Source: Protoeuglena noctilucae
Lineage: Eukaryota
Length of the DNA: 64,000 bases
Direction of reading: 5' to 3'
Assembly (NCBI GenBank): GCA_958009085.1
Contig: OY253669.1
Span: 1,426,001 to 1,490,000, forward strand
Part shown: positions 1 to 64,000 of the stretch, piece by piece
Layout of the letters: the number at the start of each line of letters is the position of its first letter
Position numbering within the stretch: the first letter of the stretch is position 1
The notes under the pieces: generated by a model
What the model was told of the DNA's origin: nothing
Databases searched by the model: none
The model's input: only the letters and a program-made list of their open reading frames with translations
Made by a program: the position numbers and the translations under genes

Positions 1-1246
1 AGATCCCAGCGCCCACGGCGCCCACGGCGATCGCCCCCGCGGCCACGTACGCAGCGATGTCCGTCCCCGCCGCGCCCTGCGCCCCGGGCCGCCCCGGCGG
101 AACCCCCGACGCCGCGCCCGGTGCCCGCCCTGCCCGCCCCTGACGCTCGCGCAGGCCCTCCTGCCCCAGCACAGACGCGGACGTCAGAGCCTCCGCGAAC
201 GCCTCCTTGAATGCCTTCTCGTCCCGCGCGTACATCTCCACCCACTCCCGCAGGCCTGGGGAGGCAGGTGGGGCTGGTGTGGTGTGCGCGCGTCGCGCGT
301 CACGCTCATGGACAGATGTCAGGGCAATCCACGTCCCACGGCTCACTGCGCCCGAACAAAGCGAGAGCCGGGCACAGAGGAGCGCAGTGCCTCGCCGCAC
401 CCGGGTCCGTGAGGAGGAAAGCGCAGTGCTCTGTCCCTTGCTCCCCACGTAGCAGCGCCCGGAAGAACCCGTTGTCGATCGGCATCGGCCCCTTGTCGTC
501 TTTGGCTGCCGTCTCGTAGGCCTGGGGGTCTTTCCACGCCGCTGCGAAGGGATGGGACCCCAGGAGAGCCACCATCAAGGCTACGGGGAGCCCGCACCGC
601 TTTGCGGCCGCGACGACCTTCGCCGAGTCGGGCACGCCCTCCCGGACGACAGCGGAGTATCCGAGCATCCGCTGTTGAGGCGGCACGACCCGCGACTCGC
701 GCCGGCCGGGCACGAACGCGGCACCCACGACCCCACCCGCCACGGCTGCTTCGATCCCCGCCAGGTGGATGATGTCCGAGGCCGAGAGCGTCGGCCGCTT
801 CTCTTTGATGGCCATCAGCCACTGAACCACGTCACGCAGGCCCGCGTTCGCCTCGTAGTCGAGCGCCTTCTCGACGCGCATGGCCCCAACTGGGCCCCCC
901 GTGCGCGTGGCCTGATCGTACGTCAGCGAGTCATTGACCGCCAGCCTGAGAAACCCCATGTGAGCGCGCGTGCCGTGCTCCTTCAGCAGCGCCTGCAGCA
1001 TCGAGCAAAAGGTGCGCCGCTGCGGGTTCCACACTCGCACTTGCCCCCCGAACGCCCCGCTCGCCCGCCACTCGCGATTCACGCAGCCATGCAACGATAA
1101 AGTCTCGCACAAATCTCCGAGGGCCCGATGCCGAGGAGCACGGCATCGGATTTGAAGGGGGAGACGTGCGAGCGCCGCACCTGCACATCGCCCCTGCACG
1201 CCTCCACCTCGGCCAAGTAGGCGTCGTCGACGGTGGGCGTTGTCAT
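1..1246 (-). CDS. Ascorbate peroxidase-like (class I heme peroxidase family) protein with altered distal site and probable C-terminal membrane anchor; 3' end runs off the window
   Basis: Exons 1246-1181 (MTTPTVDDAYLAEVEACRGDVQ), 992-401 (FLRLAVNDSLTYD..TGGPVGAMR..ANAGL..LSASDIIHLAG..FVPGRRES..VALLGSHP..IDNGFFRALL..LLTDP) and 255-1 (LREWVEMYARDEKAFKEAFAEAL..IAAYVAAGAIAVGAVGAGI) are collinear with plant APX motifs. Introns are GT-AG. Confidence 0.85.
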
Positions 1247-1666
1247 ACTGGGCAGCTATGACCCCGATGGATGGTCCGTGGCCTGGCGACGCCGTTAGCT
1301 AGCCCTGGCGCACGAGTTAAGGGGACGCGAGAGATGCAGGGAGAAGATCGGCGTTCCGTGCTATGCCCTCATGCTTCCAGCAACGCTGTTGAGGTGAGAG
1401 TGGGCAAATGTGAGCAGATACGGCTCCCGACTCGACGGCTTGCAGTGGCATCTGGCGCCACGAAATCCACTCGAGTTTCGTTGCGGCCGCGGGGAGAAGG
1501 TTGCGAGGAAATCGTGGTGTTGCTCGTTTCTATCCAGTATGTCCGCTGTCGCTGCTGGATGCCGCTACACATGCAGCCCCATGCCGTGAGGTCTTTGTTG
1601 GCTGTGCACCATCGGTCCCAAAACTTTGCGTAACTGAGTTTCGCACACGTTGTTTGGCTTTCTGCC

Positions 1667-4600
1667 ATGGGCGCGGCTCCCCGGGAGGCCTCCTCGGGCG
1701 CGAGGGGACTCGGGGAGCGCATTGTTGCCCTCTGCTGTTTGAGCCCTTCTCGCGCACGACGTCCGCACCGGCGCGTGGAAGAGAACCGGCACGAAGACAA
1801 GGAAGCGTCCGATAGAAAGGATGGTGAACCTGCGGGCCCGAGTTCCCCGACCAGGCAGCGAGCAGCGACCTCGGTGGCCAAGTCCAGCGACAAGGAGCAA
1901 GGGGACGTGCCGGAGCGCAAGCTCGGCGCCGCAAGCAGCTCCACGAGTCGCAGTCGCAACAGCCACGGCCATCGGGCGGCACAGCAGCAGGAGATGGACA
2001 CAGTCTTGGTCGATGAGGCGATGATTGACGAGCTGATGACCGAGTTGTCGGCGAAGGTGACTGCAGGGGGCCAAGGGAAGCGCAAGTGACGTAACTGAGT
2101 TCTCCTGTGCCCGCCAAACGCTCGCATGGAGCTCCACCCGCAGCACCCGCACACGCCCTGCAAGGCCAACCCTGCCTCTCCCTCGCGGACCCTGCATCTG
2201 TCCTCGTCAGACACGCGACGGCGCAACCCGCAGTTGAACCTGCGCGTGCTGCTCAGCCCCAGCACCCGTGGCCTGCCGGCATCCCCGTGGAGCGATGCCG
2301 GGGTGGCTGAGAGCAGTCCGGGGCCGGGGCAGGCAGAGAAGCCGACACCGAAGGTGAAGCTTTGTCAAATACTAACACTGTGCTCCTTCAATAACAGTGG
2401 CCATTACATGCGGCATGTACCATGGCAGCGACCATTACATGTAACAATGGTCGCCCTGTCGTTGCGCTCCCAGGTGGGCCTGGTCCGTCGCCTTACCAAC
2501 CGTCGCCTGCGTTTGGTAAACGCGAAGGCGGCGTCGATGAGGGCCATCCTGCCGCACGTGGATGACCTGGAGCCGACTGGCACCACGCCCAAGTCGACCT
2601 TGCAGGTGGGTACCCGGGTGGCCACCCCGGGCAAGCACTTGAAAGTGACAGTGACCGGTGCAAGTAACACTGACAGTTGCCATCGTCTCTCTTTGATGCA
2701 GGGCGACAGAGCCTTGCGGGAGAGACCAGCGGACGAGGAGGTGGCGCTCGAGGCGTGGCACGGCGTCCATCGGCTCCACATGGCCGTGGAGTGCCGGCAG
2801 CGTGCGGTGGAGGCCAACGCGCGGGTGTCCGAGTTCAAGCTGCGGCTGATGAACGCCGTCGCAGCGGCCGTCGACCTCCGCATGAACCCCAGAGGACTGC
2901 TGCCGCCCAAGTGGCACCGGGCTGTCGACATGGTGAGCCGCCACGCCTCACGCACCGACACAGGGAGTGCAGGGATTGAATGGCGCGTATCACTTAAGCG
3001 AACTGCACCGAGAGCGACCCCGGGGACCAACAAAGGTGACTTCCACCGCCCCTTTTCGCAGGCGGAGTTGGCCCGATCCGTGGAGGCAGTGCAGGACGCA
3101 GCGAGCCGAGGCCCACCGTCGGAAATCCACGTTGCCGAAGCTCCTTCCGGCCCCGTGGGCAGCCACCACCGCAGCGTCGACGAGGCGAGCGAGGGGAAGC
3201 AGTCGCTCCTGAGCACGAACGCGACAGAGGTGCACGCAGCCACCGCAGCGGGCCCCAGCCATGGACCCACCGCCCCCGCACCTCTGCCGTTCCTTCACCC
3301 TCACGACTCGACCCCCGCCCGGCCCCGCGTGCCGCACATGGGCGTGGGTCTCGCGTTGGCGCGCGAGGCGGTGCAAGTGGAGCTCCGGATGCTGCCCTCG
3401 CTCGTGGCTGAGATGAGGCGCGTGCGGGCGGCGCTCATGGTGGTGCACAACGCCCTGGCCATGGCCGCGCGCGCGCGGGACGCCATCCGCATCGGCAGCA
3501 CGGGGCTCGTGCCTTGGGCCGAGGCGGGGCTGCGTGGATTGGATGAGGCGGAGGTGGACGTGCGCGCGCGGCGGGCGTTGGGGGCGGCCAAAGTCACGGA
3601 GCTGTGGGCGGAGGCCCAGGGGCTGGTGAGATGCCGTGCATGTGTTTGTGTGTGTCTGCACCCACCCTGCTGACTGTAACACTTTCTGGGCGCTGCTCGA
3701 CCCTTCCAAGTCGGCCACTTGTCCGCGCTGTCTCGCAGGCGGATGAGCTCGATGCGCTGGAGCGCCGGTGGGCCCTGACTCCGCCACCGGCGCCGGCCCA
3801 GCGCCGAATGCGCCCCCGCCGCGCCACGCACGCATGCGACGGCGACTTCCGGGGATTCACGCCCACCCTGCGCCCCACGGACGCGGCTGCGGGGACGAGC
3901 GGGGCGCCGGTGACCCCATCCCATGCGACTGCCACAGGACAAGCACGCAGGGAGCGTGCCGCTTCGTTGGCGCTCCATGTGCTGGACGACCAGCGGACCG
4001 GGGCGGCGCTAGTGGCGCAGAGGTCCGTGGCGCGCGCGCTGTTCGAGCGGGCGGTGCCCCGGGGCGGGTCGTCGGGGGTGCAGAGGGAGCGGCAGAGCAG
4101 CCAGGTCGACGTGCTGGCCGAGGGCGTCCGGCAGGAGAGCCTGGAGCGGCAGCGGGCGGGGCGCGATGCAGAGACTCGCACCGGCGCGGGGGCAGTGGCG
4201 GGGGACACATCAAAGGATGCGACCAAGAGCCCGGAGCGCGGGCGGTGGTCACGGATGCTGTCCCTGTACGAGCGGGGCGCACGCTGGCGCGGGGCGCTGC
4301 TGGGTCCTCTGGGGGCGCGCCGCCTGCGGGTCCCGCGGGGCGCGGCGGCGCGACTGCGCGTGGCGGTGCGGGCGCGGCGGCCGAGCAGCGTGAGCGAGGG
4401 CGAGGTGTCGGTGGGGCTCACGCCGACCGATGCTGAGACGCCCGGCCACTTCGAGGGCATCGCGGGGAGCGCAGGGCTGCAGACGCCGGGGTCCAGCATG
4501 CTGGGGTCCAGCATGCCGTGGGCCACCTCGCCATCCCTGTTCGGGGCAGGAACCGGCACGTGGCCCGTTCGCGTCCCAGCCTACGACCCCGTGGACCTGC

Positions 4601-4971
4601 TGCCCGTCGCGGCTGAGGACGGGCGCGACGACGGGTCGCCCCTTCGCTACACGGCGGAGGCGGGGGTGCCACAGAGGGCGCTGCCCCCCGAGGCGTCTCC
4701 CTTCCGACCAAGCATGGCGCCCAGCGAGGGCGACGCTGCGCTGGATGATGGCAATTCACGGGGAGAAGAGTGGGAGGGCGATGGGATCCACGAGCGCCTC
4801 GTGAGTGCTGTGAGTGGGGGCGAGGGGGCGGCCATCGTGGACGGAGGGGACGGGGTCCTGCACCCGGCAGCGGCGCAGCATACGGGGCCTGGGAAGGTCG
4901 TCGAGGTCGCCGGGGGCTGGCTGGCCGCGGGGATGCACGCGGGGGCGCGGAGCCCGAGGCCGGACGCTTGA
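1667..4971 (+). CDS. Probable upstream exons of the ankyrin-repeat gene (low-complexity/helical N-terminal region); exon structure uncertain
   Basis: ATG at 1667 (MGAAP..ALCCLSP) and long ORFs 2126-3673 and 3604-4971 with plausible splice sites; no recognisable domain. Confidence 0.4.
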
Positions 4972-5134
4972 TGGCCGTTGCGGTATGCCCTGCCAGGCCT
5001 TCAGCAGCGTCGCTGCTCTTTGAAGCGAGGCATTGCCCAGGCAACGGCACAGATCGGAAGCTAGAGAGATTGTTGACCCGTCACACGCAAACGATCGAAC
5101 GAATGGCGCGTGACGAGCAGAGGTCGGGCTGTCC

Positions 5135-7009
5135 ATGAGTTCGGCATCCCCGGGCGCCACGGGCGCTCGGCGGACAGCTTTCGCCGGGTACCCATCAGAG
5201 TCGTGGAGGGTTGATCTGGCAGCTGTGCACCGCGTTCGGCGTGGCGTGCGGTCCTGCGCGACGTGGCACGACACGCACGCGAGGGAAGAGCGTCTCCGCA
5301 TCAAATCGGACGCCGGGGATCCACCTGTCGTCAAGGCAATCAGGGACGGGGACGTGAAGCTGGTTCAGGAGCTCGTCGACCACGGCGCGTCGCTCGGGCA
5401 GTTTGGGGAGCTTCGGTAAGTTCGCATTCTTTGCTGCGTCCCTCTACGTTCGTTTTGACCCACACAAACACCTTTTCTTCTCGCCCTCTCCTTCTCTGAC
5501 TGCTCCTTTCTACGCTCCTTCCCTCTGCTTTCGTCCTGCTCCCAGAACGACGCCCCTGCACGTCGCTGTGGAGATGCGTCAGCTCGATGTGGTGGAGTTC
5601 TTGCTCATGCGCGGGAGCGGACCCAACGTCTGCGACGTGAGCCTCGCCCGGCCCATCCAGGTGCGCGCCAGCTGCCTCAGCTGCTTCAGTCGTCAGTCAA
5701 TCCTCCCTCGTCTGTTCATTGCTCGCCACCCATGATTCTGTCAAGTCGCACCTGCCCCAGGTGGCCTTTCGGGCGACGCCCATGGAGAGGCAAGCGTTCC
5801 GGCAGCTGCGCCAGGCGGTGGAGGACGTCTGCCGCGACGTGCCCGTCGCGCACCTCCTGCGGCCCGAGGAGTGGCCGCCGCACCGGCCCCGCAGCGCGCT
5901 GGTGCGGCCCAACTGGTGCCGCCGCATCGAGGGTTTCCCCGTGTCTGGCCCCACCCGGGCGCTGACGGCGGCCGTGGCGGAGCGGGCGGTGTCGCGCCTC
6001 GACCCCGTCAGCCAGGCGGTCGTCCGCATGCACCAGTGGATCGTCGAACTGCTGCTGGAGGCGAGTAGCCTGCTAAGGCACAGCTCGGATTGGCGCCGAT
6101 GCCCACACCCGCTCTCGGTCGGTCGCATCTGCGCACCTTGGATCTGCCGTTGGTGGATGCGACCTGCCCGGTGACCTGCCTGGTGTCGCAGGCCGGGGCT
6201 CAGCCCAACTGCACGACGTCGCCTGCGACCATGTACGAGACGGAGAATCAGGACATGCTGCTCCACACGGCGATCGAGGCGGGGCAGCTGGGGGTGGCCC
6301 TGTCGCTGCTGCTGCACGGCGCCAGCGCCAGGAACCGCGGGCGGCAGGAGATGCCCCTGCACCTGGCCTGCCGCGACGGCCTGGGACCCCTCGCGGTCGG
6401 TGAGGCGCCTCTCATTGCAACGCGGCACCTCATGGTCTCATCTCTGGTAGCTGCCACCGCACCTGGGTGCCCACGCCATGCCTGCATGTGTCACCTGCCT
6501 GCCGAGAAACACCTCAGTTCCAATCTCATCATGTACAGGGATGACGTGGTGCTTTCAGTGACGCCGCTCTCATCGCATCCATCCACCTGCAGTTCTGCTC
6601 GAGTGCGGCGCAAGCCCGACGGACTGCTCGTACATGCGCAGTTACACGGACCCTCCCTTCTCATACGGCACTCCTTTCGACTACGCCAACCTGCAGGGGC
6701 ACGCGGAGCTGGCAGGCGAGGCCGCGTGCCGTGTATCGCTCACAGCTGGGTGCCTTGTCTCTGCTCATGGCCCGAACATCGCACGTTGTCAACAGCGCCC
6801 TTCCAAGACCCGCATCTGCAGAGGCCATGCTCTTGGTCGGCGCTCGCTTTGACAAGAACCCGGGTGCGACGTTCGATGAGGCGTTCCGAAGGGCACCTGT
6901 CCCGAGTGAGGACGCTAGGCGTGCTTACCGCAGCGCATGGGAGGCGTACCGGGGCTACTGGCTGCGGCCGGGGTGCGCCGTCGGCGCCAAGGGCACCTGC
7001 GTGTCATGA
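5135..7009 (+). CDS. Ankyrin-repeat protein, C-terminal exons
   Basis: Spliced ANK motifs: PPVVKAIRDGDVKLVQELVDHGA | TTPLHVAVEMRQLDVVEFLLMRGSGPN | IVELLLE|AGAQPN..LLHTAIEAGQLGVALSLLLHGA..MPLHLACRDG..GTPFDYANLQGHAELA|EAMLLVGA; stop at 7009. Confidence 0.8.
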
Positions 7010-7402
7010 CGAAGCGTCTCCTTTGGCTGCGTTGCTTTTGTTTCCGACGTTGGGACTCTGGCACCAGCCACGCCTCACGCATTCCGGACACTCCACTATT
7101 TCTGGTTGATTGGGACGCATACTCTCTCGGCTTGGCTTCCTGTCTTAGATTTCATGTCAATCTACGAATCGCAGAGCACCCCAGGCCCTGGCAGCATCGG
7201 CGGCTCTGCACACTGGCAGCGCTATTGCTTTGCTTGTCCACACACTCTACCCGCCAGGCAGTGGCGAGGCTCTTGAGCAAATCTGCACTTTGAAAATTGG
7301 AACAAGACGCAAGAAAGACAGATGTCACGCATAACAGACGCAGCCGGCAGCTCCATCGATGGCTGCTACCCTCCCAGCGCCTCCTCCGAGCCTCGCGGCT
7401 CA

Positions 7403-8844
7403 TCATCCCAGCTTCACGCACACGCGCTCGGACGGCAGCGCGTCCCGCTCCCTCTCCGCATCCGCCGCGCCCCTTCTCATCTCGTGGTGCGTGGGCACCT
7501 CGCAAGGCACGCCCTGGGCACTCCACCCGCACCGCGCACAGCCCCACACGCGCCGCTCCTGGGTCCCTGCCGGGCCCTCGCATCCCTGGGTGCCAGAAGG
7601 CAGAGAGACAAATGAGCATTGCATTTCTAAACCAAAAACGACCAGAGAGACACCGGTTATGTTGAGCGCCATTGCCTAGTAACTAGCTTCGCGCATAGTC
7701 ACACCTTGAGCTGCCGGATGGCCCTGGCCGACTCCTCGTCTGGCACTTTGACCCCCCGCTCGTGCACCATCTGCGGCTCAGGGCGGTACTTGACGCACAC
7801 GCGACGGGACGCGCCGCCCGCCACGTCGTGGGTGGGGTGGGCGCACGGCTGGCCCTTGTCTGCCCACCCACACCCGGCGCAGCCCCACGGGCGCTCCTCC
7901 GTCGTCCCGGGCGGGCCCGCGCAGCCCTGGGGAGCACAGAGACACGGTGACGGGGTGCAGCAGTCGAGTCAACAAGAGCAGTCCGCGAGGTAGAGAGTGA
8001 GGGGCAGAGGACAACGGCAGCCTCGCCAGCACCTCCTTGCAGCTGCACCCGCACATGCACCCGCACCTGCACCGTCCACCCCACCCGCACCCGCACACCC
8101 ACTCATGCTCCCTCACCGGCGGCTGCCGCAGCGTCCACTTCCGGTCCACGACATACGCCTGCTGCGGCCCCAGCCACCGCTCCGCCGGAGCCACCTCCTT
8201 CACGCACACGCGCTCGATCCCCGCACCCTCCACGGCGTTGCCCCGCCGCCGCGCGTCCTCCGTCAGCGCGGGCACGTCGCAGGGCGCCCCGTGGCGCGAC
8301 CAGTGGCAGAAGTGGCAGCCGAACGGCTCGGTGCGACCCCCAGGCGCGCCACGGCACTCCTGCGGGTCATGGCAAGCTTGCTTAAGGTCACATGACGCCA
8401 TGTCGGTGTTCAGTAAGCGTAATTGGGTCAAGTGAGCGTTCCATGCATGCACCCTTCCGTTCAGCCGGGACCCAAACCCTCACCTCGCTCCCATCGGTCC
8501 CATCCCTTTCGCGACACATGCAGGATTCGAACCTCAACCCCTAAAACCCCTCCACCCCCACTCGCCTTGCGCTGGATATCTACGACGCGGTCCACGAAGT
8601 CCTCCTCGCCCTCCCCGTCCTTCCTCTGCACCAGCACCCCCTGCGCGTGCACCCACACGTTGTCGCGCCCCGCCCTGACCTTCTCCTCCTCCACCTTCAG
8701 GCACACGCGGCGGGAGGGGCCGCGGTAGCCGGGGTCCTCCACGTGCGTCGGGTCCGCGCAGGGAGTGCCGCGGGCCGTCCACCCGCACCGCGCGCAGCCC
8801 ACGTCCGGGCCGGGGGGGTTGCGCCTCCCGGGGTACCGGCACTC
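7403..8844 (-). repeat. Four tandem exon-encoded Cys/Trp/His protein modules (exons 8844-8566, 8359-8117, 7926-7705, 7585-7403)
   Basis: Each exon starts [E/G]C and contains GCxxCxWxxxGxPCxxP(TH)...RVC[VL]K. Confidence 0.9.
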
Positions 8845-11800
8845 CTGCGGGGGTGGGTTGGGGCGCGTGGGATGAATCCTTCATGAAATGATATCTGGCA
8901 ATTGGCGCTCTGGCGACGGCATTGCCACCACGCGCCATTGCTGGGACGCCCACGCATTGTGACATCCCGCGCCACCCCTTGCTTACCTCGGGCTGTTTGA
9001 AGGCCCACGCCTCCTCCATCGTCCGCACCACCACGCCCCGCGTGCCAAACTTGCGCGGCTGCATGCCCTCCACATACTGGAAAGCCCCCAGGTCCCCCAG
9101 ACCCAGCACCGCGCCCTGCACGTCGCCACGGGCGCTCTTCTTGCTCTGCCCGGCCTGCGGGGTGACAGAGAGGGGACGAAGCGGTCACATGCATGGCGCT
9201 GTAAGGGGGAGTCACAATCATCGTGCTATCGTTTTGCCCACAAATGCTGGGTCACCCTCAGCTCCCCTTGCATTCCTCATACAGACACTCACCGTCACCC
9301 TAACCCTCACCCTCGCCCTCGCCGATGCCTATGCCACATCACACCCTTCTCATACACTCACCCTGGCCCCCATGTGCTGCGCCGTGCCAGGCTCCTTGGG
9401 CCTCATGCCCCCCTCCTCCACCGGCCTCATCTGGCCGTACACCTTGTCCTCCCTCCGCATCTTGGCCATCATGTCGAGATAGAAGGCCCGGCTCTGCACG
9501 CGCTCCTGCCGAGCACGCGGAGCATGGCGGAGTGGGAAGGAGGAGCGACGCAGCACCATGCGTGCAACGCATGATGGGGTGGGAACGAGGGGCAAGGTGG
9601 GAGGGCATCGCAAGGAAGAGCTCATCCCTATGACTGACTGTGGCTGTCGCCAGGCTCACGTCCTCACCCCCCTCAATGACGTCCCCATCGCTTTTCAAAA
9701 AAGCACCCCTCACCTCCCTCATCCGCTCCAGCCGCCGCTCCTCGCGCTGCCCCGCGTCGTCGTAGGCCCCCTGCCGCAGCCTCTGCTTCACGGCGTGTCG
9801 CCTCTTCATGTCCGCACGCGTGCCCTTGGGGCCCTTCCCCTCGCCCTCCTCAAACGCCCGGAGCATCTGCAGCACCTGCGATTTGAGGAGAGCAAAGGGT
9901 GATACTCACAAGCACGACTGGGGTAGGAATGGCACACGAGAGCCAGTCAAGCACCACTGTGCACGAACACCCGCCCCTGCATGCCTCTCGCCCACACTAG
10001 CTGCGTGCCAGTGCTAGGGATCGGCAACAGCACACCACCCTTGCAAGGTCTCGCCTTCTTGTCCCTCGGCGCGACCTGCCTCAGCCATGCCGGGTCTTGC
10101 GTGCGCACGCGGTTGAAGACGGTGGGGTCGCGGAGGATGCTCGGGCACAATGCCGCGATGTCCTGCGAATGCCGAAAATGCGCAGCAACGCTGACGGACC
10201 TGGTGTCAGGAGCCTGACAGGGACGCACCGTGACAGACGCGTGTCTGTGCATCGTGACTGACACGCATCTGCGCATAACAACAGCTGCCACGTCTTGGCG
10301 GTCCCACGCACCTGGAAGCACCGCTCATCCTTGCGCAGGAGGTCCAGCACAGCGGAGGGGTCCGACAGGAAGGCGAACCCGCGGGGGAGGTGCGGGGTGG
10401 CGCCCCCACGAGCTGACCGGCGCGGCGAGGCGCGGCCGGGGGAGCCACGGGCGGTGCCCTCCTTGGCGGGCGGCCGCTGGGCTGCCGCGACGACTTCGAG
10501 GAACTGGTGACGGTCCTCCCTGCAGCGATGGGGAGGAGGAGGGGCAAGATGCGCGGTGGTGGGTGGCGTGGGGCAAAGGGCAGGAGAGGAACGAGAGGGG
10601 GAGCAGGAGGAGTGAACGCAGCGTTGTTAGGGAGACAGCATATGCGGGTGCATGGATTGGGAAGCGCAGGTGCGGAGAGCGCAGCGTGGCACTGCAGCCC
10701 AGCCCCTCGCGCCGTCGTCAGTCACCGGTACAGTGCGACCATCGCGTCCACGTCCTTGACTCGCGGGTAAGGCCACCGCGCGTCCCGTCTCGCAAAGACC
10801 ATCGACGCGTGCGCCTCCTTCCGGGCCTTGCGCGCCGACGGGGCCGGGCCGTGGCCCTCCCGCAGGTCCCGGCAGCGGTGGCACCTGCGTGAGACGCCGT
10901 GCGACCGCGTGACATGAGATGGATTGGCACGAGACGGGCTGGTCGACGCGAGGCGAGGGTCCAAAGCTGTGCGTCTTGGTCACTCACCGGCCGTCCGCCA
11001 AGTGCCACACCCATGCAATGCCTCTTGTCTGTCATCACTCACCGGCAGTCCGCCAGGTGGAACTCCTCTGGCACGGTGCTCCGAAAGGGGTTGGCTGCTT
11101 TGACCTCCGCCAGCTGACGCTCGAATTCCCCGTGAAGGCGGCGGAAGTCGGGGACGGGGGTGGCGCGGAACTCCGCGGGGCGCGCTGCGGGGGGGGCGGC
11201 GGGGGCAGGGCTTGAGGTGGTGGTGGGGCGGGGGCAGGCGTGGCGCTGCGGGGGTGGGAGGCGAGGTTCAAGGGTGCAGGTGAGGGCGGGAGTGGCACCA
11301 AAGGGTTCGTGGACTGTAAAAAAATGATATAGTTGCATGACCGAGGACGCAGCGTGCAGCCAGAGCCGGTTGTATCCATGGCAGCGGTCATCGCGTTCAC
11401 ACAGTGAGCACCCTCCACTCCTCTCTCACCCCGCTGGTGCGGCGCGGATGCCGGCCGGCTCTGCCTCCTCCTCCTGCTGCGATCTGAGGCTCTCTGCATG
11501 CGCTGCGGCATCTGGGCCTCCTCCAGCAGCTCAATCGCCCTCTGCAAGTGGGGGCGATTGAGGCATCGCGTGGGTGCGAGTGCAAGTGAGGAAAGAGGTG
11601 CAGCGGGGGTGCGGGTGCGGGTGCGGGTGTGGACGCGCAGGTGGGTGTATCGGTGCAGGTACAAGTGCGCTGCGTTCATCCCAAAAATGCGAGGACGGTG
11701 CATGTGCGTGTGCAAACACGCATGCGCCTGCGTGTGCAACTCCCCCCCTCGCCTCTCGCAGCTTGGCCTTGCGCCTCTCCATGTCGGCCATCATCGACTC

Positions 11801-14800
11801 GAACCGCTCTTCCTTGACCGACAGCGGCACGGGGGCGGCGCGGAAGGGTCGCTGGAATCGATTGGGGTCCCTTGCCCGCCTGGCCCACTCCTCCCTCTGC
11901 CTCTTCCTCCACTTGTCCCGTTCCGCGAACGAGAAGGGCTGCTGGATTGCCTGCAGCCACGCCTTGCCCCGCTCCACCGCCTCCTCCCGCCGCGCCTCCT
12001 CCTCCGCCAGGATGGCCTCGTAACGCGGCTGCGGGAGAGGGACGGGATGCAGCGCAGTGAGTGGGGAGGGGGTTGAGGGGTGTTGGGGGAGTACAGGAGG
12101 GGCTGAGCGAAGGAGCAAGAGGGGCGAACAAGTGGCACAGCACGTAACAGGGAGCCTGCCTTGCCCCTCACCTCTACGGTGGACTGCGGGAGGGGGTTAG
12201 CCCGGAAGCAGTACGCCCTGGCTGCTTCCTCCTCCTGCCTGCGCAGCTCCAGGTCAAGCTCCATCTTGATCGTCGAGAGGGGCTTCCCTGTATGGCAGAG
12301 AGAGGGTCGAGGTGGTGGTACCATGCTGATGACATGCGGGTGCTGGCGGGTGCGGCTGTGCAGACGCTCGCGCGCGAGGAGGCAGGGTTTACGTAACCAA
12401 CCGCGTCTCGCCTTTCGCGCGGGAGTCGAAGCTGAAGGGCCTGGGCACCGTGGGCGGGGGCGGCTCGAGGGAGGCGGTGGAACCACGCACGAGGCGCAGG
12501 CGGCTGTTGGGGCCGGCCCCGGAGTGGTCGATGTCGATCTTCGGGACGTGCTCTGAGTAATGGGGGACGAAGCGGCCTTGCAGCACCGCCTCGCGCTCCT
12601 CGGGGGAGAGCAGGTCTGCGGGGCAAGGGGGATCGGGGCACGGGGGTTGAGAGGGAGTGGTGGTTGGGTCAGGGACAGGGGTGGAGGGGACGGGTGCCAG
12701 TGGGGCAGTGCGGACGGGTGAGGGTGAGGGGCTGAGGGAAGGAGTGCATGTGGCGGGGTCAGGACCGAGGAAGAGCGGGCAGGGGATGAGTCCTACCTGT
12801 GCCACTGACCGATCACCACGCTTCACGCATGCCATTCCATTCCACTCGACCATTCCACCCCACTCACCAATGACCTCATCCAGCGCGTCCCCGATGCGTG
12901 CCTCCTCTGCACCACCGTGGTCCTCCTCGTGCGCCGATGCCCTGGCGCTGACCGCCCGCCTGTGCCAGGTCGTGGGAACGACGTGGTCGTGGCCGATGTT
13001 CCGGCGGTACTCATCCATCCACTCGTCCTGGGCCTGCCACGCCCGCTCCAGGCCCTCCATGGCCCTCGCCTCCTCCTCCATCATCGCCATCACCTGCGAT
13101 GCGCCAAGAGGATTTCCACATGTCGAGCCAGCCACTCAAAGGCAGCCATGGGTCGCTGTGACTGTTACGGTGGGCGGCACTTGCGATGCTGCTGAGGGAG
13201 AGGCTCTCACCTTCATCCTCTCCTCGTCCTCTGGCGTGCCCTTGCCCCGCTTCCTGCCCTCCCTCTCCAGGTCGCTGTCGTACCCGCCCTCCTCGAACCG
13301 CCGCTGCATCTCAAAGGCAAGCTGGCTCAGGTGCTCCTGCCGCCGGCGCTCGTCGAAGCGGCCCGTGGCGATCGCGAGCTCCTCCTCCGTCTGCGTGACA
13401 GGGAAGCGAGGATCAGGGACACGTCCAGCGACCGTCAAGGTTCAGGACGACCGCCAAGACTGTAGCAGGGGCGAAGCAACACATCTCAGCTGTCCCACCA
13501 AGGCAGGAAAGCGACGGGTCAAGGACACCTGCTTAAGTGGCGCAAACGCCACCCGCCCAGCCGCCCCCGGGCACCCTTGCCACTCACCAGCGCGGTGCGC
13601 CCCAGCTCACGCGACCTCCGCACCGCCTTCTCGAGGCCCTCCGCCATGCCCAGCGCCACCGCGTCGATCTCGTGGACCGTGGCGTCGAAGGGACTCCCGC
13701 GGGGCCCGCGGCCCCGGCGGTGCGCGTGGGGCCGACCCTCGGTGTGGGGCGGGTCGGGACCACGCTCCTCCACCGACGCCGACCGTGCCGGCGGGGGTGA
13801 GCCCCACGTCACCCGCCCGTGGGGCGGCTGCGGAAGGCTGCGTCCGACGGCGCCTCTGCCCCCTGGCGCGCCGCCCTGTGCCAGCGACGTCGGCGACGCG
13901 GGCGCTGGCCTCGGGCCCGCCCACGCGGCTGCAGGAGCAGCGCCGGGGCCGGTGCGCCCGGGCGACGGCGATCGGGCCGCAACGGGCGCGTCCCAGGACG
14001 CGTTCTCCCAGGACCCTCGCGCGCGTGCACCCTGCTGTTGCGGGCTCGACCGCTCTCTGCCATCCCGCTCAGGGCCACCAACTCCCTCATCCCGCCCTCG
14101 CTGCGAACGCGGCGGCGTCCATGCGCCCCGCTTCGCCTTCGCCTCATCCCCCTCAGCCAGGTGCACGTCAGGGTAGCGTGGGTCGGACGCCACGTCAACG
14201 TTGGGGTAGCGAGGCGACCTGTCCCCGCCCCCGGCGTCCACAGAAGGGTAGCCGCGGCGCCCGGCGGGGTCGCGGCCGCCGGAGACCCGCGTCGGGGGCG
14301 ACGGAGACCTCGATCGGGAGGCGGGCGGGTGGTGGTGTCCCTCTGCGTGGTCCCGGTGCCGTCCGTCTGAGTGACCGTACCCGCGGGGCGGTGACCCGTA
14401 GGGGCCATGGGCGTGTGCGTCCGCATCGGGCACGCCGTACTCGTTCTCGCGCAGTCGGCGGCGGGCCTCGTCGACCGCGGACTGGATGGCGGCGGGGTCG
14501 GCGTGGCCGGCGCGGCGCTGGGGGGCGACACGCCCGGCAGAGTGGTAGTCGGCCAGGGCTGGGTCCGGGTGGTACCCCGAGGCGTGGTGCGACACGGAGT
14601 CCATGCGGCTCTTGGCCACGTGGGGCGTGGTGGCGGGGCGGACGGGCCGCAGCGTCGCCGGCAGCGGTGCAGGCCCAGTGGTGGGCTTGGCGGGGCTGCG
14701 GAGGGCGGCGACGGACGCGGACGACGGCCGAAAGGAGAGGGACTGTGGAACGGCGCCGGCCGTGTACGGCATCGAGGCGTCCGTGGCAGCCTGAGGGTTA

Positions 14801-17800
14801 TGGGGGAGCACTGCGGTCGCAATGTCAGCGCCAGCCACGTGGGGCAGCACATCACAGGCGATGCCGTGGACAGTGGTCGTGCGATGCGCTCACCTGGGCA
14901 GCCTGGATGGCCGTCTCAGCCCGGCGCGCCACCGAATCCATCAAAGCCCGCCACCCCGTCGCAGTCGCGTGCTGCGTGTGCAACGACAACAGCAGGCCTT
15001 CTAACCCGTCCGCCCGCCTTGGTAAGCATCAACACCACGCCCATTCATGTCCAGGGGTTCTAACAACATGTGCCGCCGAGCAAGTGCCCCCCCTCACCTT
15101 GTCTGTCGTGGCCACGCGTTGGAGCGTCACTCGGGCGGCACCTGCGCCCGTGAGCCCCTCCCTCCGTGGCACGCGGGCCGCCGCCGTGGACGACCGCTTG
15201 CCCGCACGCCTCGACTCCCCCAATTCCGGGGCGTTGTGCACGCGCTTGGCGAACTCCCTGTCCCGCATGCGACGCTGACGCTGCATGGGGGGCGCTGGTG
15301 CGTCACTCTTGCCAGCCATCGGCACGACCATTTGAAATGGTCAGTGCATCGCTCTATGCGACCGTATCTGCGCATCTGCACGCGCTCCCATCGCTCATAT
15401 GTCATGCGAGATGCATGCTCATGTTTGCATTTGTGATCCGTCGACCACCGCCTGGGTCCTTGCCTTCTCTTCCGCTTGCTGCTCGAGCTCCGCGCGCGCC
15501 CGCTCGTGCATTAGCATCTCCCGCTGGTGCCGGGTGTGCAGGAAGTGGTCGTCCGCCTGCGTCAGAGACCGAGGGGGACAGGATGAGTCGGTTGCTATGA
15601 TAACTACGATTCCTGTTCGTGTCGAGACACGTCAGGCGAGGTGCTATGTGAGCAGTTAGATTACATGCCACATGCAAGCAAGTGGATGCGTGCAAAGGAT
15701 ACAGCGAGCGCCAGCGTCGCCCCAGCCACCGCCATGCCTCACCAGCGCGGGGTGCAGGGCGTCGAAGGACATCTGCACCGGGGCGAGCGCCTGCACCTCT
15801 CGCGTCCCGCGCCGCGCCACGCTCGCTATGCTCTTCTGGCCTGTTAAGTGGTCCCCGTAGTTGTCCCTCTGGCCAGCCAGGTGGTCGGCGTAAGCGTCGG
15901 GCTCCTCGTGAGCGCGCATCGCCTCCTTTGCCACATCGTAGAAGCGACTGCCCGCCACGTCGCCGAAGTCACTGTACTCTGACTCGTCCGCGGGCGTGCG
16001 TGGACGTGCCCCATGGGAATCCAGTTGCATGGAAGGAGCCACGGCCCTCGCTTGGCCGACGCGGGCGTTGCGCTCCGTGGCAGGGGCGTGCCTGTCCGCA
16101 GCAGGGGCGTGCCTGTCCGCAACAGGGGCGTGCCCGTCTGGAGCATGGGCTTGCCGGCCCTCCATGCGGCCCAGACCCACGAGGTCCTGCTTGTCGCTGT
16201 CTGCACGGCCCTGGCCCCTCACAGGGTCAGCTCTCGGCCCGGAACCCCGTTCCCTCCTTCCATCGCCACCACCCGTCTCCTGCTCCCCACCCCCGCGCTC
16301 CCTCCTCCCATCGCCACGACCCGCCTCTTCCGGCGCCGCGGCCCCTTGTACCGGCCTGCGTGCATCGTCCCTCTCCCCGCCCCGCTCGCCACGATGCCCC
16401 TCAGCGGCGGTCGCTGGCGCCGCAGAGCGAGCGTCCGGCCCCGCGCGAGGGACAGGGCCCACAGCCTGCTCATCGCGCCGATGCGCTCCCCCCGCGCTCG
16501 CCGCCTTGTGCCCCCGCGCGGGCAGCGCTCCGGCCACCGTGGGCGCCGCGAGCGGTGCCGGCTCGTCACGCGCCCGCACGCGGCCAGCGGGCCCCTGGGC
16601 ACTCGGGACCCTTGCACCCGGCGCATCCCGGGCTGGCCCACGCACCGCGTCGCTCGAGTATGACAGCGAGTCAGCTGGGGACCCCGCACTCGGGGAGCCC
16701 TGCCGGGACTCGCGCCGGCTGCTGCGCCGGGCGCCAGACAGCGACGTCCGCGGCGCCTCCCGGGCCACGCCCCTGCCCTGCGGCGCGCCCTCTGCGACTG
16801 CCGGGGCTCGTGCGGCGCCACCCTGTGCCGGGCCCACCTGCTTTCGGACGTGCTCGGGCGCCTCCTGCGGCGACGGGGTCACGTCTTCCGACACGCTCAG
16901 GTCCACCCCGCTCGTTGCCGGCTCAGGGGTGCCCGCATGCGCACCGGGACTCACGGCGCGCCCAGCAGTGGCAGTGGCAGCGGACCCGACCCGCGCGTCG
17001 GCCCTGGCCTGCGCTCCTCCCGCAGCATCCTGCGCCTTTGCCGCAACGCCCTGCGCCCCTCCCGCGACGCCCTGCGCCCCGCCCTCGCCTCCTCCAGTCG
17101 CCGCGCCATCGACGTCACCCTTTGCATCCGTAGGCGCCCTCGCAACCTTGCCCATCGAATCTGCGGCCTCCGCACGCGGAGCTCCACCGGCTGCCGGTCC
17201 CGCAGCGGACTCCTTGGCCTTCTCACCGCTACGCTCTTGCGTAGCTCCAGGAACCACCGCCTCCCCCGCACGGTCGCGGCCTGTTGGGCCCTGAGCCGCG
17301 CCGGCCTTGTCCGCGCGTGCCTGGCTCGCAACAGCCGAGCTCGCGGCACCTTGCGGTACCTCTTTTACGAGCTGATTGGATGCCCATGCTTCCGATACCT
17401 TCCCACCCTTGCCACCCACAGGCGCGTCCGCCCCTCGTGCCCCCTTCCCGCTCCCGCCATTGCCGCCGTGGCTCGGCCCACCCGGCTCATCCTCCGAGTC
17501 TGACAGACCTGGGATGTGATACTCGCCACGGCCGCTCACCTGCCCCGGGCCACCAACCCCAGCCGTCGGCGGAGCCTTTGTCTGTCCAGCCGCAGCGGCT
17601 GGCACCTCCCTGGACCCTGCCGCGCCGCCGTCCGTGCCCTGCCGCTCGCTCTGCCTGGACTCAGGGGCGTCATCCTCGGAATCCGACAGCCCCGGGATGT
17701 GGTAGCCTTCGCGGCCACCCGCAGGCGCGACGCCGTACACCGGTGCCGTCCCAACGGTCGACGCCCGGGGTGCCTCCCCTCCCGCAGCCGCGCCCCGGCC

Positions 17801-19923
17801 GTCGGCCTTGGGCTCCCCCGCTGGGGCCACACCGGCAGTCGGCTTGCTCCCTGCGGCAAGGGGCGCCTCGTTCCCCGAGCCCGACAGCCCCACGCCAGGC
17901 CGCCCTGCGCCGGTGCGAGGATCCAGTCGACCGGGGACCCCGCCAGCCGCACCCTCCCTCGCAGCAGCAGGGCCGGGAGCTGCTCGGGTCCCCGCGGCGC
18001 TAGACTGCGAGACGGTGCTGTGGCCGGGGGCGTCATCGTCAGAGTCGCTGCCCGTCTCCACTGACGGAGCACGCACGGCGCCTCGGGGCCCGCCCCCAGT
18101 CGCGGCCCTGGGCGCGGGGCCACTGCCGCGTGCGGGCTCTCCCACCGTGGCGCGCCCATGTCGCTCCGGGGGCGCAGGACGGTCAGAGTCCGAGCCAGAG
18201 GCATCGTCATCGCTTGATGCGCCCGTCCGCGCCACGCCAGCCGCCTGCGTGCCACGCAGGGATGCGTCGGAGGCCGAGGTCCCCGCAGAATCGCCACGAA
18301 CGTGGGCCTGTGCGGCAGGAGGACGTGCCCTTGCAGGCACGCCATGCGCGGTGCCCTTGGGAGGGGGCGTGTCCTCCTCTGAGTCTGTAAGACCAACCGG
18401 CGCCCGCCCACTGCCTGCCGGGCGTAGCGCAACGGGCGCCCCTCGCTCGCCGCGCGCCGGAGCAGGTGCGGGCGCAGCAGCGGCACCGGTACCCTTCCCT
18501 CCAGCACCCTTGGGCGGAGGCGTGTCCTCATCGGAGTCTGTCAGCCCAGCCGGCGCCCGCCCACTGCGTGTGGCACTCGGCGGGACGGGCGCGCCCCGTT
18601 CGCCACGCGCCGGAGCCGGCGCCTGAGCCGGTGCGGGCGCGGCACCAGCAGCAGCACCCCTCCCGCCCACGCCCTTGGGAGGGGGCGTGTCCTCCTCTGA
18701 GTCTGTCAGACCAACCGGCGCCCGCCCACTGCCCGCAGGACCCGGTGGGACGGGCGCGCCTCGCTCGCCAAGCGCTGGTGCGGGCGCGGCACCGGCACTG
18801 GCATCCTTCCCTCCAGCGCCCTTAGGCGGGGGCGTGTCTTCCTCCGAATCCGTCAGACCAGCCGGCGCCCTTCCACTGCACGTCGCACTCAGCGGGACGG
18901 GCGCACCCCGCTCGCCGCGCGCCGGAGCAGGTGCGGGTGCAGCAGCGGCACCCTTCCCGCCCGCGCCCTTGGGTGGAGGCGTGTCTTTGTCTGAGTCTGT
19001 CAGCCCTGCCGGAGCCCGGCCACTGCCCGCAGGACCCGGCGGGACGGGCGCAACTCGCTCGCCGCGCGCCGGAGCTGGCGCCGGTGCGGACGCAGTAGCA
19101 GCATCCTTCCCGCCTGCACCCTTGGGAGGGGGCGCGTCCTCCTCTGAGTCTGTCGAACCAGCCGGCGCCCTCCCACTGCCTGCTGGGCGCGGCGGGACTG
19201 GTGCGCCCCGCTCGCCGTGCGCCGCAGCTGGCGCTGGTGCGGACGCAGCAGCGGCACCGGCACCCCTCCCGGCCGCGCCCTTAGGCGGGGGCGTGTCCTC
19301 ATCGGAGTCCGTGAGACCGGGTATGTGATAGGAGGGCCTCGGTGCGGCAGCCTGGGCGGAGCCGCCAGACTTGCTGGGGCCCGCAGTCACCCCAGCAGCC
19401 GGACGCGCACCAGGTGCTCGGCCGGACGACACGCTGGTGCGAGCTCCAGGTGCGGCCGGCCTTCCCCAATCGTCAGAGTCTGATGCTGAGAGGTCACGGC
19501 CTTGGGGTCCCGTGGGCCGCGACGCAGCCACCGCGCGGCCCGCCTTCTCCTGCTCCATCTCCCATGAAGTCTTCGGGGCTTTTTTGCGCTGCGAACACGG
19601 GCAAGCGCGCGGTCACAGGCGCGGGAAACAGCGAGGAGGACGCAGAAAGACGCTTTCCGCGCTCTCTCCCGTCCTCTGCGCCGCTGAACTGGCCGGCAGG
19701 AACGCGCCACATCCTATCATCTGCCATCGCCTCGTCTGATCGTATTCCCCCGCGCGGCCGCGACTCCTACCTCGAACTGGAACATGGTGTCGACGTCGGT
19801 CGTTTGTCCCGCCCGCATGCGCGCCTCCCTCATTGATAAAGTCTGCTCGGCAGCCCGACGCGCGACCTCGGAGTTTCCGAAGCGCTGGGCCACCTGCTCT
19901 TTGGCCCGCGCCAGGGAAGACAT
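7403..19923 (-). CDS. FAM161: Very large FAM161/UPF0564-family (centriole/cilium inner-scaffold-like) protein with N-terminal acidic repeats and four C-terminal Cys-rich repeats; about 23 exons
   Basis: UPF0564-type motifs TVPRPFSF, FRANPLP, QQPFSFAER, PFRAAPVP, FRATPVPDFRRLH, TVPEEFHL and RWPYPR across about 12470-10730. Exon phases can be joined without a stop from ATG 19923 (MSSLARAKEQ) to TGA 7403. The family call is firmer than the full extent of the model. Confidence 0.75.
18330..19335 (-). repeat. Coding tandem repeat, about 7 units of roughly 150-170 bp (GLTDSEEDTPPPKGAGG...GERGAPVP...SGRAP)
   Basis: Seven TDS[DE][EK]D[TA]PPPK cores in ORF 15656-19558; the repetition is also visible at DNA level. 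Confidence 0.95.
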
Positions 19924-20335
19924 GGCTACAGAGGTTTGAATGTCGCCTGCGACGGGCGACCCCACCGCGGTCAGATGCCCCCCGAACGGAGCCGCAAACA
20001 CGCAGTCGAGATACCACAGCCAGAACTGCGACGATTGGGCAGGCAGCACTTCAGCACATGCGCGGAGGCCCGCTTCACCATGTTGCTTGCGAGTCAATTT
20101 GTTCGGCGACTTCAGCGACTCCGAGCTCGCGTGGGGGTGGTACTGCACTTGATGAGCGTCAAATAGCGAGGGGGGACACTGCTAGGCCATTGATATACCC
20201 TCCACGCAATGCAAGTATCGGGTTAACAGCGCAGATGCATCTGACCAAGAGGTCGAGGCGAGAGGAGGTGAGAGCTGTGAACTAGTGCTGCGGTAGTCGT
20301 GAAGAAACTCTTCCACTCGGACCTCTCTCGCCACC

Positions 20336-21470
20336 ATGGTCGCACTCATGGGCGCCCTTGTGTGCCCCCCTGCTGCCCGCACCTGCCATCCCGCGGCGAG
20401 CATGTCTTCCCGGGCTGCCATCAGCAACTCCTCAGTGTCGCTGAGGGCGTTCGTGCCCCGGGTTCGCCCGGTGGCGGCCTCCCGGGCCCAGCTTCGGGTG
20501 GCCGCGAGCGCGGAGGACATCAGCTACGTGATGGTCAAGCCGGACGGCGTGCAGGTGACGCATTTCTCTGTGTCGTGCAGCCATCCGTGCATGCAGCGGC
20601 CCGGCATCGCCCTCAGCTCGCTAGTTCTCGGGCCGTCAGCGTCAGCCAGGAGGTCCGATGTCGGCGGTCGTGCGGCCTGGCGCTCTGTTCCCAGTGGCGA
20701 TGGGCTTGCATTGCAGTCTTCTGATCGCGACGCGCGCGAGTGCCCCTGGCGCGGTCCCTCGACGCCGGGGCAGCCGGCTAACTCAACACCCGTCTCGCCG
20801 CGCCATTTGCTGACCCGAACGACGCTGGTCGCATGCATGCATGTTCATGGCGTGCAAAACAGCGCGCTGCTTTGCTCCGCGCGTCGGGATACCTCGAGGC
20901 CGTGTGGCTCGGCCGACCTGTGACGCGACCGTTCCAGCCACCTTTTCTGCAGCGTGGCGTGGTGGGCGAGATCATCAGCCGCTTCGAGCGCAAGGGTTTC
21001 CAGCTCAAAGCTCTGAAGCTGTACCAGACGCCTCGCGAGGTCGCGGAGGAGCACTACAAGGACCTCAAGTCCAAGCCTTTCTACAAGGCGAGTGGTGCGG
21101 GGTGGTGCAGATCGTTTGCATCGCCATCCACACGACACGCGGTGTGTATGGACGGCACACCAACGCAATGGGGCCACGCGCGCAGGACCTGGTGGACTAC
21201 ATCGTGTCGGGGCCTGTCGTGTGCATGGTGTGGGGCGGCCACGGGGTGGTCAAGTCCGCGCGGCTGCTGATCGGGGCCACCAACCCGCTGGAGGCGGCCC
21301 CGGGCACCATCCGGGGGGACCTCGCCGTCGAGGTGGGCCGGAACGTTGTCCACGGCTCCGACTCGGACGAGAACGCCGTGCGGGAGATGAACCTGTGGTT
21401 CGAGGACAGCGAGGTCATCGCCTGGAAGCCTTCCATGATGCCGTGGCTGAGGGAGGAGGGGCGCTTCTAA
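20336..21470 (+). CDS. NDK: Nucleoside diphosphate kinase, probably plastid-targeted
   Basis: Ser/Ala/Arg-rich N-terminus, then [78 protein letters not shown], with the catalytic His. Confidence 0.97.
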
Positions 21471-21645
21471 GAAAGCTGCGCCGTTTGGTATCCACCTGTG
21501 TTGCCGTCAGCAGCGTCTGGCGATGGTCGTCAGGCCAGGCCAAAGGAGTGCCGATCCGTCCACTTTGGCATCACGCCGTTGAATCCTCGATAGCAACAGT
21601 GGAACTGAGTCCTTTGCGGCGTTCGACAGGCCTGCCGCGCCCGGG

Positions 21646-22752
21646 ATGAGCGCCAGGGGCCCGGCACTCTGCATCGGATGTCGGTGTGCTGCGGACTTGA
21701 GCAGCGCACGGGCAATCTGGGTGTCCCCTTCCCCAAATATTAGAGCGCCCGTCGACAGACGCCGGCTCCGCGCCCACGACGATGCGGAGGCGTTTGGCAC
21801 GCCTCCGCCGTGGGAACTAACGACCTATTTCTCGAAGAAAAAGACCAGGATCGTCCAGAAGAACGGGGAGCTTCTCGATGACTTCAGTGTGATGCACGAA
21901 CTCACGCGGGAGCAGCGTTTCGGTGACCCTCGGAGGTGGAATGAGGGCAGGTGGTCAGGTGGCACAGGCGCCATGGTTGCATGCTAATCCCCTGCCCCCG
22001 CAGCGGTGGCCCTGCGTGTGGTGTCCTTGGAGAGCGGGGTCGACGAGGCAGTCCTCGCGGAGATGTTGCAGCGGCTGCTGACGTTGGTGCCGGGGAACGA
22101 GTTCCTGTCGCGCAGGGGCAAGGAGGGGTGGCTGGTCAGGCGAGGTCCACTGCGGTGGGCCCTTGGCGATGTGTCACGCTTGCACGAGTCCCTCCTCATC
22201 TGCTTCTCAGCGACTGCGAACGCGTGCAGGTTCTCGCTGGACGTGGAGCGTGTCGCAGAGCTGGCGCTCGCCATCAAGGCCGCGCTGCCGCACGCATCCG
22301 TGCCAGACATGCTGCAGGCCAGGCCTGAGATCCTGGACATGTCTGCAGCAGAGTTTCAGGCCGCACTGGAGTCGTGCCGAAGCAACTTGGGGGCGCAGAC
22401 CGTCGCAGACGTGGGGTCCCTGGTCAGCGAGCTGCCCGACTTGGTGAGTAGCCCCCGCGCAAGCAGGCAGGTGAAGTGCACGAGCCGTGAGGAGACACGA
22501 GGGTACCCCAGGGATTCCCACCCTCCCCGCGCAGTTAGACCCCCGAGTGTCAGAAGAGTGTGCAGCTGCTCTCGCGAGGCTCATGCCGGAAACCGACCCC
22601 GTCGCATTCCTGTCGTCGAGGTGAGGCCCGACACGCCAAGTGGCAGCCAGCACTACCCAACCATCTCAGGTCACCTCACAGGTTGCCCTTCACCACCTTC
22701 ACAAAACGCCATTTGCTGTCCCCGCGCAGTCCGAGCATGCTCTACTCTCTAG
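21646..22752 (+). CDS. Hypothetical helical protein, possibly organelle-targeted and weakly mTERF-like
   Basis: Transit-peptide-like start; exons contain LQRLLTLVP and IKAALPHASVPDMLQARPEILDM..LVSELPDL. The 3' end is uncertain. Confidence 0.45.
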
Positions 22753-22836
22753 TAGACTTGCGCAAGCAGTCTAGAGGCGACCGAGACGCGCCCCTCCTAT
22801 AGCAGGCACAGCCGCAACGCATTGCAAGCGAAAGGA

Positions 22837-24439
22837 TTACTTGCCCGCGCCGCCGAGGCGCAGCTGCTGGAGGATGCGCCCACCGCCGGGCACGGGGTGC
22901 GGCCCCTTGTACGTCCCGAGCTGCGCCTCCGAGTTGGCCTTGGCGAGCTTGATGAGGATGTCCTGCGCCTTGTCCCAGTTCTCCTGCTTCCCGCCCCACG
23001 TCTTGAGGGTCGTGGCCTGCAGCGCAGCAACAGGTTGAAGCGCCGTCGGTGGCGGGTCAGGGTGTGTGTGCATTAGCAGCATAATACCACTACGTCTTCC
23101 TCAAGCAGTCAAGCGTCATCCATGCGATGATACATTGCGCCCGCCTGTGCCAGGCACGGCGCCCTCGCTGTGGTCCCTCTCCCGCTTCTCACCTGCAGGG
23201 CCCTGCCGTACGAGAACGTGAGCGACCACGGGGCGTTGGGGCACTCCTTCTGGAGCGCATTCAGGTTGATGCTGCTCTCCTCCTCCGACATTCCGCCGGA
23301 CAAGAAGTGGATGCCGGGGACCGCCGCCGGCACGGTGCGCAGCATCGTCCGCACGGTGTACTTGGCGACCTCCTCAGGGGAAGCCACAGGGGCGTCGAGG
23401 CCGGGCAGGCACATGTTGGGCTTGAGGAGGATGCAGTCGAGCATGACGTCGTACTCGTTCAGCATGCGGAAGACATGCGAGTAGACCCGCTCGCTGATGT
23501 AGGCCGTGCGCTCGATGTCGTAGGCACCGGGGCCCAGCGTGACCTCGGGCTCCACGATCGGCACCAGGCCGTTCGCCTGGGCAATCTGCAGGCAGGGCGG
23601 GGCGCGTGGCGTGCTTGGTTTGACCGCGCACGTGCGGAGGCGCAGCCAGCATCAGGGATGCGCCGTGAGCCACAGCAGCGAGCCTTTCCTGGGCGTAGCG
23701 AGCCAACCCGTGAGCATTCTCGCATATCGCCTGGGTCGACGGGCACGCCTGCTCGTCGACCTTGATGACGGCGCGCCACTTTGCAAAGCGTGCCCCCTGT
23801 TTGTAGTACTCCCGACAGCGGTCGGCCAGTCCGTCGAGCCCCTGCGTGGCCGTCTCCCCGTCCGTCCCAGGCAGGGGCTGCAGGCCCGTGTCCACCTTGA
23901 TGCCCGGCACGATGCCCTGGTCCTTGAGGATGTCGACGAACTGCTTGCCGTCGCGGCTCTTCTGGTACAGGGTCTCCTCGAACATGATGGCCCCGGAGAT
24001 GTACTTCCCAAGGCCGGGGGCCGTGTAGAGCAGCTCGCGCCACGCGCGGCGGTTGTCCTCCGTGTTATCCACGCCGATGGTGGCCAAGCGCTTCCCGGTC
24101 GTCGCGTTCGACTCATCTGCAAGCGATTCGTGATGATGGAGGCGCTTTGGTGCGGCCATCTCACGAACAGCTGTGCAGCGCACCTGAGGCGAGGATTCCC
24201 GCCACTTACAAACAGGTGCGCACTGCAACGGCCCCAGCAGGCACCACACCTGAGGCAAGAATGCCCTTCCCGCGCGTGGCGATGTACTTGGCCGTCGCGG
24301 CGAGCTCCTCCCTGTGCGGGTTGGTCCGCTCAAAGGCCGACGTGGCCTGCACCGCGACGGGCCCTGCCGCATGGGGCTGCGGTCGGCCAGCGGCCCGAGT
24401 CGCCAATGGCGTCCCGCTCAGGAAGGTCGTTGGCGCCAT
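22837..24439 (-). CDS. FBA: Fructose-bisphosphate aldolase class I, plastid-type
   Basis: Transit peptide, then [72 protein letters not shown] (Schiff-base Lys), [10 protein letters not shown] and TFSYGRALQ. Confidence 0.97.
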
Positions 24440-25028
24440 TGAGTTGCACGTGACGCTGCAAATGCGGAAGAGCTGTTGGGATATCACGAGCTTACCGGCG
24501 CTCGCACGCGCAGTTCCTGAGCGATCCGACGATCGCGATGGCTTAATATGGATCGAATTCAGATGTGACAGCAATAGGCATTGCATTCGCCCAATGCCTC
24601 GTTGGCTCGGGCATAACCAGCGGCATCAACGATATACTGAACGACGCCAACGCTTCCAGGTGATGAGGTTAAAGCATTTGCGTCACATTGCATGTCGCTA
24701 GTTGCGTGGATTCGTCGCCTGGGCAAAGTCACCTTGTGCAGCCCGGCGGGAGGTGATGGGGGCCACGCCACTGTGCCTCTCCTTGATCACTGCTATGTAG
24801 TGATCTCAATGTCCTGGCGCCAGCTCCATGCACCCCATCAAATGCGCTTGGCAGAAGACCTACCTGCTGTCGGTCAGGGCAAAGCTGTGGGCGAGCCAGG
24901 ATTCATCTTCTGACCCGTATAATGCGTCACTGGTTGTTTTACGGCCAAAAAACGCCGACTGTGAGGGCGTCGGGCTGCAGCGCCATCCATAGTCGCGAGG
25001 AAGCACCTCTGTGCACCTGCGGGAGGGG

Positions 25029-27287
25029 ATGGGGGGCTGGAAGGCCCTGGGCCCGGTGGTAAGGACGCTCCTCAATTGGAACTCTCCCAGAAGCTGACGA
25101 TCCATGCGTTGCAGAAGCAGAAGGCGTCCCACATCTCACGCGCAGAGCTACGGGGGCGCCCCGCCTCAGCAGACGGTCACCGGCGCGGGAAAGACGCTTT
25201 CCCTGAAGGTCCTCTCTCTGGACGAGATCGCCGGGAGCTTCGATCCGGCCGCTCTCCTGGAAATCCACCCGGAGGATGCGGCAGAGTTGAGGGGAGGAGG
25301 CGATGCAAGTGCCTCGGCCGGGCCGCTGCCGATTTTCCGCGCGGATGGCAGCGGTAAGTGGGTCGCTGCAATGCTTCATCAGCATGCAGGTCTAGAGGGA
25401 GAGAATTGCGCGATAAAGGCGCGCGTCGCGCCCGCAGAGGCCGTCGGCAGCGCCCAGCCCTCTGCTCGGGTCCCGCGTGGCTGCCTGGCTGCCTCTGCCA
25501 TGCACTGCCGCAACCTCCTCCTTGCCCCTGGCGACCAGTACTCCTTCTCCCTCTTCGCTCCGAGCGGCGGGCCAAGCGACCTCACGTGTTTGGAACTGGA
25601 GGCAAGCATGCATCGCTGCTGACACTGCAGTCCCCTGCGGAGATGACCCAACCAAGCTATCCAGTGACAACACGTGACATCTCTCGCCGCAGGTCCTCCG
25701 GTCATGGGCCCGGGGCGAGGAGGACGGAGTGGACGAGGACGACGAAGGCGCCCCAGCAGTGGTGCTAGAGGCTCGGGAGGCGGGGCGGGAGGTGCTGAGG
25801 TGCAAGCTTGGAGGATGGGCGCACGTGGGAGAGAGGGTCGTGGTCCGTGCACAAGGGGGCGCTTTGGCCGTGCTGCGGGTGTGCGGGACGCACGTGCTGA
25901 GCGCGAGGGAGGAGGCAGAGGCCATCGGCCACCATTGCTTCAGGGGTCGGGTCACGCCCGAGACGCACGTGCGCGTGGTCGGGCCCTCGGGCCACAGCGG
26001 GGTCAGGTGCGGCCGGCCGCATGCATGCCCTCCCAAAGTCGTGTCCCATGTCGCGGGCGCCGCTCGCCGATCGAAGCAAGACGGTTCCATCGGCGCCACG
26101 CACTCCTCTGCCTCGCAGCCTCCTGAACCCCGACCGCCCCTGGTCGAGCGACGCCCCGAGCGCGGCCGACGCCGTGACTGTCGAGACGACCGACGGGCAG
26201 GGAGGCCAGGGCGATCCGTACGTGGTACAGCGGCGCCTGCTGCGGCCGTGCATCCGGCTCACTCAGGCGCTTCGGGGCGGGCCGGGGCGCAAGGATGACG
26301 ACGGCTTGCGAGAGGCCTGCCCTGGTGTGCCGGGGCTGCGAGGTGCCACGGAGGGCGAGGTCGATGCCGGGGATGCGGGGGTTGCAGGCGCGGGGCCTGT
26401 CCAGAGCATCAGGGTGGAGGTGGACACGCTCACGTTCGACCGAGTCTTGCTGTTCCTGGAGGCCCTTCACCTGGGCCGGGATCCCCCAGACTTCGCCGCG
26501 TATCACATGGGTGAGGGCGGAGGAGCTGGTTAGGTCGTGGCACTTGCGTTCGCCTGTCGGCCAGGGGTTAATTCTCCGTCACCCTCTATGCCTGGCAGAT
26601 GCATTGGAGGCGGCCGCGAGCTCCCTAGGCCTGCGTGCGCTGGAGGAGTTCTGCGCGGCCAAGCGGGGGGCGCTGGCAGAGCGCGTGCGGGACTGGCGGT
26701 GGGAGGAGGTCGTGGCCGGCAACGACGCGGGTGGGTGCTTGCTGGCTGTCGACGGGATGGTCCTGGACGTCAAGCGGTGGCTCCCGGAGCACCCCGGCGG
26801 CGACCGCATCATCCCCGCGCAGGCGCTCAACGTCGACAGCACGGGTGAGCGCACACTGGCTAAACATAGGTCAGGACCGTGCGGGTCTCCCTCAGACACG
26901 CAAGTCATGTGCACCCTCCCCTCCCCACCGCCTACCGCAGTGTTCTTTGAGCTGTACCATGTTACCCGCGAGTCTTTCTTGCTACTCAAGGAGTTCTACG
27001 TGGGAGAGGTCGTGCCAGAGGACCTGTGAGGGGTGCCCACGCGTGCCTGTTGTGCTTGTCGCGCGATCCATGTCTCTTGGAAGAGCAGGGCGAGCCTGGA
27101 CATACGCACACATGCACGCGCCTCCCGTCCCTGCCCTCGCAGGCCCCTCATCCCGCCCCCCAGGCACGGGCAGGGCTTCCGTGATGGCGACGTCCCAGCG
27201 CCGTCGGACCACTTCCTGACCCAGCTGCGTGCCTTCACGCCCTGGCGGCAGCAGAAGGGCGAAATCAAAGTTTTCAAGAGCTTCTGA
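25029..27287 (+). CDS. Multidomain protein: double-psi/CDC48-N-like region, BTB-like region and C-terminal cytochrome b5 heme-binding domain
   Basis: Cyt-b5 motif VDGMVLDVKRWLPEHPGG..DST|VFFELYH..LLKEFYVGEV has both axial His. BTB-like motif VDTLTFDRVLLFLE..LEAAASSLGLRALEEFC; also LEIHPEDAAEL. Start codon uncertain. Confidence 0.75.
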
Positions 27288-27403
27288 AGCTCCAGCTGTG
27301 AAGACTACAACAACGCATCATGTCTACCCTTCTATAATCATGTCGCGATGACCATGGACGCACAGCGACGTTGAACCCCGTGTTGGTCTCAAATAGAGGA
27401 GTC

Positions 27404-29957
27404 TCAGAGGGGCCCCGCGGGGGGCGGCGTGGCCCCCGCATCGACCCGCGTGACGCGCGCCCCCAGCGCACGCAGCTTCTCCTCCAATCGATCGTATCCA
27501 CGGTCCAAGTGACCCAGGCCCTCGACCACCGTGACCCCCTCCGCCGCCAGCCCCGCCACCACCAGGCCCGCAGCCGCCCGCAGGTCCCCAGAGACCACCC
27601 GGGCCCCTCGGAGCCGGTCGCTGCCGGCGAACTGCGCACAGCGGCCCGCCGCGTCCACCGAGACGCAAGCCCCGAGGGCCGCGAGCTGGTCCACGTGCCG
27701 CATCCGGTCCTCAAACACCGTCTCTGCGACACAGGGCCCAGAGACCGGCAGTCGCAGGAAGGCGCATGCAAAGGGGACACCCCTGAATGACAGAACAGAG
27801 AAAGCGCAGGCGGCCCTACAACACCTGGAATGCTTGGCTGCATCCTCGTCGCAAGCCGCATGGGCTCACCCGTGACGGTGGATGGCGTGCTGCACAGGGG
27901 CAGCAGGGCCATCAGCACCGGCTGCATGTCAGTGGGGAACCCCGGGAAGGGCGCCGTGGTGACGTCGACACCGAAGAGCGGCCCAGATACGTGCACGGAC
28001 AACGTGACGGGCCCCTCCGCTCCCGTAATGGCATGGGACGACGCCTCGCCACCCCGCGCTGGTGCTTCGCTCGCAGTGACCCCCGTGCCTCTCGGCGACG
28101 CCACGCCGTGACACAGGGTACCGTCCACCCCCGCTCTCCGTCGCTCGACCTCGTCACCTACCCGCACCTCCACGTCCGCCACGGGCGCGCCGCTGCATGC
28201 CCCGACGACCCCGACCGTCCCACACCTGCCCAGCCCCGCCTCACCCTCCCGGCCCCGGGCCAGACCGTGCCCAGCACCGTGCCCGGCCCCGCTCGTGCAC
28301 GACGGCAAGCGAGACGCCCGACCGTCTGTCAAGCCGTTGCCGCGCGCCCCCTTCGCCGCATCGCGAGACCCGCGGCCGGCGCCACCGCCCACTGCATCCC
28401 GCGCGCTGTGAACGCGGATCTGGCACCCCGCAGCTGTCAGGACGTCCACCAGCGGCCTCACGTGGCTGAGCATCACGGGACCCAGGGATATCGACGACCC
28501 CGTGGCGGCTGCAGCCACCATGAACGTCCCCGCCTCAATCCTGTCCGGGATGATGGCTGCGGGGTGCAACGGAACGGCGGGGCATGAAAGTGACAGTCAA
28601 TCAGCGCATGTCACCCAACAGGTCACTTGTGCACCCTTTGCACTCGTAACGTACGCATGCATGCATGTATGGCGGGGCTTAAGTGCACGCACCGTGCTCT
28701 GTGGACCCCAGGCGCTCCACCCCATGGACCGTGATGGTCGATCCCGTCTGCCGGACGCGCCCACCCATGCCGTTGACGAGGCGGATGAGGTCCTGCGGCC
28801 CAAGGTAAGAGGGTGACCACGATATCATCCTGGCTTTGCCACAGCACGCACCCCGCCGGGCGGCAAAGGACAGCGCGAGACACAGCGCGCCCTCGGCCGA
28901 CGCACCTCGACTTCGGGCTCCCTCGCGGTGTTGCGTATCACGCTGCGGCCCCTGGCCAGGGCAGCGGCCATGACGGCCGTCTCCGTGGCACCCACGCTGG
29001 GGAACCGCAGGCGGAAGTCGGCGCCCACGAGCCCACCCAATGGGGCCTGGGCCGACACCATCCCTGAGTCGGGGCAAACCCGCACGGAGGCGCCCAGCGC
29101 GCGCAGGACGTCCACGTGGATGTCCACAGGCCGGCGACCGATGTCGCAGCCCCCAGGCTGCGGGTGCGGGGTTGAGGGTGGCCTCAGGTCTGAGTAGGGG
29201 AGCCTGGCATCAGAGAGCTAAAAGCCTCACGCAGCTCTGGGTCCCATCGCTCACCAGCGGCACGTGGGCTACCCCGAGGCGAGCGAGGAGCGGCCCGATG
29301 ACGAGGAAGCTGGCCCGGAGACGCGAGGCCACGTCTGCGGAGGGTGCCGCTCCCGACAGCGCCGCCGCGTTAACGACCAGCCCGGCAGACTCCCGCGACA
29401 TGCGCACCCCCAGGCCTTCCAGCTGCGTGGCGGGAGGGGTCGGCGATGTAGCGCACCGCAGCACCGTCGCCCGTCCCTCCCCGGACCCCGGACGCGTCGC
29501 CGCGCTCGTTGCTCACCAGATCGCACATCTCCGTGACGTCGGCGAGGTCTGGCACGTCGCGCAGGATGACCGGGTCGCGCGAAAGGAGGGCGGCCGCGAG
29601 CGCGACCAGGGCTGCGTTCTTGGCCCCCGAAATGGCCACGTGGCCCGACAGCCGCGCGCCGCCCTCCACCAAAAGACAGCCTCCTGCACCTCGACAAGAC
29701 GACGGGGCGGACCTGGGTTACCGCTAGCGGCGCGGGCAGCCCGCAACTGAGCGACATCGACGCCCTATGCGACGCGCGCGGGTGAGACGCGGCGGCGCCG
29801 CTTCGGAACGTCGCCCATCGCAAGGACCGGCGCTTCGGGGATTATGGGAGCCTCACCCCGCCTGGCATCTTCCCCGGAGCCCTCGGTCGCTTTTGGCAGG
29901 TGCGCCAACGCATGAACGCAGCCAGTCCCGCCGCTCCAGGAGGGCTGCGAAGGACAT
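27404..29957 (-). CDS. murA: UDP-N-acetylglucosamine 1-carboxyvinyltransferase (nuclear, intron-containing, probably plastid-targeted)
   Basis: Motifs [37 protein letters not shown] (catalytic Cys), [49 protein letters not shown] and HLDRGY; six GT-AG introns. Start approximate. Confidence 0.96.
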
Positions 29958-30810
29958 GAGCAAGACCGATGCGTGGACTCTCACAGCCGACCCATCATCG
30001 CGCATCCACACACTGCCCACCGGCCACGGAGTGTTTGAACATGGCAAGCGCACGGGCAGCCCGCCATTGCCCCGCCCGGACCAGGTGAGGTCGACTCACG
30101 TGCTCCCGGCGCAGCCTGCGCCATGCGTCCCTGCGCTGCCACGACTGGGGGCACGTACGACCCGTCACCCTGCCCAGGGAGCAGGATGCGTGCCTGTGCC
30201 CGGCCGGGGGACCCGCGGTCACGGGACAATTTGAAAGCAGCTGTCCTGTCATGCCATCGCGCATGCGCGGGGGGCCTGTATGGGCCTGTATGTGCGGCAA
30301 GCAATGCCGATGCGCAATCTGCCCCGGCTCCTCGCTCTGGCTCTCCGCGCTTTCAAGTCGCAGTCCTGATGAACCAAGCTTGAGCTGAGATCAGTTGAGT
30401 CACGGGCTTTCGGCCAACTCTGACGAGTTTGCAATGCCAGCGGCGGATCGTGCCTTGCCGTGCGCCCGAGCTCGGGCCTCGCTGACCCACTATCGTTGCA
30501 ACCTCACGGCCAGCTTCACAAAGCACTTCTAAAGCCGCAGAGGCAACCAAGCATCCGACTCATGCGGCGCAAAACCACAACGCGAGGGCAGGGCATGGGC
30601 ATTGTTACGGCGCTGCCCCTCAAAGCATGTACAGACGCGAGCGTGCTGAGTGCCTAGGTGCAAACGCATCGTGCACGCGCCGCGGTCCCCCACGGCGACC
30701 TGGGATAGCCTGCCCGGGGGCTTTGCGCAAAGCTGTCCTTGCGCCGGCATCCATCCACGGTGGCCGGGACAAGCCCGTGAAGACGGCGTGGCCTCGCCCT
30801 GCCACTACTC

Positions 30811-31659
30811 CCTGATGACGCCGGGCCGGCCGCCCTTGGTGGTCTGTTGTTGCGCGTCGCCACCCTGCATCACTTCCTGGATCGTCGTCTGCTTGTCCAG
30901 CTCCGTGTACCCGCCCACGCCGCACAGGTCCCCCCGACGGTACTGCGGGGAGGGAAAGCGGGGAACGTCGTCGCACGCCGGGCAAGCGGTCGAAGGGACC
31001 CCCCGGCTGGCCTCTGGCGGGTAGTGCAGTCCGGCGCGGCAAGGCCGGCTCTTTCCGCGTGTTGACGGACCGAACGTTATCGTCAGAGTCTCTGAGCCGG
31101 GAGCGCGGGGGCGCGCGAGCGCAAGGCGGGGGACAGCTCACCCATGCGATGAAGAGGAGCCCGAGGACGCAGAGGACCGCCCACGTCATGACCACGGCCG
31201 TGAGCGAGACACTGGGACCGGTGCTCTCCGTGACGTTGGAGGGGACGGCATTGATGTCGCCCTCGTCCATCAGGCCACGGCCAGAGAAGCTCAGCTCCCC
31301 CGAGGCCCCCCCGGCAGCACGGGCAAAGCCGGGCCCGAAGAAGGGGCTGCGCGTGGAGAGGGAGGCACGAGGACTGAGCGCACGCCATCGGGACGGAAGT
31401 TCCGTGCCGCCAGGAGAGCGCGCGGGACCCAACGTGAGTGGTCCCTTCCCGAGACCGTTCGCCCCCCGCCCGTGGGCCACGGCGCGGGACGACCACGCGA
31501 CTCTGTCGCAATACACGTTCCGGAGACATGGAGAGCGAACGGCAGCCTCTCCGCGAGCCCGCGAGCGCAAGGCCCGGGCCGAGTAGGTCACCTGGGCCGG
31601 GCCGAGGCGCCGACGAAGCCGGATGAGACGAGGACGAAGATCACGATGGAGTCCAGCAT
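30811..31659 (-). CDS. Small predicted type I membrane protein (signal peptide plus one TM)
   Basis: MLDSIVIFVLVSSGFVGASARP | SPFF..SGRGLMDEG..NVT..LTAVVMTWAVLCVLGLLFIAW; last exon frame uncertain. Confidence 0.45.
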
Positions 31660-32226
31660 TTAAAACGGACGGCCCGTCCTCGACCGCTTGGCCTCCCGAT
31701 TAACGCCAGGCGGCCTCACTCGCGTTTGCAGCCCCCCACGCCCCGCAGACGTCGGCAGGGACGGCGCTGTCGATAGGACAGCGACGCGAAGGAAGCACGT
31801 TGATGAAGCAGAGATCGGCGCGGGTCGACGGGAGCCTGAGCGCGCGATGCGGGGTGGGGTCCCACACTCCGAAAGCGATGTGCGCGGATGGGGCAGGGGT
31901 GGTCGTCTCAAAACGAGCCAGCGTGATCAGGGCCATCGATAGCGGGTTGTGGCTAGGCGGGGGACGGAAAGGGCCGGTGCCGATTCGCGTCTTGTCGGGC
32001 AGTGACACCGTCAGATGAGACCCTGCTCTTCTGCGCTAGCCCCGTGCATCACCACGCTCCCCAGGCTGAGGAAGGACGCTGCGCAGCACGATTATCAACT
32101 CAGCAAACCCTGACTGCTAGATACGAACGAAAACATTTCAACGGTAGGGCTGCGGTGCCTAGGATGCCTCTGCATGAGGCCTGAACAAGAGCGCGCAGGG
32201 CAGCGCTGGAGAGCCGGGAGCTTCCT

Positions 32227-35200
32227 TTACACGGGGGCGACCCTGCCCGTGAACAGGCTGGTGACGCTTTCCCACGACTCGATGGCGGACTCGGACGCGG
32301 CCAGGTACCACTCCTTGAGGCTGACCATCCTCTCCGCGACGCTCAGCCGGTCGTAGGCGAAGTTGAGCGAGCCGGAGACCACGTCGCCCACGTTCGGGGC
32401 GAACAGGAACGACCGCGCGTCCCTGCGGGCCCAGCAGCGGCGCGGACGGCATCGCACGCGGAGGCTACCCACGTTGGCTCACGTGCCTGCTACCCACTCC
32501 TGACACCTAGCCCTGCCCAGGCAACAACAACACTGCCAGCTGCTCACTTGGGCATGGTGGTGCTGCCGATTTCCAGGGGGCCCGCCAGCAGAGCGCGCTG
32601 GGTGACGAGCGCCAGCGGTGCCGCGCCCGCGCCCTTTTCCTTCTTGCTCAGCCCCGACTGGATCTTGCTCGGAAGCCAGAGCTTCTGCAGGTGCGGGGTC
32701 ACTGGCACGTGAACGGGGCCCTCCGCCAGTGCGGCTCCTGCGGCAGTGTCTGCAAGCTCATGAGCCCGGCCTGCTCTGCTGCCCGGGCACGCACCAGCGC
32801 GAGGTCGTTGCGGTGCTTGGCCTCCCACTCCCGCCGCGCCTCCGGGTGCGCAGCGCACGTGCTGGCGGCGACGTACATGGAGCGGTAGAGCGTGGTCAGC
32901 ACGTCGTTGTTCACACCCCACCCCACGTAGCGGATCAGGAGGTTGGGGAGGAAGAAGGCATGGAACAGCTTGGCCTCCCGGAGGACCTTGACAAGCTCCG
33001 TGAAGCCCAGGATGCGCCAGCAGAGGGCGTCGGGGGAGGACGGGTCCAGCAGCTCGCGCTGCTTGCGCCGGATGGCAGCGCGCCGCTGCGGGCGATGCGG
33101 GGAGGGCAGCGGCTCAGGCGGTGTCCTGCCGTTGCGGCGATGCTGTCGGGCGCAGCTGTGTGATCAGCAAGGATCCCCACAGCGGCGCGCGCCACTGCCC
33201 TCGCTCGCCTTGCTGGCGTTGTTGGCCTTCTTCGCCTTGTCACCCTGGTCGCCCTCCTCGTGGTGCCCGTCGTCGTCGCCCCACACCAGGGCGTCGCGGT
33301 TGCTGTCCCACATCTCCGTCCAGAAACGGAACCAAATCGCGTGCGCCGGGCTCTGGAGCGCCCACTGCTGCCGCAGGACCAGCTGCTGCAGCTGCCCGGT
33401 CTTGTCCAGCATGGCGGCGATCTCCTTCACCGCCGTCGGCTCCACGGTGCGGATCATCTCCAGTACAAACTCCACCGGGGCGCGGTTGTTGTCGAACACG
33501 AAGAACCAGAAGGCCGGGGTGAGGACGTTGTTGAGCCTGCGTGCGGCGCGGCCACGGGGGCAGGCATGGGAGCGCGCGGGCAGGCGAGGGCGGTCGTTCG
33601 TGCCGTGGCTCGCCACCCACTCACTGCACGAATTGGTCCCGGAGGTGGATGCGGTAGGCCAGCACGCGCAGATCGTACTCGTTCATGGCCTGCAGCACGA
33701 CGGGGAAGTTGTGCCGCAGCACGTCCAGGAACGTGCTCCCGTCCTTGAGCCACTGCGGGCCCACGCCGAGCTTCGTCTCGAGCTTCCCGGGCTTGCGGCG
33801 CTCGCCGACGTCCCCCTCGTCGTCCTCCTCCCCCTTCTCCATCTCCCAGAGCTTGGCGCCCGCCTCTCCGGTCTTGCCCGCCAGCCACGTGCCCATGGGC
33901 CGCGCCTTGGCCATCAACTGCGGCACGAGGGGCGGGGTTTGAGTGGGCAGGTGTTGGCGGCAGCGAGTGGCCAGTTAACGCCGTGCAGTGCGGGACGCCA
34001 CAGCACCCATCCAGCGACCCCCACGCACCGCGTTCCCGTCGCCGCGCATGTTGAGGTGGATGCCCTCGGCGCCCGTCTGAGGGATCACGGCGTAGGCAGG
34101 GCCGACGCCCGCGGCGCTCTTCTCCTTGTCCGCAGCATCGGGCACCACTGCGTGCAGGGATGGGACGGCGACGTTACTTCACATGATGTGCCAGCAGGCG
34201 CGGACCTCGTCATACACACAGCGAACACATGAGCAGGTGTGGGGTTCCCGAGGGTCACTCTGCGGCAGGCACCTTGCTCGCCGGCGACGAGCATCACGGG
34301 GTGGAACCCGGAGGCCATCTCGCGCCTCAGGCGGGCCTCGATGGCGCTCTTCGCGGCCAGGTTAACGACCGCGCCGTTCTCAGCGCCCTCCGTCTCGTCC
34401 GTCCCCGTCGCGCGGCTGTCCTGCAGCAGAAGGTCCCGTGCGGGGAGGTGAGACCACTCATGCGATAAGTGAGACCCAGTCATGCAGTTATGTGAGACCC
34501 ACCCACCGCCGTCACCTGGCGGGAGCTGCCCCCGATGCGCTGCAGCACCCTGCCCTTGGCGCCCGGCAGCGCGGTCGTGACCTCCTCGGGAAGCGTGTAC
34601 CGCGCTCCCTTGCGGGCGTCCCAGTTGGTCAGCCCCAGCAGCGCCAGAGCCACGCGGAACGTCAGAGAGTCGACGGCGCCCATCGACAGCAGGGGCGCGA
34701 TGAGCGACTTGGGCCGACGGAGCTGCTGCGTCCACTGCGAGGGCGGAGGGACAGTGTAACGGTCGCCGCATCCCGGGCAGCCACGGGAGCCGCAGTGACG
34801 GGAGCGGCACCGGAGCTGCGGCGACGGGAGTGTCACAGAAGCGGCCCCGGTAACTGGGCTCACCTGCGCCGCCAGCAGGGCCGGCCCCCATCCCGCGTCC
34901 TCCACGAACTTGGGGTTCACGTTGTAGCCCCTGTCCTTGGCCCGGCGAGCCTTCCATGACCCCGGCAGCTCTGGCGCCGCCTTGGACAGGATGTAGTTAA
35001 GCGCCAGCACCTCCAGCACGTCTGGGTGGTCCTTGGGAACGGCGACCCTGCGCAGAGAATGGAGGAGGAGGAAAGGGTCGAGTGGGAGGTGTGACGGTGG
35101 CGCACCATCGCTGATGGGCCCAGGTCCGCGCTCGTGTCACGCTCACATGTCGCACGGGACGAGGGGCCAGATGCGCCGCAGGATGCCTCTTGTGATGGGC

Positions 35201-38200
35201 AGGAACAAGCCCAGGGCGAAGAACGGGCGGAAGGCGATGAAGGCGGGCTGGAAGACGACGACGGTCTGGTCCGAGAAGCACAGCTTCATCTGTCGCCTGC
35301 CCTTCCCGCTGGCGCCCTGGAACGCCGGCACGCCCCCCTGCAGAGTCACGGCAGCGCAGCGCCGGTCGAGGAGCGAAGCACGGAACGTGAAGCAGCGCCA
35401 GGGTGCCCGCTCCCCGCGCCCCCATCCCTCGCCTGCACGTGCATGTCCGACGCCATGTGCCTGCCGGAGAAGACATCCATGGTGGCGCCGTTGCCGGTGT
35501 TGGTGGGGATGCCGCGCCTGTTAAACATGAAGACCGTGCCCACGCGGGGCTGCAGCGTGACGCGGGTCTCCTGCGGCACCCAGCGCACCGACCCGCTGAA
35601 CCCTCCCCGGTCGTTGAAGGCTCCGTCGATGTGCAGCGCCTGCCCGGGCACGGGGCCCTGGAAGGACAGGTCCACCGCCTTGCGGTTCATCGCGCGCGTC
35701 ATCATCCTGCGGGCCGGGGGAGGCACATTGATGCCATCTCTGCAGGACGTTCCCTGCCCACGCTTAGCCACAAATCCATACGCGATGCAAGGCGTCCCAG
35801 CCATGCCAGCCACTCACCGGTAGTACCGCAGCGCAACCACGTACGGGTCCGACAGGTTGAGCTCCAGGAACTTGGGCAGGTGGTCTGGGTCGATCTCGAC
35901 GGGGGCCACCTGCCTGTCGAACATGAGGGGCTCGCCGAAGAGGCCGTACGTCTTGACCGTCACGCCGCACACCTGGAAGGGCCGCTTGGTCGGGTTGTCC
36001 GCCACGAACATGACACGGAAGGGGTACGGCTGGATCCACAGCTTGCCCATCTCCTCCCTGCATGACAGCAGGCCAGGTGACGAGGGAGGTGAGGTGCGAG
36101 GTGGTCGTGCGGTACGTGCCTGGGCGGTACTGGGGGTGCGACAAGCGCTGGGCACCCCATGCAACAAGCGCTGGGCACCTGGGCATGCCGTCCGCGTCGG
36201 TGAACCTCCAGAAGACGTCCTGGCCCTCGAGCTCCTCCACCACGCGCCTCCGCAGCATGAGCACGCGCGAGTCCTTCGTCTGGTGCCAGAACTCAACGAT
36301 GCGGGACCTGCCGACCTCCTTCGCCATCAGCGTGTACTTGCGCAGCTGGACAGCCGTCGCGGAGGCGAACTGGAGGAAGGCTGCGTGGGACCACACGTTA
36401 GGGCGCAGGTGAGAGTGGGTGAGGCAGGCCACACACCCAGCATCGTCACCCGCAGCGACAGAATGTAGCGCGCGCCCCTCACCAGCGCGCCAGAACGGGT
36501 GCCACAGGAACATCTTGACCTCCTTGGAGAGGGTGTGCAGGTCCGTGCTCCACGTCCCGAGCGCCTCGTAGTACGTTGCCGTTTCCCCGTCCATGGAGCT
36601 GCGGGAGTGGCACAGATTAGCGGGCTCATCCCACTCGGCCGCAGGGTGCCACAGCCGTTGCTTGTCAGGACGCACGGGAGGTGCGCAGCGCGTGGCAGCA
36701 GTGCCATGCGGGGACGCGCGTCTGCGCCCAGGGCCCCGCACCTGACGAACTTGAGCGTCGGGAAGAGCCGGCGGATGATCTTCTTGGCGCGGGGCCAGTA
36801 CTTCTCGAGCAGGCCGCGGCAGAGGACGGCGAGCGAGAACCCCATGGCGACGAACCCCAGCACCTTCCCCGTGCGCGGGAGGAACGTGATGAAGGAGCTC
36901 ACGAGGAGCCAGAAGGTCCAGAAGCGGTTGTTCCACTCCAGGGTGGTGGACTCGCGGTCGAGGTACGGGGAGGTGAAGAAGGTGACGCCGCCCATGACCC
37001 CCATCAGGCCCGTGGCCCAGAGCTGCTGGATGGTGGGCGTCTGGCTGAGACTGTTGCTGCCCACGATCAGCGTCTTGGCGGCCAGGATGTAGATTTTGTA
37101 CGCCCACGCCGACTGGGTGTAGGAGGCGTAGAGCGTGCGGTACGGGTTCATGAGCTGATCAGCACTCGCCAGCTGCTCTCGGTACTGGGCGTTCCCGAAC
37201 GTGACCTCGTCTCCCGCGGCGTCGAAGGCGGTGCTCTTGCCGTTGATGCAGACCACCTGCGATGCACCAGATGTGGGTATATGGGACGCGTCCACCTCGC
37301 GCAGACGACGCTATTGTCAGCCCGGATGGCATCACCGCTAGCGCTCATGTGTGGTGCCGCCAGCGTTGATGTTATCGCTGACCCCCGGTCGCAGATTGCG
37401 ACGCCCGCTCGCCTTGGGGCGGTTGTGGTAGGCCTTGATCAGCGCCCAGATGGGGAAGCCCAGGATGAAGAAGGCTACGATGGGTGCGGACCCCAGGACG
37501 AGGGCGATGCCCAGGTTCGGGATGTACCAGTCGGCCTTGCAGACGGCCTGCATCTTCTCGATCTCGAACGGGTTCTTCGAATTCGGGTCAAACTCGCCCG
37601 TCCCCGTGACGGAGTTGTACGGCGTGCCAGACCACCGCCAGGCCAGCCACTGCAGGTAGGCGCCCTGCGGGTGGCGGCCGGGGTGACATGGCATTCACGT
37701 GGCTGCTTTCACGCCGCAGCAGCACGCGCGCGTCTTCTTTCCATGCGCCAGCGCGCCCCTCACCTTGCAGCCCCACACTTGCGTGATGGCGTTGGAGAGG
37801 GGCATGTGAATCGTGCATCCGATGAAGACATACCACTTCATCTTATCGACGGCGCTCATGCCGAACGTGTTGCGGACGAACGTGCCGAGCCACTTGGGCA
37901 GGTCCTCCAGCTCCCTCACCGGCCTGCCCTGCTGCCCCTGCGGTGCGTGCGGCACAAGGGACCGTCACGACTGCCAACGGAATCTGACGCCGCCATCGCC
38001 AGCGACGAGTCCACGCACCGTCTTGCTCGTCTCCTCGTCGACCTCCTCCTGGGAGCGGAGACGCAGGATCCACCTCACGTACCCCGGGACCTCCTTCTGC
38101 TTCATCGCCGCCCACGACATGGCCTCGTGGCCGTCGCGCAGCCGGTCGGGCGTCTCGGTGTCGAAAGCGACCTTGGCGAGGATGAAGTAGAACTCCACCG

Positions 38201-39297
38201 CGATGTAGATGCTAAAGATGCCTCCCAGCACGAACAGGCTGACGATCACGAAGCTCCCCGCGAGGCCCTTGTTCTTGAGCCACGAGAGGTTCAACGTGAA
38301 GAAGGAGAACGGAAAGCCGAAGATCTTCTTGAGCAGGCCCCACTGCTTGACGTCCATGACCAAGTAGGCCCCCACGATCTGCAGGTGGTCGCGGACAATC
38401 TGCAGGCAGAATAAAGCAGGATGGTTTTGGATGCTCGGGCCTTCGAAAGCTTTTGGAGAGAGGAAGCGGCGAGGGAGAACCCCCTCACCTCGATGGTCGT
38501 CAGGTCGAAGTCCTGCACTGAAGCGGCCGCCTGTGCGCCGGTGCTGTTGTCGTCCTTGCCCTTGCTGTCCTTGGGTCCGTCCAGCCGCTCCATCATCTTC
38601 TCGGAGTACTCCCGCTGCTTCTTCTCCGCCTCCTTGTCTGCGTCATCGGACACGGCCCCGGCGCCCTCGGCCGCGGCCAGGGCGCTCAGGAGGCGTGCGG
38701 TCACGTCGGAGCGCGACTGGAACAGCGTGATCTCCTCCGCCTGATCGAAAACCTGCAGGCCTTTCCAGCGGGGTGGCCTGATGAGGCTGGCATGCTTTCC
38801 GCGCGGGCGCTTTCGCAGGGGCGCTACCGTGACCGCGCCTCGCCTCCTCATGGCGGCTCTTGGCGAGGGTCTTGCGGTATCGCAAGCCTCGCTTCTCCTT
38901 CTTGGCGACGTCGATGCCCAGGGCCCTCTGAAGCTCCCGGATGGGCTCCTCGGCCTCGCTGAAGTCGAAGCGCAGACCCTCCGCAGCAGTCCCGATGTAA
39001 TCTGCGATCTCGGAGATGACCTTCCAGGCCACCCCACGCAGGGCCTGGTCTGCCTGGGGCCCAGAAAGAGAGGAAGGGAGCGTCGCTCTGAAGCTTGTTG
39101 ACCCAACTTTACCCCACCCGGGTCTGGCCCTTGCGCAACGAGCGGCGTCCTCGCGTCGATGCACGGGTCCAACGCACCTCCTCACGAACCCTACGACCCT
39201 CATCCGCGGCCCTCTGGGCGATCTCGTGCTGATCGCCGAAGGAGTCCGCCGCTGACACGAAGGACCCCCTCCTGTCGTCGACCTCCTCCGCCGACAT
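32227..39297 (-). CDS. Large multi-pass membrane protein (about 7 TM, TRP/flavin-carrier-like TM module) with long cytosolic C-terminus; function unknown
   Basis: Spliced exons give hydrophobic helices and the pattern YRTLYASY..WAYKIYILAAK..P.IQ..SPYLDRESTTLE. About 17 exons; stop at 32227; start may lie further upstream. Confidence 0.7.
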
Positions 39298-39757
39298 CGA
39301 CACCCGCTGAGAGAGGGTGATGCGGGGACTGTCCCACCCTCTCCACCCTCTCCACGGGCGCAGAGCTCGCTCGCTCTCGCCCTCTCCCGACGGTTTGCTG
39401 CGCGATACTCGTCTCCAGCACGCTCGCACAGCACCACGCAGTCTGTCTGAGGATAGAATCGTCAAAGCGCCGGCAAAAAGGCCCCCCTGTACCAGTCAGA
39501 CAAATGGAGTCTGACCATTCCGAGAGCGAAGACTTGGCTTAAAGCAGGCCCTGGCTGCTCCTCCATTGTCAAGAGGAACATTGTACTGCGGTGCGCGCTT
39601 GAGGTGGTTTTGAAGACAAGGCGGCGCTGCGAACGCGGCCGCGTGCGTCGTGTTGTGCTGCGGGCCCGCTGTGACCGGCGGCGCGTCCCCCACCCCCTTT
39701 GGATTTGCCAGCCCGCACAAAGCGTCGCGTGGCGCTCGTGCGGCTGACCACCACACC

Positions 39758-42700
39758 ATGCCAGCCCTCCGCTGGCGCACGGCGACCACCTGCATGTTGC
39801 TGGCGCTCGTGCTCACCCTGGCCTTGATCAGCCCGGGGCGGGCCCTCTCGTCCCGTGCCCTTGCTCGAGGGCACGCAACGCACACGTGCATCGTGACGAC
39901 CCAGTCGTTCGTGCGCTGCCACGGCAAGAACGACCATGGGCAGCTTGGGCAGGTCAGTGCTGCGCCAAGCAGCGCCGATCGCGACGGAAGGGAGACTGCG
40001 AATATTTATACAAAGTTTTATCCTACCCTACAGGGTGACTACATGGATCGTGGTGGCGGCCTGGAATGGGGCGAGCGGGGCTTGGGGGCCGGCGTGCCCT
40101 TCATCACAATTTCCTCATACGCCTCGTATCGAGAGATCAGCGTAGCGCCCGGCGCGACGTGTCTCTTGTACGACCTTGACCTCACGAGCCTTGGCTACGG
40201 AAGCCAGACGTACGTGACGTGCGTTGGTTGGGGCATGAGCGCTGACGGGGTGAGTCAGTTGGGAGGGTCGCACTCTAGCGGAGAGGGTCACTAGGATAAG
40301 CGGGGCGACACGATATCCACTTGGTCCTGCAGGGCGACGAGCCGTCTCCTGCATACTACCTGCCAGCACCCGGGACTCCCGCGTCCGTCTCCGTTGGGTA
40401 CCCAACCACGACAAGCGCCCCCGAGGTCTGCATCGTGACAATAGACGGCGCATTGGTCTGGTGAGGCCCCCTCGACATCGTAGCCACGATATCTCGGCGG
40501 TGTGGCTGAGGTCAAGTCATTGACCTCCCTGCACGCAGCTGGCAGTCCGGGGCGTTCATGTGGATGGACTCGCCCCAAGTCACCAGCTTGTCCGGTTTGC
40601 TGGCTGCCGGCACTGGGAGCAGCACTGCTAACGGACTGGGCAGTCTTGTGCCTGCTACCGTTGTCGTCGGCCCGTTGTCATGCGTGCTGCTCAAGGGGTC
40701 AGAAAGCGACAGCCTCGTTTGGTGAGCTGTCCGAATCTGGGGTTGCGTGGCAGGGGGTGCGAGCTCTCTCGCCAGTTACCCACTGAGTACTCCTTTGTGC
40801 TGTCGCAGTTGGACCGGGGACCCAGGAGCCTACAATCCCGGCACCGTCAAGGTTCTGCCCCTCACGACCGTCTCCGTCATCGCTGGCAGCCCCACGACCA
40901 GCGCCATCTGCGCCGTGAGCAGTGGCTCCGTCATGTGCTTTGGGGATGACAACAACTACTACCAGCAAGGGACCTCCACGACCACACCCCAGAAGGCTTC
41001 GAGCTCAAAGTTGGCATCCGTTTCCCTGGGCGGCACGACCGCGACCGACGTGGTCGTAGGCGAGGGCTTCGCCTGCGCCCTCTTGGCGCCCTCGGGGGGC
41101 GTCTCGTGCTGGGGCGCAATCGTGGGCTTCCCCACCAACCCCAACCCGCCGTCCTTGACTCCTCCGCCGAGCACGCCCCCGCCCACTCCTTCTCCGACCC
41201 CCAAGTCGACGCCCACGCCGAGGCCCACCACTAACCCACGGCCGACTCCGACGCCCACGGCTCGGCCTACCAATACCACGACGCCGACCCCGACACCCAA
41301 GGTGACTGGGCTGACGCCCGCGCCATCCAACTCGACGGCTTCGCCCGGACCGACCTCGACCAGCACACCGGCCTCGACCTACTCCCCCGTGCCCCCGCCG
41401 GCATATGTGCCAGCGCCGGTGTACGCTGACACCCCTTCGCCAGACTGCTGGCTCTTCGACCTGATCTACATTTGTCGCCGGCGACGAATGACGACGTCCA
41501 GCCCTTCGCCGACCACGGCGCCCTCGGGAACGGGATCCCCGTCCCCCACGAGCCTTTCGACCGCGGGCGCCACGCCCACTCCCAGTCCCGCTGCCAGCGT
41601 CGCCACGCCGAGCTCTGCCCCCACCCCGACAGGACTGCCTGGGCAGACGCCACCGGCCAAATCATCCCCTTCCCCCTCCCCCACCGGGACGGCTACTCCC
41701 CGGCCGTCGTCCAACTCGACGGCGACTCCAACTCCATCGCCCCGCCCGTCTGGCTCCACGCCCGGCGGGACACCATCTGCAACCGCGGCTGCCTCTGTCC
41801 TCCAATACGTGGGCAACTGCGGCCAGGTCCTGGCCATCAACATGCACAGCCACAGCGCCGTGGAGGTCGCGGCTGTCGGCGCAGTGGCCGACGGCACCCT
41901 GGGGTTCTGTGTGCGTCTGGACTTGGACGGTCTGGTGCGGTGTGCCGGCTTCCTCCAGTCCCCGGTGCTGGGCTGGGGTCCATGGGCACAGCCGGACGAC
42001 CCCGGCAAGAACTACAACGCCAGCGGGCTTGGCATCGACGCCTACCCAGCAACTGCCAGCCTCATCTCCTATGCGTCCTCTTACGACTCCGGGCCATACG
42101 CGACGCTCGTTGTGGCCGCTGAGCCGGGGTCTTTCGAGACGATCGAATGCACCGCGCCTGGACATGATGCGGTGGACTTTGTCTTTGAGCTGGGCTACGG
42201 CCTCGCCAGCATCAATCTGTGGAAGGATTTCTCCGGAGCAGGCACCGTCACCTGCACCCCGTGGGACTCGGAGTATCTGAGTAGTGCAGGTGCGTGCTCC
42301 TAGCTGTGGACTGCCCCTTGCCGCCGCGATCGAGCTTGCTGGCTGACCCACGTGCCTGGTGCCTGACCACAGACAGCATCGACATCACGTTCGTCCAGAC
42401 GGTGACCCTCCGTCACGCCACGCCATCCGCCTTCGACGAGATGCTCTACCCCGCCGCGACCGTCTCTTCAAGCAGGCTTGTCAAGGGGCTCGACACCATT
42501 TGGGGAAAGGACCACGCGGGGGGTTTCACTCGGGTGCAAGACTACAGGTGACAAACTGAGACGACCCCCTAACACTGTCATCAGGACCATCGTCACACTC
42601 AGCCACCGTGGCTTGCATGAGTCGCAACCCTCATCTTGTGGCGGCCCACCCAGGGTGACGCTGTACACCGACCGCACATTGTTGCAGCAGTCGGTCGACG

Positions 42701-43574
42701 CTGCCAAGGCAGCCCTCCAGGCGTTCACGGCCGCTGTGGATGAATCCATCGGATGGGACGTGGAGCTCTACAGCAGCAGCACGGGGCACGTGGCGTCCAG
42801 GAAACTGATGAGCACCAGCCAGTCGTATGATATCTACTGTGAGTGACCATGACTCGACGAGGGGGGTGCGCAGGGGGCATGGCTGAGCCAGAACGGAGGC
42901 CACCCCGACCGCGTTCGCAGGGCGGGTGTATGCGGCGGGTGGCAAGAACCTCCAGGTGATGCTGGATGCCGAGATCTACCCCAAGCTCAACGACACGGCG
43001 TACGTCACGCAGCTCATCTCAGCGGTGATGATGCACCCCAACGCGACCTCCACGCTCACGGCCAAGTCCGCTGCGAACACGAGGATGTCCAACCCTCCCT
43101 CGGCGGCCCAAGTGGACGAGAACAACGCGGCGCACTTCCAACGGGACGAGTTCAAGGTTCACGAGGTCCGAGTGGTGAGATGCCGCAAGCAAACATGCAT
43201 GTGTGAGATCTGGTGGCCTTGCCCGGTGAGCCCCTCCCTAGCTGGTTGGGTTGGGTTGTCTCCCATCCATGTACCTGGTGCGAGCGTGCAGCGGGCATTG
43301 GCCACCTGCACAACGTCTGCCCTTGCAGAGCGAGGCCCCATGGATCGAGAGCATCCTGAAGAAGTACCGCACCATCACGTTCGTGCTCATCGGCTTCGGC
43401 GTCGGCATATGTTGCGTCGTGGTGACGGGCAAGATCATCAGTTCGACCCGCAAGCGCAAGCGCAAGGCCTCAGAGGAGCAGCGGCTCCGCTACGTCAACG
43501 CCCACAACCAAGAGGAAGACGTGCAGGAGGAAGAGAAAGCTAAGCGATGGCTCACCATGGCGATGCCGCGGTGA
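39758..43574 (+). CDS. Cell-surface glycoprotein: signal peptide, RCC1/BLIP-II-like repeats, Pro/Thr/Ser stalk, one TM and a short charged tail
   Basis: MPALRW..LLALVLTLALIS; HTCIVTTQSFVRCHGKNDHGQLG; CAVSSGSVMCFG; VVVGEGFACALLAPSGGVSCWG; PT-rich 41130-41790; TM ITFVLIGFGVGICCVVVT followed by RKRKRK. Confidence 0.75.
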
Positions 43575-43655
43575 CGCTGCAGCCATGAAATGCAATTCAA
43601 GAGCCAGAGGCGCCAAGGCCACACGAGGCAGGCAGGGACGCACGAGCCCTCTCTC

Positions 43656-45851
43656 TCATCGAGGCTCTGCTGCGCTGGCCCCGTGCATCACTGCGCTCCC
43701 CAGGCACTCGCCTCCCGCGTAGAACACGGCGTACTGCCCCGCGGCCAGGCCCTGGTCCGCGCGCTCCAGCTGCACCTCCACCAGGCCCGACGGCTGGTGG
43801 CGCGCCGCGCAGCGGTACAGGTTGGGGCCGTGGCGGACCTTGACCCGCAGATCGGCGAGGGCGGAGAGGTCCACCGGCTCTCCAGAGAGCCACGACACGG
43901 GGCCGCATACGAAGCAGTCACGGCCTTGCTGGCGATCCGCGTACCTGCAAAGAAGCGCGTTTCGCATATGCCTCATGCTCTCCCGCGGCACGACACTTGC
44001 ACGCAGTACGCAGTGAGTGCGACTCGCGCAATGAGTGCGCCACGCGCAGTGAGCGCGACCCGCGCAGGGCACCTGTTGGAGATGTAAACGACGTTGTGCC
44101 GCACGTCCTTTCGGCAGACGAACCAGGGGCCCCCGGGAAGCCCGATGCCCTTACGCTGCCCCACGGTGAAGAACCAGAAGCCCCGGTGGTACCCCACGAC
44201 ATCTCCCGTCGCCTCGTCCACCAGCGGGCCCGGCCACTCGCCCAGGTGCTGCACACACAGACGCGGCGTGGGAGGTCGCCCAACAAGGCGGCGGTGGTCG
44301 GGACAATGACCCACATGTAAGAGGTTCGCAGCCTTGCTCAGCAACCACCATCCGCTCACCTCCTCAACGAACTCGTCGAATGGGACTTTCCCAAGGAAAC
44401 AGATGCCCTGGGAGTCCTTGCGGTCCTTGGTGGGGAGGTCGAGGGCGTGAGCCGCAGCACGGACCTCCGCCTTGGTCAGGTGGCCGATGGGGAACATGCA
44501 GCGGCGCAGCTGGGCTTGCGTGAGACCCGCCAGGAAGTAGGTCTGGTCTTTGGTAGCGTCCGGGGTCAGGGACAGGCGCACGGGCGCCGCACCCGAGGCC
44601 TCGTCCACCCCACGCACGATGCGCGCTGCATAAAGGGGGGCACAGAGTCGTCGGCGGTGCATTCTCTCGCACCGGCTGACGAATCACTCCATCCACGCGC
44701 CCGCAAACTGCCATACTAAGGCAGGGACAAGACCGACGCCGTGTGCCGCGCGCCCAACGCCAGCACGCACCGTAATGCCCTGACACGACGCGGTCGAACC
44801 CCCCCGTGACGTCGATACCGTCCAAGTGGTCGAGGAAGGCCCCGAACTTCACCCGCGAGTTGCAGAGCAGGTCCGGGTTGGGCGTGCGACCCCGGCGGAT
44901 CTCGTCGATCGACGCGCTCACCACACGGGACCAGTAATCGTCCGTCTGCGGCCAGAGCGAATCAAACTCGCATTCTCGACTGGGAATGCCGTTTGCAACG
45001 TGCGCTGGCACCCTTTAGGCGCTGCCCATCCACCGTGTCTCACCATAGGCACGACATGCAGCTGCACCCCCAGCTTGGAGCAGACGGCTTTGCAGTACTC
45101 GAGGTCCTCCTCCCACGGGCACTGACCCCTGCGAAGGTGCACGTTGCACATGGCACCTCGCCCGCCCCTCACCCTGGCACGTGCACGCGGCCCCCAGCCC
45201 CACCAGCTCGGGGCCTCACCAGAAGTTCCGGAAGTCCTCCTGAAACCATATTTGCAAGTAGAATGCCTCCACATCGTGCCCCGCTGCCTGCGTCCAAAGT
45301 CATGGCGACCCGTCGGCATACGGACCTCTGCAAGCGGCCCGTGCTGCGCCACTGCGGTCCCATCTTACCTTGGCGAGAGCGAGCGACACAGAGCTGTCCA
45401 CTCCACCCGAGAGGAGGACGGCGCAGCGGAGCGGCGCGCGTTGCGGCTCGCTGCTGGCAAGCAGCGGCTCGAGGTCCCAAACTCCGTCTAAAGGGGCCGC
45501 ACCCCCCTCCCCATCGACGGTCGCCACTACGGGTGACTCCTGCATGCAACGGAGCGGAAGAAAACGCTCGGCTGTCCTCTTCTCACAGCCGTCGGACGCG
45601 TGCAGGCAGTGCAAGCAGTGTCCAGGAAAGCCGCAGCGCACCTGCTTTTCCAAAGGCCGCGCGTCTCGCAAAAGATCGATATCGTCCCTCGTCACTGCCC
45701 TAAGACATCGGTGGCGCGGTATATGCGCGCGGCTGCGCCGCTCGAGGCTGGGAGGCCCAGGGTCGTGCCATGGTCGCTGCCAGCGACGCGGCGGAGCGCG
45801 ATGCAAGCGTGTGTGACAGATGTGTGCGGCGCACACATCCGCGCCCCACAT
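43656..45851 (-). CDS. mnmA: tRNA-specific 2-thiouridylase (organellar MnmA/TRMU)
   Basis: PP-loop VLLSGGVDSS, then CPWEED, TPNPDLLCNSRVKFG, SGHY, KDQTYFL, RKDSQGICFLG, FTVGQRKGIG and GQYAVFY..CLGS. Start approximate. Confidence 0.96.
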
Positions 45852-46269
45852 GGCTCGCGCAGGACGAGGCCCGGCACCCTGTCAATTGATGATGAGCCCC
45901 CTTGCCTAGTGCAGGCTACCGGAGGCACAGGTGATCGTCGCGTGCGGTTGCGTAGATCAATCGCTTGGAACAGAGGCATGCCGGGTCTGAATTAGCTACT
46001 CCTGGGATGACACAAAGCGCCAGCGGCTGGCACTGCAGCGCCGGTTGCAGGGCTTGGCCCAAAGGAATCGCGGCTGCAAGGTGCAAGGGCACTAACGCTA
46101 CAGTTTCTCTACTCTGCCAATCCTGGCACGTGCGTAAAGACCCACCCGCGCGGGGAACGCGCTGTGACGAGCGACGGTACCCTTCTCAGGCCCACGGGTG
46201 GAGCCATCGGCGCCTTTCTCCCTCTCCTTCATCGCCAGCTGATCCTGATCCTCAATAGCAGCTCGCACC
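45852..46269. promoter_or_regulatory. Short divergent intergenic region, candidate bidirectional promoter for mnmA and tcdA
   Basis: About 420 bp between head-to-head start codons; positional inference only. Confidence 0.45.
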
Positions 46270-48382
46270 ATGGAGGGCGCCTCCTGGCGCCACTCCCTCG
46301 TTAGCGCGGCGGCCGGCGCTGCCGTCGGGGCCGCGTCCGTTGCTGTGTGCCTCTGGTGAGACGTGCGACTTCTCCTCTTGCATCAGTCGATTCACATTTT
46401 ACGATAGCGTATCTGTCCGAGTCGTTGGGCGAGCGCGCCCTCTCACAGTTGCAGACATGCTCCATCACAACGCTCCACGCAGGCTGGTCGCGGACCGCGG
46501 CACCGGTTCGCCTTCTTCCTCGGACCGGGCAGATTCAACGACGGCAACGGGGAACGGTGGGTCAACGACGACCCCCGCCCGGTCCTTCGTGCCTCGTCCC
46601 GTTGCGCCGATGGCAGCCATTCTGGAGGACGACATTCTCAAGGAGCACTTCCAGCGAAACATCCAGGCAAGTCATGCATGAAAACACGACATGGCTGTTG
46701 CTCTCGAAACCACGGCCTCCAGGCTCGTCAGTTGGACTACATGGCTGCCACTCGAGCTCACGCAACAGGGCCCCGCCGTTTCCATCCTCGGCGCAGTTCT
46801 TTGGGCCAGAGGCGCAGCGCAAAATCGCGGGGTCGTTCGTGGTCGTCGTGGGGCTGGGCGGGGTGGGGAGCCACGCGGCGCACATGCTCCTGCGGTCGGG
46901 GGTCGGCAAGCTTCGATTGATTGACTTCGATCAGGTCACCCTCTCCACGCTGAACCGGCACTGCGTGGCCACCCGCGGTGCGTTCCGCAGCGACGCGGGC
47001 ATCCACGTCACGCAGATGGAACTTACGCTGGGCATCGGCAGTCCTCACGCACCCGCACGCGTCGCCCCCGCAGCGGACGTGGGCCTGCCCAAAGCCACCT
47101 GCCTGGCCCGCCACTTCGCGGAGATCGTGCCGGAGTGCGAGATCGACGCGCGCGTGCAGATGTTCGAGGCGGCTTCGCAGGAGGAGCTCCTCTCTGGCAG
47201 CCCCGACTACGGCAAGGGGCCTGCGGATGGCAAGGGCAGGGCCTGCCGCGCACAACTCGTCGGAGACTCACGAACTGAGTCGTTTACTGCTTGCAGTGAT
47301 CGATGCCATTGATAACATCAACACCAAGGTCGATCTCCTGGCCGCGTGCGTGCGGAGGGGCATTCGGGTCCTGTGCAGCGGGGGAGCGGGGGCCCGGGTC
47401 GACCCCACCCGGCTGCATTTCTCGGACATCAGCGAGTCGGTGATGGACAACTTGGGCCGCGCGGTGCGCGCGCGGCTCAAGAAGGCCGGGATCGAGTCCG
47501 GTGTGGAGATTCTCTTCTCTTCAGAGAAACCCACGGCGGGGCTGGTGTCGTTGGAGGCCATGCAGTCCGGCAACCCCAGCGACTACCAGGTCATACCCAA
47601 CTTCCGGGTGCGCACGATACCAGGTGCGAGACCGCGCTGTCGCAGGCTGGCTGCCTGCGCTCGCGTGCGTCATGTCTCGCATGTCCCGCCTTTCATGCCC
47701 CATGCCACGCCGTCGCGCAGTGTTGGGCACGTCGCCGACGCTGTTTGGAGTCGCGGCCGCCGCGCGCGTCCTGACGGAGCTCGCGGGTCAGCCCTTTGCG
47801 GGGAGGGAGGCCAAATACGTGGACGAGGAGGAGATGCGAATGATGCTGGTCCGGTGCGTGCACACAGAGAGGGAGGTACACGAACGTGGCGCAGCTTTAG
47901 CGGCCCTCTGTGACGTCCCGCCGTGCATCTGTCGCCGCAGGCTCGAGGGGAGGGAGGAGCAGCGCTTTGGCGAGGGCGCGGTGCCTGGCGTCACGTGGGC
48001 CGACCTGCATTTCCTCATCGTGGAGGTGTTCCGGTGCCGCAGCGCCGTCTCAGGCGGCGGCTTTCGAGACATGAACCTCTGCCGCAGCATCTCCCGGCTG
48101 CACCTGACGCGCTGGGACCGAACGAAGCCCTGCGTCGTGGACAACCTCGTCTTGCTCGAGGCGAGGACCCGCGCGTGCCCGCTGGAGCGGTCAAAGTGGG
48201 ATGATTTATTCGCCAATAGCTCTTCGCGTGCCCTGCCATTGCAGAAGGGGGAGGCGGACGAGCATGACGAGCTCCCGGACATGGCGTCGGTTGCGGCGCG
48301 CTGGGGAGCGGACGCAGTCCAGCGCATCGAGAAGCTTTTGGAGGGCGTGAGGCGCGCGTACACGTTCCCGGCGACGTGGTGA
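46270..48382 (+). CDS. tcdA: tRNA threonylcarbamoyladenosine dehydratase (TcdA/TCD1-2, ThiF/E1 family) with N-terminal hydrophobic anchor
   Basis: N-terminal AAAGAAVGAASVAVCLW; EHFQRNIQ|FFG; VVVGLGGVGSHAAHMLLRSGVGKLRLIDFDQVTLSTLNRH; PDY|VIDAIDNINTKVDLL; FSSEKP; PNFRVRTIP|VLG; LTRWD. Confidence 0.93.
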
Positions 48383-48811
48383 CGCGCCCGCCCCCGGGGT
48401 CGCATGCACCAGCACTTCTCGCAAGTGGGCTGGAGACAAGTTCGGGCTCGCAGCTGGCGCCCAGCGCGTTTATTTTGACGTGAATTGCAGCATCGGACGC
48501 TCCGCCCCACCGCACCGTCGCTAGATGCCTTTCTGACGCTTTTCCCGCCCTGACAGCCTCCGGCATCGTCGGAAGGCCGTCGGGCCCACCTCCCCGCGCG
48601 CCACTTCGCTGCGCGGTCAGTCTCGTACTCAGCTTTCGTTTCGCAACGCGGGAAGACTCGTCGACGCCATCTGTCGCGGGGCTTTTTAGCTTGCCCTGCC
48701 CCGCCACATCCCCGCCCTCGGTTGCCATGGCACGCGATTGAGAGCGTCCCGTGTTTTGCATTTGAATTCTTGAGTTGCAGGCGAGCGCGGACGCAGTGAG
48801 CGCACTCAGGC

Positions 48812-51800
48812 ATGCTGCGTCCCAGGCGCAATGCGTCCCGGGCGGACGCTGCGCGCACCGCCGCGGCGGAGCTCCGGGAGGCCAGGTCGGGCGTCAGGAA
48901 ACTTGAGGTGGAGCTCGAGCAACCCGTCTACAAGAAAGTGGACGAGGACGAGTACGCGGAAATCGTGAAGAAGCAGCGCGAGGAGGCCGGTGAGGGGGAG
49001 GACCCGCCTGGCCTCGACACCGCACTGGCCACGCATGGCTTTCCATGGATTGAGCATCCGTAAAAGAAGCTGTGGGACTTTGGAGGGCCGGGCATAGTGC
49101 GTCGTGGGCCTCCGCGGGCCGACTATGTCGGGCAGACCGAACAAAACTGCTCACGCAGGCGATTGGATCGTGGACGACGACGGCCGTGGCTACGTGGACA
49201 TCGGGGAGGAGGAATGGGGCGGCGGGGAGCCGGAACCCGAGAAGGTGAGGGCTCGGGGGCGGAAAGGCGGGCCCGACACGCTGTGCGCGCCTGTGTTTGG
49301 CGCCGCGGCGAGGGCTCGCGTCCCAGCTGACGGGGCTGCCTGTGGCGATTGCGCAGGACTCTCGCGCGCGGAAGGGGAAGGGCAAGGCGGCTGAGGTGGA
49401 CCCGAACGCGCGCGCACGTATGGAGCGCATGTTCGCCACCGCCAAGGCGCGCAAGCAGGCGCGGCCCAAGCGCCCGGCCGCGGGCATGGATTCGACAGGT
49501 ATGACGCCGTCTCGCAGACTGCGCTTCTGTGTTGAGCGGCCAGGTCTTACCAAGCTGCCGAATGCATCGCCTTGTGACCCCGCCCCCATCACCGCCCCTT
49601 CCTCCGCAGACGACGTCCTCGACGCGATTCTGTCGGAGCACGGTCTCAAGGGCGAGCCAGCTACCGTGGGCCGAACCCCCGCCACCGCCCCGCACCGTGC
49701 CTTCCCCGCACCCTCGCGCACCCCAGTGGCGTCGTTTACACGGGCCCCGACGGTCGCCACGCCGCGCCTCTCCGTGGGCGCCGTGCACACCCCCGCCGCA
49801 CGCCTTCCGGCTCCGAGCCGGCCCGCCCCCACGCACCTCCGCACTCCCGTCACGCACGGCTTCGCGGCGCTGTCGGCAGCCACACCAAGCTCCGCCGTGC
49901 GCCCCGCCCCGCCTGCCGCCGACTTGGACGAGGCTGGCCCTTCCACGCCCGGCACCACGCCCCGCAAGGCGCCCCGGGACGCCCCCGCGCCCCGCAGCCC
50001 CATCCTGGCCCTGTCCTCTCGAGACCAGGTGCCGGTCGAGGTGGGCACGTCACCAATTCGGAAGCGGTACCGCCCGTCCCTCGCTCCCTCGCACGACAGC
50101 GGGGCGGATGCGTTGGGCGGGGGCGCCGAGGCGGGTGCCGGCAGCGACAGGGACGTGGAGATGGCGGACATGGATATCGTGGCGGATGGGGCGGGTGAGG
50201 TCACCCCCACGGGGGCGGCCGCGAGGGAGGCCCCCCGCCGAGCTGCCGTGCCGCTTGCGGAGGAGAACGACGGCCCTGGCCCTGCGGACTGGTCGACGGT
50301 GTGGGGTGTGGGCGGCAAGTCGCCTTTGGGCGCAGAGGCGGTTGCTGAAGAGTGGAAGGACGACGGCTCGCTGCCCACTGTGGGTGCCAACGGCGCGCTG
50401 CCATTCTTCCTTTTGGACGCCTGCGAAGAGCCGGCCCAGCCCGGGACAGGTGCGGCGCGGGGTGGCCCGAACGTGCTGTGAGCTACGCCGGGAGCTGTAA
50501 GCAAGAGAACCAACCGTGCCCCTTCCCGTCGTTCGTTCCAGTCTTTCTGTTCGGCAAGATCCCCGCCGGGGGCGCTGGGGCGGAGGGTTCCCCGGGCGCG
50601 GCACCGCCTGGTTTCGTTTCGTGCTGTGCTGTGGTGCGGAACCTGCACCGTTCGGTCCTGGTGGTGCCCAAGTCGCTCGGAGACGCCGAGGAGGAGGTGG
50701 CGAGGCTGGAGAAGGAGGCCGCGGAGGATTCTTCACGCTCCAAGAACCTGATGGCGGCACTGGTGCGTGGGGGTGGTGGCAGAGCAACACGTGGCCTGCG
50801 TAGCGGCAGTGCTGTCACGACGTGACGACTCGCCACGGAGGCATTCGCAGTTGTTCATCCCTTTTGTGCTTCAAACAAGCCTGCGCTTCGACTCCCTCGC
50901 AGCACAACGCGTTGGCACCGGTCAAGGCGGAGGTGCGCAAGCTGATGACCGACCGTGGCATCGACAAGTACACCATGTGCCCCGTCAAGCGCAACTACGC
51001 GTTCGAGAACCCCGCGGTCCGCCACGGCGAGCAGTGGGTGCTCAAGCTGCGGTACCCCGCGTCGCATGGCACGCTCCCCGTCGGGCTGAAGGGCAAGGTG
51101 TGTAGACGTGTGTGCTGCACACGGTCCGTGCGTGACGGACATGCCTGGCGAGGCTCGCATGCATGATATGCAACTCTCTCGTGACGCGTGCGCAGACGTT
51201 CGCGGCCACGTTCGGCGGCAACCAGACGATGCTCGAGGCTCTGACGGTCAAGCGCCGCATCATGGGGTCTCAGTGGCTCTTCCTCACGCAGCCCACGCGC
51301 GTCACGGGGTCCGCATGCCAGTCGTGGTGCAAGGTGGAGGTCACCCTGTCGTCCGCCAAGCACATTGGTGAGCACCGGTGTCTCATCACCGCACGTGTTT
51401 TCTCGACGGCAGTCTTCGCTGCCCCAATAACCAGGCTATGTAGCACTCTCCAATCTAGCGCATTCCGTGTTCATCTCCGACACCCCTCGCCTCCTCAGAC
51501 GCCACCAGCAAGGAGCTGCAGAACATGCGGCCGCCGCCCCTGTGCGTGGCGGCACTGAACCTCAGGACCCACGTCAACCCCGCGACGCACGCCCACGAGG
51601 TCGCCGCCGCGACCATCATGGTGATGACGGGCGTCGACGTGGAGGGCGCCTGCGCGGACTGGCGCGTGCGTCGCAAGGATGGCTTCGTGTGCGTCACTCG
51701 GATCGACGGCACTGTGCTGCCCGCGGGGCTCGAGGAGGCCGCGCGCAAGGAGGACGTGCCGCTGCGGTCGCAGCCCTCCGAGCGCGCGCTCCTCGCCTTC

Positions 51801-54800
51801 CTCCTGGCCAAGCTCCACGAGATGGGTGAGGCAGGCTGTTGCGACAGTGCATGGGCGGCCCTTCGGAAGCTGACTTGGGGCACCTGTCATCTAACTGCCA
51901 AGCATCGCTTTTCGCCGCCATCGTCTCTTCGTAAAATGCGTCGTTTGCACGTCTCACACCCCGCACTAGGACAGCACACCGTATCTGCCGTCTGAGCGTC
52001 TCGCCCTTCATACCTCTTGCACAGATGTGGACGCGTTTGTGGGGCACAACATCAGCGCCTTTGACCTCGACATCCTCCTCCACCGCCTCGCCAAGCTCAA
52101 GGTCCCTCTGTGGAGCCGCGTGGGCCGCCTGCGCCGCGCCCGCGCCCCGTCCCTGTCGCCGTCGGGTGGCGGGGCCTTTGGGGGTGGCGCCAGCCACGGC
52201 GTCATGCAGGCAGTGGCGGGTCGCATCATCTGCGACACTTACCTGGCCGCCCGCGAATTCCACGGCAAGGAGGTCGACTACACGCTCCGCACGCTCGCGC
52301 GCTCGCTCCTGGGCGAGTCACGACCGGACGTCGACCTCTCGGACCTCCCCCGGCACTACGCCAGCGCCCGCGCCCTGCTCGACGTGCTCCGGTCGTCCGT
52401 CATCGACTGCCGCCTGGCCCTCGGCGTCGCCTTCCACCTGAACGTGCTCCCGCTGACGCGCCAGATTGCGTGTCTGACGGGGCACCCGTGGGCCAGGGTG
52501 CTGCAGGGCAACCGCTCCCACCGCATCGAGAGCCTCCTGCTGCACAAGTTCCACGAGCGGAAGTTCATGCTTCCGGACAAGCTGACCGCCAAGGAGAGGG
52601 AGGCGGAGCAGGGGCGCAAGGGCGGCAAGGGCGGCAAGCGGGGGCGGGGCAAGGGAGCGGGGGCCCAGGGGGCGGGGGTGAAGGACGAGCCGGCGGAGGA
52701 GGGCGCGATGGACGGCGGGGACGTGGAGGGCGAGAGCGACGGGGAGCGGGAGGGCGGGGCGGGGTCGGGTCGCGCGAGGCGCAAGCCGGCCTTCTCTGGC
52801 GGCTTCGTGCTGGAGCCCAAGCGCGGCCTGTACGACAAGTTCATCCTGCTGATGGACTTCAACAGCCTGTACCCCAGCATCATCCAGGAGTTTAACATTT
52901 GCTTCACGACCGTCGCGCGGCCTGCGGAGGGCGAGGCCGTGTCGCTGCCCCCGAGCACCGACGACCCCGCGCCGCTGCCGACGGTGATCCGCGAGCTCGT
53001 GGAGCGCCGCCGGCACGTCAAGCGCCTGCTCAAGACGGAGCGAGACCCCCTCACGAGGCACCAGCTGGACGTGCGACAGCTCGCCCTCAAGATTACAGGT
53101 CCGATGCGAGCAGGGCTGCAGCGCTGGACCTTGGTGGCATTAGGACTGGGTGCAGTGGCTGGCTCCTATGCCCGGCCGCCTCGATCGCTGTTGACATCTG
53201 CCCTCGCCCTCGCCGCAGCCAACTCGATGTATGGTTGCCTCGGCTTCACGTCAGCGCGCTTCTACGCCAAGCCCCTGGCTGAGCTGGTGACGGCGCAGGG
53301 CCGGGAGATCCTGCAGTCGACCAAGGACCTCGTGGAGAGGTCGGTGGGCCTGGAGGTGGTGTATGGCGACACGGACTCCCTCATGGTGTACACGGGTGAG
53401 GGCATGGACAGGCCTTGTTCGATGGCATGGATCTTCTCGTTTCTACTTCTGTCTCGCACCAGAGGCGACGTCATTACACAAAGGCTTTTGCTGCTATTGG
53501 CATGCGAGTTGGCGCCTCTTGGCTCAGTTTAACATCGCTGACTTCGGGTCTCGTCACGTCCTTGGGCCTCGCAGGCAGCGAGGACTTGGTCGCGGTGCGC
53601 AAGGTGGCAGACGAGATCAAGCGCCTGGCAAACAAGCGGTACAAGCTGCTGGAGCTGGACCTGGACGGCATCTTCAAGCGCATGCTGCTGCTCAAGAAGA
53701 AGAAGTACGCCGCGGTGTTGGTCGAGCAAGGGCCGGACGGGAAGCTGACGGAGCGGATCGAGAAGAAGGGCCTGGACATCGGTGAGGAGTTTGCTTGTAG
53801 TCTTATCATGGAGCTCAGCGGGCGCGCCTGCTGCAGCCGTGGCCTGGGTTCAAACGCGCCCACCATGCCGGGCACGCCCCGCAGTGCGCCGCGACTGGTG
53901 CCCGATGGCCAAGGAGGCGGGGGAGCGCGCGCTTGCTGAGATCCTGTCCGACAAGCCGCGGGAGGAGGTCGTGGGCGCGATCCACGCCATGCTGGCGGCT
54001 CTGCGGGCGGACCTGGACGCCAACCGCGTCCCGCTCAACAAGTTTGTGGTCACGAAGCAGCTGACGCGGAGGCCGCAGGAGTACGCGGACGCAAAGAACC
54101 AACCGCACGTGCAGGTGCGGGTCCTGGGAGGGAGCGGAGGCAGCTTGCAGCGCTCCGGCTGTGGCTGTAGGTGGTCGGGGGTCACCGGCGCACATGGGAT
54201 GCTGCCTCTTGCAGGTCGCGTTGCGGCGGATCCAGAAGGGGCGGCTCGGGGGCACGAGTCAGGGCGAGACGGTGCCGTACGTGGTTTGCGTGGGGGTGGA
54301 TGCGGAGACGGGAGCTGTAAAGGGTGACGGCAAGCAGCCCCTGGCGGAGCGCGCTTACCACCCTGAGGAGGTCCGCGAGAGCAACGGCGCGCTCGCCGTC
54401 GATATCGACTTCTACCTGGCGCAGCAGGCGAGGGCCGGCGTGGCTGATGGCTCCTGCAGGGAATCGCTGATCGCGAGTGGGATGGGTGCACGCGTGATGT
54501 GTGCATGCATGGTTTCCAAACCCTCGCTCGTGCAATCGACATTCCTCGTCGACGCCGACGCGTTTCCTGGTTCGCTTGCCCCGCAGGTGCACCCCGTGGT
54601 CTCCCGCCTGTGCACGCACATCGACGGCACGGACCCCGCGCACCTGGCACACCACCTGGGCCTGGACGCGAGCAAGTTCCACGCCAGGCCCGCCGCGACT
54701 CCCTACAGGTGCGGAGCTATGCAATGCTTATGCACGAGCCTGACAGCAACCGTGGCCGTGGCTACAACACTGCCACGCTCGCCACCATTGCGTGACCCTG

Positions 54801-55878
54801 GAGGCTGCTGACAAGCTCCAGATGCCCCCCACCTCGCCTCGACGAGCCCTATATCAACGCTCTTGCAGTTCGGATGACGTGTTCTTGACCGCCAAGTCTT
54901 TCCTGGAGGACGATGCGACGTTCGAGCGTTTCCCTGCCCTGACTCTGTCGGGCCCCGAGTCAGGGCCCTTCCCCTTCCGGGGGGTGGCCGCGGTGCTGCG
55001 CGGGGAGGTCGCCGCGGCGGACCTCCTGCGGCCGGCCAAGGGCGCGGAAGGAGCGGGTGAGCAGCATGGTGCATGGGTTGTTTGCCAACACTGCTGCACG
55101 GTGCCTGTAATGGCCAGCAAATGACGGTCGTTTCCCCGCTCGCTCGCACCGCCCGGCTGACACTGTGCCTCACGCACCCGCGCCGTCCCCGCACGCAGCG
55201 GTCGCGCCCGTGCCGGCCTGCGCCATCGCCAACGCGGCGTGTGCGTGTGTGCGCTCGGTCCATCGTCAGTTCTACAAGGGCCTTCTGGTCAGCGAGCGGG
55301 AGGAGGAGGTCGGGCAGGTCGCCCGCGACGTGTCCCTGCGGCCAGACGAGCACGGGGCCGTGGGTGCTGCCCCCCGCGGGTCAGACATCCGAGGCCCGAT
55401 GCTGCCGGCGCTTGGCGAGCGAGACGTGTACCTGCACTTCAAGCACCTGCAGCGCCAGGTAGACCCCCACGTCGCCGCCCGGCTGGCCTTCCCCAAGGAG
55501 TCCCACAAGGTGAGCGTTGGGGTGCAGGACGCGCCACAAAGGCGTTGCGGGATGCGGGGTCGAGTTCGCCTTACTGCCCGTGACCACGCCGGCTCTCAGT
55601 GCAGCCCTGACATGGTCATCGGCCTGCCATGGCCGCTCATGTGTGCGACGCCACGTGTACTGCCTTCCGCTGGTCATAGCACGTATCACACACGTATCGT
55701 GCTTTGCTCTTCTCAGGAGCGGGAGGACCGGGTGGCCCGGGCTTTCAGTGGTCCCCAGGGCGCCGCGGTGCTGCGGGCGCTGGAGCAGGCGTCTGCCGTG
55801 GCGCGCGCGGCTGTCGAGAAGTGCGCCTACCACCATGTGCAGCTGGGGTCGCTCTTTGCACGGATGGGCATGCGCTGA
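48812..55878 (+). CDS. POLA1: DNA polymerase alpha catalytic subunit
   Basis: N-terminal VDEDEY..WIVDDDGRGY; KRNYAFE; VGHNISAFDLDILL; GGFVLEPKRGLYDKFILLMDFNSLYPSII; ALKIT|ANSMYGCLG; VYGDTDS; KKKKYA; KGLDI|VRRDWC; YLAQQ|VHPVVSRL; about 16 introns. Confidence 0.97.
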
Positions 55879-56057
55879 AACGCATGGGTGACGAGAAAGC
55901 CACACGGACTCGCACGACGGTAGATGGGGCTGCTGGACTCCTAGCTAGTGAGCCTCTGACTTGAATGAAGCTCGATACTTTCAAACCCCGCTGTGTGATG
56001 TAACGCACGGCCGAATGCCACAGCCTAACTCAGCGCCAACCACCACTGCCGCCCCCG

Positions 56058-57572
56058 TCACCCACCCGCCCTCCTCAGCGCGGCTTCCAGGCACCTCAGC
56101 CTCTTCGTTGCTGGGCTGTCCCTGTCCCCACCGCCCACAGCTTCCTTCACAGCGCCCCCTCCGTCACCTCCCCGCCCGTCCTTGCCCACCGCCTCCGTCA
56201 CCCTCCCCTCTGCCCCACCTGTCCTTGCAGACTCCTGACCTTGCGCCTGCCCTTCTCTGCATCTCTCCACGCCTCCCCCGCCAACTGAGCCACCCCCGTC
56301 ATCGTCGCTCTCATCCAAAACCACCACACCGCCCGCCACGCCTCCGCGCCCTGACTCAGCCGGAGGGCCCTCCGAATCCGAAGACACCACGACCACTGCC
56401 CCACCGCCTGACTTTCCCTGACCCAATGACACTCCAGCACCCGACGTCGGCTCTGGCGGCCTCTCCCGCGCCGTCAAGCTATCCCCGTGCGAGAAGTACG
56501 CGTCAATGCCCTTCCCAGCCCTGACCGCAGCCCCCTGACTTGCTCCACCGCCACCCCTGACCCCGCCGTCCGCCCTCCCCGCCATCGCCGTGTCGGTTGC
56601 CGTCTCATCCCACCCAGCGCCGCCCTGCGATCGCCCCACATCGGCCATGTATCGCACCGCACCCCAAGCTGGGCCACTGCTCAGCCTGCGTTGCCCACGC
56701 GCCCCACAACAGTCACCTTGGCAGTGCCCTTCCGTTTGCGCTGGCCGTATCCCTCCGGCTCTCGAGTCTTCACGTACGTCCCTCCGCACAGGCGCTTGTG
56801 GACGTGGTAGGTGCATTGGGGGTCCCTGCAATTCTTGCCGAGCCGACCCCGGCAGTCCGCCTCCTGGGGAGGTCGGTTCATGGCCCGCCGGACCTGATGG
56901 CCGCACCTGGTCGAGGGTAACGGGGCCACGCGGAGTTGGTTTCGATCAGAGCACCACTGGAAGCCCGTCGAGGGATGCGTGCGCACTTGCCCACTTCCCA
57001 CACCCACCTCTGGCAGTCCCACCAGTGCTGGCGATAGTGCTCAACCTCCTCGTGCATGCTGTGATAGACGGTGACGTGGTAGCCGCCGGGGGGCCGGAAG
57101 GGGTCCGCAGGGTGGTGGGACTCGTTGATGCGGATCATGATGCGCTGAAACTCCGTCCCATGATCGCCATCGTCGCGAATGCGGTGCAGAAATATAAAGG
57201 CATGGATCATCTCGTGAAGGAGCGTTTCCTGGACGTCCTTGGCGGGGCGGTACTTCAGGAGGGGCTCCGAGAGCCGAATGCGGCACCCGCCGTGCGCCTC
57301 GTCGTTCCCCCGGGACGCGCGCTGGAACTGACACGTCCCGGCCACCAGCGTCATGCGCCCGGTCGACCACTCAACGCTGCAGGCGCCCAGGCTCGACCTG
57401 CGGGAACCGCGCGGGGAGATGTGGCCGCGAGGCGTGTGTGAGGGGCGACAAGTGCGGCGCGCCGAGGCAATGATCCCGCGCTGCTCGATGCGCCGCATGA
57501 TCCTTACTGGAAGTACAGCGCGTTGTATGTCTGGAAGAGCTCGTGGATGTCCGGGCAGGGCGCATCATCCAT
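56058..57572 (-). CDS. SPRTN: SprT-like DNA-protein crosslink metalloprotease (Spartan)
   Basis: PDIHELFQTYNALYF | VEWSTGRMTLVAG..IRLSEPLLKYRP..ETLLHEMIHA (HEXXH)..HG.EF..VYHSMHEEV..QHWWDC | VRRAMNRPP..HKRLCGGTYVKTREPE. Confidence 0.95.
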
Positions 57573-57924
57573 CTCAACTGCGCCCTAGGCTCGATGCGTC
57601 GGGGCGCCAGGCGAGCGATGCCGAGACCTCGGCTAGATGACACGTGACCGCGCCGGTGCCTCCGTTCGCTCAGTCTCGGCGGCGCTCAGTCTCCGCGGCT
57701 TGTGTCCCCATGCAAGCTTCTGACGCCAACCCTGGCGCCATCACCCGTCGGCTACAAGCCCTCCTGGCCCTGCCCTGGCTTGCCATGTGCATCTACTAAC
57801 CTCTGGGCGTGCGTTGGTGTTAAGGGGAGAGTTGCAGTCGTTAGGAGAATCATTAGGTCGGAGCTTAAGGACAAAAAAGAGCTCTTTGGATGGTTGAAAA
57901 GCCATGCATTGATATTTGTGCGAC
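57573..57924. promoter_or_regulatory. Divergent intergenic region between SPRTN and MAEA, with a duplicated GCTCAGTCTC(G/C)GCGGC element
   Basis: About 350 bp head-to-head; direct repeat at about 57668-57699. Confidence 0.4.
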
Positions 57925-60087
57925 ATGACGCAAGACGAGCAGCGCGGGAAGCTTATTGACGCCCCGCTGATCCAGGTGCGGACCGGGAGTTGCAACGTCC
58001 AAACTTTGGGTCTCTCTGCCGCGACGGGGCGCGCACAGCCCCCTGCTGGCCTCGCAGCGCACACTATCGCTACGTTGCGCGCGTTGGGCGGCTGGGACCG
58101 CGAGTTGTGGCCCACGCGCGCACGGAGGGCGCCACGCGCACCCAGACGGTTCCTGGCGTCCCCGCAGGTGCCGCTTGAGAGCCTCAAGCAGACCTGCCGG
58201 GAGCGGAAAGTAGCCATCGATGCTGTGAACCGCGTGCACGACGAGGTGAGCCACGGTGCTGGCCGAGCCCAGCACGCTCTGCGGTCTTTGCGCTGCTGAC
58301 CCGTGCTTCCCTCGTGCGCCCGTCAGATCGCCAAGGCGGGGCCGAGCGATTGTCGGAGGGCCATCGATGACGCCATCGCCTGCCTGGAGAAGGCCAAGAC
58401 CCGGCTGGAGGAGGTGCGACGCCCACAGCTCTTTCGCCCTGCGTTCCATTCATGTGCCCCGCTTCCACGTTTGCTCGTCGCCAACTGCACCCCCGCGTGC
58501 TTCTGCAGATCAAGCGGGCCGAATCGGAGGACATGAGGCGGTGCAGGGCGCGGCTGACACACCTGCGTAACCTTGGCGACTGCCCGAGGGAGGGGACGAT
58601 TGCATGGAACAGGCGCCGCATGGACGTCATACTCGCCGACTACATGCTGAGGCGAGTGCCACGAGGCGTGTCGCGAAGGCGATGGGGTCCTCGACAGGTC
58701 ACTTGCGTGTGATGCGCACAATCTCTACCCCTGCTGCTGAAGGGCTGTGTGGCGAGGCACCAAGGCGCCAACCCCTCTTGAGGCGTTGTGTTCGCGCAGG
58801 TCAGGGTATTTGGAAAGTGCCCAGGCGCTCGCTTCGGACCGGGACATGGAGGACCTGGTGGACCTACGGTTGTTCAGCGTGGCCCACAGCGTGGCGCGGC
58901 AGCTGGAGGCGCGGGACTGCCGGGCGGCGCTCGAGTTCTGTGCGCAGAACCGCGCGCGGCTGAAGAAGAACAACAGCAGGCTCGAATTCCGGCTCAGGTA
59001 AGCCACCTGCGATGGGGCGCTGCGAGGGGGCGCAGCGTCCCGAGCGCTGCGTGCGAGCGCAGCGTACGCTGCAGCGGACGCGGGGCGGCCCTTGCGCTTG
59101 CCTGGTGTTCGCGAGCGTCTACAGTTTCATTCATCGGCTTTTGGGGTGAGATCTCGGGACCTCCCTGGGCGATCCCGGCCACCGGCCCGTGGCTCTTGCA
59201 GGGTGCAGGAGTTCGTGGAGCTGGTGCGGAAGGGGGAGAGCAAGCAGGCCATTAAGTACGCGCAGAAGTACATGGCGCCGTGGGCGAAGGACAACATGGC
59301 GGAGTTCAAGCGGGCGGTGGCAGCCATGGCGTTTGGGCCAGGGACGCCGTGCAAGCGGTACAGGCGAGGGCGCACCGCCGCGATCGGAGACGGCACGGCT
59401 AAGTCGTCGAGCTGTGGAGCGCGCACACTCAACATGCGTACCGACAACCACGTGCGGGTCGTCTTTGCCGCGGACAGGCAAACGAGCGTGCGCGTTGGCT
59501 GCCGGCCCGTGTCGATGCGCCGCACCCCACCTCGCCTGCAGGGATTTGTTCTCCGACGAGGCCTGGCCGCGGCTTCGGAACCTCTTCCTCCTCGACTTCT
59601 ACCTCCTGCACTCCCTCCCGCCCGTCAGCCTTCTGCAGATCCACCTGGAGGCAGGGCTGTCTGCACTCAAGACTCCCGAGTCGTTCCAGCCGGGCTGCAG
59701 CAAGGAGGACCCGCTGCACCTCCCAGCCTTCCAGAAGCTCGCGCAAGACCTCCCCTGGTCCAAGGTAAGAGCTTGGGCGCGGAACGCAGCGCGGCGCGTT
59801 TTGTGCGTCAAGACTGTCGGGCCTTTGGACGCGAGCGAGCATCTGACGTGCTGTGGTGGAGCTTTGCGACTCGTCGGCACCCGCAGCACGTGCATTCGAA
59901 GCTGGTCTGCGCGCTGACACACGAGGTGATGGACGTGGACAATCCGCCGCTGGTGCTCCCGAACGGGCGGGTGTACAGCACCAAGGCCGTGCAGCTCATC
60001 GCGGCCAGGAACGACGGCAACATGGTTTGCCCGGAGACGGAGCAGGTCTTCCCTGCCACCGAAGCAAAGCGCCTGTACATCGTATGA
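57925..60087 (+). CDS. MAEA: MAEA/Gid9 subunit of the CTLH/GID E3 ligase
   Basis: LIQ|VPLESL; LisH region RMDVILADYMLR|SGY; CTLH region ALEFCAQNRARLKKNNSRLEFRLR|VQEFVELVR; AGLSALKTP; HSKLVCALTHEVMD.DNPPLVLPNGRVYS..CPET. Confidence 0.95.
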
Positions 60088-61219
60088 GGGCCCCGCTGCG
60101 CGCCGGGGGCCGCATGGGCGCAAGGCACGTCCGCTGCACAGGTTGAAGGTATGGGCACCGCTCGCAAAGGCGTCTTCGCAGCAAAGAGAGGCCCCACCGC
60201 GCGCCACATGTCGCGAGGGGACGTATCGGGTCGTGTGGGATGCCTCCCGGCCCCCCAAGCGTCTGCCGAGACGAGCCGGGCTTTATTGCGTCGCCGAGGC
60301 CAGAGGACGCTGCTTTTCCTCGCGAGAGCCGGGAACCCTTCAGGGTAGGGTGGGTCACTTTCGCCAGTTGCCTAGGGCTCCCCGACGAACTGCAGCCGAC
60401 CCAAGTCTCCCTGGTCCCCCAAGATCGCGCCCATCGCGCTACGCGGGAGTTCGCCCGCCGCGCGCCCGCAATTGGATTGCCCAGCCGCCGTCGGGGAGAT
60501 TTGGACCGTCATAGCCCGGGTGACGTCCCTGCCTCGGAGGAACAGACCGTGTCTCTCCGGCTTTGTGATTTGAGTATCGCCGGGCCATCGCGACACGCCT
60601 AGCGCGCGCGCATCGGGGGGTTTGGGGTCCAACGGCCGCCAACTCTGGGACACGCATCGACCGGGAGCTCCCCCCGCGTCTCTTACTCCTCCCTGCGACA
60701 ATTGGGTGAGTGCGGATGCCGGGCTGGCTTTGCGCGGAGATCGGCCGCGGGGGGGCCTGCCGCCCACTCTCCGCCCGCCCCGCTGCCCTGGGACGGCCTA
60801 CCCTGACCGCCACGCCATCCATCTCTGCGCTATGCATGCATATCGTGCTGCTGACCTTGCCCGCGAGGTCGGACCTCGTCGGGATACGCCATCGGGACTC
60901 GCGCACTCGCCGCAGGTTTTGCGGCAGCCCTCTGGGCGAAAGCCTCCCTCGCTTGCGGGGACAAGATGCTTGACGCCAGCGCGAAGCCTGCGGGGCGCGA
61001 ATGGGGGCCGGGTTTCGACGAGGTGACGCCGCAGCTGCGGTGTTGGGGGTCGCGTCCCATGGCCCGTGCGCGCGCGACGGGGTCATCTTTATCGTTCCCG
61101 CGAGCCAGAGTAGCTTGATTTGGTTCCGTAGAAGGGATGTGGGCCGTCAAAGGCAACAATTGCCTCCGCGCCGCGCCTTCCCGACCGGCCCCATCTCCCA
61201 CCGCCCCGGATCCCCGCAG

Positions 61220-64000
61220 GCGCTCGATCTGGGCATCTTTGACGATATCGGCGTTGAGGGGATGCACGTGGACTCGCCGGGGCAGTTGCTCAGGTGGGGG
61301 GCCGCGGCGGTCGGGCGGGGACCCTTTCACTGGCCCGCACCGGCGACCATGTGCAGCTCGTCCCGCGCCCGCAGCGGGCTTCGCAGTGGAACCGGGATTG
61401 GTGATCAGGACCATGATGACTTCATGAAGGACATGTTCTCAACCGGCGCCGGTGAGCTGTGACGCGGACGGGGCTGCTAGCTCGATGAGCGCGCTGGTTT
61501 TCAGATGTGAGACTTTCCCGGGTTCCGGGCCACCGCGCAGAGGCAAACCGACCAGCGGGACAGCGGGCGGCCACAGTGGCTCAGCTCGGGACTGCGGAGC
61601 GCCCGCCCGGCCAGACGGCGGGGCTGGCGGCCGGCGGCCCGGTATCACGCATGCCGACCCTGGCTGAGGGGATCGAGGGCTCTCCCCGGCAGCAGCAGCA
61701 GGGCGACGGCATCCCGCCTCTCTCCGAGCCAGGCAGGCTGCATCTGCCGCCCACCCTGCAGGTAGGACCCCTTGAGTTGGCTTGCAGTGGGTCGTGCATG
61801 TCCCCCCGCACCGCTGATCTGCTGCCGATGGATCTCCTTGCTCATGCACACCCTCGCCCCTCGCGCTCCCTCTCAGGCCTTGCTGGACCCCTCCACCGTC
61901 AGCTCCCACGCTCCCCTCTCCCGCGCCCCCAAGCCTCGCCGCGCCATCCGCTCCTCGTCCCACTTCCGCGGCGTGACCCTCCACTGTCGCACCGGGCGCT
62001 TCGAGGCCCACGTCTGGCACATGGGCAAGCAGATATACCTCGGGGGCTTCGAGACCGAGGACGCCGCGGCCCTGGCGTACGACCTGGCTGCCATCAAGTT
62101 CAGGTGCGCAGGACGCATGTGTCGCATGGCCACACGCTACTCCGTGGCAGCGGCCGAGCAGCGCGATGTTGCATTGCACCAAGCGGCGTTTCCTCCTGCG
62201 CGCTTGCTATTTCTCAGTGCGTCGGCCCAGGCACATGCGCCGGCATCCTGCACCTCGCCTCCTAGGCTCCGCCATCGTCCCCGCCACGACCCTGACTTAC
62301 CCTGACCCTTCCATCTCCCCCACCAGGGGCCGCGAGGCCGTGACCAACTTCTCAATGGACAACTACGAGGGCGAGCTCGCCAACATCCAGGGCCTGACCA
62401 AGGACGAGCTGATCCTCAGCCTCCGGCGCCAGAGCAAGGGCTTCTCGCGTGGGTCCTCCAAGTACCGTGGGGTGACCAGGCACCAGAAGGGCAAGTGGGA
62501 GGCACGCATCGGGTCCCTTGTGGGCAAGAAGTACCACTACCTCGGTGAGAGTCGAGGGCTGAGCTGAGCTGCGAGGCATGCTGGTGTGAGGCGGCGACCG
62601 GCACAGCAAGGCGGTTCTGCCCCATGCCCGGCATCCCTTACAGTCCTGTGCATCGTGCTCAGTTCCTGGCTATTTGGTCATTCACATCCTCTCACCCAGG
62701 CCTGTTCAACACGGAGGTGGAGGCGGCGATTGCGTACGATCGGGAGGCCGTCAAGCAGCGGGGCATCCGTGCGCTGACCAACTTCGATCTTATGGAGTAC
62801 GCCGATCTGCTCAGCCAGCAGGCGAGGTCGCAGCTACGCAGGTTACGCAGCTTGGTGCGAGCTCGCCGGCTCTTGGTCATTCCGAGACACTCTGTGTATG
62901 ACAGTGATTCTATGAAGCTTGATCACAACACTGGATCTGTGATGTTGGACCTGTGAAGGTGTGTGACCCTGGCGGCGCGCAGGACGTGGCCGAGCTCGGG
63001 CGGCAGGGCGGTGGCAAGTACGCCCAGGTCGCGAGCAAGGCGGGGCAGGCCGCGGACGCCATGGTCAGCGTCCCGGTGCTCGACGCGGCCGACGGTACGT
63101 TACCCGTCCCGAGCCCTCAGAGGTGACTGCCACTCCACCCGCAACTTGCACCCATCTCGCTCCGTTCACTGCGGCTCAGCAGCGAGGCCGCGCTGGGAGC
63201 CTCTTATGGCTCAGAAGAGACCCCTGTAAAGCTCGTGTGCGTTGCCCGTTATATTCTTAGCTGACTTTGTGCCCCCCTTCGCGTTCTGGCACGCAGCGAG
63301 AGCCTGGCAGTGATCCTCGAGACGCGGTCGACCCCCTCCGTCAGCGGCACAGGCGACCGTCCCAGCAGCAGCGGCGGCCACCACCTGTCCTCCGGGAGCG
63401 TGGGCCTCGCCCACGGCGCGAGGCAGTCCCCCCACGGGTGAGCGATGTTGCTTTCTGAAACTGGGCTTGCAAGCGACCCGTCGTGCACCATGCCCTTTGC
63501 AGCAGCAGGGGTAGGGAGTCAGGCCTGTGCGTCTGCCGCATCGTTCATCTTCACGACGCTCATTTCTTTTGTCCGCTCCTCGGCTGCAGGGTCAGCCCCC
63601 GCGCCACCAAAGCGTCCCGGCACGAGCTGTTCGGCTTCACGCCGACGGCGCCCGACCTCCCGACCCTGGTCGTGCCTCCGCTGCGGTCCACGAGCCACGA
63701 GCTCCATGCCGACCACTGGGCCGGCATGCCGCACACCAGCCCGGCGCTGCTGGGGCCCCGGGGCTTCAGCTCGCGCGACCGCAGCCCCCCGCCCATGTCC
63801 ACGGGGCCCAACATCCTCCCGCCCCTGCCCCTCGTCATGGCCAGTGGCGTGCTGGGTGCCGACATGCCCTTCTCTTCGATGGCTGGAGGCATCGCCGGCT
63901 CGTCCCCGCTGAGCCACGTCCCGGCCCAGCCCAACTCTGTGCCAAGCCGCCTCATGTCGCGCATGCTCTCCATGCCCACCATCCAGGGCCACATCTCCGC
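61220..64000 (+). CDS. Double-AP2-domain transcription factor (AP2 subfamily); 5' end uncertain and 3' end beyond the window
   Basis: R1 [48 protein letters not shown]; linker [22 protein letters not shown]2 [33 protein letters not shown]. Confidence 0.93.

Follow-up and report, generated by a model that had tools for sequence, protein, structure and literature searches.

High shares of GC-AG introns are already known from several GC-rich algae. In the haptophyte Emiliania huxleyi (65% GC), GC-AG accounts for 56% of 241 curated junctions, which the authors ascribe to GC content (Feldmesser et al. 2014, PMC4028052). The pelagophytes Aureococcus anophagefferens and Pelagomonas calceolata show 14-17% and about 14% GC-AG, respectively (bioRxiv 10.1101/2024.10.30.620910). 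The published cause is GC-biased composition combined with tolerance by the standard splicing machinery (PMC4028052; bioRxiv 10.1101/2024.10.30.620910). Across 121 plants the mean is 1.2% (PMC6310983), and supplementary file 8 of that survey (Pucker & Brockington 2018) lists major non-canonical sites at 8057/114347 (7.0%) in Micractinium conductrix and 7090/124435 (5.7%) in Chlorella sorokiniana, figures not singled out in the available portions of its main text. Chlorella variabilis (67% GC) has less than 1% major non-canonical sites annotated in the same supplement, a low figure that may reflect annotation practice or may mean that GC content alone is insufficient. Marine prasinophytes with sequenced genomes, as tabulated in PMC13213038, carry fewer than one intron per gene. 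Our search of the literature on GC-AG introns with Chlorophyta and prasinophyte names found no published report of a GC-AG excess in a green alga.

The window analyzed here, a 64-kb stretch of the Protoeuglena noctilucae genome, extends the haptophyte and pelagophyte examples to an intron-rich green alga. The organism is a marine chlorophyte, and the window holds ~17 genes with roughly 8 introns per gene and a median intron of 126 nt. The GC content is 67.2% (64.6-73.7% across 4-kb bins), reaching 86% G+C at third codon positions, and GC-AG introns make up ~17-24% of the introns within the window. As in Emiliania, high GC content accompanies a large GC-donor class, an invariant AG acceptor and some GA donors (4% there and one of the 15 listed RNA joints here), although GC donors form the majority in that haptophyte (PMC4028052). 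The pelagophytes, which are marine picoalgae, are similar in rate, high GC content, short introns (103-177 bp), marine habitat and proposed cause, whereas they are stramenopiles with 0.2-0.9 introns per gene and rates taken from predicted models (bioRxiv 10.1101/2024.10.30.620910). M. conductrix and C. sorokiniana are likewise intron-rich green algae (~64% GC) with GC-AG far above the plant mean, but the rate in the window is two to four times higher. Compared with the ordinary plant and animal U2-type GC-AG introns (~1%), the dinucleotides, the AG acceptor and the dependence on a strong consensus are the same, while the frequency is more than 10-fold higher.

A sequence-only reading of this DNA had listed 19 GC donors, and all 19 positions indeed carry GC at intron +1/+2. 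Frame-independent support was obtained for ten of them (RNA for three, donor-blind homology for four, and the MAEA structure, Pfam continuity and a repeated exon structure for one each), and none was refuted. The GC-donor trait of the window is therewith confirmed.

RNA evidence was drawn from contigs of four marine metatranscriptome runs (X1-X4) aligned to positions 5001-25000, with joint classes assigned after ambiguous cut positions had been resolved. The 15 joints listed of 23 comprise ten GT-AG, four GC-AG and one GA-AG; among those listed, usable joints are absent between 7.4 and 20 kb. The four GC-AG joints fit no GT reading. Two lie in an ankyrin-repeat gene (6061..6191, + strand, gag/GCGAGT, and 6716..6821, + strand, cag/GCGAGG), one in a nucleoside diphosphate kinase gene (21088..21185, + strand, aag/GCGAGT), and one at 22140..22229 (+ strand, cag/GCGAGG), which had been absent from the earlier list. 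Each is spliced in both X3 and X4 and ends in CAG; those at 6061, 6716 and 22140 were also called ab initio, and the Pfam NDK profile runs continuously over the 21088 junction (14-58 before it, 59-135 after). Splicing-out from mRNA is seen for these four GC-AG introns, and the remaining sites have homology or model support.

The X1 and X2 contigs are mostly unspliced: they are colinear with the genomic sequence, also over 6061, 8565 and 12411, and the letters at the 6061 intron are identical in both. Because X3 and X4 splice this same intron, we read the unspliced contigs as DNA or pre-mRNA and not as evidence against splicing. Loose contig ends at 8617, 9656, 10207 and 10449 coincide with no predicted exon end.

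The GA-AG joint belongs to a class I fructose-bisphosphate aldolase gene (23586..23688, - strand, cag/GAAAGG; X3 and X4). Neither a GT nor a GC reading fits it, and the Pfam Glycolytic profile is continuous over the joint (21-161 and 163-293).

In the conserved genes, junctions were evaluated with a homology survey that is blind to donor type, weighing GT, GC, GA and GG donors equally and requiring only frame-keeping and an AG acceptor. GC donors were found at 4/19 clear junctions, with a considerable spread between genes: three of five in the TcdA-like (ThiF family) gene and one of 14 in the gene for the DNA polymerase alpha catalytic subunit. With 12 homologues, the TcdA-like introns at 46667..46796 (+ strand, cag/GCAAGT), 47212..47296 (+ strand, acg/GCAAGG) and 48161..48244 (+ strand, gag/GCGAGG) score 305.0, 358.3 and 125.7, compared with 286.1, 346.3 and 117.2 for the best decoys and 273.0, 288.5 and 106.1 for the best GT donors. 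The gene finder picked 47230, likewise a GC donor, over 47212. For the polymerase intron at 54428..54586 (+ strand, cag/GCGAGG), the junction YLAQQ/VHPVVSRLC aligns gap-free to 10 homologues and scores 247.9; the best decoy reaches 234.9 and the best GT 233.9. The polymerase gene is uninterrupted in two related loci, the best of which has 60% identity and 69.6% GC, so orthologous introns for comparison are absent there.

Three further donors have support from a solved structure, a Pfam profile and a repeated exon structure. In the MAEA-like gene, the intron at 58652..58799 (+ strand, gag/GCGAGT) fits the human MAEA structure 8pjn_i gap-free: residue 134 is the last one matched by the upstream exon, the second residue of the downstream exon aligns to residue 137, and residues 135-136 are covered by the split codon plus one residue. 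At 59364..59541 (+ strand, cag/GCGAGG) in the same gene, the Pfam CTLH profile extends across the junction (44-99 and 101-145). The third, at 8360..8565 (- strand, aag/GCGAGT), separates two Cys-rich repeat exons and is called ab initio, 8.0 nats ahead of the best GT alternative; it matches, in position and in phase 0, the GT-donor introns that precede three sister repeat exons.

For the other nine claimed donors the support comes from the ab initio model, in which the margin in nats compares the GC donor with the best GT alternative. On the - strand these are 9876..10054 (aag/GCGAGA, 13.0 nats), 11542..11752 in a FAM161-like gene (gag/GCGAGG, 16.0 nats), 12288..12411 (aag/GCGAGA, 16.7 nats, with an in-frame stop 20 nt past the donor) and 15281..15463 (aag/GCAAGG, 10.0 nats), followed by four in a large membrane-protein gene, namely 33086..33208 (aag/GCGAGC), 35338..35432 (cag/GCGAGG, 11.5 nats), 37257..37412 (aag/GCGAGC, 8.8 nats) and 38753..38843 (gag/GCGAGG, 15.9 nats). 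The ninth, on the + strand, is 62822..62982 in an AP2-domain gene (cag/GCGAGG, 10.1 nats). Within 60 nt of 33208 there are zero frame-compatible, stop-free GT alternatives. A search of 1.84 billion representatives yields just two homologues for the membrane-protein gene, both of them distant. In the FAM161-like gene, the exon upstream of 11752 matches positions 61-145 of the Pfam FAM161A_B profile and a later exon matches 194-233, a spacing that is compatible with the intron, not decisive; a search with the FAM161 exon found nothing, and Pfam matches none of the small flanking exons, even with E relaxed to 10. The model also proposes a candidate GC-AG intron that the earlier list lacked, at 25602..25692 (+ strand, gag/GCAAGC; ab initio only, 25.4 nats), which is kept with a 1% GC prior. 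A Pfam search of 150 raw ORFs from 1-17 kb had a low yield, and an exact 40-base exon search of metagenome contigs returned 0 matches.

Overall, the gene finder predicts 18/19 claimed donors with margins of 8-23 nats over the best GT alternative. It tends to merge neighboring genes and finds 11-13 of the 15 joints seen in RNA; with early settings it gave too many introns (315 and 305) or produced gene-merging chains. In the final set, GC-AG accounts for 23/133 introns; the GC count converges whether the prior starts at 0.5 or at 0.02, and it is 21/129 with a fixed 1% prior. With the +2 letters weighted equally, the calls are 103 GT, 27 GC, four GG and two GA, where, judging by the decoy rates, ~4-6 of the 27 GC calls may be due to chance.

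These data bear on whether the GC donors are merely misplaced, with nearby GT sites in use, or whether the C is an assembly error. GC dinucleotides outnumber GT 2.3-fold (15658 vs 6818), making false GC donors easily drawn at 67% GC, and one GC call of the gene finder proved to be wrong (23586-23748, where the true intron is the GA-AG intron described above). However, the four RNA-supported joints admit no GT reading, the GC option outscores the best GT by 14-70 units at the four sites of the survey, and 17/19 claimed donors survive a prior of 1%. Independent environmental contigs, unspliced over 6061, 8565 and 12411, show 0 differing letters, and none is tabulated for 5001-25000. Such an artefact is thus highly improbable as a general explanation, and for the ten claimed sites with RNA, homology, structure, profile or repeat evidence it is refuted.

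The frequency of the trait can be estimated from the evidence independent of the gene finder. Pooled RNA and homology data give GC donors in 8/34 introns (Wilson lower end 12%), with a probability of 6e-9 for at least eight at a rate of 1.2%, in line with the earlier statement that GC-AG greatly exceeds its ~1% norm. The earlier figure of ~15% among ~120 introns is, if anything, slightly low. AGGCRAG occurs 44 times in the window compared with 25.2 +/- 4.8 in shuffled sequence, and 44 or more were reached in 0/100 shuffles.

The window might nevertheless be atypical, with real GC-AG introns and a far lower genome-wide rate (below ~8%, like C. sorokiniana or Micractinium). The sample is 64 kb with ~17 genes, and the contrast between the TcdA-like and polymerase genes and the Wilson lower bound leave room for such variation. 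Against this, the GC donors predicted ab initio are spread over the whole window and both strands and fall in 10 or more genes, and at a rate of 7% the probabilities of at least 23/133 and at least 8/34 are 5e-5 and 2e-3, respectively. We therefore regard a strongly unrepresentative window as unlikely.

At the 19 claimed sites GC is followed by GAG in 16 cases and by AAG in three (46667, 47212 and 15463), and an exonic AG directly precedes the donor in 18 of them, 47212 having CG, in accordance with the AG/GCGAG or AG/GCAAG pattern originally noticed. The full consensus of A-2, G-1, R+3, A+4 and G+5 is present in 9/10 verified GC donors vs 2/25 verified GT donors (Fisher 7e-6), and in 20/23 GC vs 17/110 GT donors of the ab initio set; mean flank matches, of seven, are 5.8 for GC and 4.76 for GT (Mann-Whitney 1.6e-4). 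Ordinary GC-AG introns, too, reportedly carry a stronger donor consensus, a finding attributed to Burset et al. (2000) and Thanaraj and Clark (2001). A compensating consensus, as the sequence-only reading had proposed, is thus present; it is not confined to the exonic AG, since positions +3 to +5 are also involved.

In the window, tolerance of C at +2 is conditional: GC is about as frequent as GT among donors with perfect flanks and nearly absent among weaker ones. Within the full-consensus class of the ab initio set the GC:GT ratio is 20:17, close to the C:T ratio in intron interiors (0.325:0.201), as expected if a change from T to C at +2 is nearly neutral there.

In other respects these are ordinary U2-type introns. 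An AG 3' end is found in 23/23 predicted GC introns, and the median length is 131 nt, compared with 125 nt for GT introns. U12-type introns were considered and rejected: the donors read GCGAG or GCAAG and do not match /[AG]TATCCTT, and 0/23 GC introns have a branch box resembling TCCTTAAC within their final 45 nt.

Taken together, we consider it probable that the frequent GC-AG introns are U2-type introns under GC-biased pressure, processed by a standard spliceosome in a nuclear genome of 67% GC. GC-biased mutation or fixation would keep converting T at donor +2 into C, and the spliceosome would accept the mismatch only where all other positions pairing with U1 and U6 are good (exonic AG and G-C-[G/A]-A-G). 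If tolerance is conditional in this way, GC donors would pile up in the full-consensus class and be excluded from weaker donors. The perfect-flank requirement suggests that a conventional U1 still pays a price for the mismatch with C at +2. We infer the bias in mutation or fixation from composition alone, and the conventional snRNAs are likewise presumed; a search of the 64 kb with Rfam gave 0 matches, and thus no snRNA gene. The cause published for the other algae, composition plus tolerance, is simpler than an altered snRNA and agrees with the data from the window.

A changed spliceosome, an idea put forward by the sequence-only reading, in which a variant U1 5' end, U1-C or U6 takes C like U at +2 and GC becomes a second regular donor class, seems unlikely by comparison. 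It would account for a rate (8/34) above that of all 121 plant annotations (maximum 8.5%, PMC6310983 supplement), the spliced GA-AG intron hints at a general laxity at +2, and the annotations of some equally GC-rich genomes contain far fewer GC-AG introns. However, if C were paired or ignored at +2, GC donors would have no need of better flanks, yet they have them in 9/10 cases vs 2/25 for GT. An adaptation extending to C and occasionally A at +2, through the U1 5' end or through U1-C, U6 or Prp8 contacts, and defining a second regular intron class, appears similarly doubtful, indeed improbable. If true, it would make this the highest GC-AG frequency yet in Viridiplantae, and the introns could form a tunable class of weak sites for the control of intron retention.

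The main practical import concerns correct gene annotation. With about one-fifth of introns starting with GC and ~8 introns per gene, at least one GC donor would be expected in most genes. A large fraction of gene models would therefore be corrupted by gene finders or aligners that insist on GT or penalize GC at the usual 1% rate. In Emiliania, gene finders expecting GT mis-annotate genes (PMC4028052). The rate in the window stands above every one of the plant annotations in the 2018 survey, and the results support the idea that extreme GC pressure repeatedly drives +2 to C where the rest of the donor can bear the loss.

All 19 donors that the sequence-only reading had assigned to GC-AG introns do carry GC at the proposed positions. 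The next three bases are GAG in 16 of them and AAG in three, and the preceding two are AG in 18 and CG in one (47212). Independent support was obtained for 10 of the 19 and none was contradicted; for the other nine, 62822 on the + strand and 10054, 11752, 12411, 15463, 33208, 35432, 37412 and 38843 on the - strand, the support comes from gene modelling.

Parts of the window are present in four marine metatranscriptome runs (X1-X4), whose RNA contigs were aligned over 5001-25000 and gave 15 spliced joints among those listed. The listed joints all derive from X3 and X4 contigs, the listed pieces of which match the window with no differing letter, and resolving the cut ambiguity leaves 10 GT-AG, four GC-AG and one GA-AG introns. 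Three of the GC-AG introns (6061-6191, 6716-6821 and 21088-21185, + strand) had been claimed, and the fourth (22140-22229, + strand) had been overlooked. We checked whether GT donors are used instead, and no shift inside the ambiguity of these four joints gives a GT. X1 and X2 contigs run unspliced across 6061, 8565 and 12411 and are identical to the window there; therefore, the C at +2, the second intron base, is not an assembly error.

The GA-AG intron (cag/GAAAGG...CAG, 23586-23688, - strand) lies in a class I fructose-bisphosphate aldolase gene, and joints in RNA contigs of two runs support it, as does the Pfam aldolase profile, which continues from 21-161 to 163-293 across it. In the NDK region, one RNA contig leaves the window sequence at 21596 and goes on as a stretch of A, a likely polyadenylation site of NDK. 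A second contig (21599-24116) spans the following + strand gene and enters the aldolase gene, which converges on it from the - strand; either the convergent transcripts overlap at their 3' ends or the contig was assembled as a chimera. In an X4 contig over 21065-21186, 22 other letters stand in place of the 22-23 bases that immediately precede the GC donor of NDK, and the contig then joins the next exon at the unchanged acceptor; it may be the NDK transcript of a related organism or an alternative form.

For the homology survey, full-length homologues were retrieved by single-exon queries, and all frame-keeping, stop-free donor/acceptor pairs within 45 nt of a predicted junction were scored against them, with GT, GC, GA and GG donors given equal standing. 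With 12 homologues of the TcdA-like (ThiF family) gene, the best junction is GC at 46667, 47212 and 48161, exceeding the best decoy by 19, 12 and 8.5 and the best GT by 32, 70 and 20, respectively; it is GT at 47624 and 47854, and one further junction is ambiguous. Pol alpha was scored against 10 homologues: GT is the clear choice at 13 junctions, two are ambiguous and one, 54428, is GC by a margin of 13, its product YLAQQ/VHPVVSRLC aligning without gaps in 10/10 homologues. Taken together, 4/19 clear junctions of the two genes are GC. Single-exon searches further show Pfam profiles that are continuous over 21088 (NDK, 14-58 and 59-135) and over 59364 (CTLH, 44-99 and 101-145). Residues 90-134 of human MAEA (chain 8pjn_i of a solved structure) align to the exon upstream of 58652 and residue 137 to the second residue of the exon after it, with 135-136 corresponding to the split codon and one residue.

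The donor at 8565 ends the first of four tandem Cys-rich repeats (7403-8844, - strand; motif roughly C.G.PG...C..C.W...G.PC..P), and at the corresponding position of its three sister introns, the one leading into repeat 1 and those following repeats 2 and 3, the donor is GT. Each repeat is exactly one phase-0 exon beginning (E/G)C.G.PG, and no Pfam family matches these exons.

The earlier estimate of the GC-AG rate, about 15% of roughly 120 introns, is about right or slightly low: 4/15 (27%) among the RNA joints listed, 4/19 (21%) in the homology survey and 8/34 (23.5%; Wilson 95% interval 12-40%) when these independent sets are pooled. If the true rate were 1.2%, a pooled count this high would arise with a probability of 6e-9, and if it were 7%, with one of 2e-3. 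The motif AGGCRAG occurs 44 times in the window against 25.2 +/- 4.8 expected from dinucleotide-preserving shuffles, none of 100 reaching 44, and AGGTRAG 29 times against 10.05 +/- 3.3, so that the excess is about 19 for both.

An ab initio tally was made with our own two-strand exon-chaining gene finder, which combines a three-periodic Markov coding score with donor and acceptor weight matrices and was self-trained with the RNA-supported genes as a seed. Of the 15 RNA joints it finds 11-13, the GA-AG intron, outside its repertoire, being among the misses, and it matches the homology optimum at 14/16 Pol alpha junctions; it misplaces the TcdA donor 47212 to 47230, likewise GC, and fuses some adjoining genes, such as those of TcdA and Pol alpha. 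When the GC-donor prior is initially 0.5, the finder converges on 23/133 GC introns (17%; Wilson 95% interval 12-25%), and from 0.02 on 24/133. It predicts 18/19 claimed donors. With the prior fixed at 1%, 21/129 introns are still GC and 17/19 claims are kept, the two lost (47212 and 48161) being homology-confirmed. Leaving the +2 letter free among four equal letters gives 103 GT, 27 GC, four GG and two GA donors, and candidate-scaled decoys imply about 4-6 chance calls among these 27 GC. With +2 left out of the score, the GC parse is ahead of the strongest GT alternative at every claimed site, by 8-23 nats. Such margins are no more than supportive, because a false call scored likewise well: a predicted GC intron at 23586-23748, where RNA and the aldolase profile show the GA-AG intron.

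Two other - strand genes deserve mention. A very long open exon of 1282 codons (15743-19588) lies in the 4-kb bin with 73.7% GC; its low-complexity product, with approximately 50-residue Ala/Pro/Gly-rich repeats containing ...TDSEEDTPPPKG..., has no Pfam match. The fusion of this exon with the downstream FAM161-like gene by the gene finder is probably wrong. The second gene (32227-39891) has 22 exons and a strong codon bias, and its product is a multi-pass membrane protein about 1666 residues long. Searching 1.84 billion representative proteins with its 171-residue exon gave, besides the exon itself, just two remote relatives (E 2e-5 and 7.5e-4).

The proposal that the exonic AG compensates for C at +2 is borne out, and +3 to +5 take part in the compensation as well. 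The full consensus (A-2, G-1, then G, C or T, R+3, A+4, G+5) is present in 9/10 verified GC vs 2/25 verified GT donors (Fisher 7e-6), and in 20/23 vs 17/110 of the ab initio set; GT donors are typically good on the exon side or the intron side, GC donors on both. Altered U1/U6 snRNAs or U1-C had been suggested as the basis of the frequent GC donors, an explanation we disfavour since the strict flank requirement counts against it. Rather, a conventional major spliceosome would accept C at +2 only when every other contact is optimal, and GC-biased mutation or fixation would then populate this permissive full-consensus class. Inside the class GC:GT is 20:17, near the intron-interior C:T of 0.325:0.201. 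The GC introns show no U12 features and equal GT introns in length.

G+C is 67.2% in the window (64.6-73.7% across 4-kb bins), and the genes are closely packed with short introns, about eight per gene, vs fewer than one in the sequenced marine prasinophytes of Table 1 in PMC13213038, which rules these out as its source. All relatives of the large Pol alpha exon found by homology search are green plants; the top match has 58% identity and the best named ones are Pedinophyceae sp. YPF-701 (54%), Trebouxia (52%) and Chlorella (about 50%). We read the predicted N-terminal extensions of the NDK and aldolase products as green-type. We take the window to be nuclear DNA of a marine chlorophyte without a close named relative. 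In the two environmental loci with the closest relatives of this Pol alpha gene, L001 (453-3680; 60% identity, 69.6% GC) and L002 (4744-8682; 50%, 63.6%), Pol alpha is a single unbroken reading frame of >1000 codons, vs about 16 introns here; either these relatives have few introns or the contigs derive from cDNA.

The GC-AG mean given for plants in PMC6310983 is 1.2%, and its supplementary file 8, as counts of major non-canonical sites, has its four largest shares in Ostreococcus tauri (173/2044, 8.5%), Micractinium conductrix (8057/114347, 7.0%), Chlorella sorokiniana (7090/124435, 5.7%) and Micromonas pusilla (496/8831, 5.6%). Our literature search, its scope ending short of subscription journals and bioRxiv supplements, found no rate like the present one reported for a chlorophyte. 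Elsewhere, 241 curated junctions of Emiliania huxleyi are described as 56% GC, 40% GT and 4% GA (PMC4028052), the last class being that of the aldolase intron described above, and GC-AG introns as 14-17% in Aureococcus and about 14% in Pelagomonas (bioRxiv 10.1101/2024.10.30.620910); both sources give high GC content as the cause. The window adds a green alga to the known cases of GC-rich genomes enriched in GC-AG introns. Its interest is moderate and mainly concerns gene annotation, and it also illustrates cleanly how tolerance at +2 can be conditional.

Follow-up and report, generated by a model that had tools for sequence, protein, structure and literature searches.

A FAM161 gene on the minus strand of a 64-kb window of DNA from the chlorophyte Protoeuglena noctilucae (the window being the whole stretch of 64,000 nucleotides analysed here) ends in four exons, u1 to u4, each of which encodes one copy of a Cys core. 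As read from the sequence, these copies represent a real, constrained, expressed and lineage-restricted module on a well-known centriole protein, matching none of the families searched; that the module is real, translated and constrained we consider highly probable. The best explanation overall, to which we assign a probability of about 0.55, would be a lineage-restricted, Zn-stabilised interaction module that has been amplified fourfold.

FAM161A is a human retinitis-pigmentosa gene. FAM161A and FAM161B bind microtubules at the centriole inner scaffold and the connecting cilium. Two papers describe FAM161 as a microtubule-binding part of that scaffold in animals (PMC7021493, PMC11500687). In the second, a paper on fly FAM161, the role of the FAM161 C-terminal domain is given as not established, and the words zinc and cysteine occur 0 times (PMC11500687). 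Among the literature matches listed for FAM161 together with cysteine-rich or zinc finger, no title or abstract deals with a Cys or Zn domain in FAM161. The addition of small Cys-rich repeats to a scaffold protein is a familiar kind of thing, and the P. noctilucae tail is a natural experiment on what the FAM161 C-terminus touches.

Structure of the FAM161 gene and its tail

The P. noctilucae gene is like FAM161A and FAM161B (PF10595, formerly UPF0564) in having the family domain above the Pfam cutoff and repeated F-R-A-x-P-[VL]-P motifs in its frames. The Pfam profile PF10595 (FAM161A_B) matches the minus-strand frame 11531-12196 at 54.2 bits (cutoff 29.9; E 1.5e-14; profile positions 59-147), and the minus-strand frame 11039-11425 matches profile positions 193-233 at E 1.1e-4, which taken alone is under the cutoff. 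Described FAM161 proteins are helical, and to this the P. noctilucae C-terminus adds a helical region (exons C-F) and the four Cys modules. Exon starts were taken from a scan for acceptors preceding long open frames and exon ends from in-frame donors, and RNA evidence came from contigs of four metatranscriptome runs (X1-X4) of one study, aligned to positions 6500-20500. The features, in order of transcription and with the evidence for each, are listed here, P0003 being a relative of the tail that is described below and a slash in splice sites marking the exon end.

11531-12196, minus strand: open frame with the main FAM161-domain exon; PF10595 profile match, positions 59-147.
11043-11425, minus strand: open frame with the second FAM161-domain exon, which ends at 11043; partial PF10595 match, RNA joint to 10884.
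10726-10884, minus strand: exon B, which keeps the FAM161 frame going; RNA contig X3 joins 11043 to 10884.
10312-10519, minus strand: exon C, which opens the lineage-specific C-terminal extension; tblastn match to P0003, RNA overhang from exon B.
10055-10162, minus strand: exon D, with a proposed GC donor (AAG/GCGAGA); P0003 match, splice sites read from the sequence.
9714-9875, minus strand: exon E, a charged helical linker; splice sites read, weak P0003 match (E 0.68).
9362-9505, minus strand: exon F; splice sites read from the sequence and frame continuity only.
8987-9154, minus strand: pre exon, the N-terminal half of repeat 1 (motif from 9046); acceptor, donor, P0003 match and RNA joint to 8844.
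8566-8844, minus strand: exon u1, Cys core 1 (8844-8695) and the N-half of repeat 2 (motif at 8649); acceptor confirmed by RNA, putative GC donor after 8566.
8117-8359, minus strand: exon u2, Cys core 2 (8359-8198, without His) and a degenerate N-half of repeat 3; donor confirmed by RNA (joint to 7926).
7705-7926, minus strand: exon u3, Cys core 3 (7926-7789) and the N-half of repeat 4 (motif at 7764); RNA joints on both sides (X3, X4).
7403-7585, minus strand: exon u4, Cys core 4, two residues and the stop (7405-7403), with coding sequence at 7585-7406; RNA joint from 7705 to 7585.

The main FAM161-domain exon starts at 12028, as bounded by the RNA joint 12028/12172. Further down the gene, a YAG acceptor lies ahead of all of the exon starts at 9154, 8844, 8359, 7926 and 7585, and the donors follow positions 8987 (GAG/GTAAGC), 8566 (AAG/GCGAGT, a GC donor), 8117 (CCG/GTGAGG) and 7705 (AAG/GTGTGA). 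All four tail introns are phase 0, the pre exon likewise ends in phase 0, and the junctions of exons C, D, E, F and pre, as read from the sequence, are in the same phase. Each of the exons u1 to u4 begins one residue ahead of the first Cys of its core. For exon u1 an alternative GT donor is present after 8680, use of which would remove the N-half of repeat 2.

Sequence pattern and specificity of the Cys core

The core is about 50 residues long and follows the pattern C-x(11-13)-G-C-x2-C-x-W-x3-G-x-P-C-x2-P-(T-H)-x(n)-R-V-C-[VL]-K. When aligned, the four cores are invariant in 15 columns, which comprise five of Cys, four of Gly, two of Pro and one each of Trp, R, V and K. All 20 Cys of the 364-residue tail occupy the five conserved Cys columns, with none in the linkers or in the pre exon. 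Unit 2 has neither the His nor the Gly that precedes the Trp. The initial annotation had described four Cys/Trp/His units behind phase-0 introns, and its placement of the units, its four peptides and its consensus all agree with our exon scan and alignment.

Translated in all six frames, the 64-kb window has five matches to the motif C..C.W.{3,6}PC, of which four are u1-u4 and the fifth, elsewhere in the window, is broken by a stop. Triplet shuffles of the window (n=20) gave 0 matches in 18 cases and one match in the other two. By a hand calculation from about 15 invariant columns among about 45 shared ones, the chance of all six Cys/Trp columns being invariant is on the order of 1 in 1,000.

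The full repeat unit and its duplication

Ahead of the core lies an N-half segment with the motif [GH]x[RQ]GVxV, followed by [IF]-[KR]-Q. Across the window's 127,996 six-frame residues the former motif, which was defined only after the sequences had been viewed, occurs three times, at 9046, 8649 and 7764; the core that comes next has its first Cys 21, 29 and 21 residues further on, respectively. The same motif occurs in P0003 21 residues ahead of the core, within the range found in the window, and the N-half before core 3 is degenerate. Pairwise BLASTP gave insignificant similarity among the N-halves (no match, E 0.084 and E 0.031). On these grounds the true repeat is likely, if not proven, to consist of the N-half plus the Cys core and to span 75-95 residues. 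The view of one copy per exon that we started from is correct for the Cys core, of which each tail exon has one, and needs amending for the likely full repeat, which is longer and split by an intron: the internal exons combine the core of repeat n with the N-half of repeat n+1, the array begins in exon 9154-8987, and an intron interrupts every copy at the identical phase-0 place, one residue ahead of the first Cys.

The array probably arose by repeated in-frame tandem duplication of one genomic segment, which would have reached from inside the pre exon to just beyond the R-V-C-V-K end of the last exon. Duplication of such a segment would leave the same phase-0 intron in all copies and, in the internal exons, a core fused to the next N-half. 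Between cores, protein identity is 44-62% and DNA identity 56-70%, with dS of 0.53-0.85 and, over whole cores, dN/dS of 0.44-1.06, the pairs of unit 2 with units 3 and 4 having dN/dS of 0.96-1.06. Comparison of the four tail introns revealed no similarity beyond chance matches of 8-10 bases. Given these dS values and the unrelated introns, the duplications are old, as had been proposed for these exons from the outset, and the Cys/Trp/Gly/Pro columns have been kept. The dN/dS values over whole cores imply that constraint is confined to few columns, and it is concentrated in those of Cys, Trp, Gly and Pro. In unit 2 it may be relaxing, and this copy may be decaying. As a single relative carries the module, the case for evolutionary constraint draws on no more than five copies.

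Relatives and distribution of the module

A profile of the four cores searched against 1.84 billion (1.84e9) representative proteins returned four rows at E<=1e-3. One of these (P0001) is the window's own u4 frame, and the sole true relative is P0003 (E 4e-8), a protein of 323 aa from the Logan/ENA assemblies; P0002 and P0004, both long repeat proteins, were rejected as spurious since they are without the Cys pattern. Unlike P. noctilucae, with its four modules, P0003 has only one, at its C-end, which keeps the five Cys, the Trp, G-x-P-C, P-T-H and R-x-C-V-K and whose best match in the window is u4 (56 bits, 48% identity). The two are otherwise alike in the five Cys and the N-half motif and in the colinearity of P0003 with exons C and D, the pre exon and the core. 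In tblastn, residues 20-44 of P0003 match 10389-10315 in exon C, residues 52-79 match 10144-10061 in exon D (64% identity, E 6e-6) and residues 218-277 match the pre exon region (E 4e-7), with only a weak match to exon E and none to exon F. The open frame of P0003 begins inside the exon C equivalent, so that any FAM161 domain joined to it would lie outside this frame. With one copy in P0003 and four here, the tail illustrates clearly how a domain is born and then multiplied by in-frame, exon-spanning tandem duplication.

Word-index searches with P0003 found itself only in the 'near' setting and nothing in the 'longer' setting, which by the tool's own statement is weak evidence. A JGI metagenome scan (alignment A2) yielded 599 pattern matches that came down to three loci via tblastn, and all three were rejected because they match over 20 residues out of frame, in bacterial contigs of high GC.

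FAM161 proteins of green-algal relatives share 52-55% identity with that of P. noctilucae over the domain, the figures being 55% for P0005 and 52% for P0006 (Rsub_09744 of Raphidocelis subcapitata), both of which have a precomputed PF10595 assignment. The Cys motif is absent from these two FAM161 relatives. P0006 stops shortly after the conserved helix, and its C-terminal ~30 residues include a Gly/Pro/Ala-rich final stretch that starts with Q-G-C-G; this end loosely resembles the start of the Cys core, and the annotated model may have been cut short here or extended into an intron. Exons C and D (10055-10519, minus strand) make up a conserved region that is common to P0003 (52-64% identity) and absent from P0005 and P0006. 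The module has been seen in two organisms so far and is lineage-restricted, this narrow range being a lower bound because the searched libraries hold eukaryotic genes mostly as fragments.

AlphaFold2 modelled the exon C and D region of P0003 as a helical bundle at residues 22-88 (block-mean pLDDT 58-84, and >75 for residues 31-70), beyond which comes a long helix at residues 145-184 with pLDDT up to 98. A Foldseek search of the PDB with the whole P0003 model gave 0 matches at E<=0.001 and returned generic helical repeats only.

Metal binding and fold of the module

Going by the Cys/His pattern of the cores, it is somewhat probable that each binds metal, most likely Zn2+. Each core would fold around one Zn2+, with the C-x2-C knuckle and two of the remaining Cys/His residues as candidate ligands; counting against a metal site are the odd number of invariant Cys (five) and the missing His of unit 2. 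The array is like those of zinc knuckles and zinc ribbons in being built of a small tandem module with a C-x2-C-G knuckle after a hydrophobic or aromatic residue and with further Cys/His ligand candidates, and unlike them in that each module has one C-x2-C pair, five Cys and one His, in a spacing that agrees with none of the families tested, and gives no significant match.

In agreement with the initial annotation, in which the module was unrecognised, Pfam gave no family at E<=10 for the four cores, the four raw frames or P0003, within a search whose HMMER filters discard most matches above about E 0.1. The CW-type and TAZ zinc fingers, each of which had been named beforehand as a known domain that the module might prove to be, were among the families without a match at that threshold. 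Rows below threshold (BOF at E 0.053, CinA at E 0.14-0.26 and TMEM247 at E 0.11) were set aside as noise. A profile search of PDB sequences gave nine rows at E 0.23-1.8, none better than E 0.2 and all C2H2 linker-like. AlphaFold2, working from a shallow alignment, modelled the module within whole P0003 at pLDDT 31-50 and the cropped 99-residue P0003 domain at a mean pLDDT of 45.1, with blocks of ten residues in the module at 31-54 across both models, in each case too low for ligand geometry. The ESM Atlas had no feature match of 0.8 or more for the P0003 module and no usable named match for unit 4.

It is unlikely, in our estimate, that the module belongs to an existing family of small metal-binding domains (treble-clef/zinc-ribbon, CW-type or C2H2-like) from which it has diverged beyond recognition by sequence methods, which would make it Zn-binding with a fold that is not new. 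Its C-x2-C-G knuckle is of a type found in zinc ribbons and rubredoxin-like knuckles, the weak PDB-sequence matches align the knuckle and the residues ahead of it with the linkers of C2H2 fingers, and the structural neighbours of P0003 in the ESM Atlas are the rubredoxin-like ends of rubrerythrins, at TM values of 0.29-0.36 that are under the tool's bar and derive from a model with a pLDDT of 0.46. Against such a kinship stand the Pfam and ESM Atlas results and the composition of the core itself: zinc ribbons and rubredoxin-like proteins have two C-x2-C knuckles, on two beta-hairpins, and each core has one; C2H2 fingers have two His, and the core has a single one, itself missing in unit 2. C2H2 finger arrays, moreover, are spaced about 28 residues apart, and the P. 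noctilucae units 75-95. CW-type zinc fingers and the CDGSH motif combine Cys that lie close together with a conserved Trp, as the module does, but their ligand spacings are unlike those of the module.

We consider it rather less plausible still that the Cys serve without metal, in a flexible or beta-rich spacer whose thiols act in redox chemistry, in covalent cross-linking of the basal-body scaffold or in some other structural role. An odd number of invariant Cys would fit such a role, as would the low confidence of both AlphaFold2 models of the module and the charged linkers, but a C-x2-C beside Trp and Gly, followed by P-C and a nearby His, is a pattern typical of metal sites. Stable disulfides are unusual in the cytoplasm, which also speaks against such a role. 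That FAM161 proteins are cytoplasmic is taken from the fly paper (PMC11500687).

A CDGSH-like iron-sulfur site of three Cys and one His, which would make the scaffold redox- or iron-sensitive, is highly improbable: the spacings of the central three Cys and the His deviate from those of the CDGSH motif at two places, by one residue each, and the Trp after the second Cys and the Pro before the third resemble it in pattern only, but the CDGSH family gave no Pfam match at E<=10, no such match was present among the sequences of solved structures, and one of the four units (unit 2) has no His.

For the Zn-stabilised interaction module that we favour, the four units, placed at the C-terminal end of a centriole scaffold protein that binds microtubules, could act as a multivalent docking array, whose target would be a partner protein or the microtubule lattice; we put forward this docking role tentatively. 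More speculative, and doubtful as a whole, is a fuller version in which a new metal-binding fold of a small green-algal clade would have been born at the FAM161 C-terminus and amplified from one copy to four. The inner scaffold would thereby have four sites at even intervals for attachment to a partner that is itself periodic, for example the wall of triplet microtubules, and attachment would depend on metal and might respond to redox state or Zn.

Splicing and linkage to the FAM161 domain

Contigs from X3 and X4 are spliced with CT..AC ends and have three of the four tail introns removed exactly as predicted, namely 8845-8986 (between the pre exon and u1), 7927-8116 (between u2 and u3) and 7586-7704 (between u3 and u4, in both X3 and X4). 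The possibility, raised with the first description of these exons, that they might be untranscribed is contradicted for the exons flanking those three introns. X1 and X2 yielded over the tail only unspliced, genomic-like pieces that may be DNA or pre-mRNA and, being unspliced, say nothing about splicing. The contigs listed span none of the junctions between u1 and u2 (8565-8360), C and D, D and E, E and F, or F and pre.

The GC donor proposed for u1 is credible because GCGAG donors are supported by RNA both in the FAM161 gene itself, at intron 12411-12288 (AAG/GCGAGA...CAG after a permitted one-base shift), and in the neighbouring plus-strand gene, at intron 6716-6821 (CAG/GCGAGG...CAG). GC-AG introns with the donor G/GCGAG account for two of the nine joints listed from RNA, and GC donors of the GCGAG form seem common in the P. 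noctilucae genome. The suggestion that phase-0 exons might permit modular exon skipping found no support among the RNA joints listed, which are constitutive junctions only; as contigs drop rare forms, the absence of skipped joints is no evidence against skipping.

One X4 contig fits the window to 8617 and continues with 225 letters that match nothing in it; this loose end was treated as chimeric or foreign, and could stem from an assembly chimera or from another organism with a related sequence. Imperfect microsatellites of the CACCCG/CACCTG and GGTGAG types lie in the introns between u2 and u3 (8020-8100) and between F and pre (9290-9360), and the very high summed depth of X1 over 8835-9768 probably stems from microsatellite repeats rather than from the FAM161 gene.

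That u1-u4 are the last exons of the FAM161 gene is well supported by pieces of separate evidence. A contig of X3 joins the exon ending at 11043 (exon A) to exon B and then to 12 letters of exon C, an overhang that is a unique 12-mer in the window (10507-10518). Of the ten junctions that lead from exon A to u4, five have RNA support (A to B, B to C, pre to u1, u2 to u3 and u3 to u4). P0003 has counterparts of C, D, pre and the Cys core within one open frame and in the order of the window, and in P0005, the second relative, the FAM161 domain is joined to the conserved helix just ahead of the repeat. The attachment of the tail to the FAM161 C-terminus, as first annotated, is therefore upheld by the upstream PF10595 matches, two RNA joints, the colinear P0003 and canonical splice sites.

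Very unlikely, finally, is that the tail exons form a separate downstream gene or a poorly translated, decaying and functionless 3' extension, a reading that draws on the five junctions without RNA support, the lack of a single RNA contig from the FAM161 domain to the Cys exons, the exclusively unspliced X1 and X2 pieces, the dN/dS of about 1 for unit 2 and the absence of the module from P0005 and P0006, and against which stand the five RNA joints, the single open frame of P0003, the compatibility of all frames and phases, and the retention of 20 of 20 Cys despite old duplication.

Neighbouring features

Upstream of the FAM161-domain exons and on the same strand, 15656-19612 is an open frame of 1,318 residues with about a dozen tandem copies of a ~45-residue unit that is acidic (Ser/Asp/Glu-rich) and Pro- and Lys-rich, parts of the frame being covered by contigs from the RNA libraries. 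At the other end, a plus-strand gene with ankyrin-like repeats (5358-7109) converges on the FAM161 3' end; its transcript contigs reach to about 7213, which places the two 3' ends at most ~200 bases apart.

What the first reader, a model, noticed from the sequence alone, without database searches (positions are those of the whole stretch)
23586..23688. Apparent GA-AG intron in the aldolase gene
Seen (minus strand): CGC TAC GCC CAG|gaaaggctc...cctgcctgcag|ATT GCC CAG GCG AAC GGC CTG. Removing these 103 nt gives [19 protein letters not shown], which matches the conserved [19 protein letters not shown] motif. The length is not a multiple of 3, so it must be spliced, and no GT donor fits the register. 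The only alternative I see is a weak CTC|GCTGCT donor that would give a non-conserved ERL. Known: GA donors are described mainly from dinoflagellates and a few animals. Together with the GC excess, this suggests an unusually permissive spliceosome.
Basis: partly seen in the sequence, partly recalled or inferred. Interest (0 to 1): 0.7.

Follow-up and report, generated by a model that had tools for sequence, protein, structure and literature searches.

The report
GA-starting intron in algal aldolase
An aldolase gene of a marine green alga has one intron that starts with GA instead of the near-universal GT and is cut out exactly in RNA; this rare intron type is already known from other organisms and looks like an exception in this alga, not its rule.

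Summary
Confirmed. The 103-nt segment 23688-23586 (minus strand) is a real intron with GA..AG ends. RNA contigs from two metatranscriptome runs (one study) skip exactly these bases, and no alternative register gives GT-AG, GC-AG or AT-AC. DNA contigs from two studies read GA with no differences, so it is not an assembly error.

GC donors are abundant: 355 of 2077 predicted, 3 of 14 RNA-shown. GA is not. In 1.01 Mb an ab initio scan picked GA 8 times against a decoy mean of 8.2, which bounds GA at about 1% or less, probably below 0.5%. The U1, U5 and U6 recognition motifs found are standard. Best reading: a rare U2-type GA-AG intron carried by strong flanks (CAG|GAAAGG, 7 of 9 U1 pairs), as with Trema SYMRK. 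I found no green-algal report in my searches.

The parts
23586..23688 (-). 103-nt phase-0 intron with GA..AG ends (donor CAG|GAAAGG, acceptor CTGCAG|ATT)
   Evidence: RNA joint in X8 and X9, DNA identical in X2 and X3; registers; protein conservation
23672..23673 (-). in-frame cryptic GT 15 nt inside the intron, not seen used
   Evidence: in frame; score -5.5, percentile 0.0 among predicted GT donors; not among the joints shown
24250..24455 (-). exon with the start codon (ATG at 24439); N-terminal Ala/Thr/Pro-rich extension, probably a plastid transit peptide (judged by eye)
24456..24732 (-). 5' UTR intron, GT-AG, 277 nt
   Evidence: RNA joint in X8 only
24117..24249 (-). GT-AG intron, 133 nt
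23689..24116 (-). coding exon ending in the Gln codon CAG before the GA donor
   Evidence: Pfam PF00274 positions 19-162
23193..23585 (-). coding exon after the GA intron; holds the IVEPE and LLKPN motifs (active-site role recalled, not from a call)
   Evidence: PF00274 positions 162-294
23576..23577 (-). site 9 nt downstream of the acceptor where many relatives appear to carry an intron; none here
   Evidence: 25 of 76 homologous fragments break here into V or A; RNA and DNA are continuous here
23017..23192 (-). GT-AG intron, 176 nt
22837..23016 (-). last coding exon with stop codon; the spliced product is a 396-aa class I fructose-bisphosphate aldolase

Best explanation
A single, genuine U2-type intron whose donor reads GA at +1/+2, spliced by the ordinary major spliceosome as the main product. 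Shown: exact removal in RNA, GA in the DNA, and the need for this junction to make a normal aldolase. Inferred: the standard U1 still pairs at 7 of 9 positions (-3 to +1 and +3 to +5), and the exon-end AG and the +3..+5 AAG also suit U5 loop 1 and the U6 ACAGAGA box (pairing rules recalled), so strong flanks make up for the odd +2 base. The genome's many GC donors follow the same rule. The GA most likely arose by one substitution from a GC (or GT) donor of the type AG|GYAAG. GA donors are rare in this genome, about 1% at most.
For: RNA joint of 103 nt in 2 of 2 RNA runs laid, DNA identical in 2 of 2 DNA runs. Mean depth of the bin holding the intron (34.8 and 10.6) equals the spliced contig's depth times 561/664, leaving no room for an intron-holding contig (my arithmetic). 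116 of 116 motif-matched homologues, of 120 examined, have the spacing that this junction gives. The acceptor is normal, 77th percentile. AG|..RAG context is found in 283 of 355 predicted GC donors against 338 of 1722 GT donors, and in 3 of 3 against 2 of 10 RNA-shown ones. AG|GCAAG occurs 40 times and AG|GTAAG 22 times among predicted donors. snRNA motifs are standard. GA picks 8 against a decoy mean of 8.2, with spike-in recall of 58% (GT contexts) and 89% (GC contexts).
Against: RNA evidence is assembled contigs from one study (P3), so splicing efficiency and minor forms cannot be measured. No clear branch point: CTVAY-like motifs lie at -84 and -70, outside the usual -50 to -30 peak, and only a weak TCAA lies at -38. 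No orthologous intron from a close relative was found, so the GC or GT ancestry is not shown. The genome-wide bound rests on an ab initio model over 3.9% of the genome; its GC matrix is self-trained, so the context contrast among predicted donors is partly circular. The U1 search scored 41 of 427 candidates.
Confidence: 0.8

Rival explanations
1. The alga has a spliceosome with a relaxed +2 requirement: GC at about 17% plus a small but real GA class (tens to a few hundred introns, 0.1-1%), well above plant levels. This would be an early stage of the state seen in Eurytemora, Oikopleura and Symbiodiniaceae.
For: GC donors 17% predicted and 3 of 14 RNA-shown, against 1.2% in plants (PMC6310983). 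The site has the AG|GAA context described for copepod and tunicate GA donors (PMC5714493, PMC7072748). The scan cannot resolve rates below about 1% (upper bound 0.85-1.3% if all 8 picks were real). 24 joints were not shown.
Against: GA picks never exceed decoy noise at any prior from 0 to -8. In the first 664 kb the aldolase site was the only GA pick at prior -2. None of the 5 other GA picks opened in full looked convincing, and one is contradicted by a clean canonical model (by eye, no homology search). No U1 variant was found.
Confidence: 0.15
2. The GA is an assembly or sequencing error, or a strain variant, and the transcribed allele has GT or GC.
Against: DNA contigs of two studies carry GA with 0 differences, one at depth 247. 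No other letters are listed for any run over 19.9 kb. Sample S1 has both DNA holding all sampled words (X1) and RNA holding the same share as X8 and X9 (X10).
Confidence: 0.02
3. The joint is a reverse-transcriptase template switch, or comes from a non-spliceosomal, structure-guided cut.
For: A 3-letter direct repeat (CAG) flanks the joint.
Against: The 13 GT and GC joints shown have overlaps of 1-7 letters as well. The region folds worse than shuffles (z +1.53). The acceptor and donor flanks are U2-like. The joined form is the only one assembled and the only one giving the conserved protein.
Confidence: 0.02
4. The intron is a recent introner (transposon-derived) insertion that brought its GA donor and took its acceptor from a CAG target-site duplication.
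For: The position is uncommon: 0 of 76 homologous fragments break there. CAG flanks both ends. Introner families with up to 40% GA donors are reported (PMC9860276).
Against: Single copy in G000. No hit to any other predicted intron, and only 15 of 2078 introns have any 50-nt hit to another. No end-to-end pairing. One annotated Haematococcus model (P0101) hints at an intron at the same point.
Confidence: 0.05

Closest known systems
GA-AG intron 12 of Trema orientalis SYMRK (PMC10668435; passages read)
   Same: A single constitutive GA-AG intron in a functional gene of the green lineage, in a genome where GA donors are rare (0-14 per plant annotation, about 0.01%).
   Different: There the GC ancestry, efficiency and function were shown, in a genome with 0.5% GC donors. 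Here the host is a chlorophyte with about 17% GC donors, the ancestry is inferred and efficiency was not measured.
Common GA/GG donors of Eurytemora affinis and Oikopleura dioica (PMC5714493, part 1 of 2 read; PMC7072748, passages)
   Same: Same local signal: AG at the exon end and A at +3.
   Different: There GA/GG make up 10-12% of curated introns (3.2% GA among RNA-supported sites in the survey), GA exceeds GC, and one U1 variant was noted. Here GA is about 1% at most, far below GC, and no U1 variant was found.
GA-AG introns of Symbiodiniaceae (PMC5100056, one passage; other papers seen only as listings)
   Same: GC and GA donors in a marine alga.
   Different: Up to 65 GA-AG introns per dynein gene there; here one confirmed case. 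The lineage is unrelated.
Vertebrate FGFR1-3 'dead-end' GA donors (as summarised in PMC4176328 and PMC7072748, passages; original paper not read)
   Same: Efficient use of a U2-like GA donor.
   Different: FGFR use is alternative and depends on a GT donor 6 nt upstream. Here the site appears to be the main one, and position -6 reads GC in a weak context, not GT.

Membership tests
U2-type non-canonical GA-AG intron | exact removal from RNA with GA first and AG last | tested here: met
U2-type non-canonical GA-AG intron | GA present in genomic DNA, not an error | tested here: met
   runs X2 and X3 from two studies
U2-type non-canonical GA-AG intron | U2-like donor flanks complementary to U1 | tested here: met
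   7 of 9 matches, against means of 5.8 (GT) and 5.7 (GC); U1 5' end standard
U2-type non-canonical GA-AG intron | acceptor of the genome's major type | tested here: met
   77th percentile of predicted acceptors
U2-type non-canonical GA-AG intron | branch point near the 3' end | tested here: inconclusive
   consensus-like motifs at -84 and -70, weak motif at -38
U2-type non-canonical GA-AG intron | lariat formation and dependence on U1/U2 | not testable with these tools
   needs lariat sequencing or snRNA blocking
Genome-wide GA-donor systems (Eurytemora, Oikopleura, Symbiodiniaceae) | GA donors at several per cent of introns | tested here: not met
   8 picks among about 2077 introns, equal to decoys; bound about 1%; ab initio, 3.9% of the genome
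Genome-wide GA-donor systems (Eurytemora, Oikopleura, Symbiodiniaceae) | AG|GAA donor context | tested here: met
   CAG|GAAAGG
Genome-wide GA-donor systems (Eurytemora, Oikopleura, Symbiodiniaceae) | variant U1 in the donor-binding site (proposed for E. affinis only) | tested here: inconclusive
   one U1 gene found by three searches, standard 5' end; a divergent copy could be missed
U12-type intron | ATCCT after the first two bases (consensus recalled) | tested here: not met
   donor continues AAGG; U12 snRNA search blank but uninformative
Introner | repeated near-identical copies | tested here: not met
Introner | target-site duplication or terminal inverted repeat | tested here: inconclusive
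   3-nt CAG overlap is ordinary here; no end pairing in the fold; not all introners have them (PMC9860276)
FGFR-type dead-end GA donor | GT donor 6 nt upstream | tested here: not met
   position -6 (23694) reads GC in the context CTAC|GCCCAG

The most novel reading that the evidence does not exclude
This early-branching chlorophyte has loosened the +2 rule of its 5' splice site without changing U1, U5 or U6: about one intron in six starts with GC, and a minority class of GA donors (tens to a few hundred genome-wide) has begun to appear by GC-to-GA change. It would be a small haploid green-algal genome caught part-way to the copepod and dinoflagellate state, where the protein factors that relax +2 could be sought.
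Probability: 0.2. Interest if true: 0.6.

Novelty: new member of a known kind. Interest (0 to 1): 0.33.

Why it matters
It is an RNA-backed GA-AG intron in a conserved, expressed enzyme gene of a green alga, a group for which my searches of the paper library found no report (open-licence papers only). A GT/GC-only gene finder mis-models this aldolase: my own model without GA chose a GC donor 42 nt upstream and lost 14 residues. The site is a ready minigene for testing how flanks rescue a bad +2 base. The larger lead is the roughly 17% GC-donor share, more than ten times the plant average, which does suggest relaxed +2 selection even though GA itself is rare.

Tried and rejected
Assembly error: rejected. 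Introner origin: no copies. Structured or template-switch joint: no support. Genomic copies from close relatives in metagenome contigs: 80 loci, all 60% identical or less, not used. GG donors as a second odd class: 9 picks in 664 kb were listed; the one in a recognisable gene (dephospho-CoA kinase-like, by eye) is better explained by a GT 9 nt on, and GG is at decoy level. Other GA picks: of the 7 besides aldolase at prior -2, 3 were opened in full, plus 2 from prior -1; the script stopped before the rest, which I saw only as 60-residue translations. None was tested by homology search. The two aldolase paralogues have no GA donor in their predicted introns, and the C13 copy runs through this motif without an intron. 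The U12 snRNA search was blank and uninformative. The single-gene tree gives only weak placement (support 80-81). No earlier notes exist for this genome.

Full report
Observation. On the minus strand the gene is a class I fructose-bisphosphate aldolase of 396 residues in four coding exons. The segment 23688-23586 is 103 nt long, starts GAAAGG after the codon CAG and ends CTGCAG. Of 120 homologues, 116 matched the motif pattern and all 116 have six residues between ARYA and GLVP, the spacing that only the GA junction gives. Of the 4 unmatched, two are substitutions with the same spacing, one is a chimeric record, and one (P0101, Haematococcus) is an annotated model with an insertion at exactly this junction.

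RNA and DNA. Five RNA runs hold the gene or part of it, four of them at share 0.69, all four from study P3. I laid two RNA runs and two DNA runs on 20100-40000. Both RNA runs have one contig joining 23689 to 23585, with 255 letters on each side. The joint can slide by three letters, and only the GA..AG register ends in AG; none is GT-AG, GC-AG or AT-AC. The DNA contigs of X2 (study P1, possibly the window's source) and X3 (study P2, depth 247) cover the site with no differences. Contigs drop rare forms, so this is not a measure of efficiency. The RNA also shows a 5' UTR intron (X8 only). Of the 14 splice joints shown (24 more were hidden), 10 are GT-AG, 3 GC-AG and 1 GA-AG.

Is GA common here? 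G000 has 26.3 Mb in 27 contigs. I took 950 kb from nine contigs besides the window (1.014 Mb, 3.9% of the genome) and self-trained a gene-finding HMM. With GT and GC only, the first version recovered 11-12 of the 14 RNA joints, which had also seeded it; the misses were the GA site, the UTR intron and one long intron. The final model predicts 1722 GT and 355 GC donors (17% GC, 12-22% per region). I then allowed all 14 other dinucleotides at an equal prior. At log prior -2, GA was picked 8 times, the aldolase site among them, and the 13 decoys 3-20 times (mean 8.2). GA did not stand out at any prior. Changing real donors to GA in memory showed recall of 1006 of 1722 (GT contexts) and 316 of 355 (GC contexts). 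If all 8 picks were real, the upper bound is 0.85-1.3%; if only the aldolase site is real, 0.3-0.5%. The aldolase site was chosen beforehand, so it gives no rate. Five other GA picks were opened in full and none was convincing by eye. The spike-in uses introns that the model already finds, so recall may be overstated.

Mechanism. One U1 gene was found by a covariance search (41 of 427 candidates scored), a DNA search and a degenerate pattern; its 5' end is the standard one. The U6 ACAGAGA box and U5 loop 1 are standard too (standard forms recalled). The GA donor matches the U1-complementary consensus at 7 of 9 positions, above the means for GT (5.8) and GC (5.7) donors. GC donors here show the same compensation: AG|..RAG in 283 of 355 against 338 of 1722 GT donors (partly circular), and 3 of 3 against 2 of 10 among RNA-shown joints (independent but small). 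The acceptor is ordinary (77th percentile); the branch point is unclear. The region has no unusual structure (z +1.53). I infer normal U2-type splicing carried by strong flanks. The nearest common donor types are AG|GCAAG (40) and AG|GTAAG (22), each one change away, so a GC-to-GA origin, as proposed for Trema SYMRK, is slightly favoured but not shown.

Intron position. Because the intron is phase 0, unspliced reading frames in protein databases show its first codon. Among 76 fragments, 25 break four residues after ARYA into V (22) or A (3), as expected for GT or GC introns 9 nt downstream of the site here. 46 run on, 3 break there into other residues (E, G, I), 2 lack the motif, and none breaks at the GA site. 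This gene lacks that widespread intron, and both sites follow the same six letters, GCCCAG. A 9-nt slide and a loss plus a separate gain at a CAG site both fit; the Haematococcus model hints that the upstream site is used elsewhere. This is unresolved. The intron is single-copy and there is little sign of intron families. A single-gene tree puts the protein with two unnamed records, weakly (80-81), beside the Ulvophyceae, Trebouxiophyceae and Chlorophyceae rows; I call the host a chlorophyte and go no further.

Comparison with what is known. GA-AG introns are a known rare class: 14 of 222,263 human introns (cited in PMC5714493; part 1 of 2 read), 0-14 per plant annotation, and a fully functional case in Trema SYMRK (PMC10668435; passages). 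They are common in Eurytemora, Oikopleura (PMC7072748; passages) and Symbiodinium (PMC5100056; one passage), and in some introner families (PMC9860276; passages). A plant survey gives GC-AG as 1.2% on average and says algae show very few minor non-canonical combinations (PMC6310983; passages). Template-switch criteria are from PMC4176328 (passages). Searches listed no paper on a GA donor in a green alga; I judged this from titles, abstracts' openings and term counts. The library lacks most subscription papers, and I opened no supplements; the species tables of PMC6310983 and PMC9860276 could hold algal GA counts. Earlier scan notes list single GA donors in fungi, unchecked.

Verdict. Real and RNA-supported; a new member of a known rare class; not evidence by itself of a GA-permissive spliceosome. 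The high GC share is the more general oddity and deserves a genome-wide count from raw reads. Interest 0.33.

Noticed in passing
G000, 1.014 Mb over nine contigs; window 21088-21185 (+), 22140-22229 (+), 33086-33208 (-): GC-AG introns make up about 17% of predicted introns (355 of 2077; 25 of 135 in the window), more than ten times the plant average; three are RNA-shown, all AG|GCGAG.
   Followed up: partly
window 23576-23577 (-): The widespread aldolase intron site of relatives lies 9 nt downstream of the GA intron's acceptor, and both sites follow GCCCAG; possible intron slide.
   Followed up: partly
window 21600-23000: One X8 RNA contig carries the aldolase joints, and joints of a plus-strand gene (four introns between 21922 and 22729) share its depth, suggesting overlapping 3' ends of convergent transcripts merged in assembly.
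   Followed up: no
window 24456-24732 (-): 5' UTR intron ending 16 nt before the aldolase start codon, seen in X8 only.
   Followed up: no
window 27390-29700 (-): A MurA-like gene (UDP-N-acetylglucosamine enolpyruvyl transferase, recognised by eye from its translation, no search run) with a long low-complexity insert; a peptidoglycan-pathway gene in a chlorophyte.
   Followed up: no
window 18250-19330 (-): Long low-complexity coding region with imperfect repeats of roughly 150-180 nt inside a large multi-exon gene.
   Followed up: no
G000 C1:531638-531880 (+), C5:435184-435250 (-): Two GG-AG picks with AG|GGGAG context persisted to a strict prior in the first scan; GG overall is at decoy level and neither was tested with RNA.
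   Followed up: partly
G000 C20:523585-523744 and C20:547394-547513: The single U1 and U5 genes found lie 24 kb apart on one contig; U1 scores just under the Rfam cut-off (65.9 against 69.5).
   Followed up: no
protein P0101: The public Haematococcus lacustris aldolase model has a 20-residue insertion ending in VQ at this junction, probably a mis-called acceptor.
   Followed up: no
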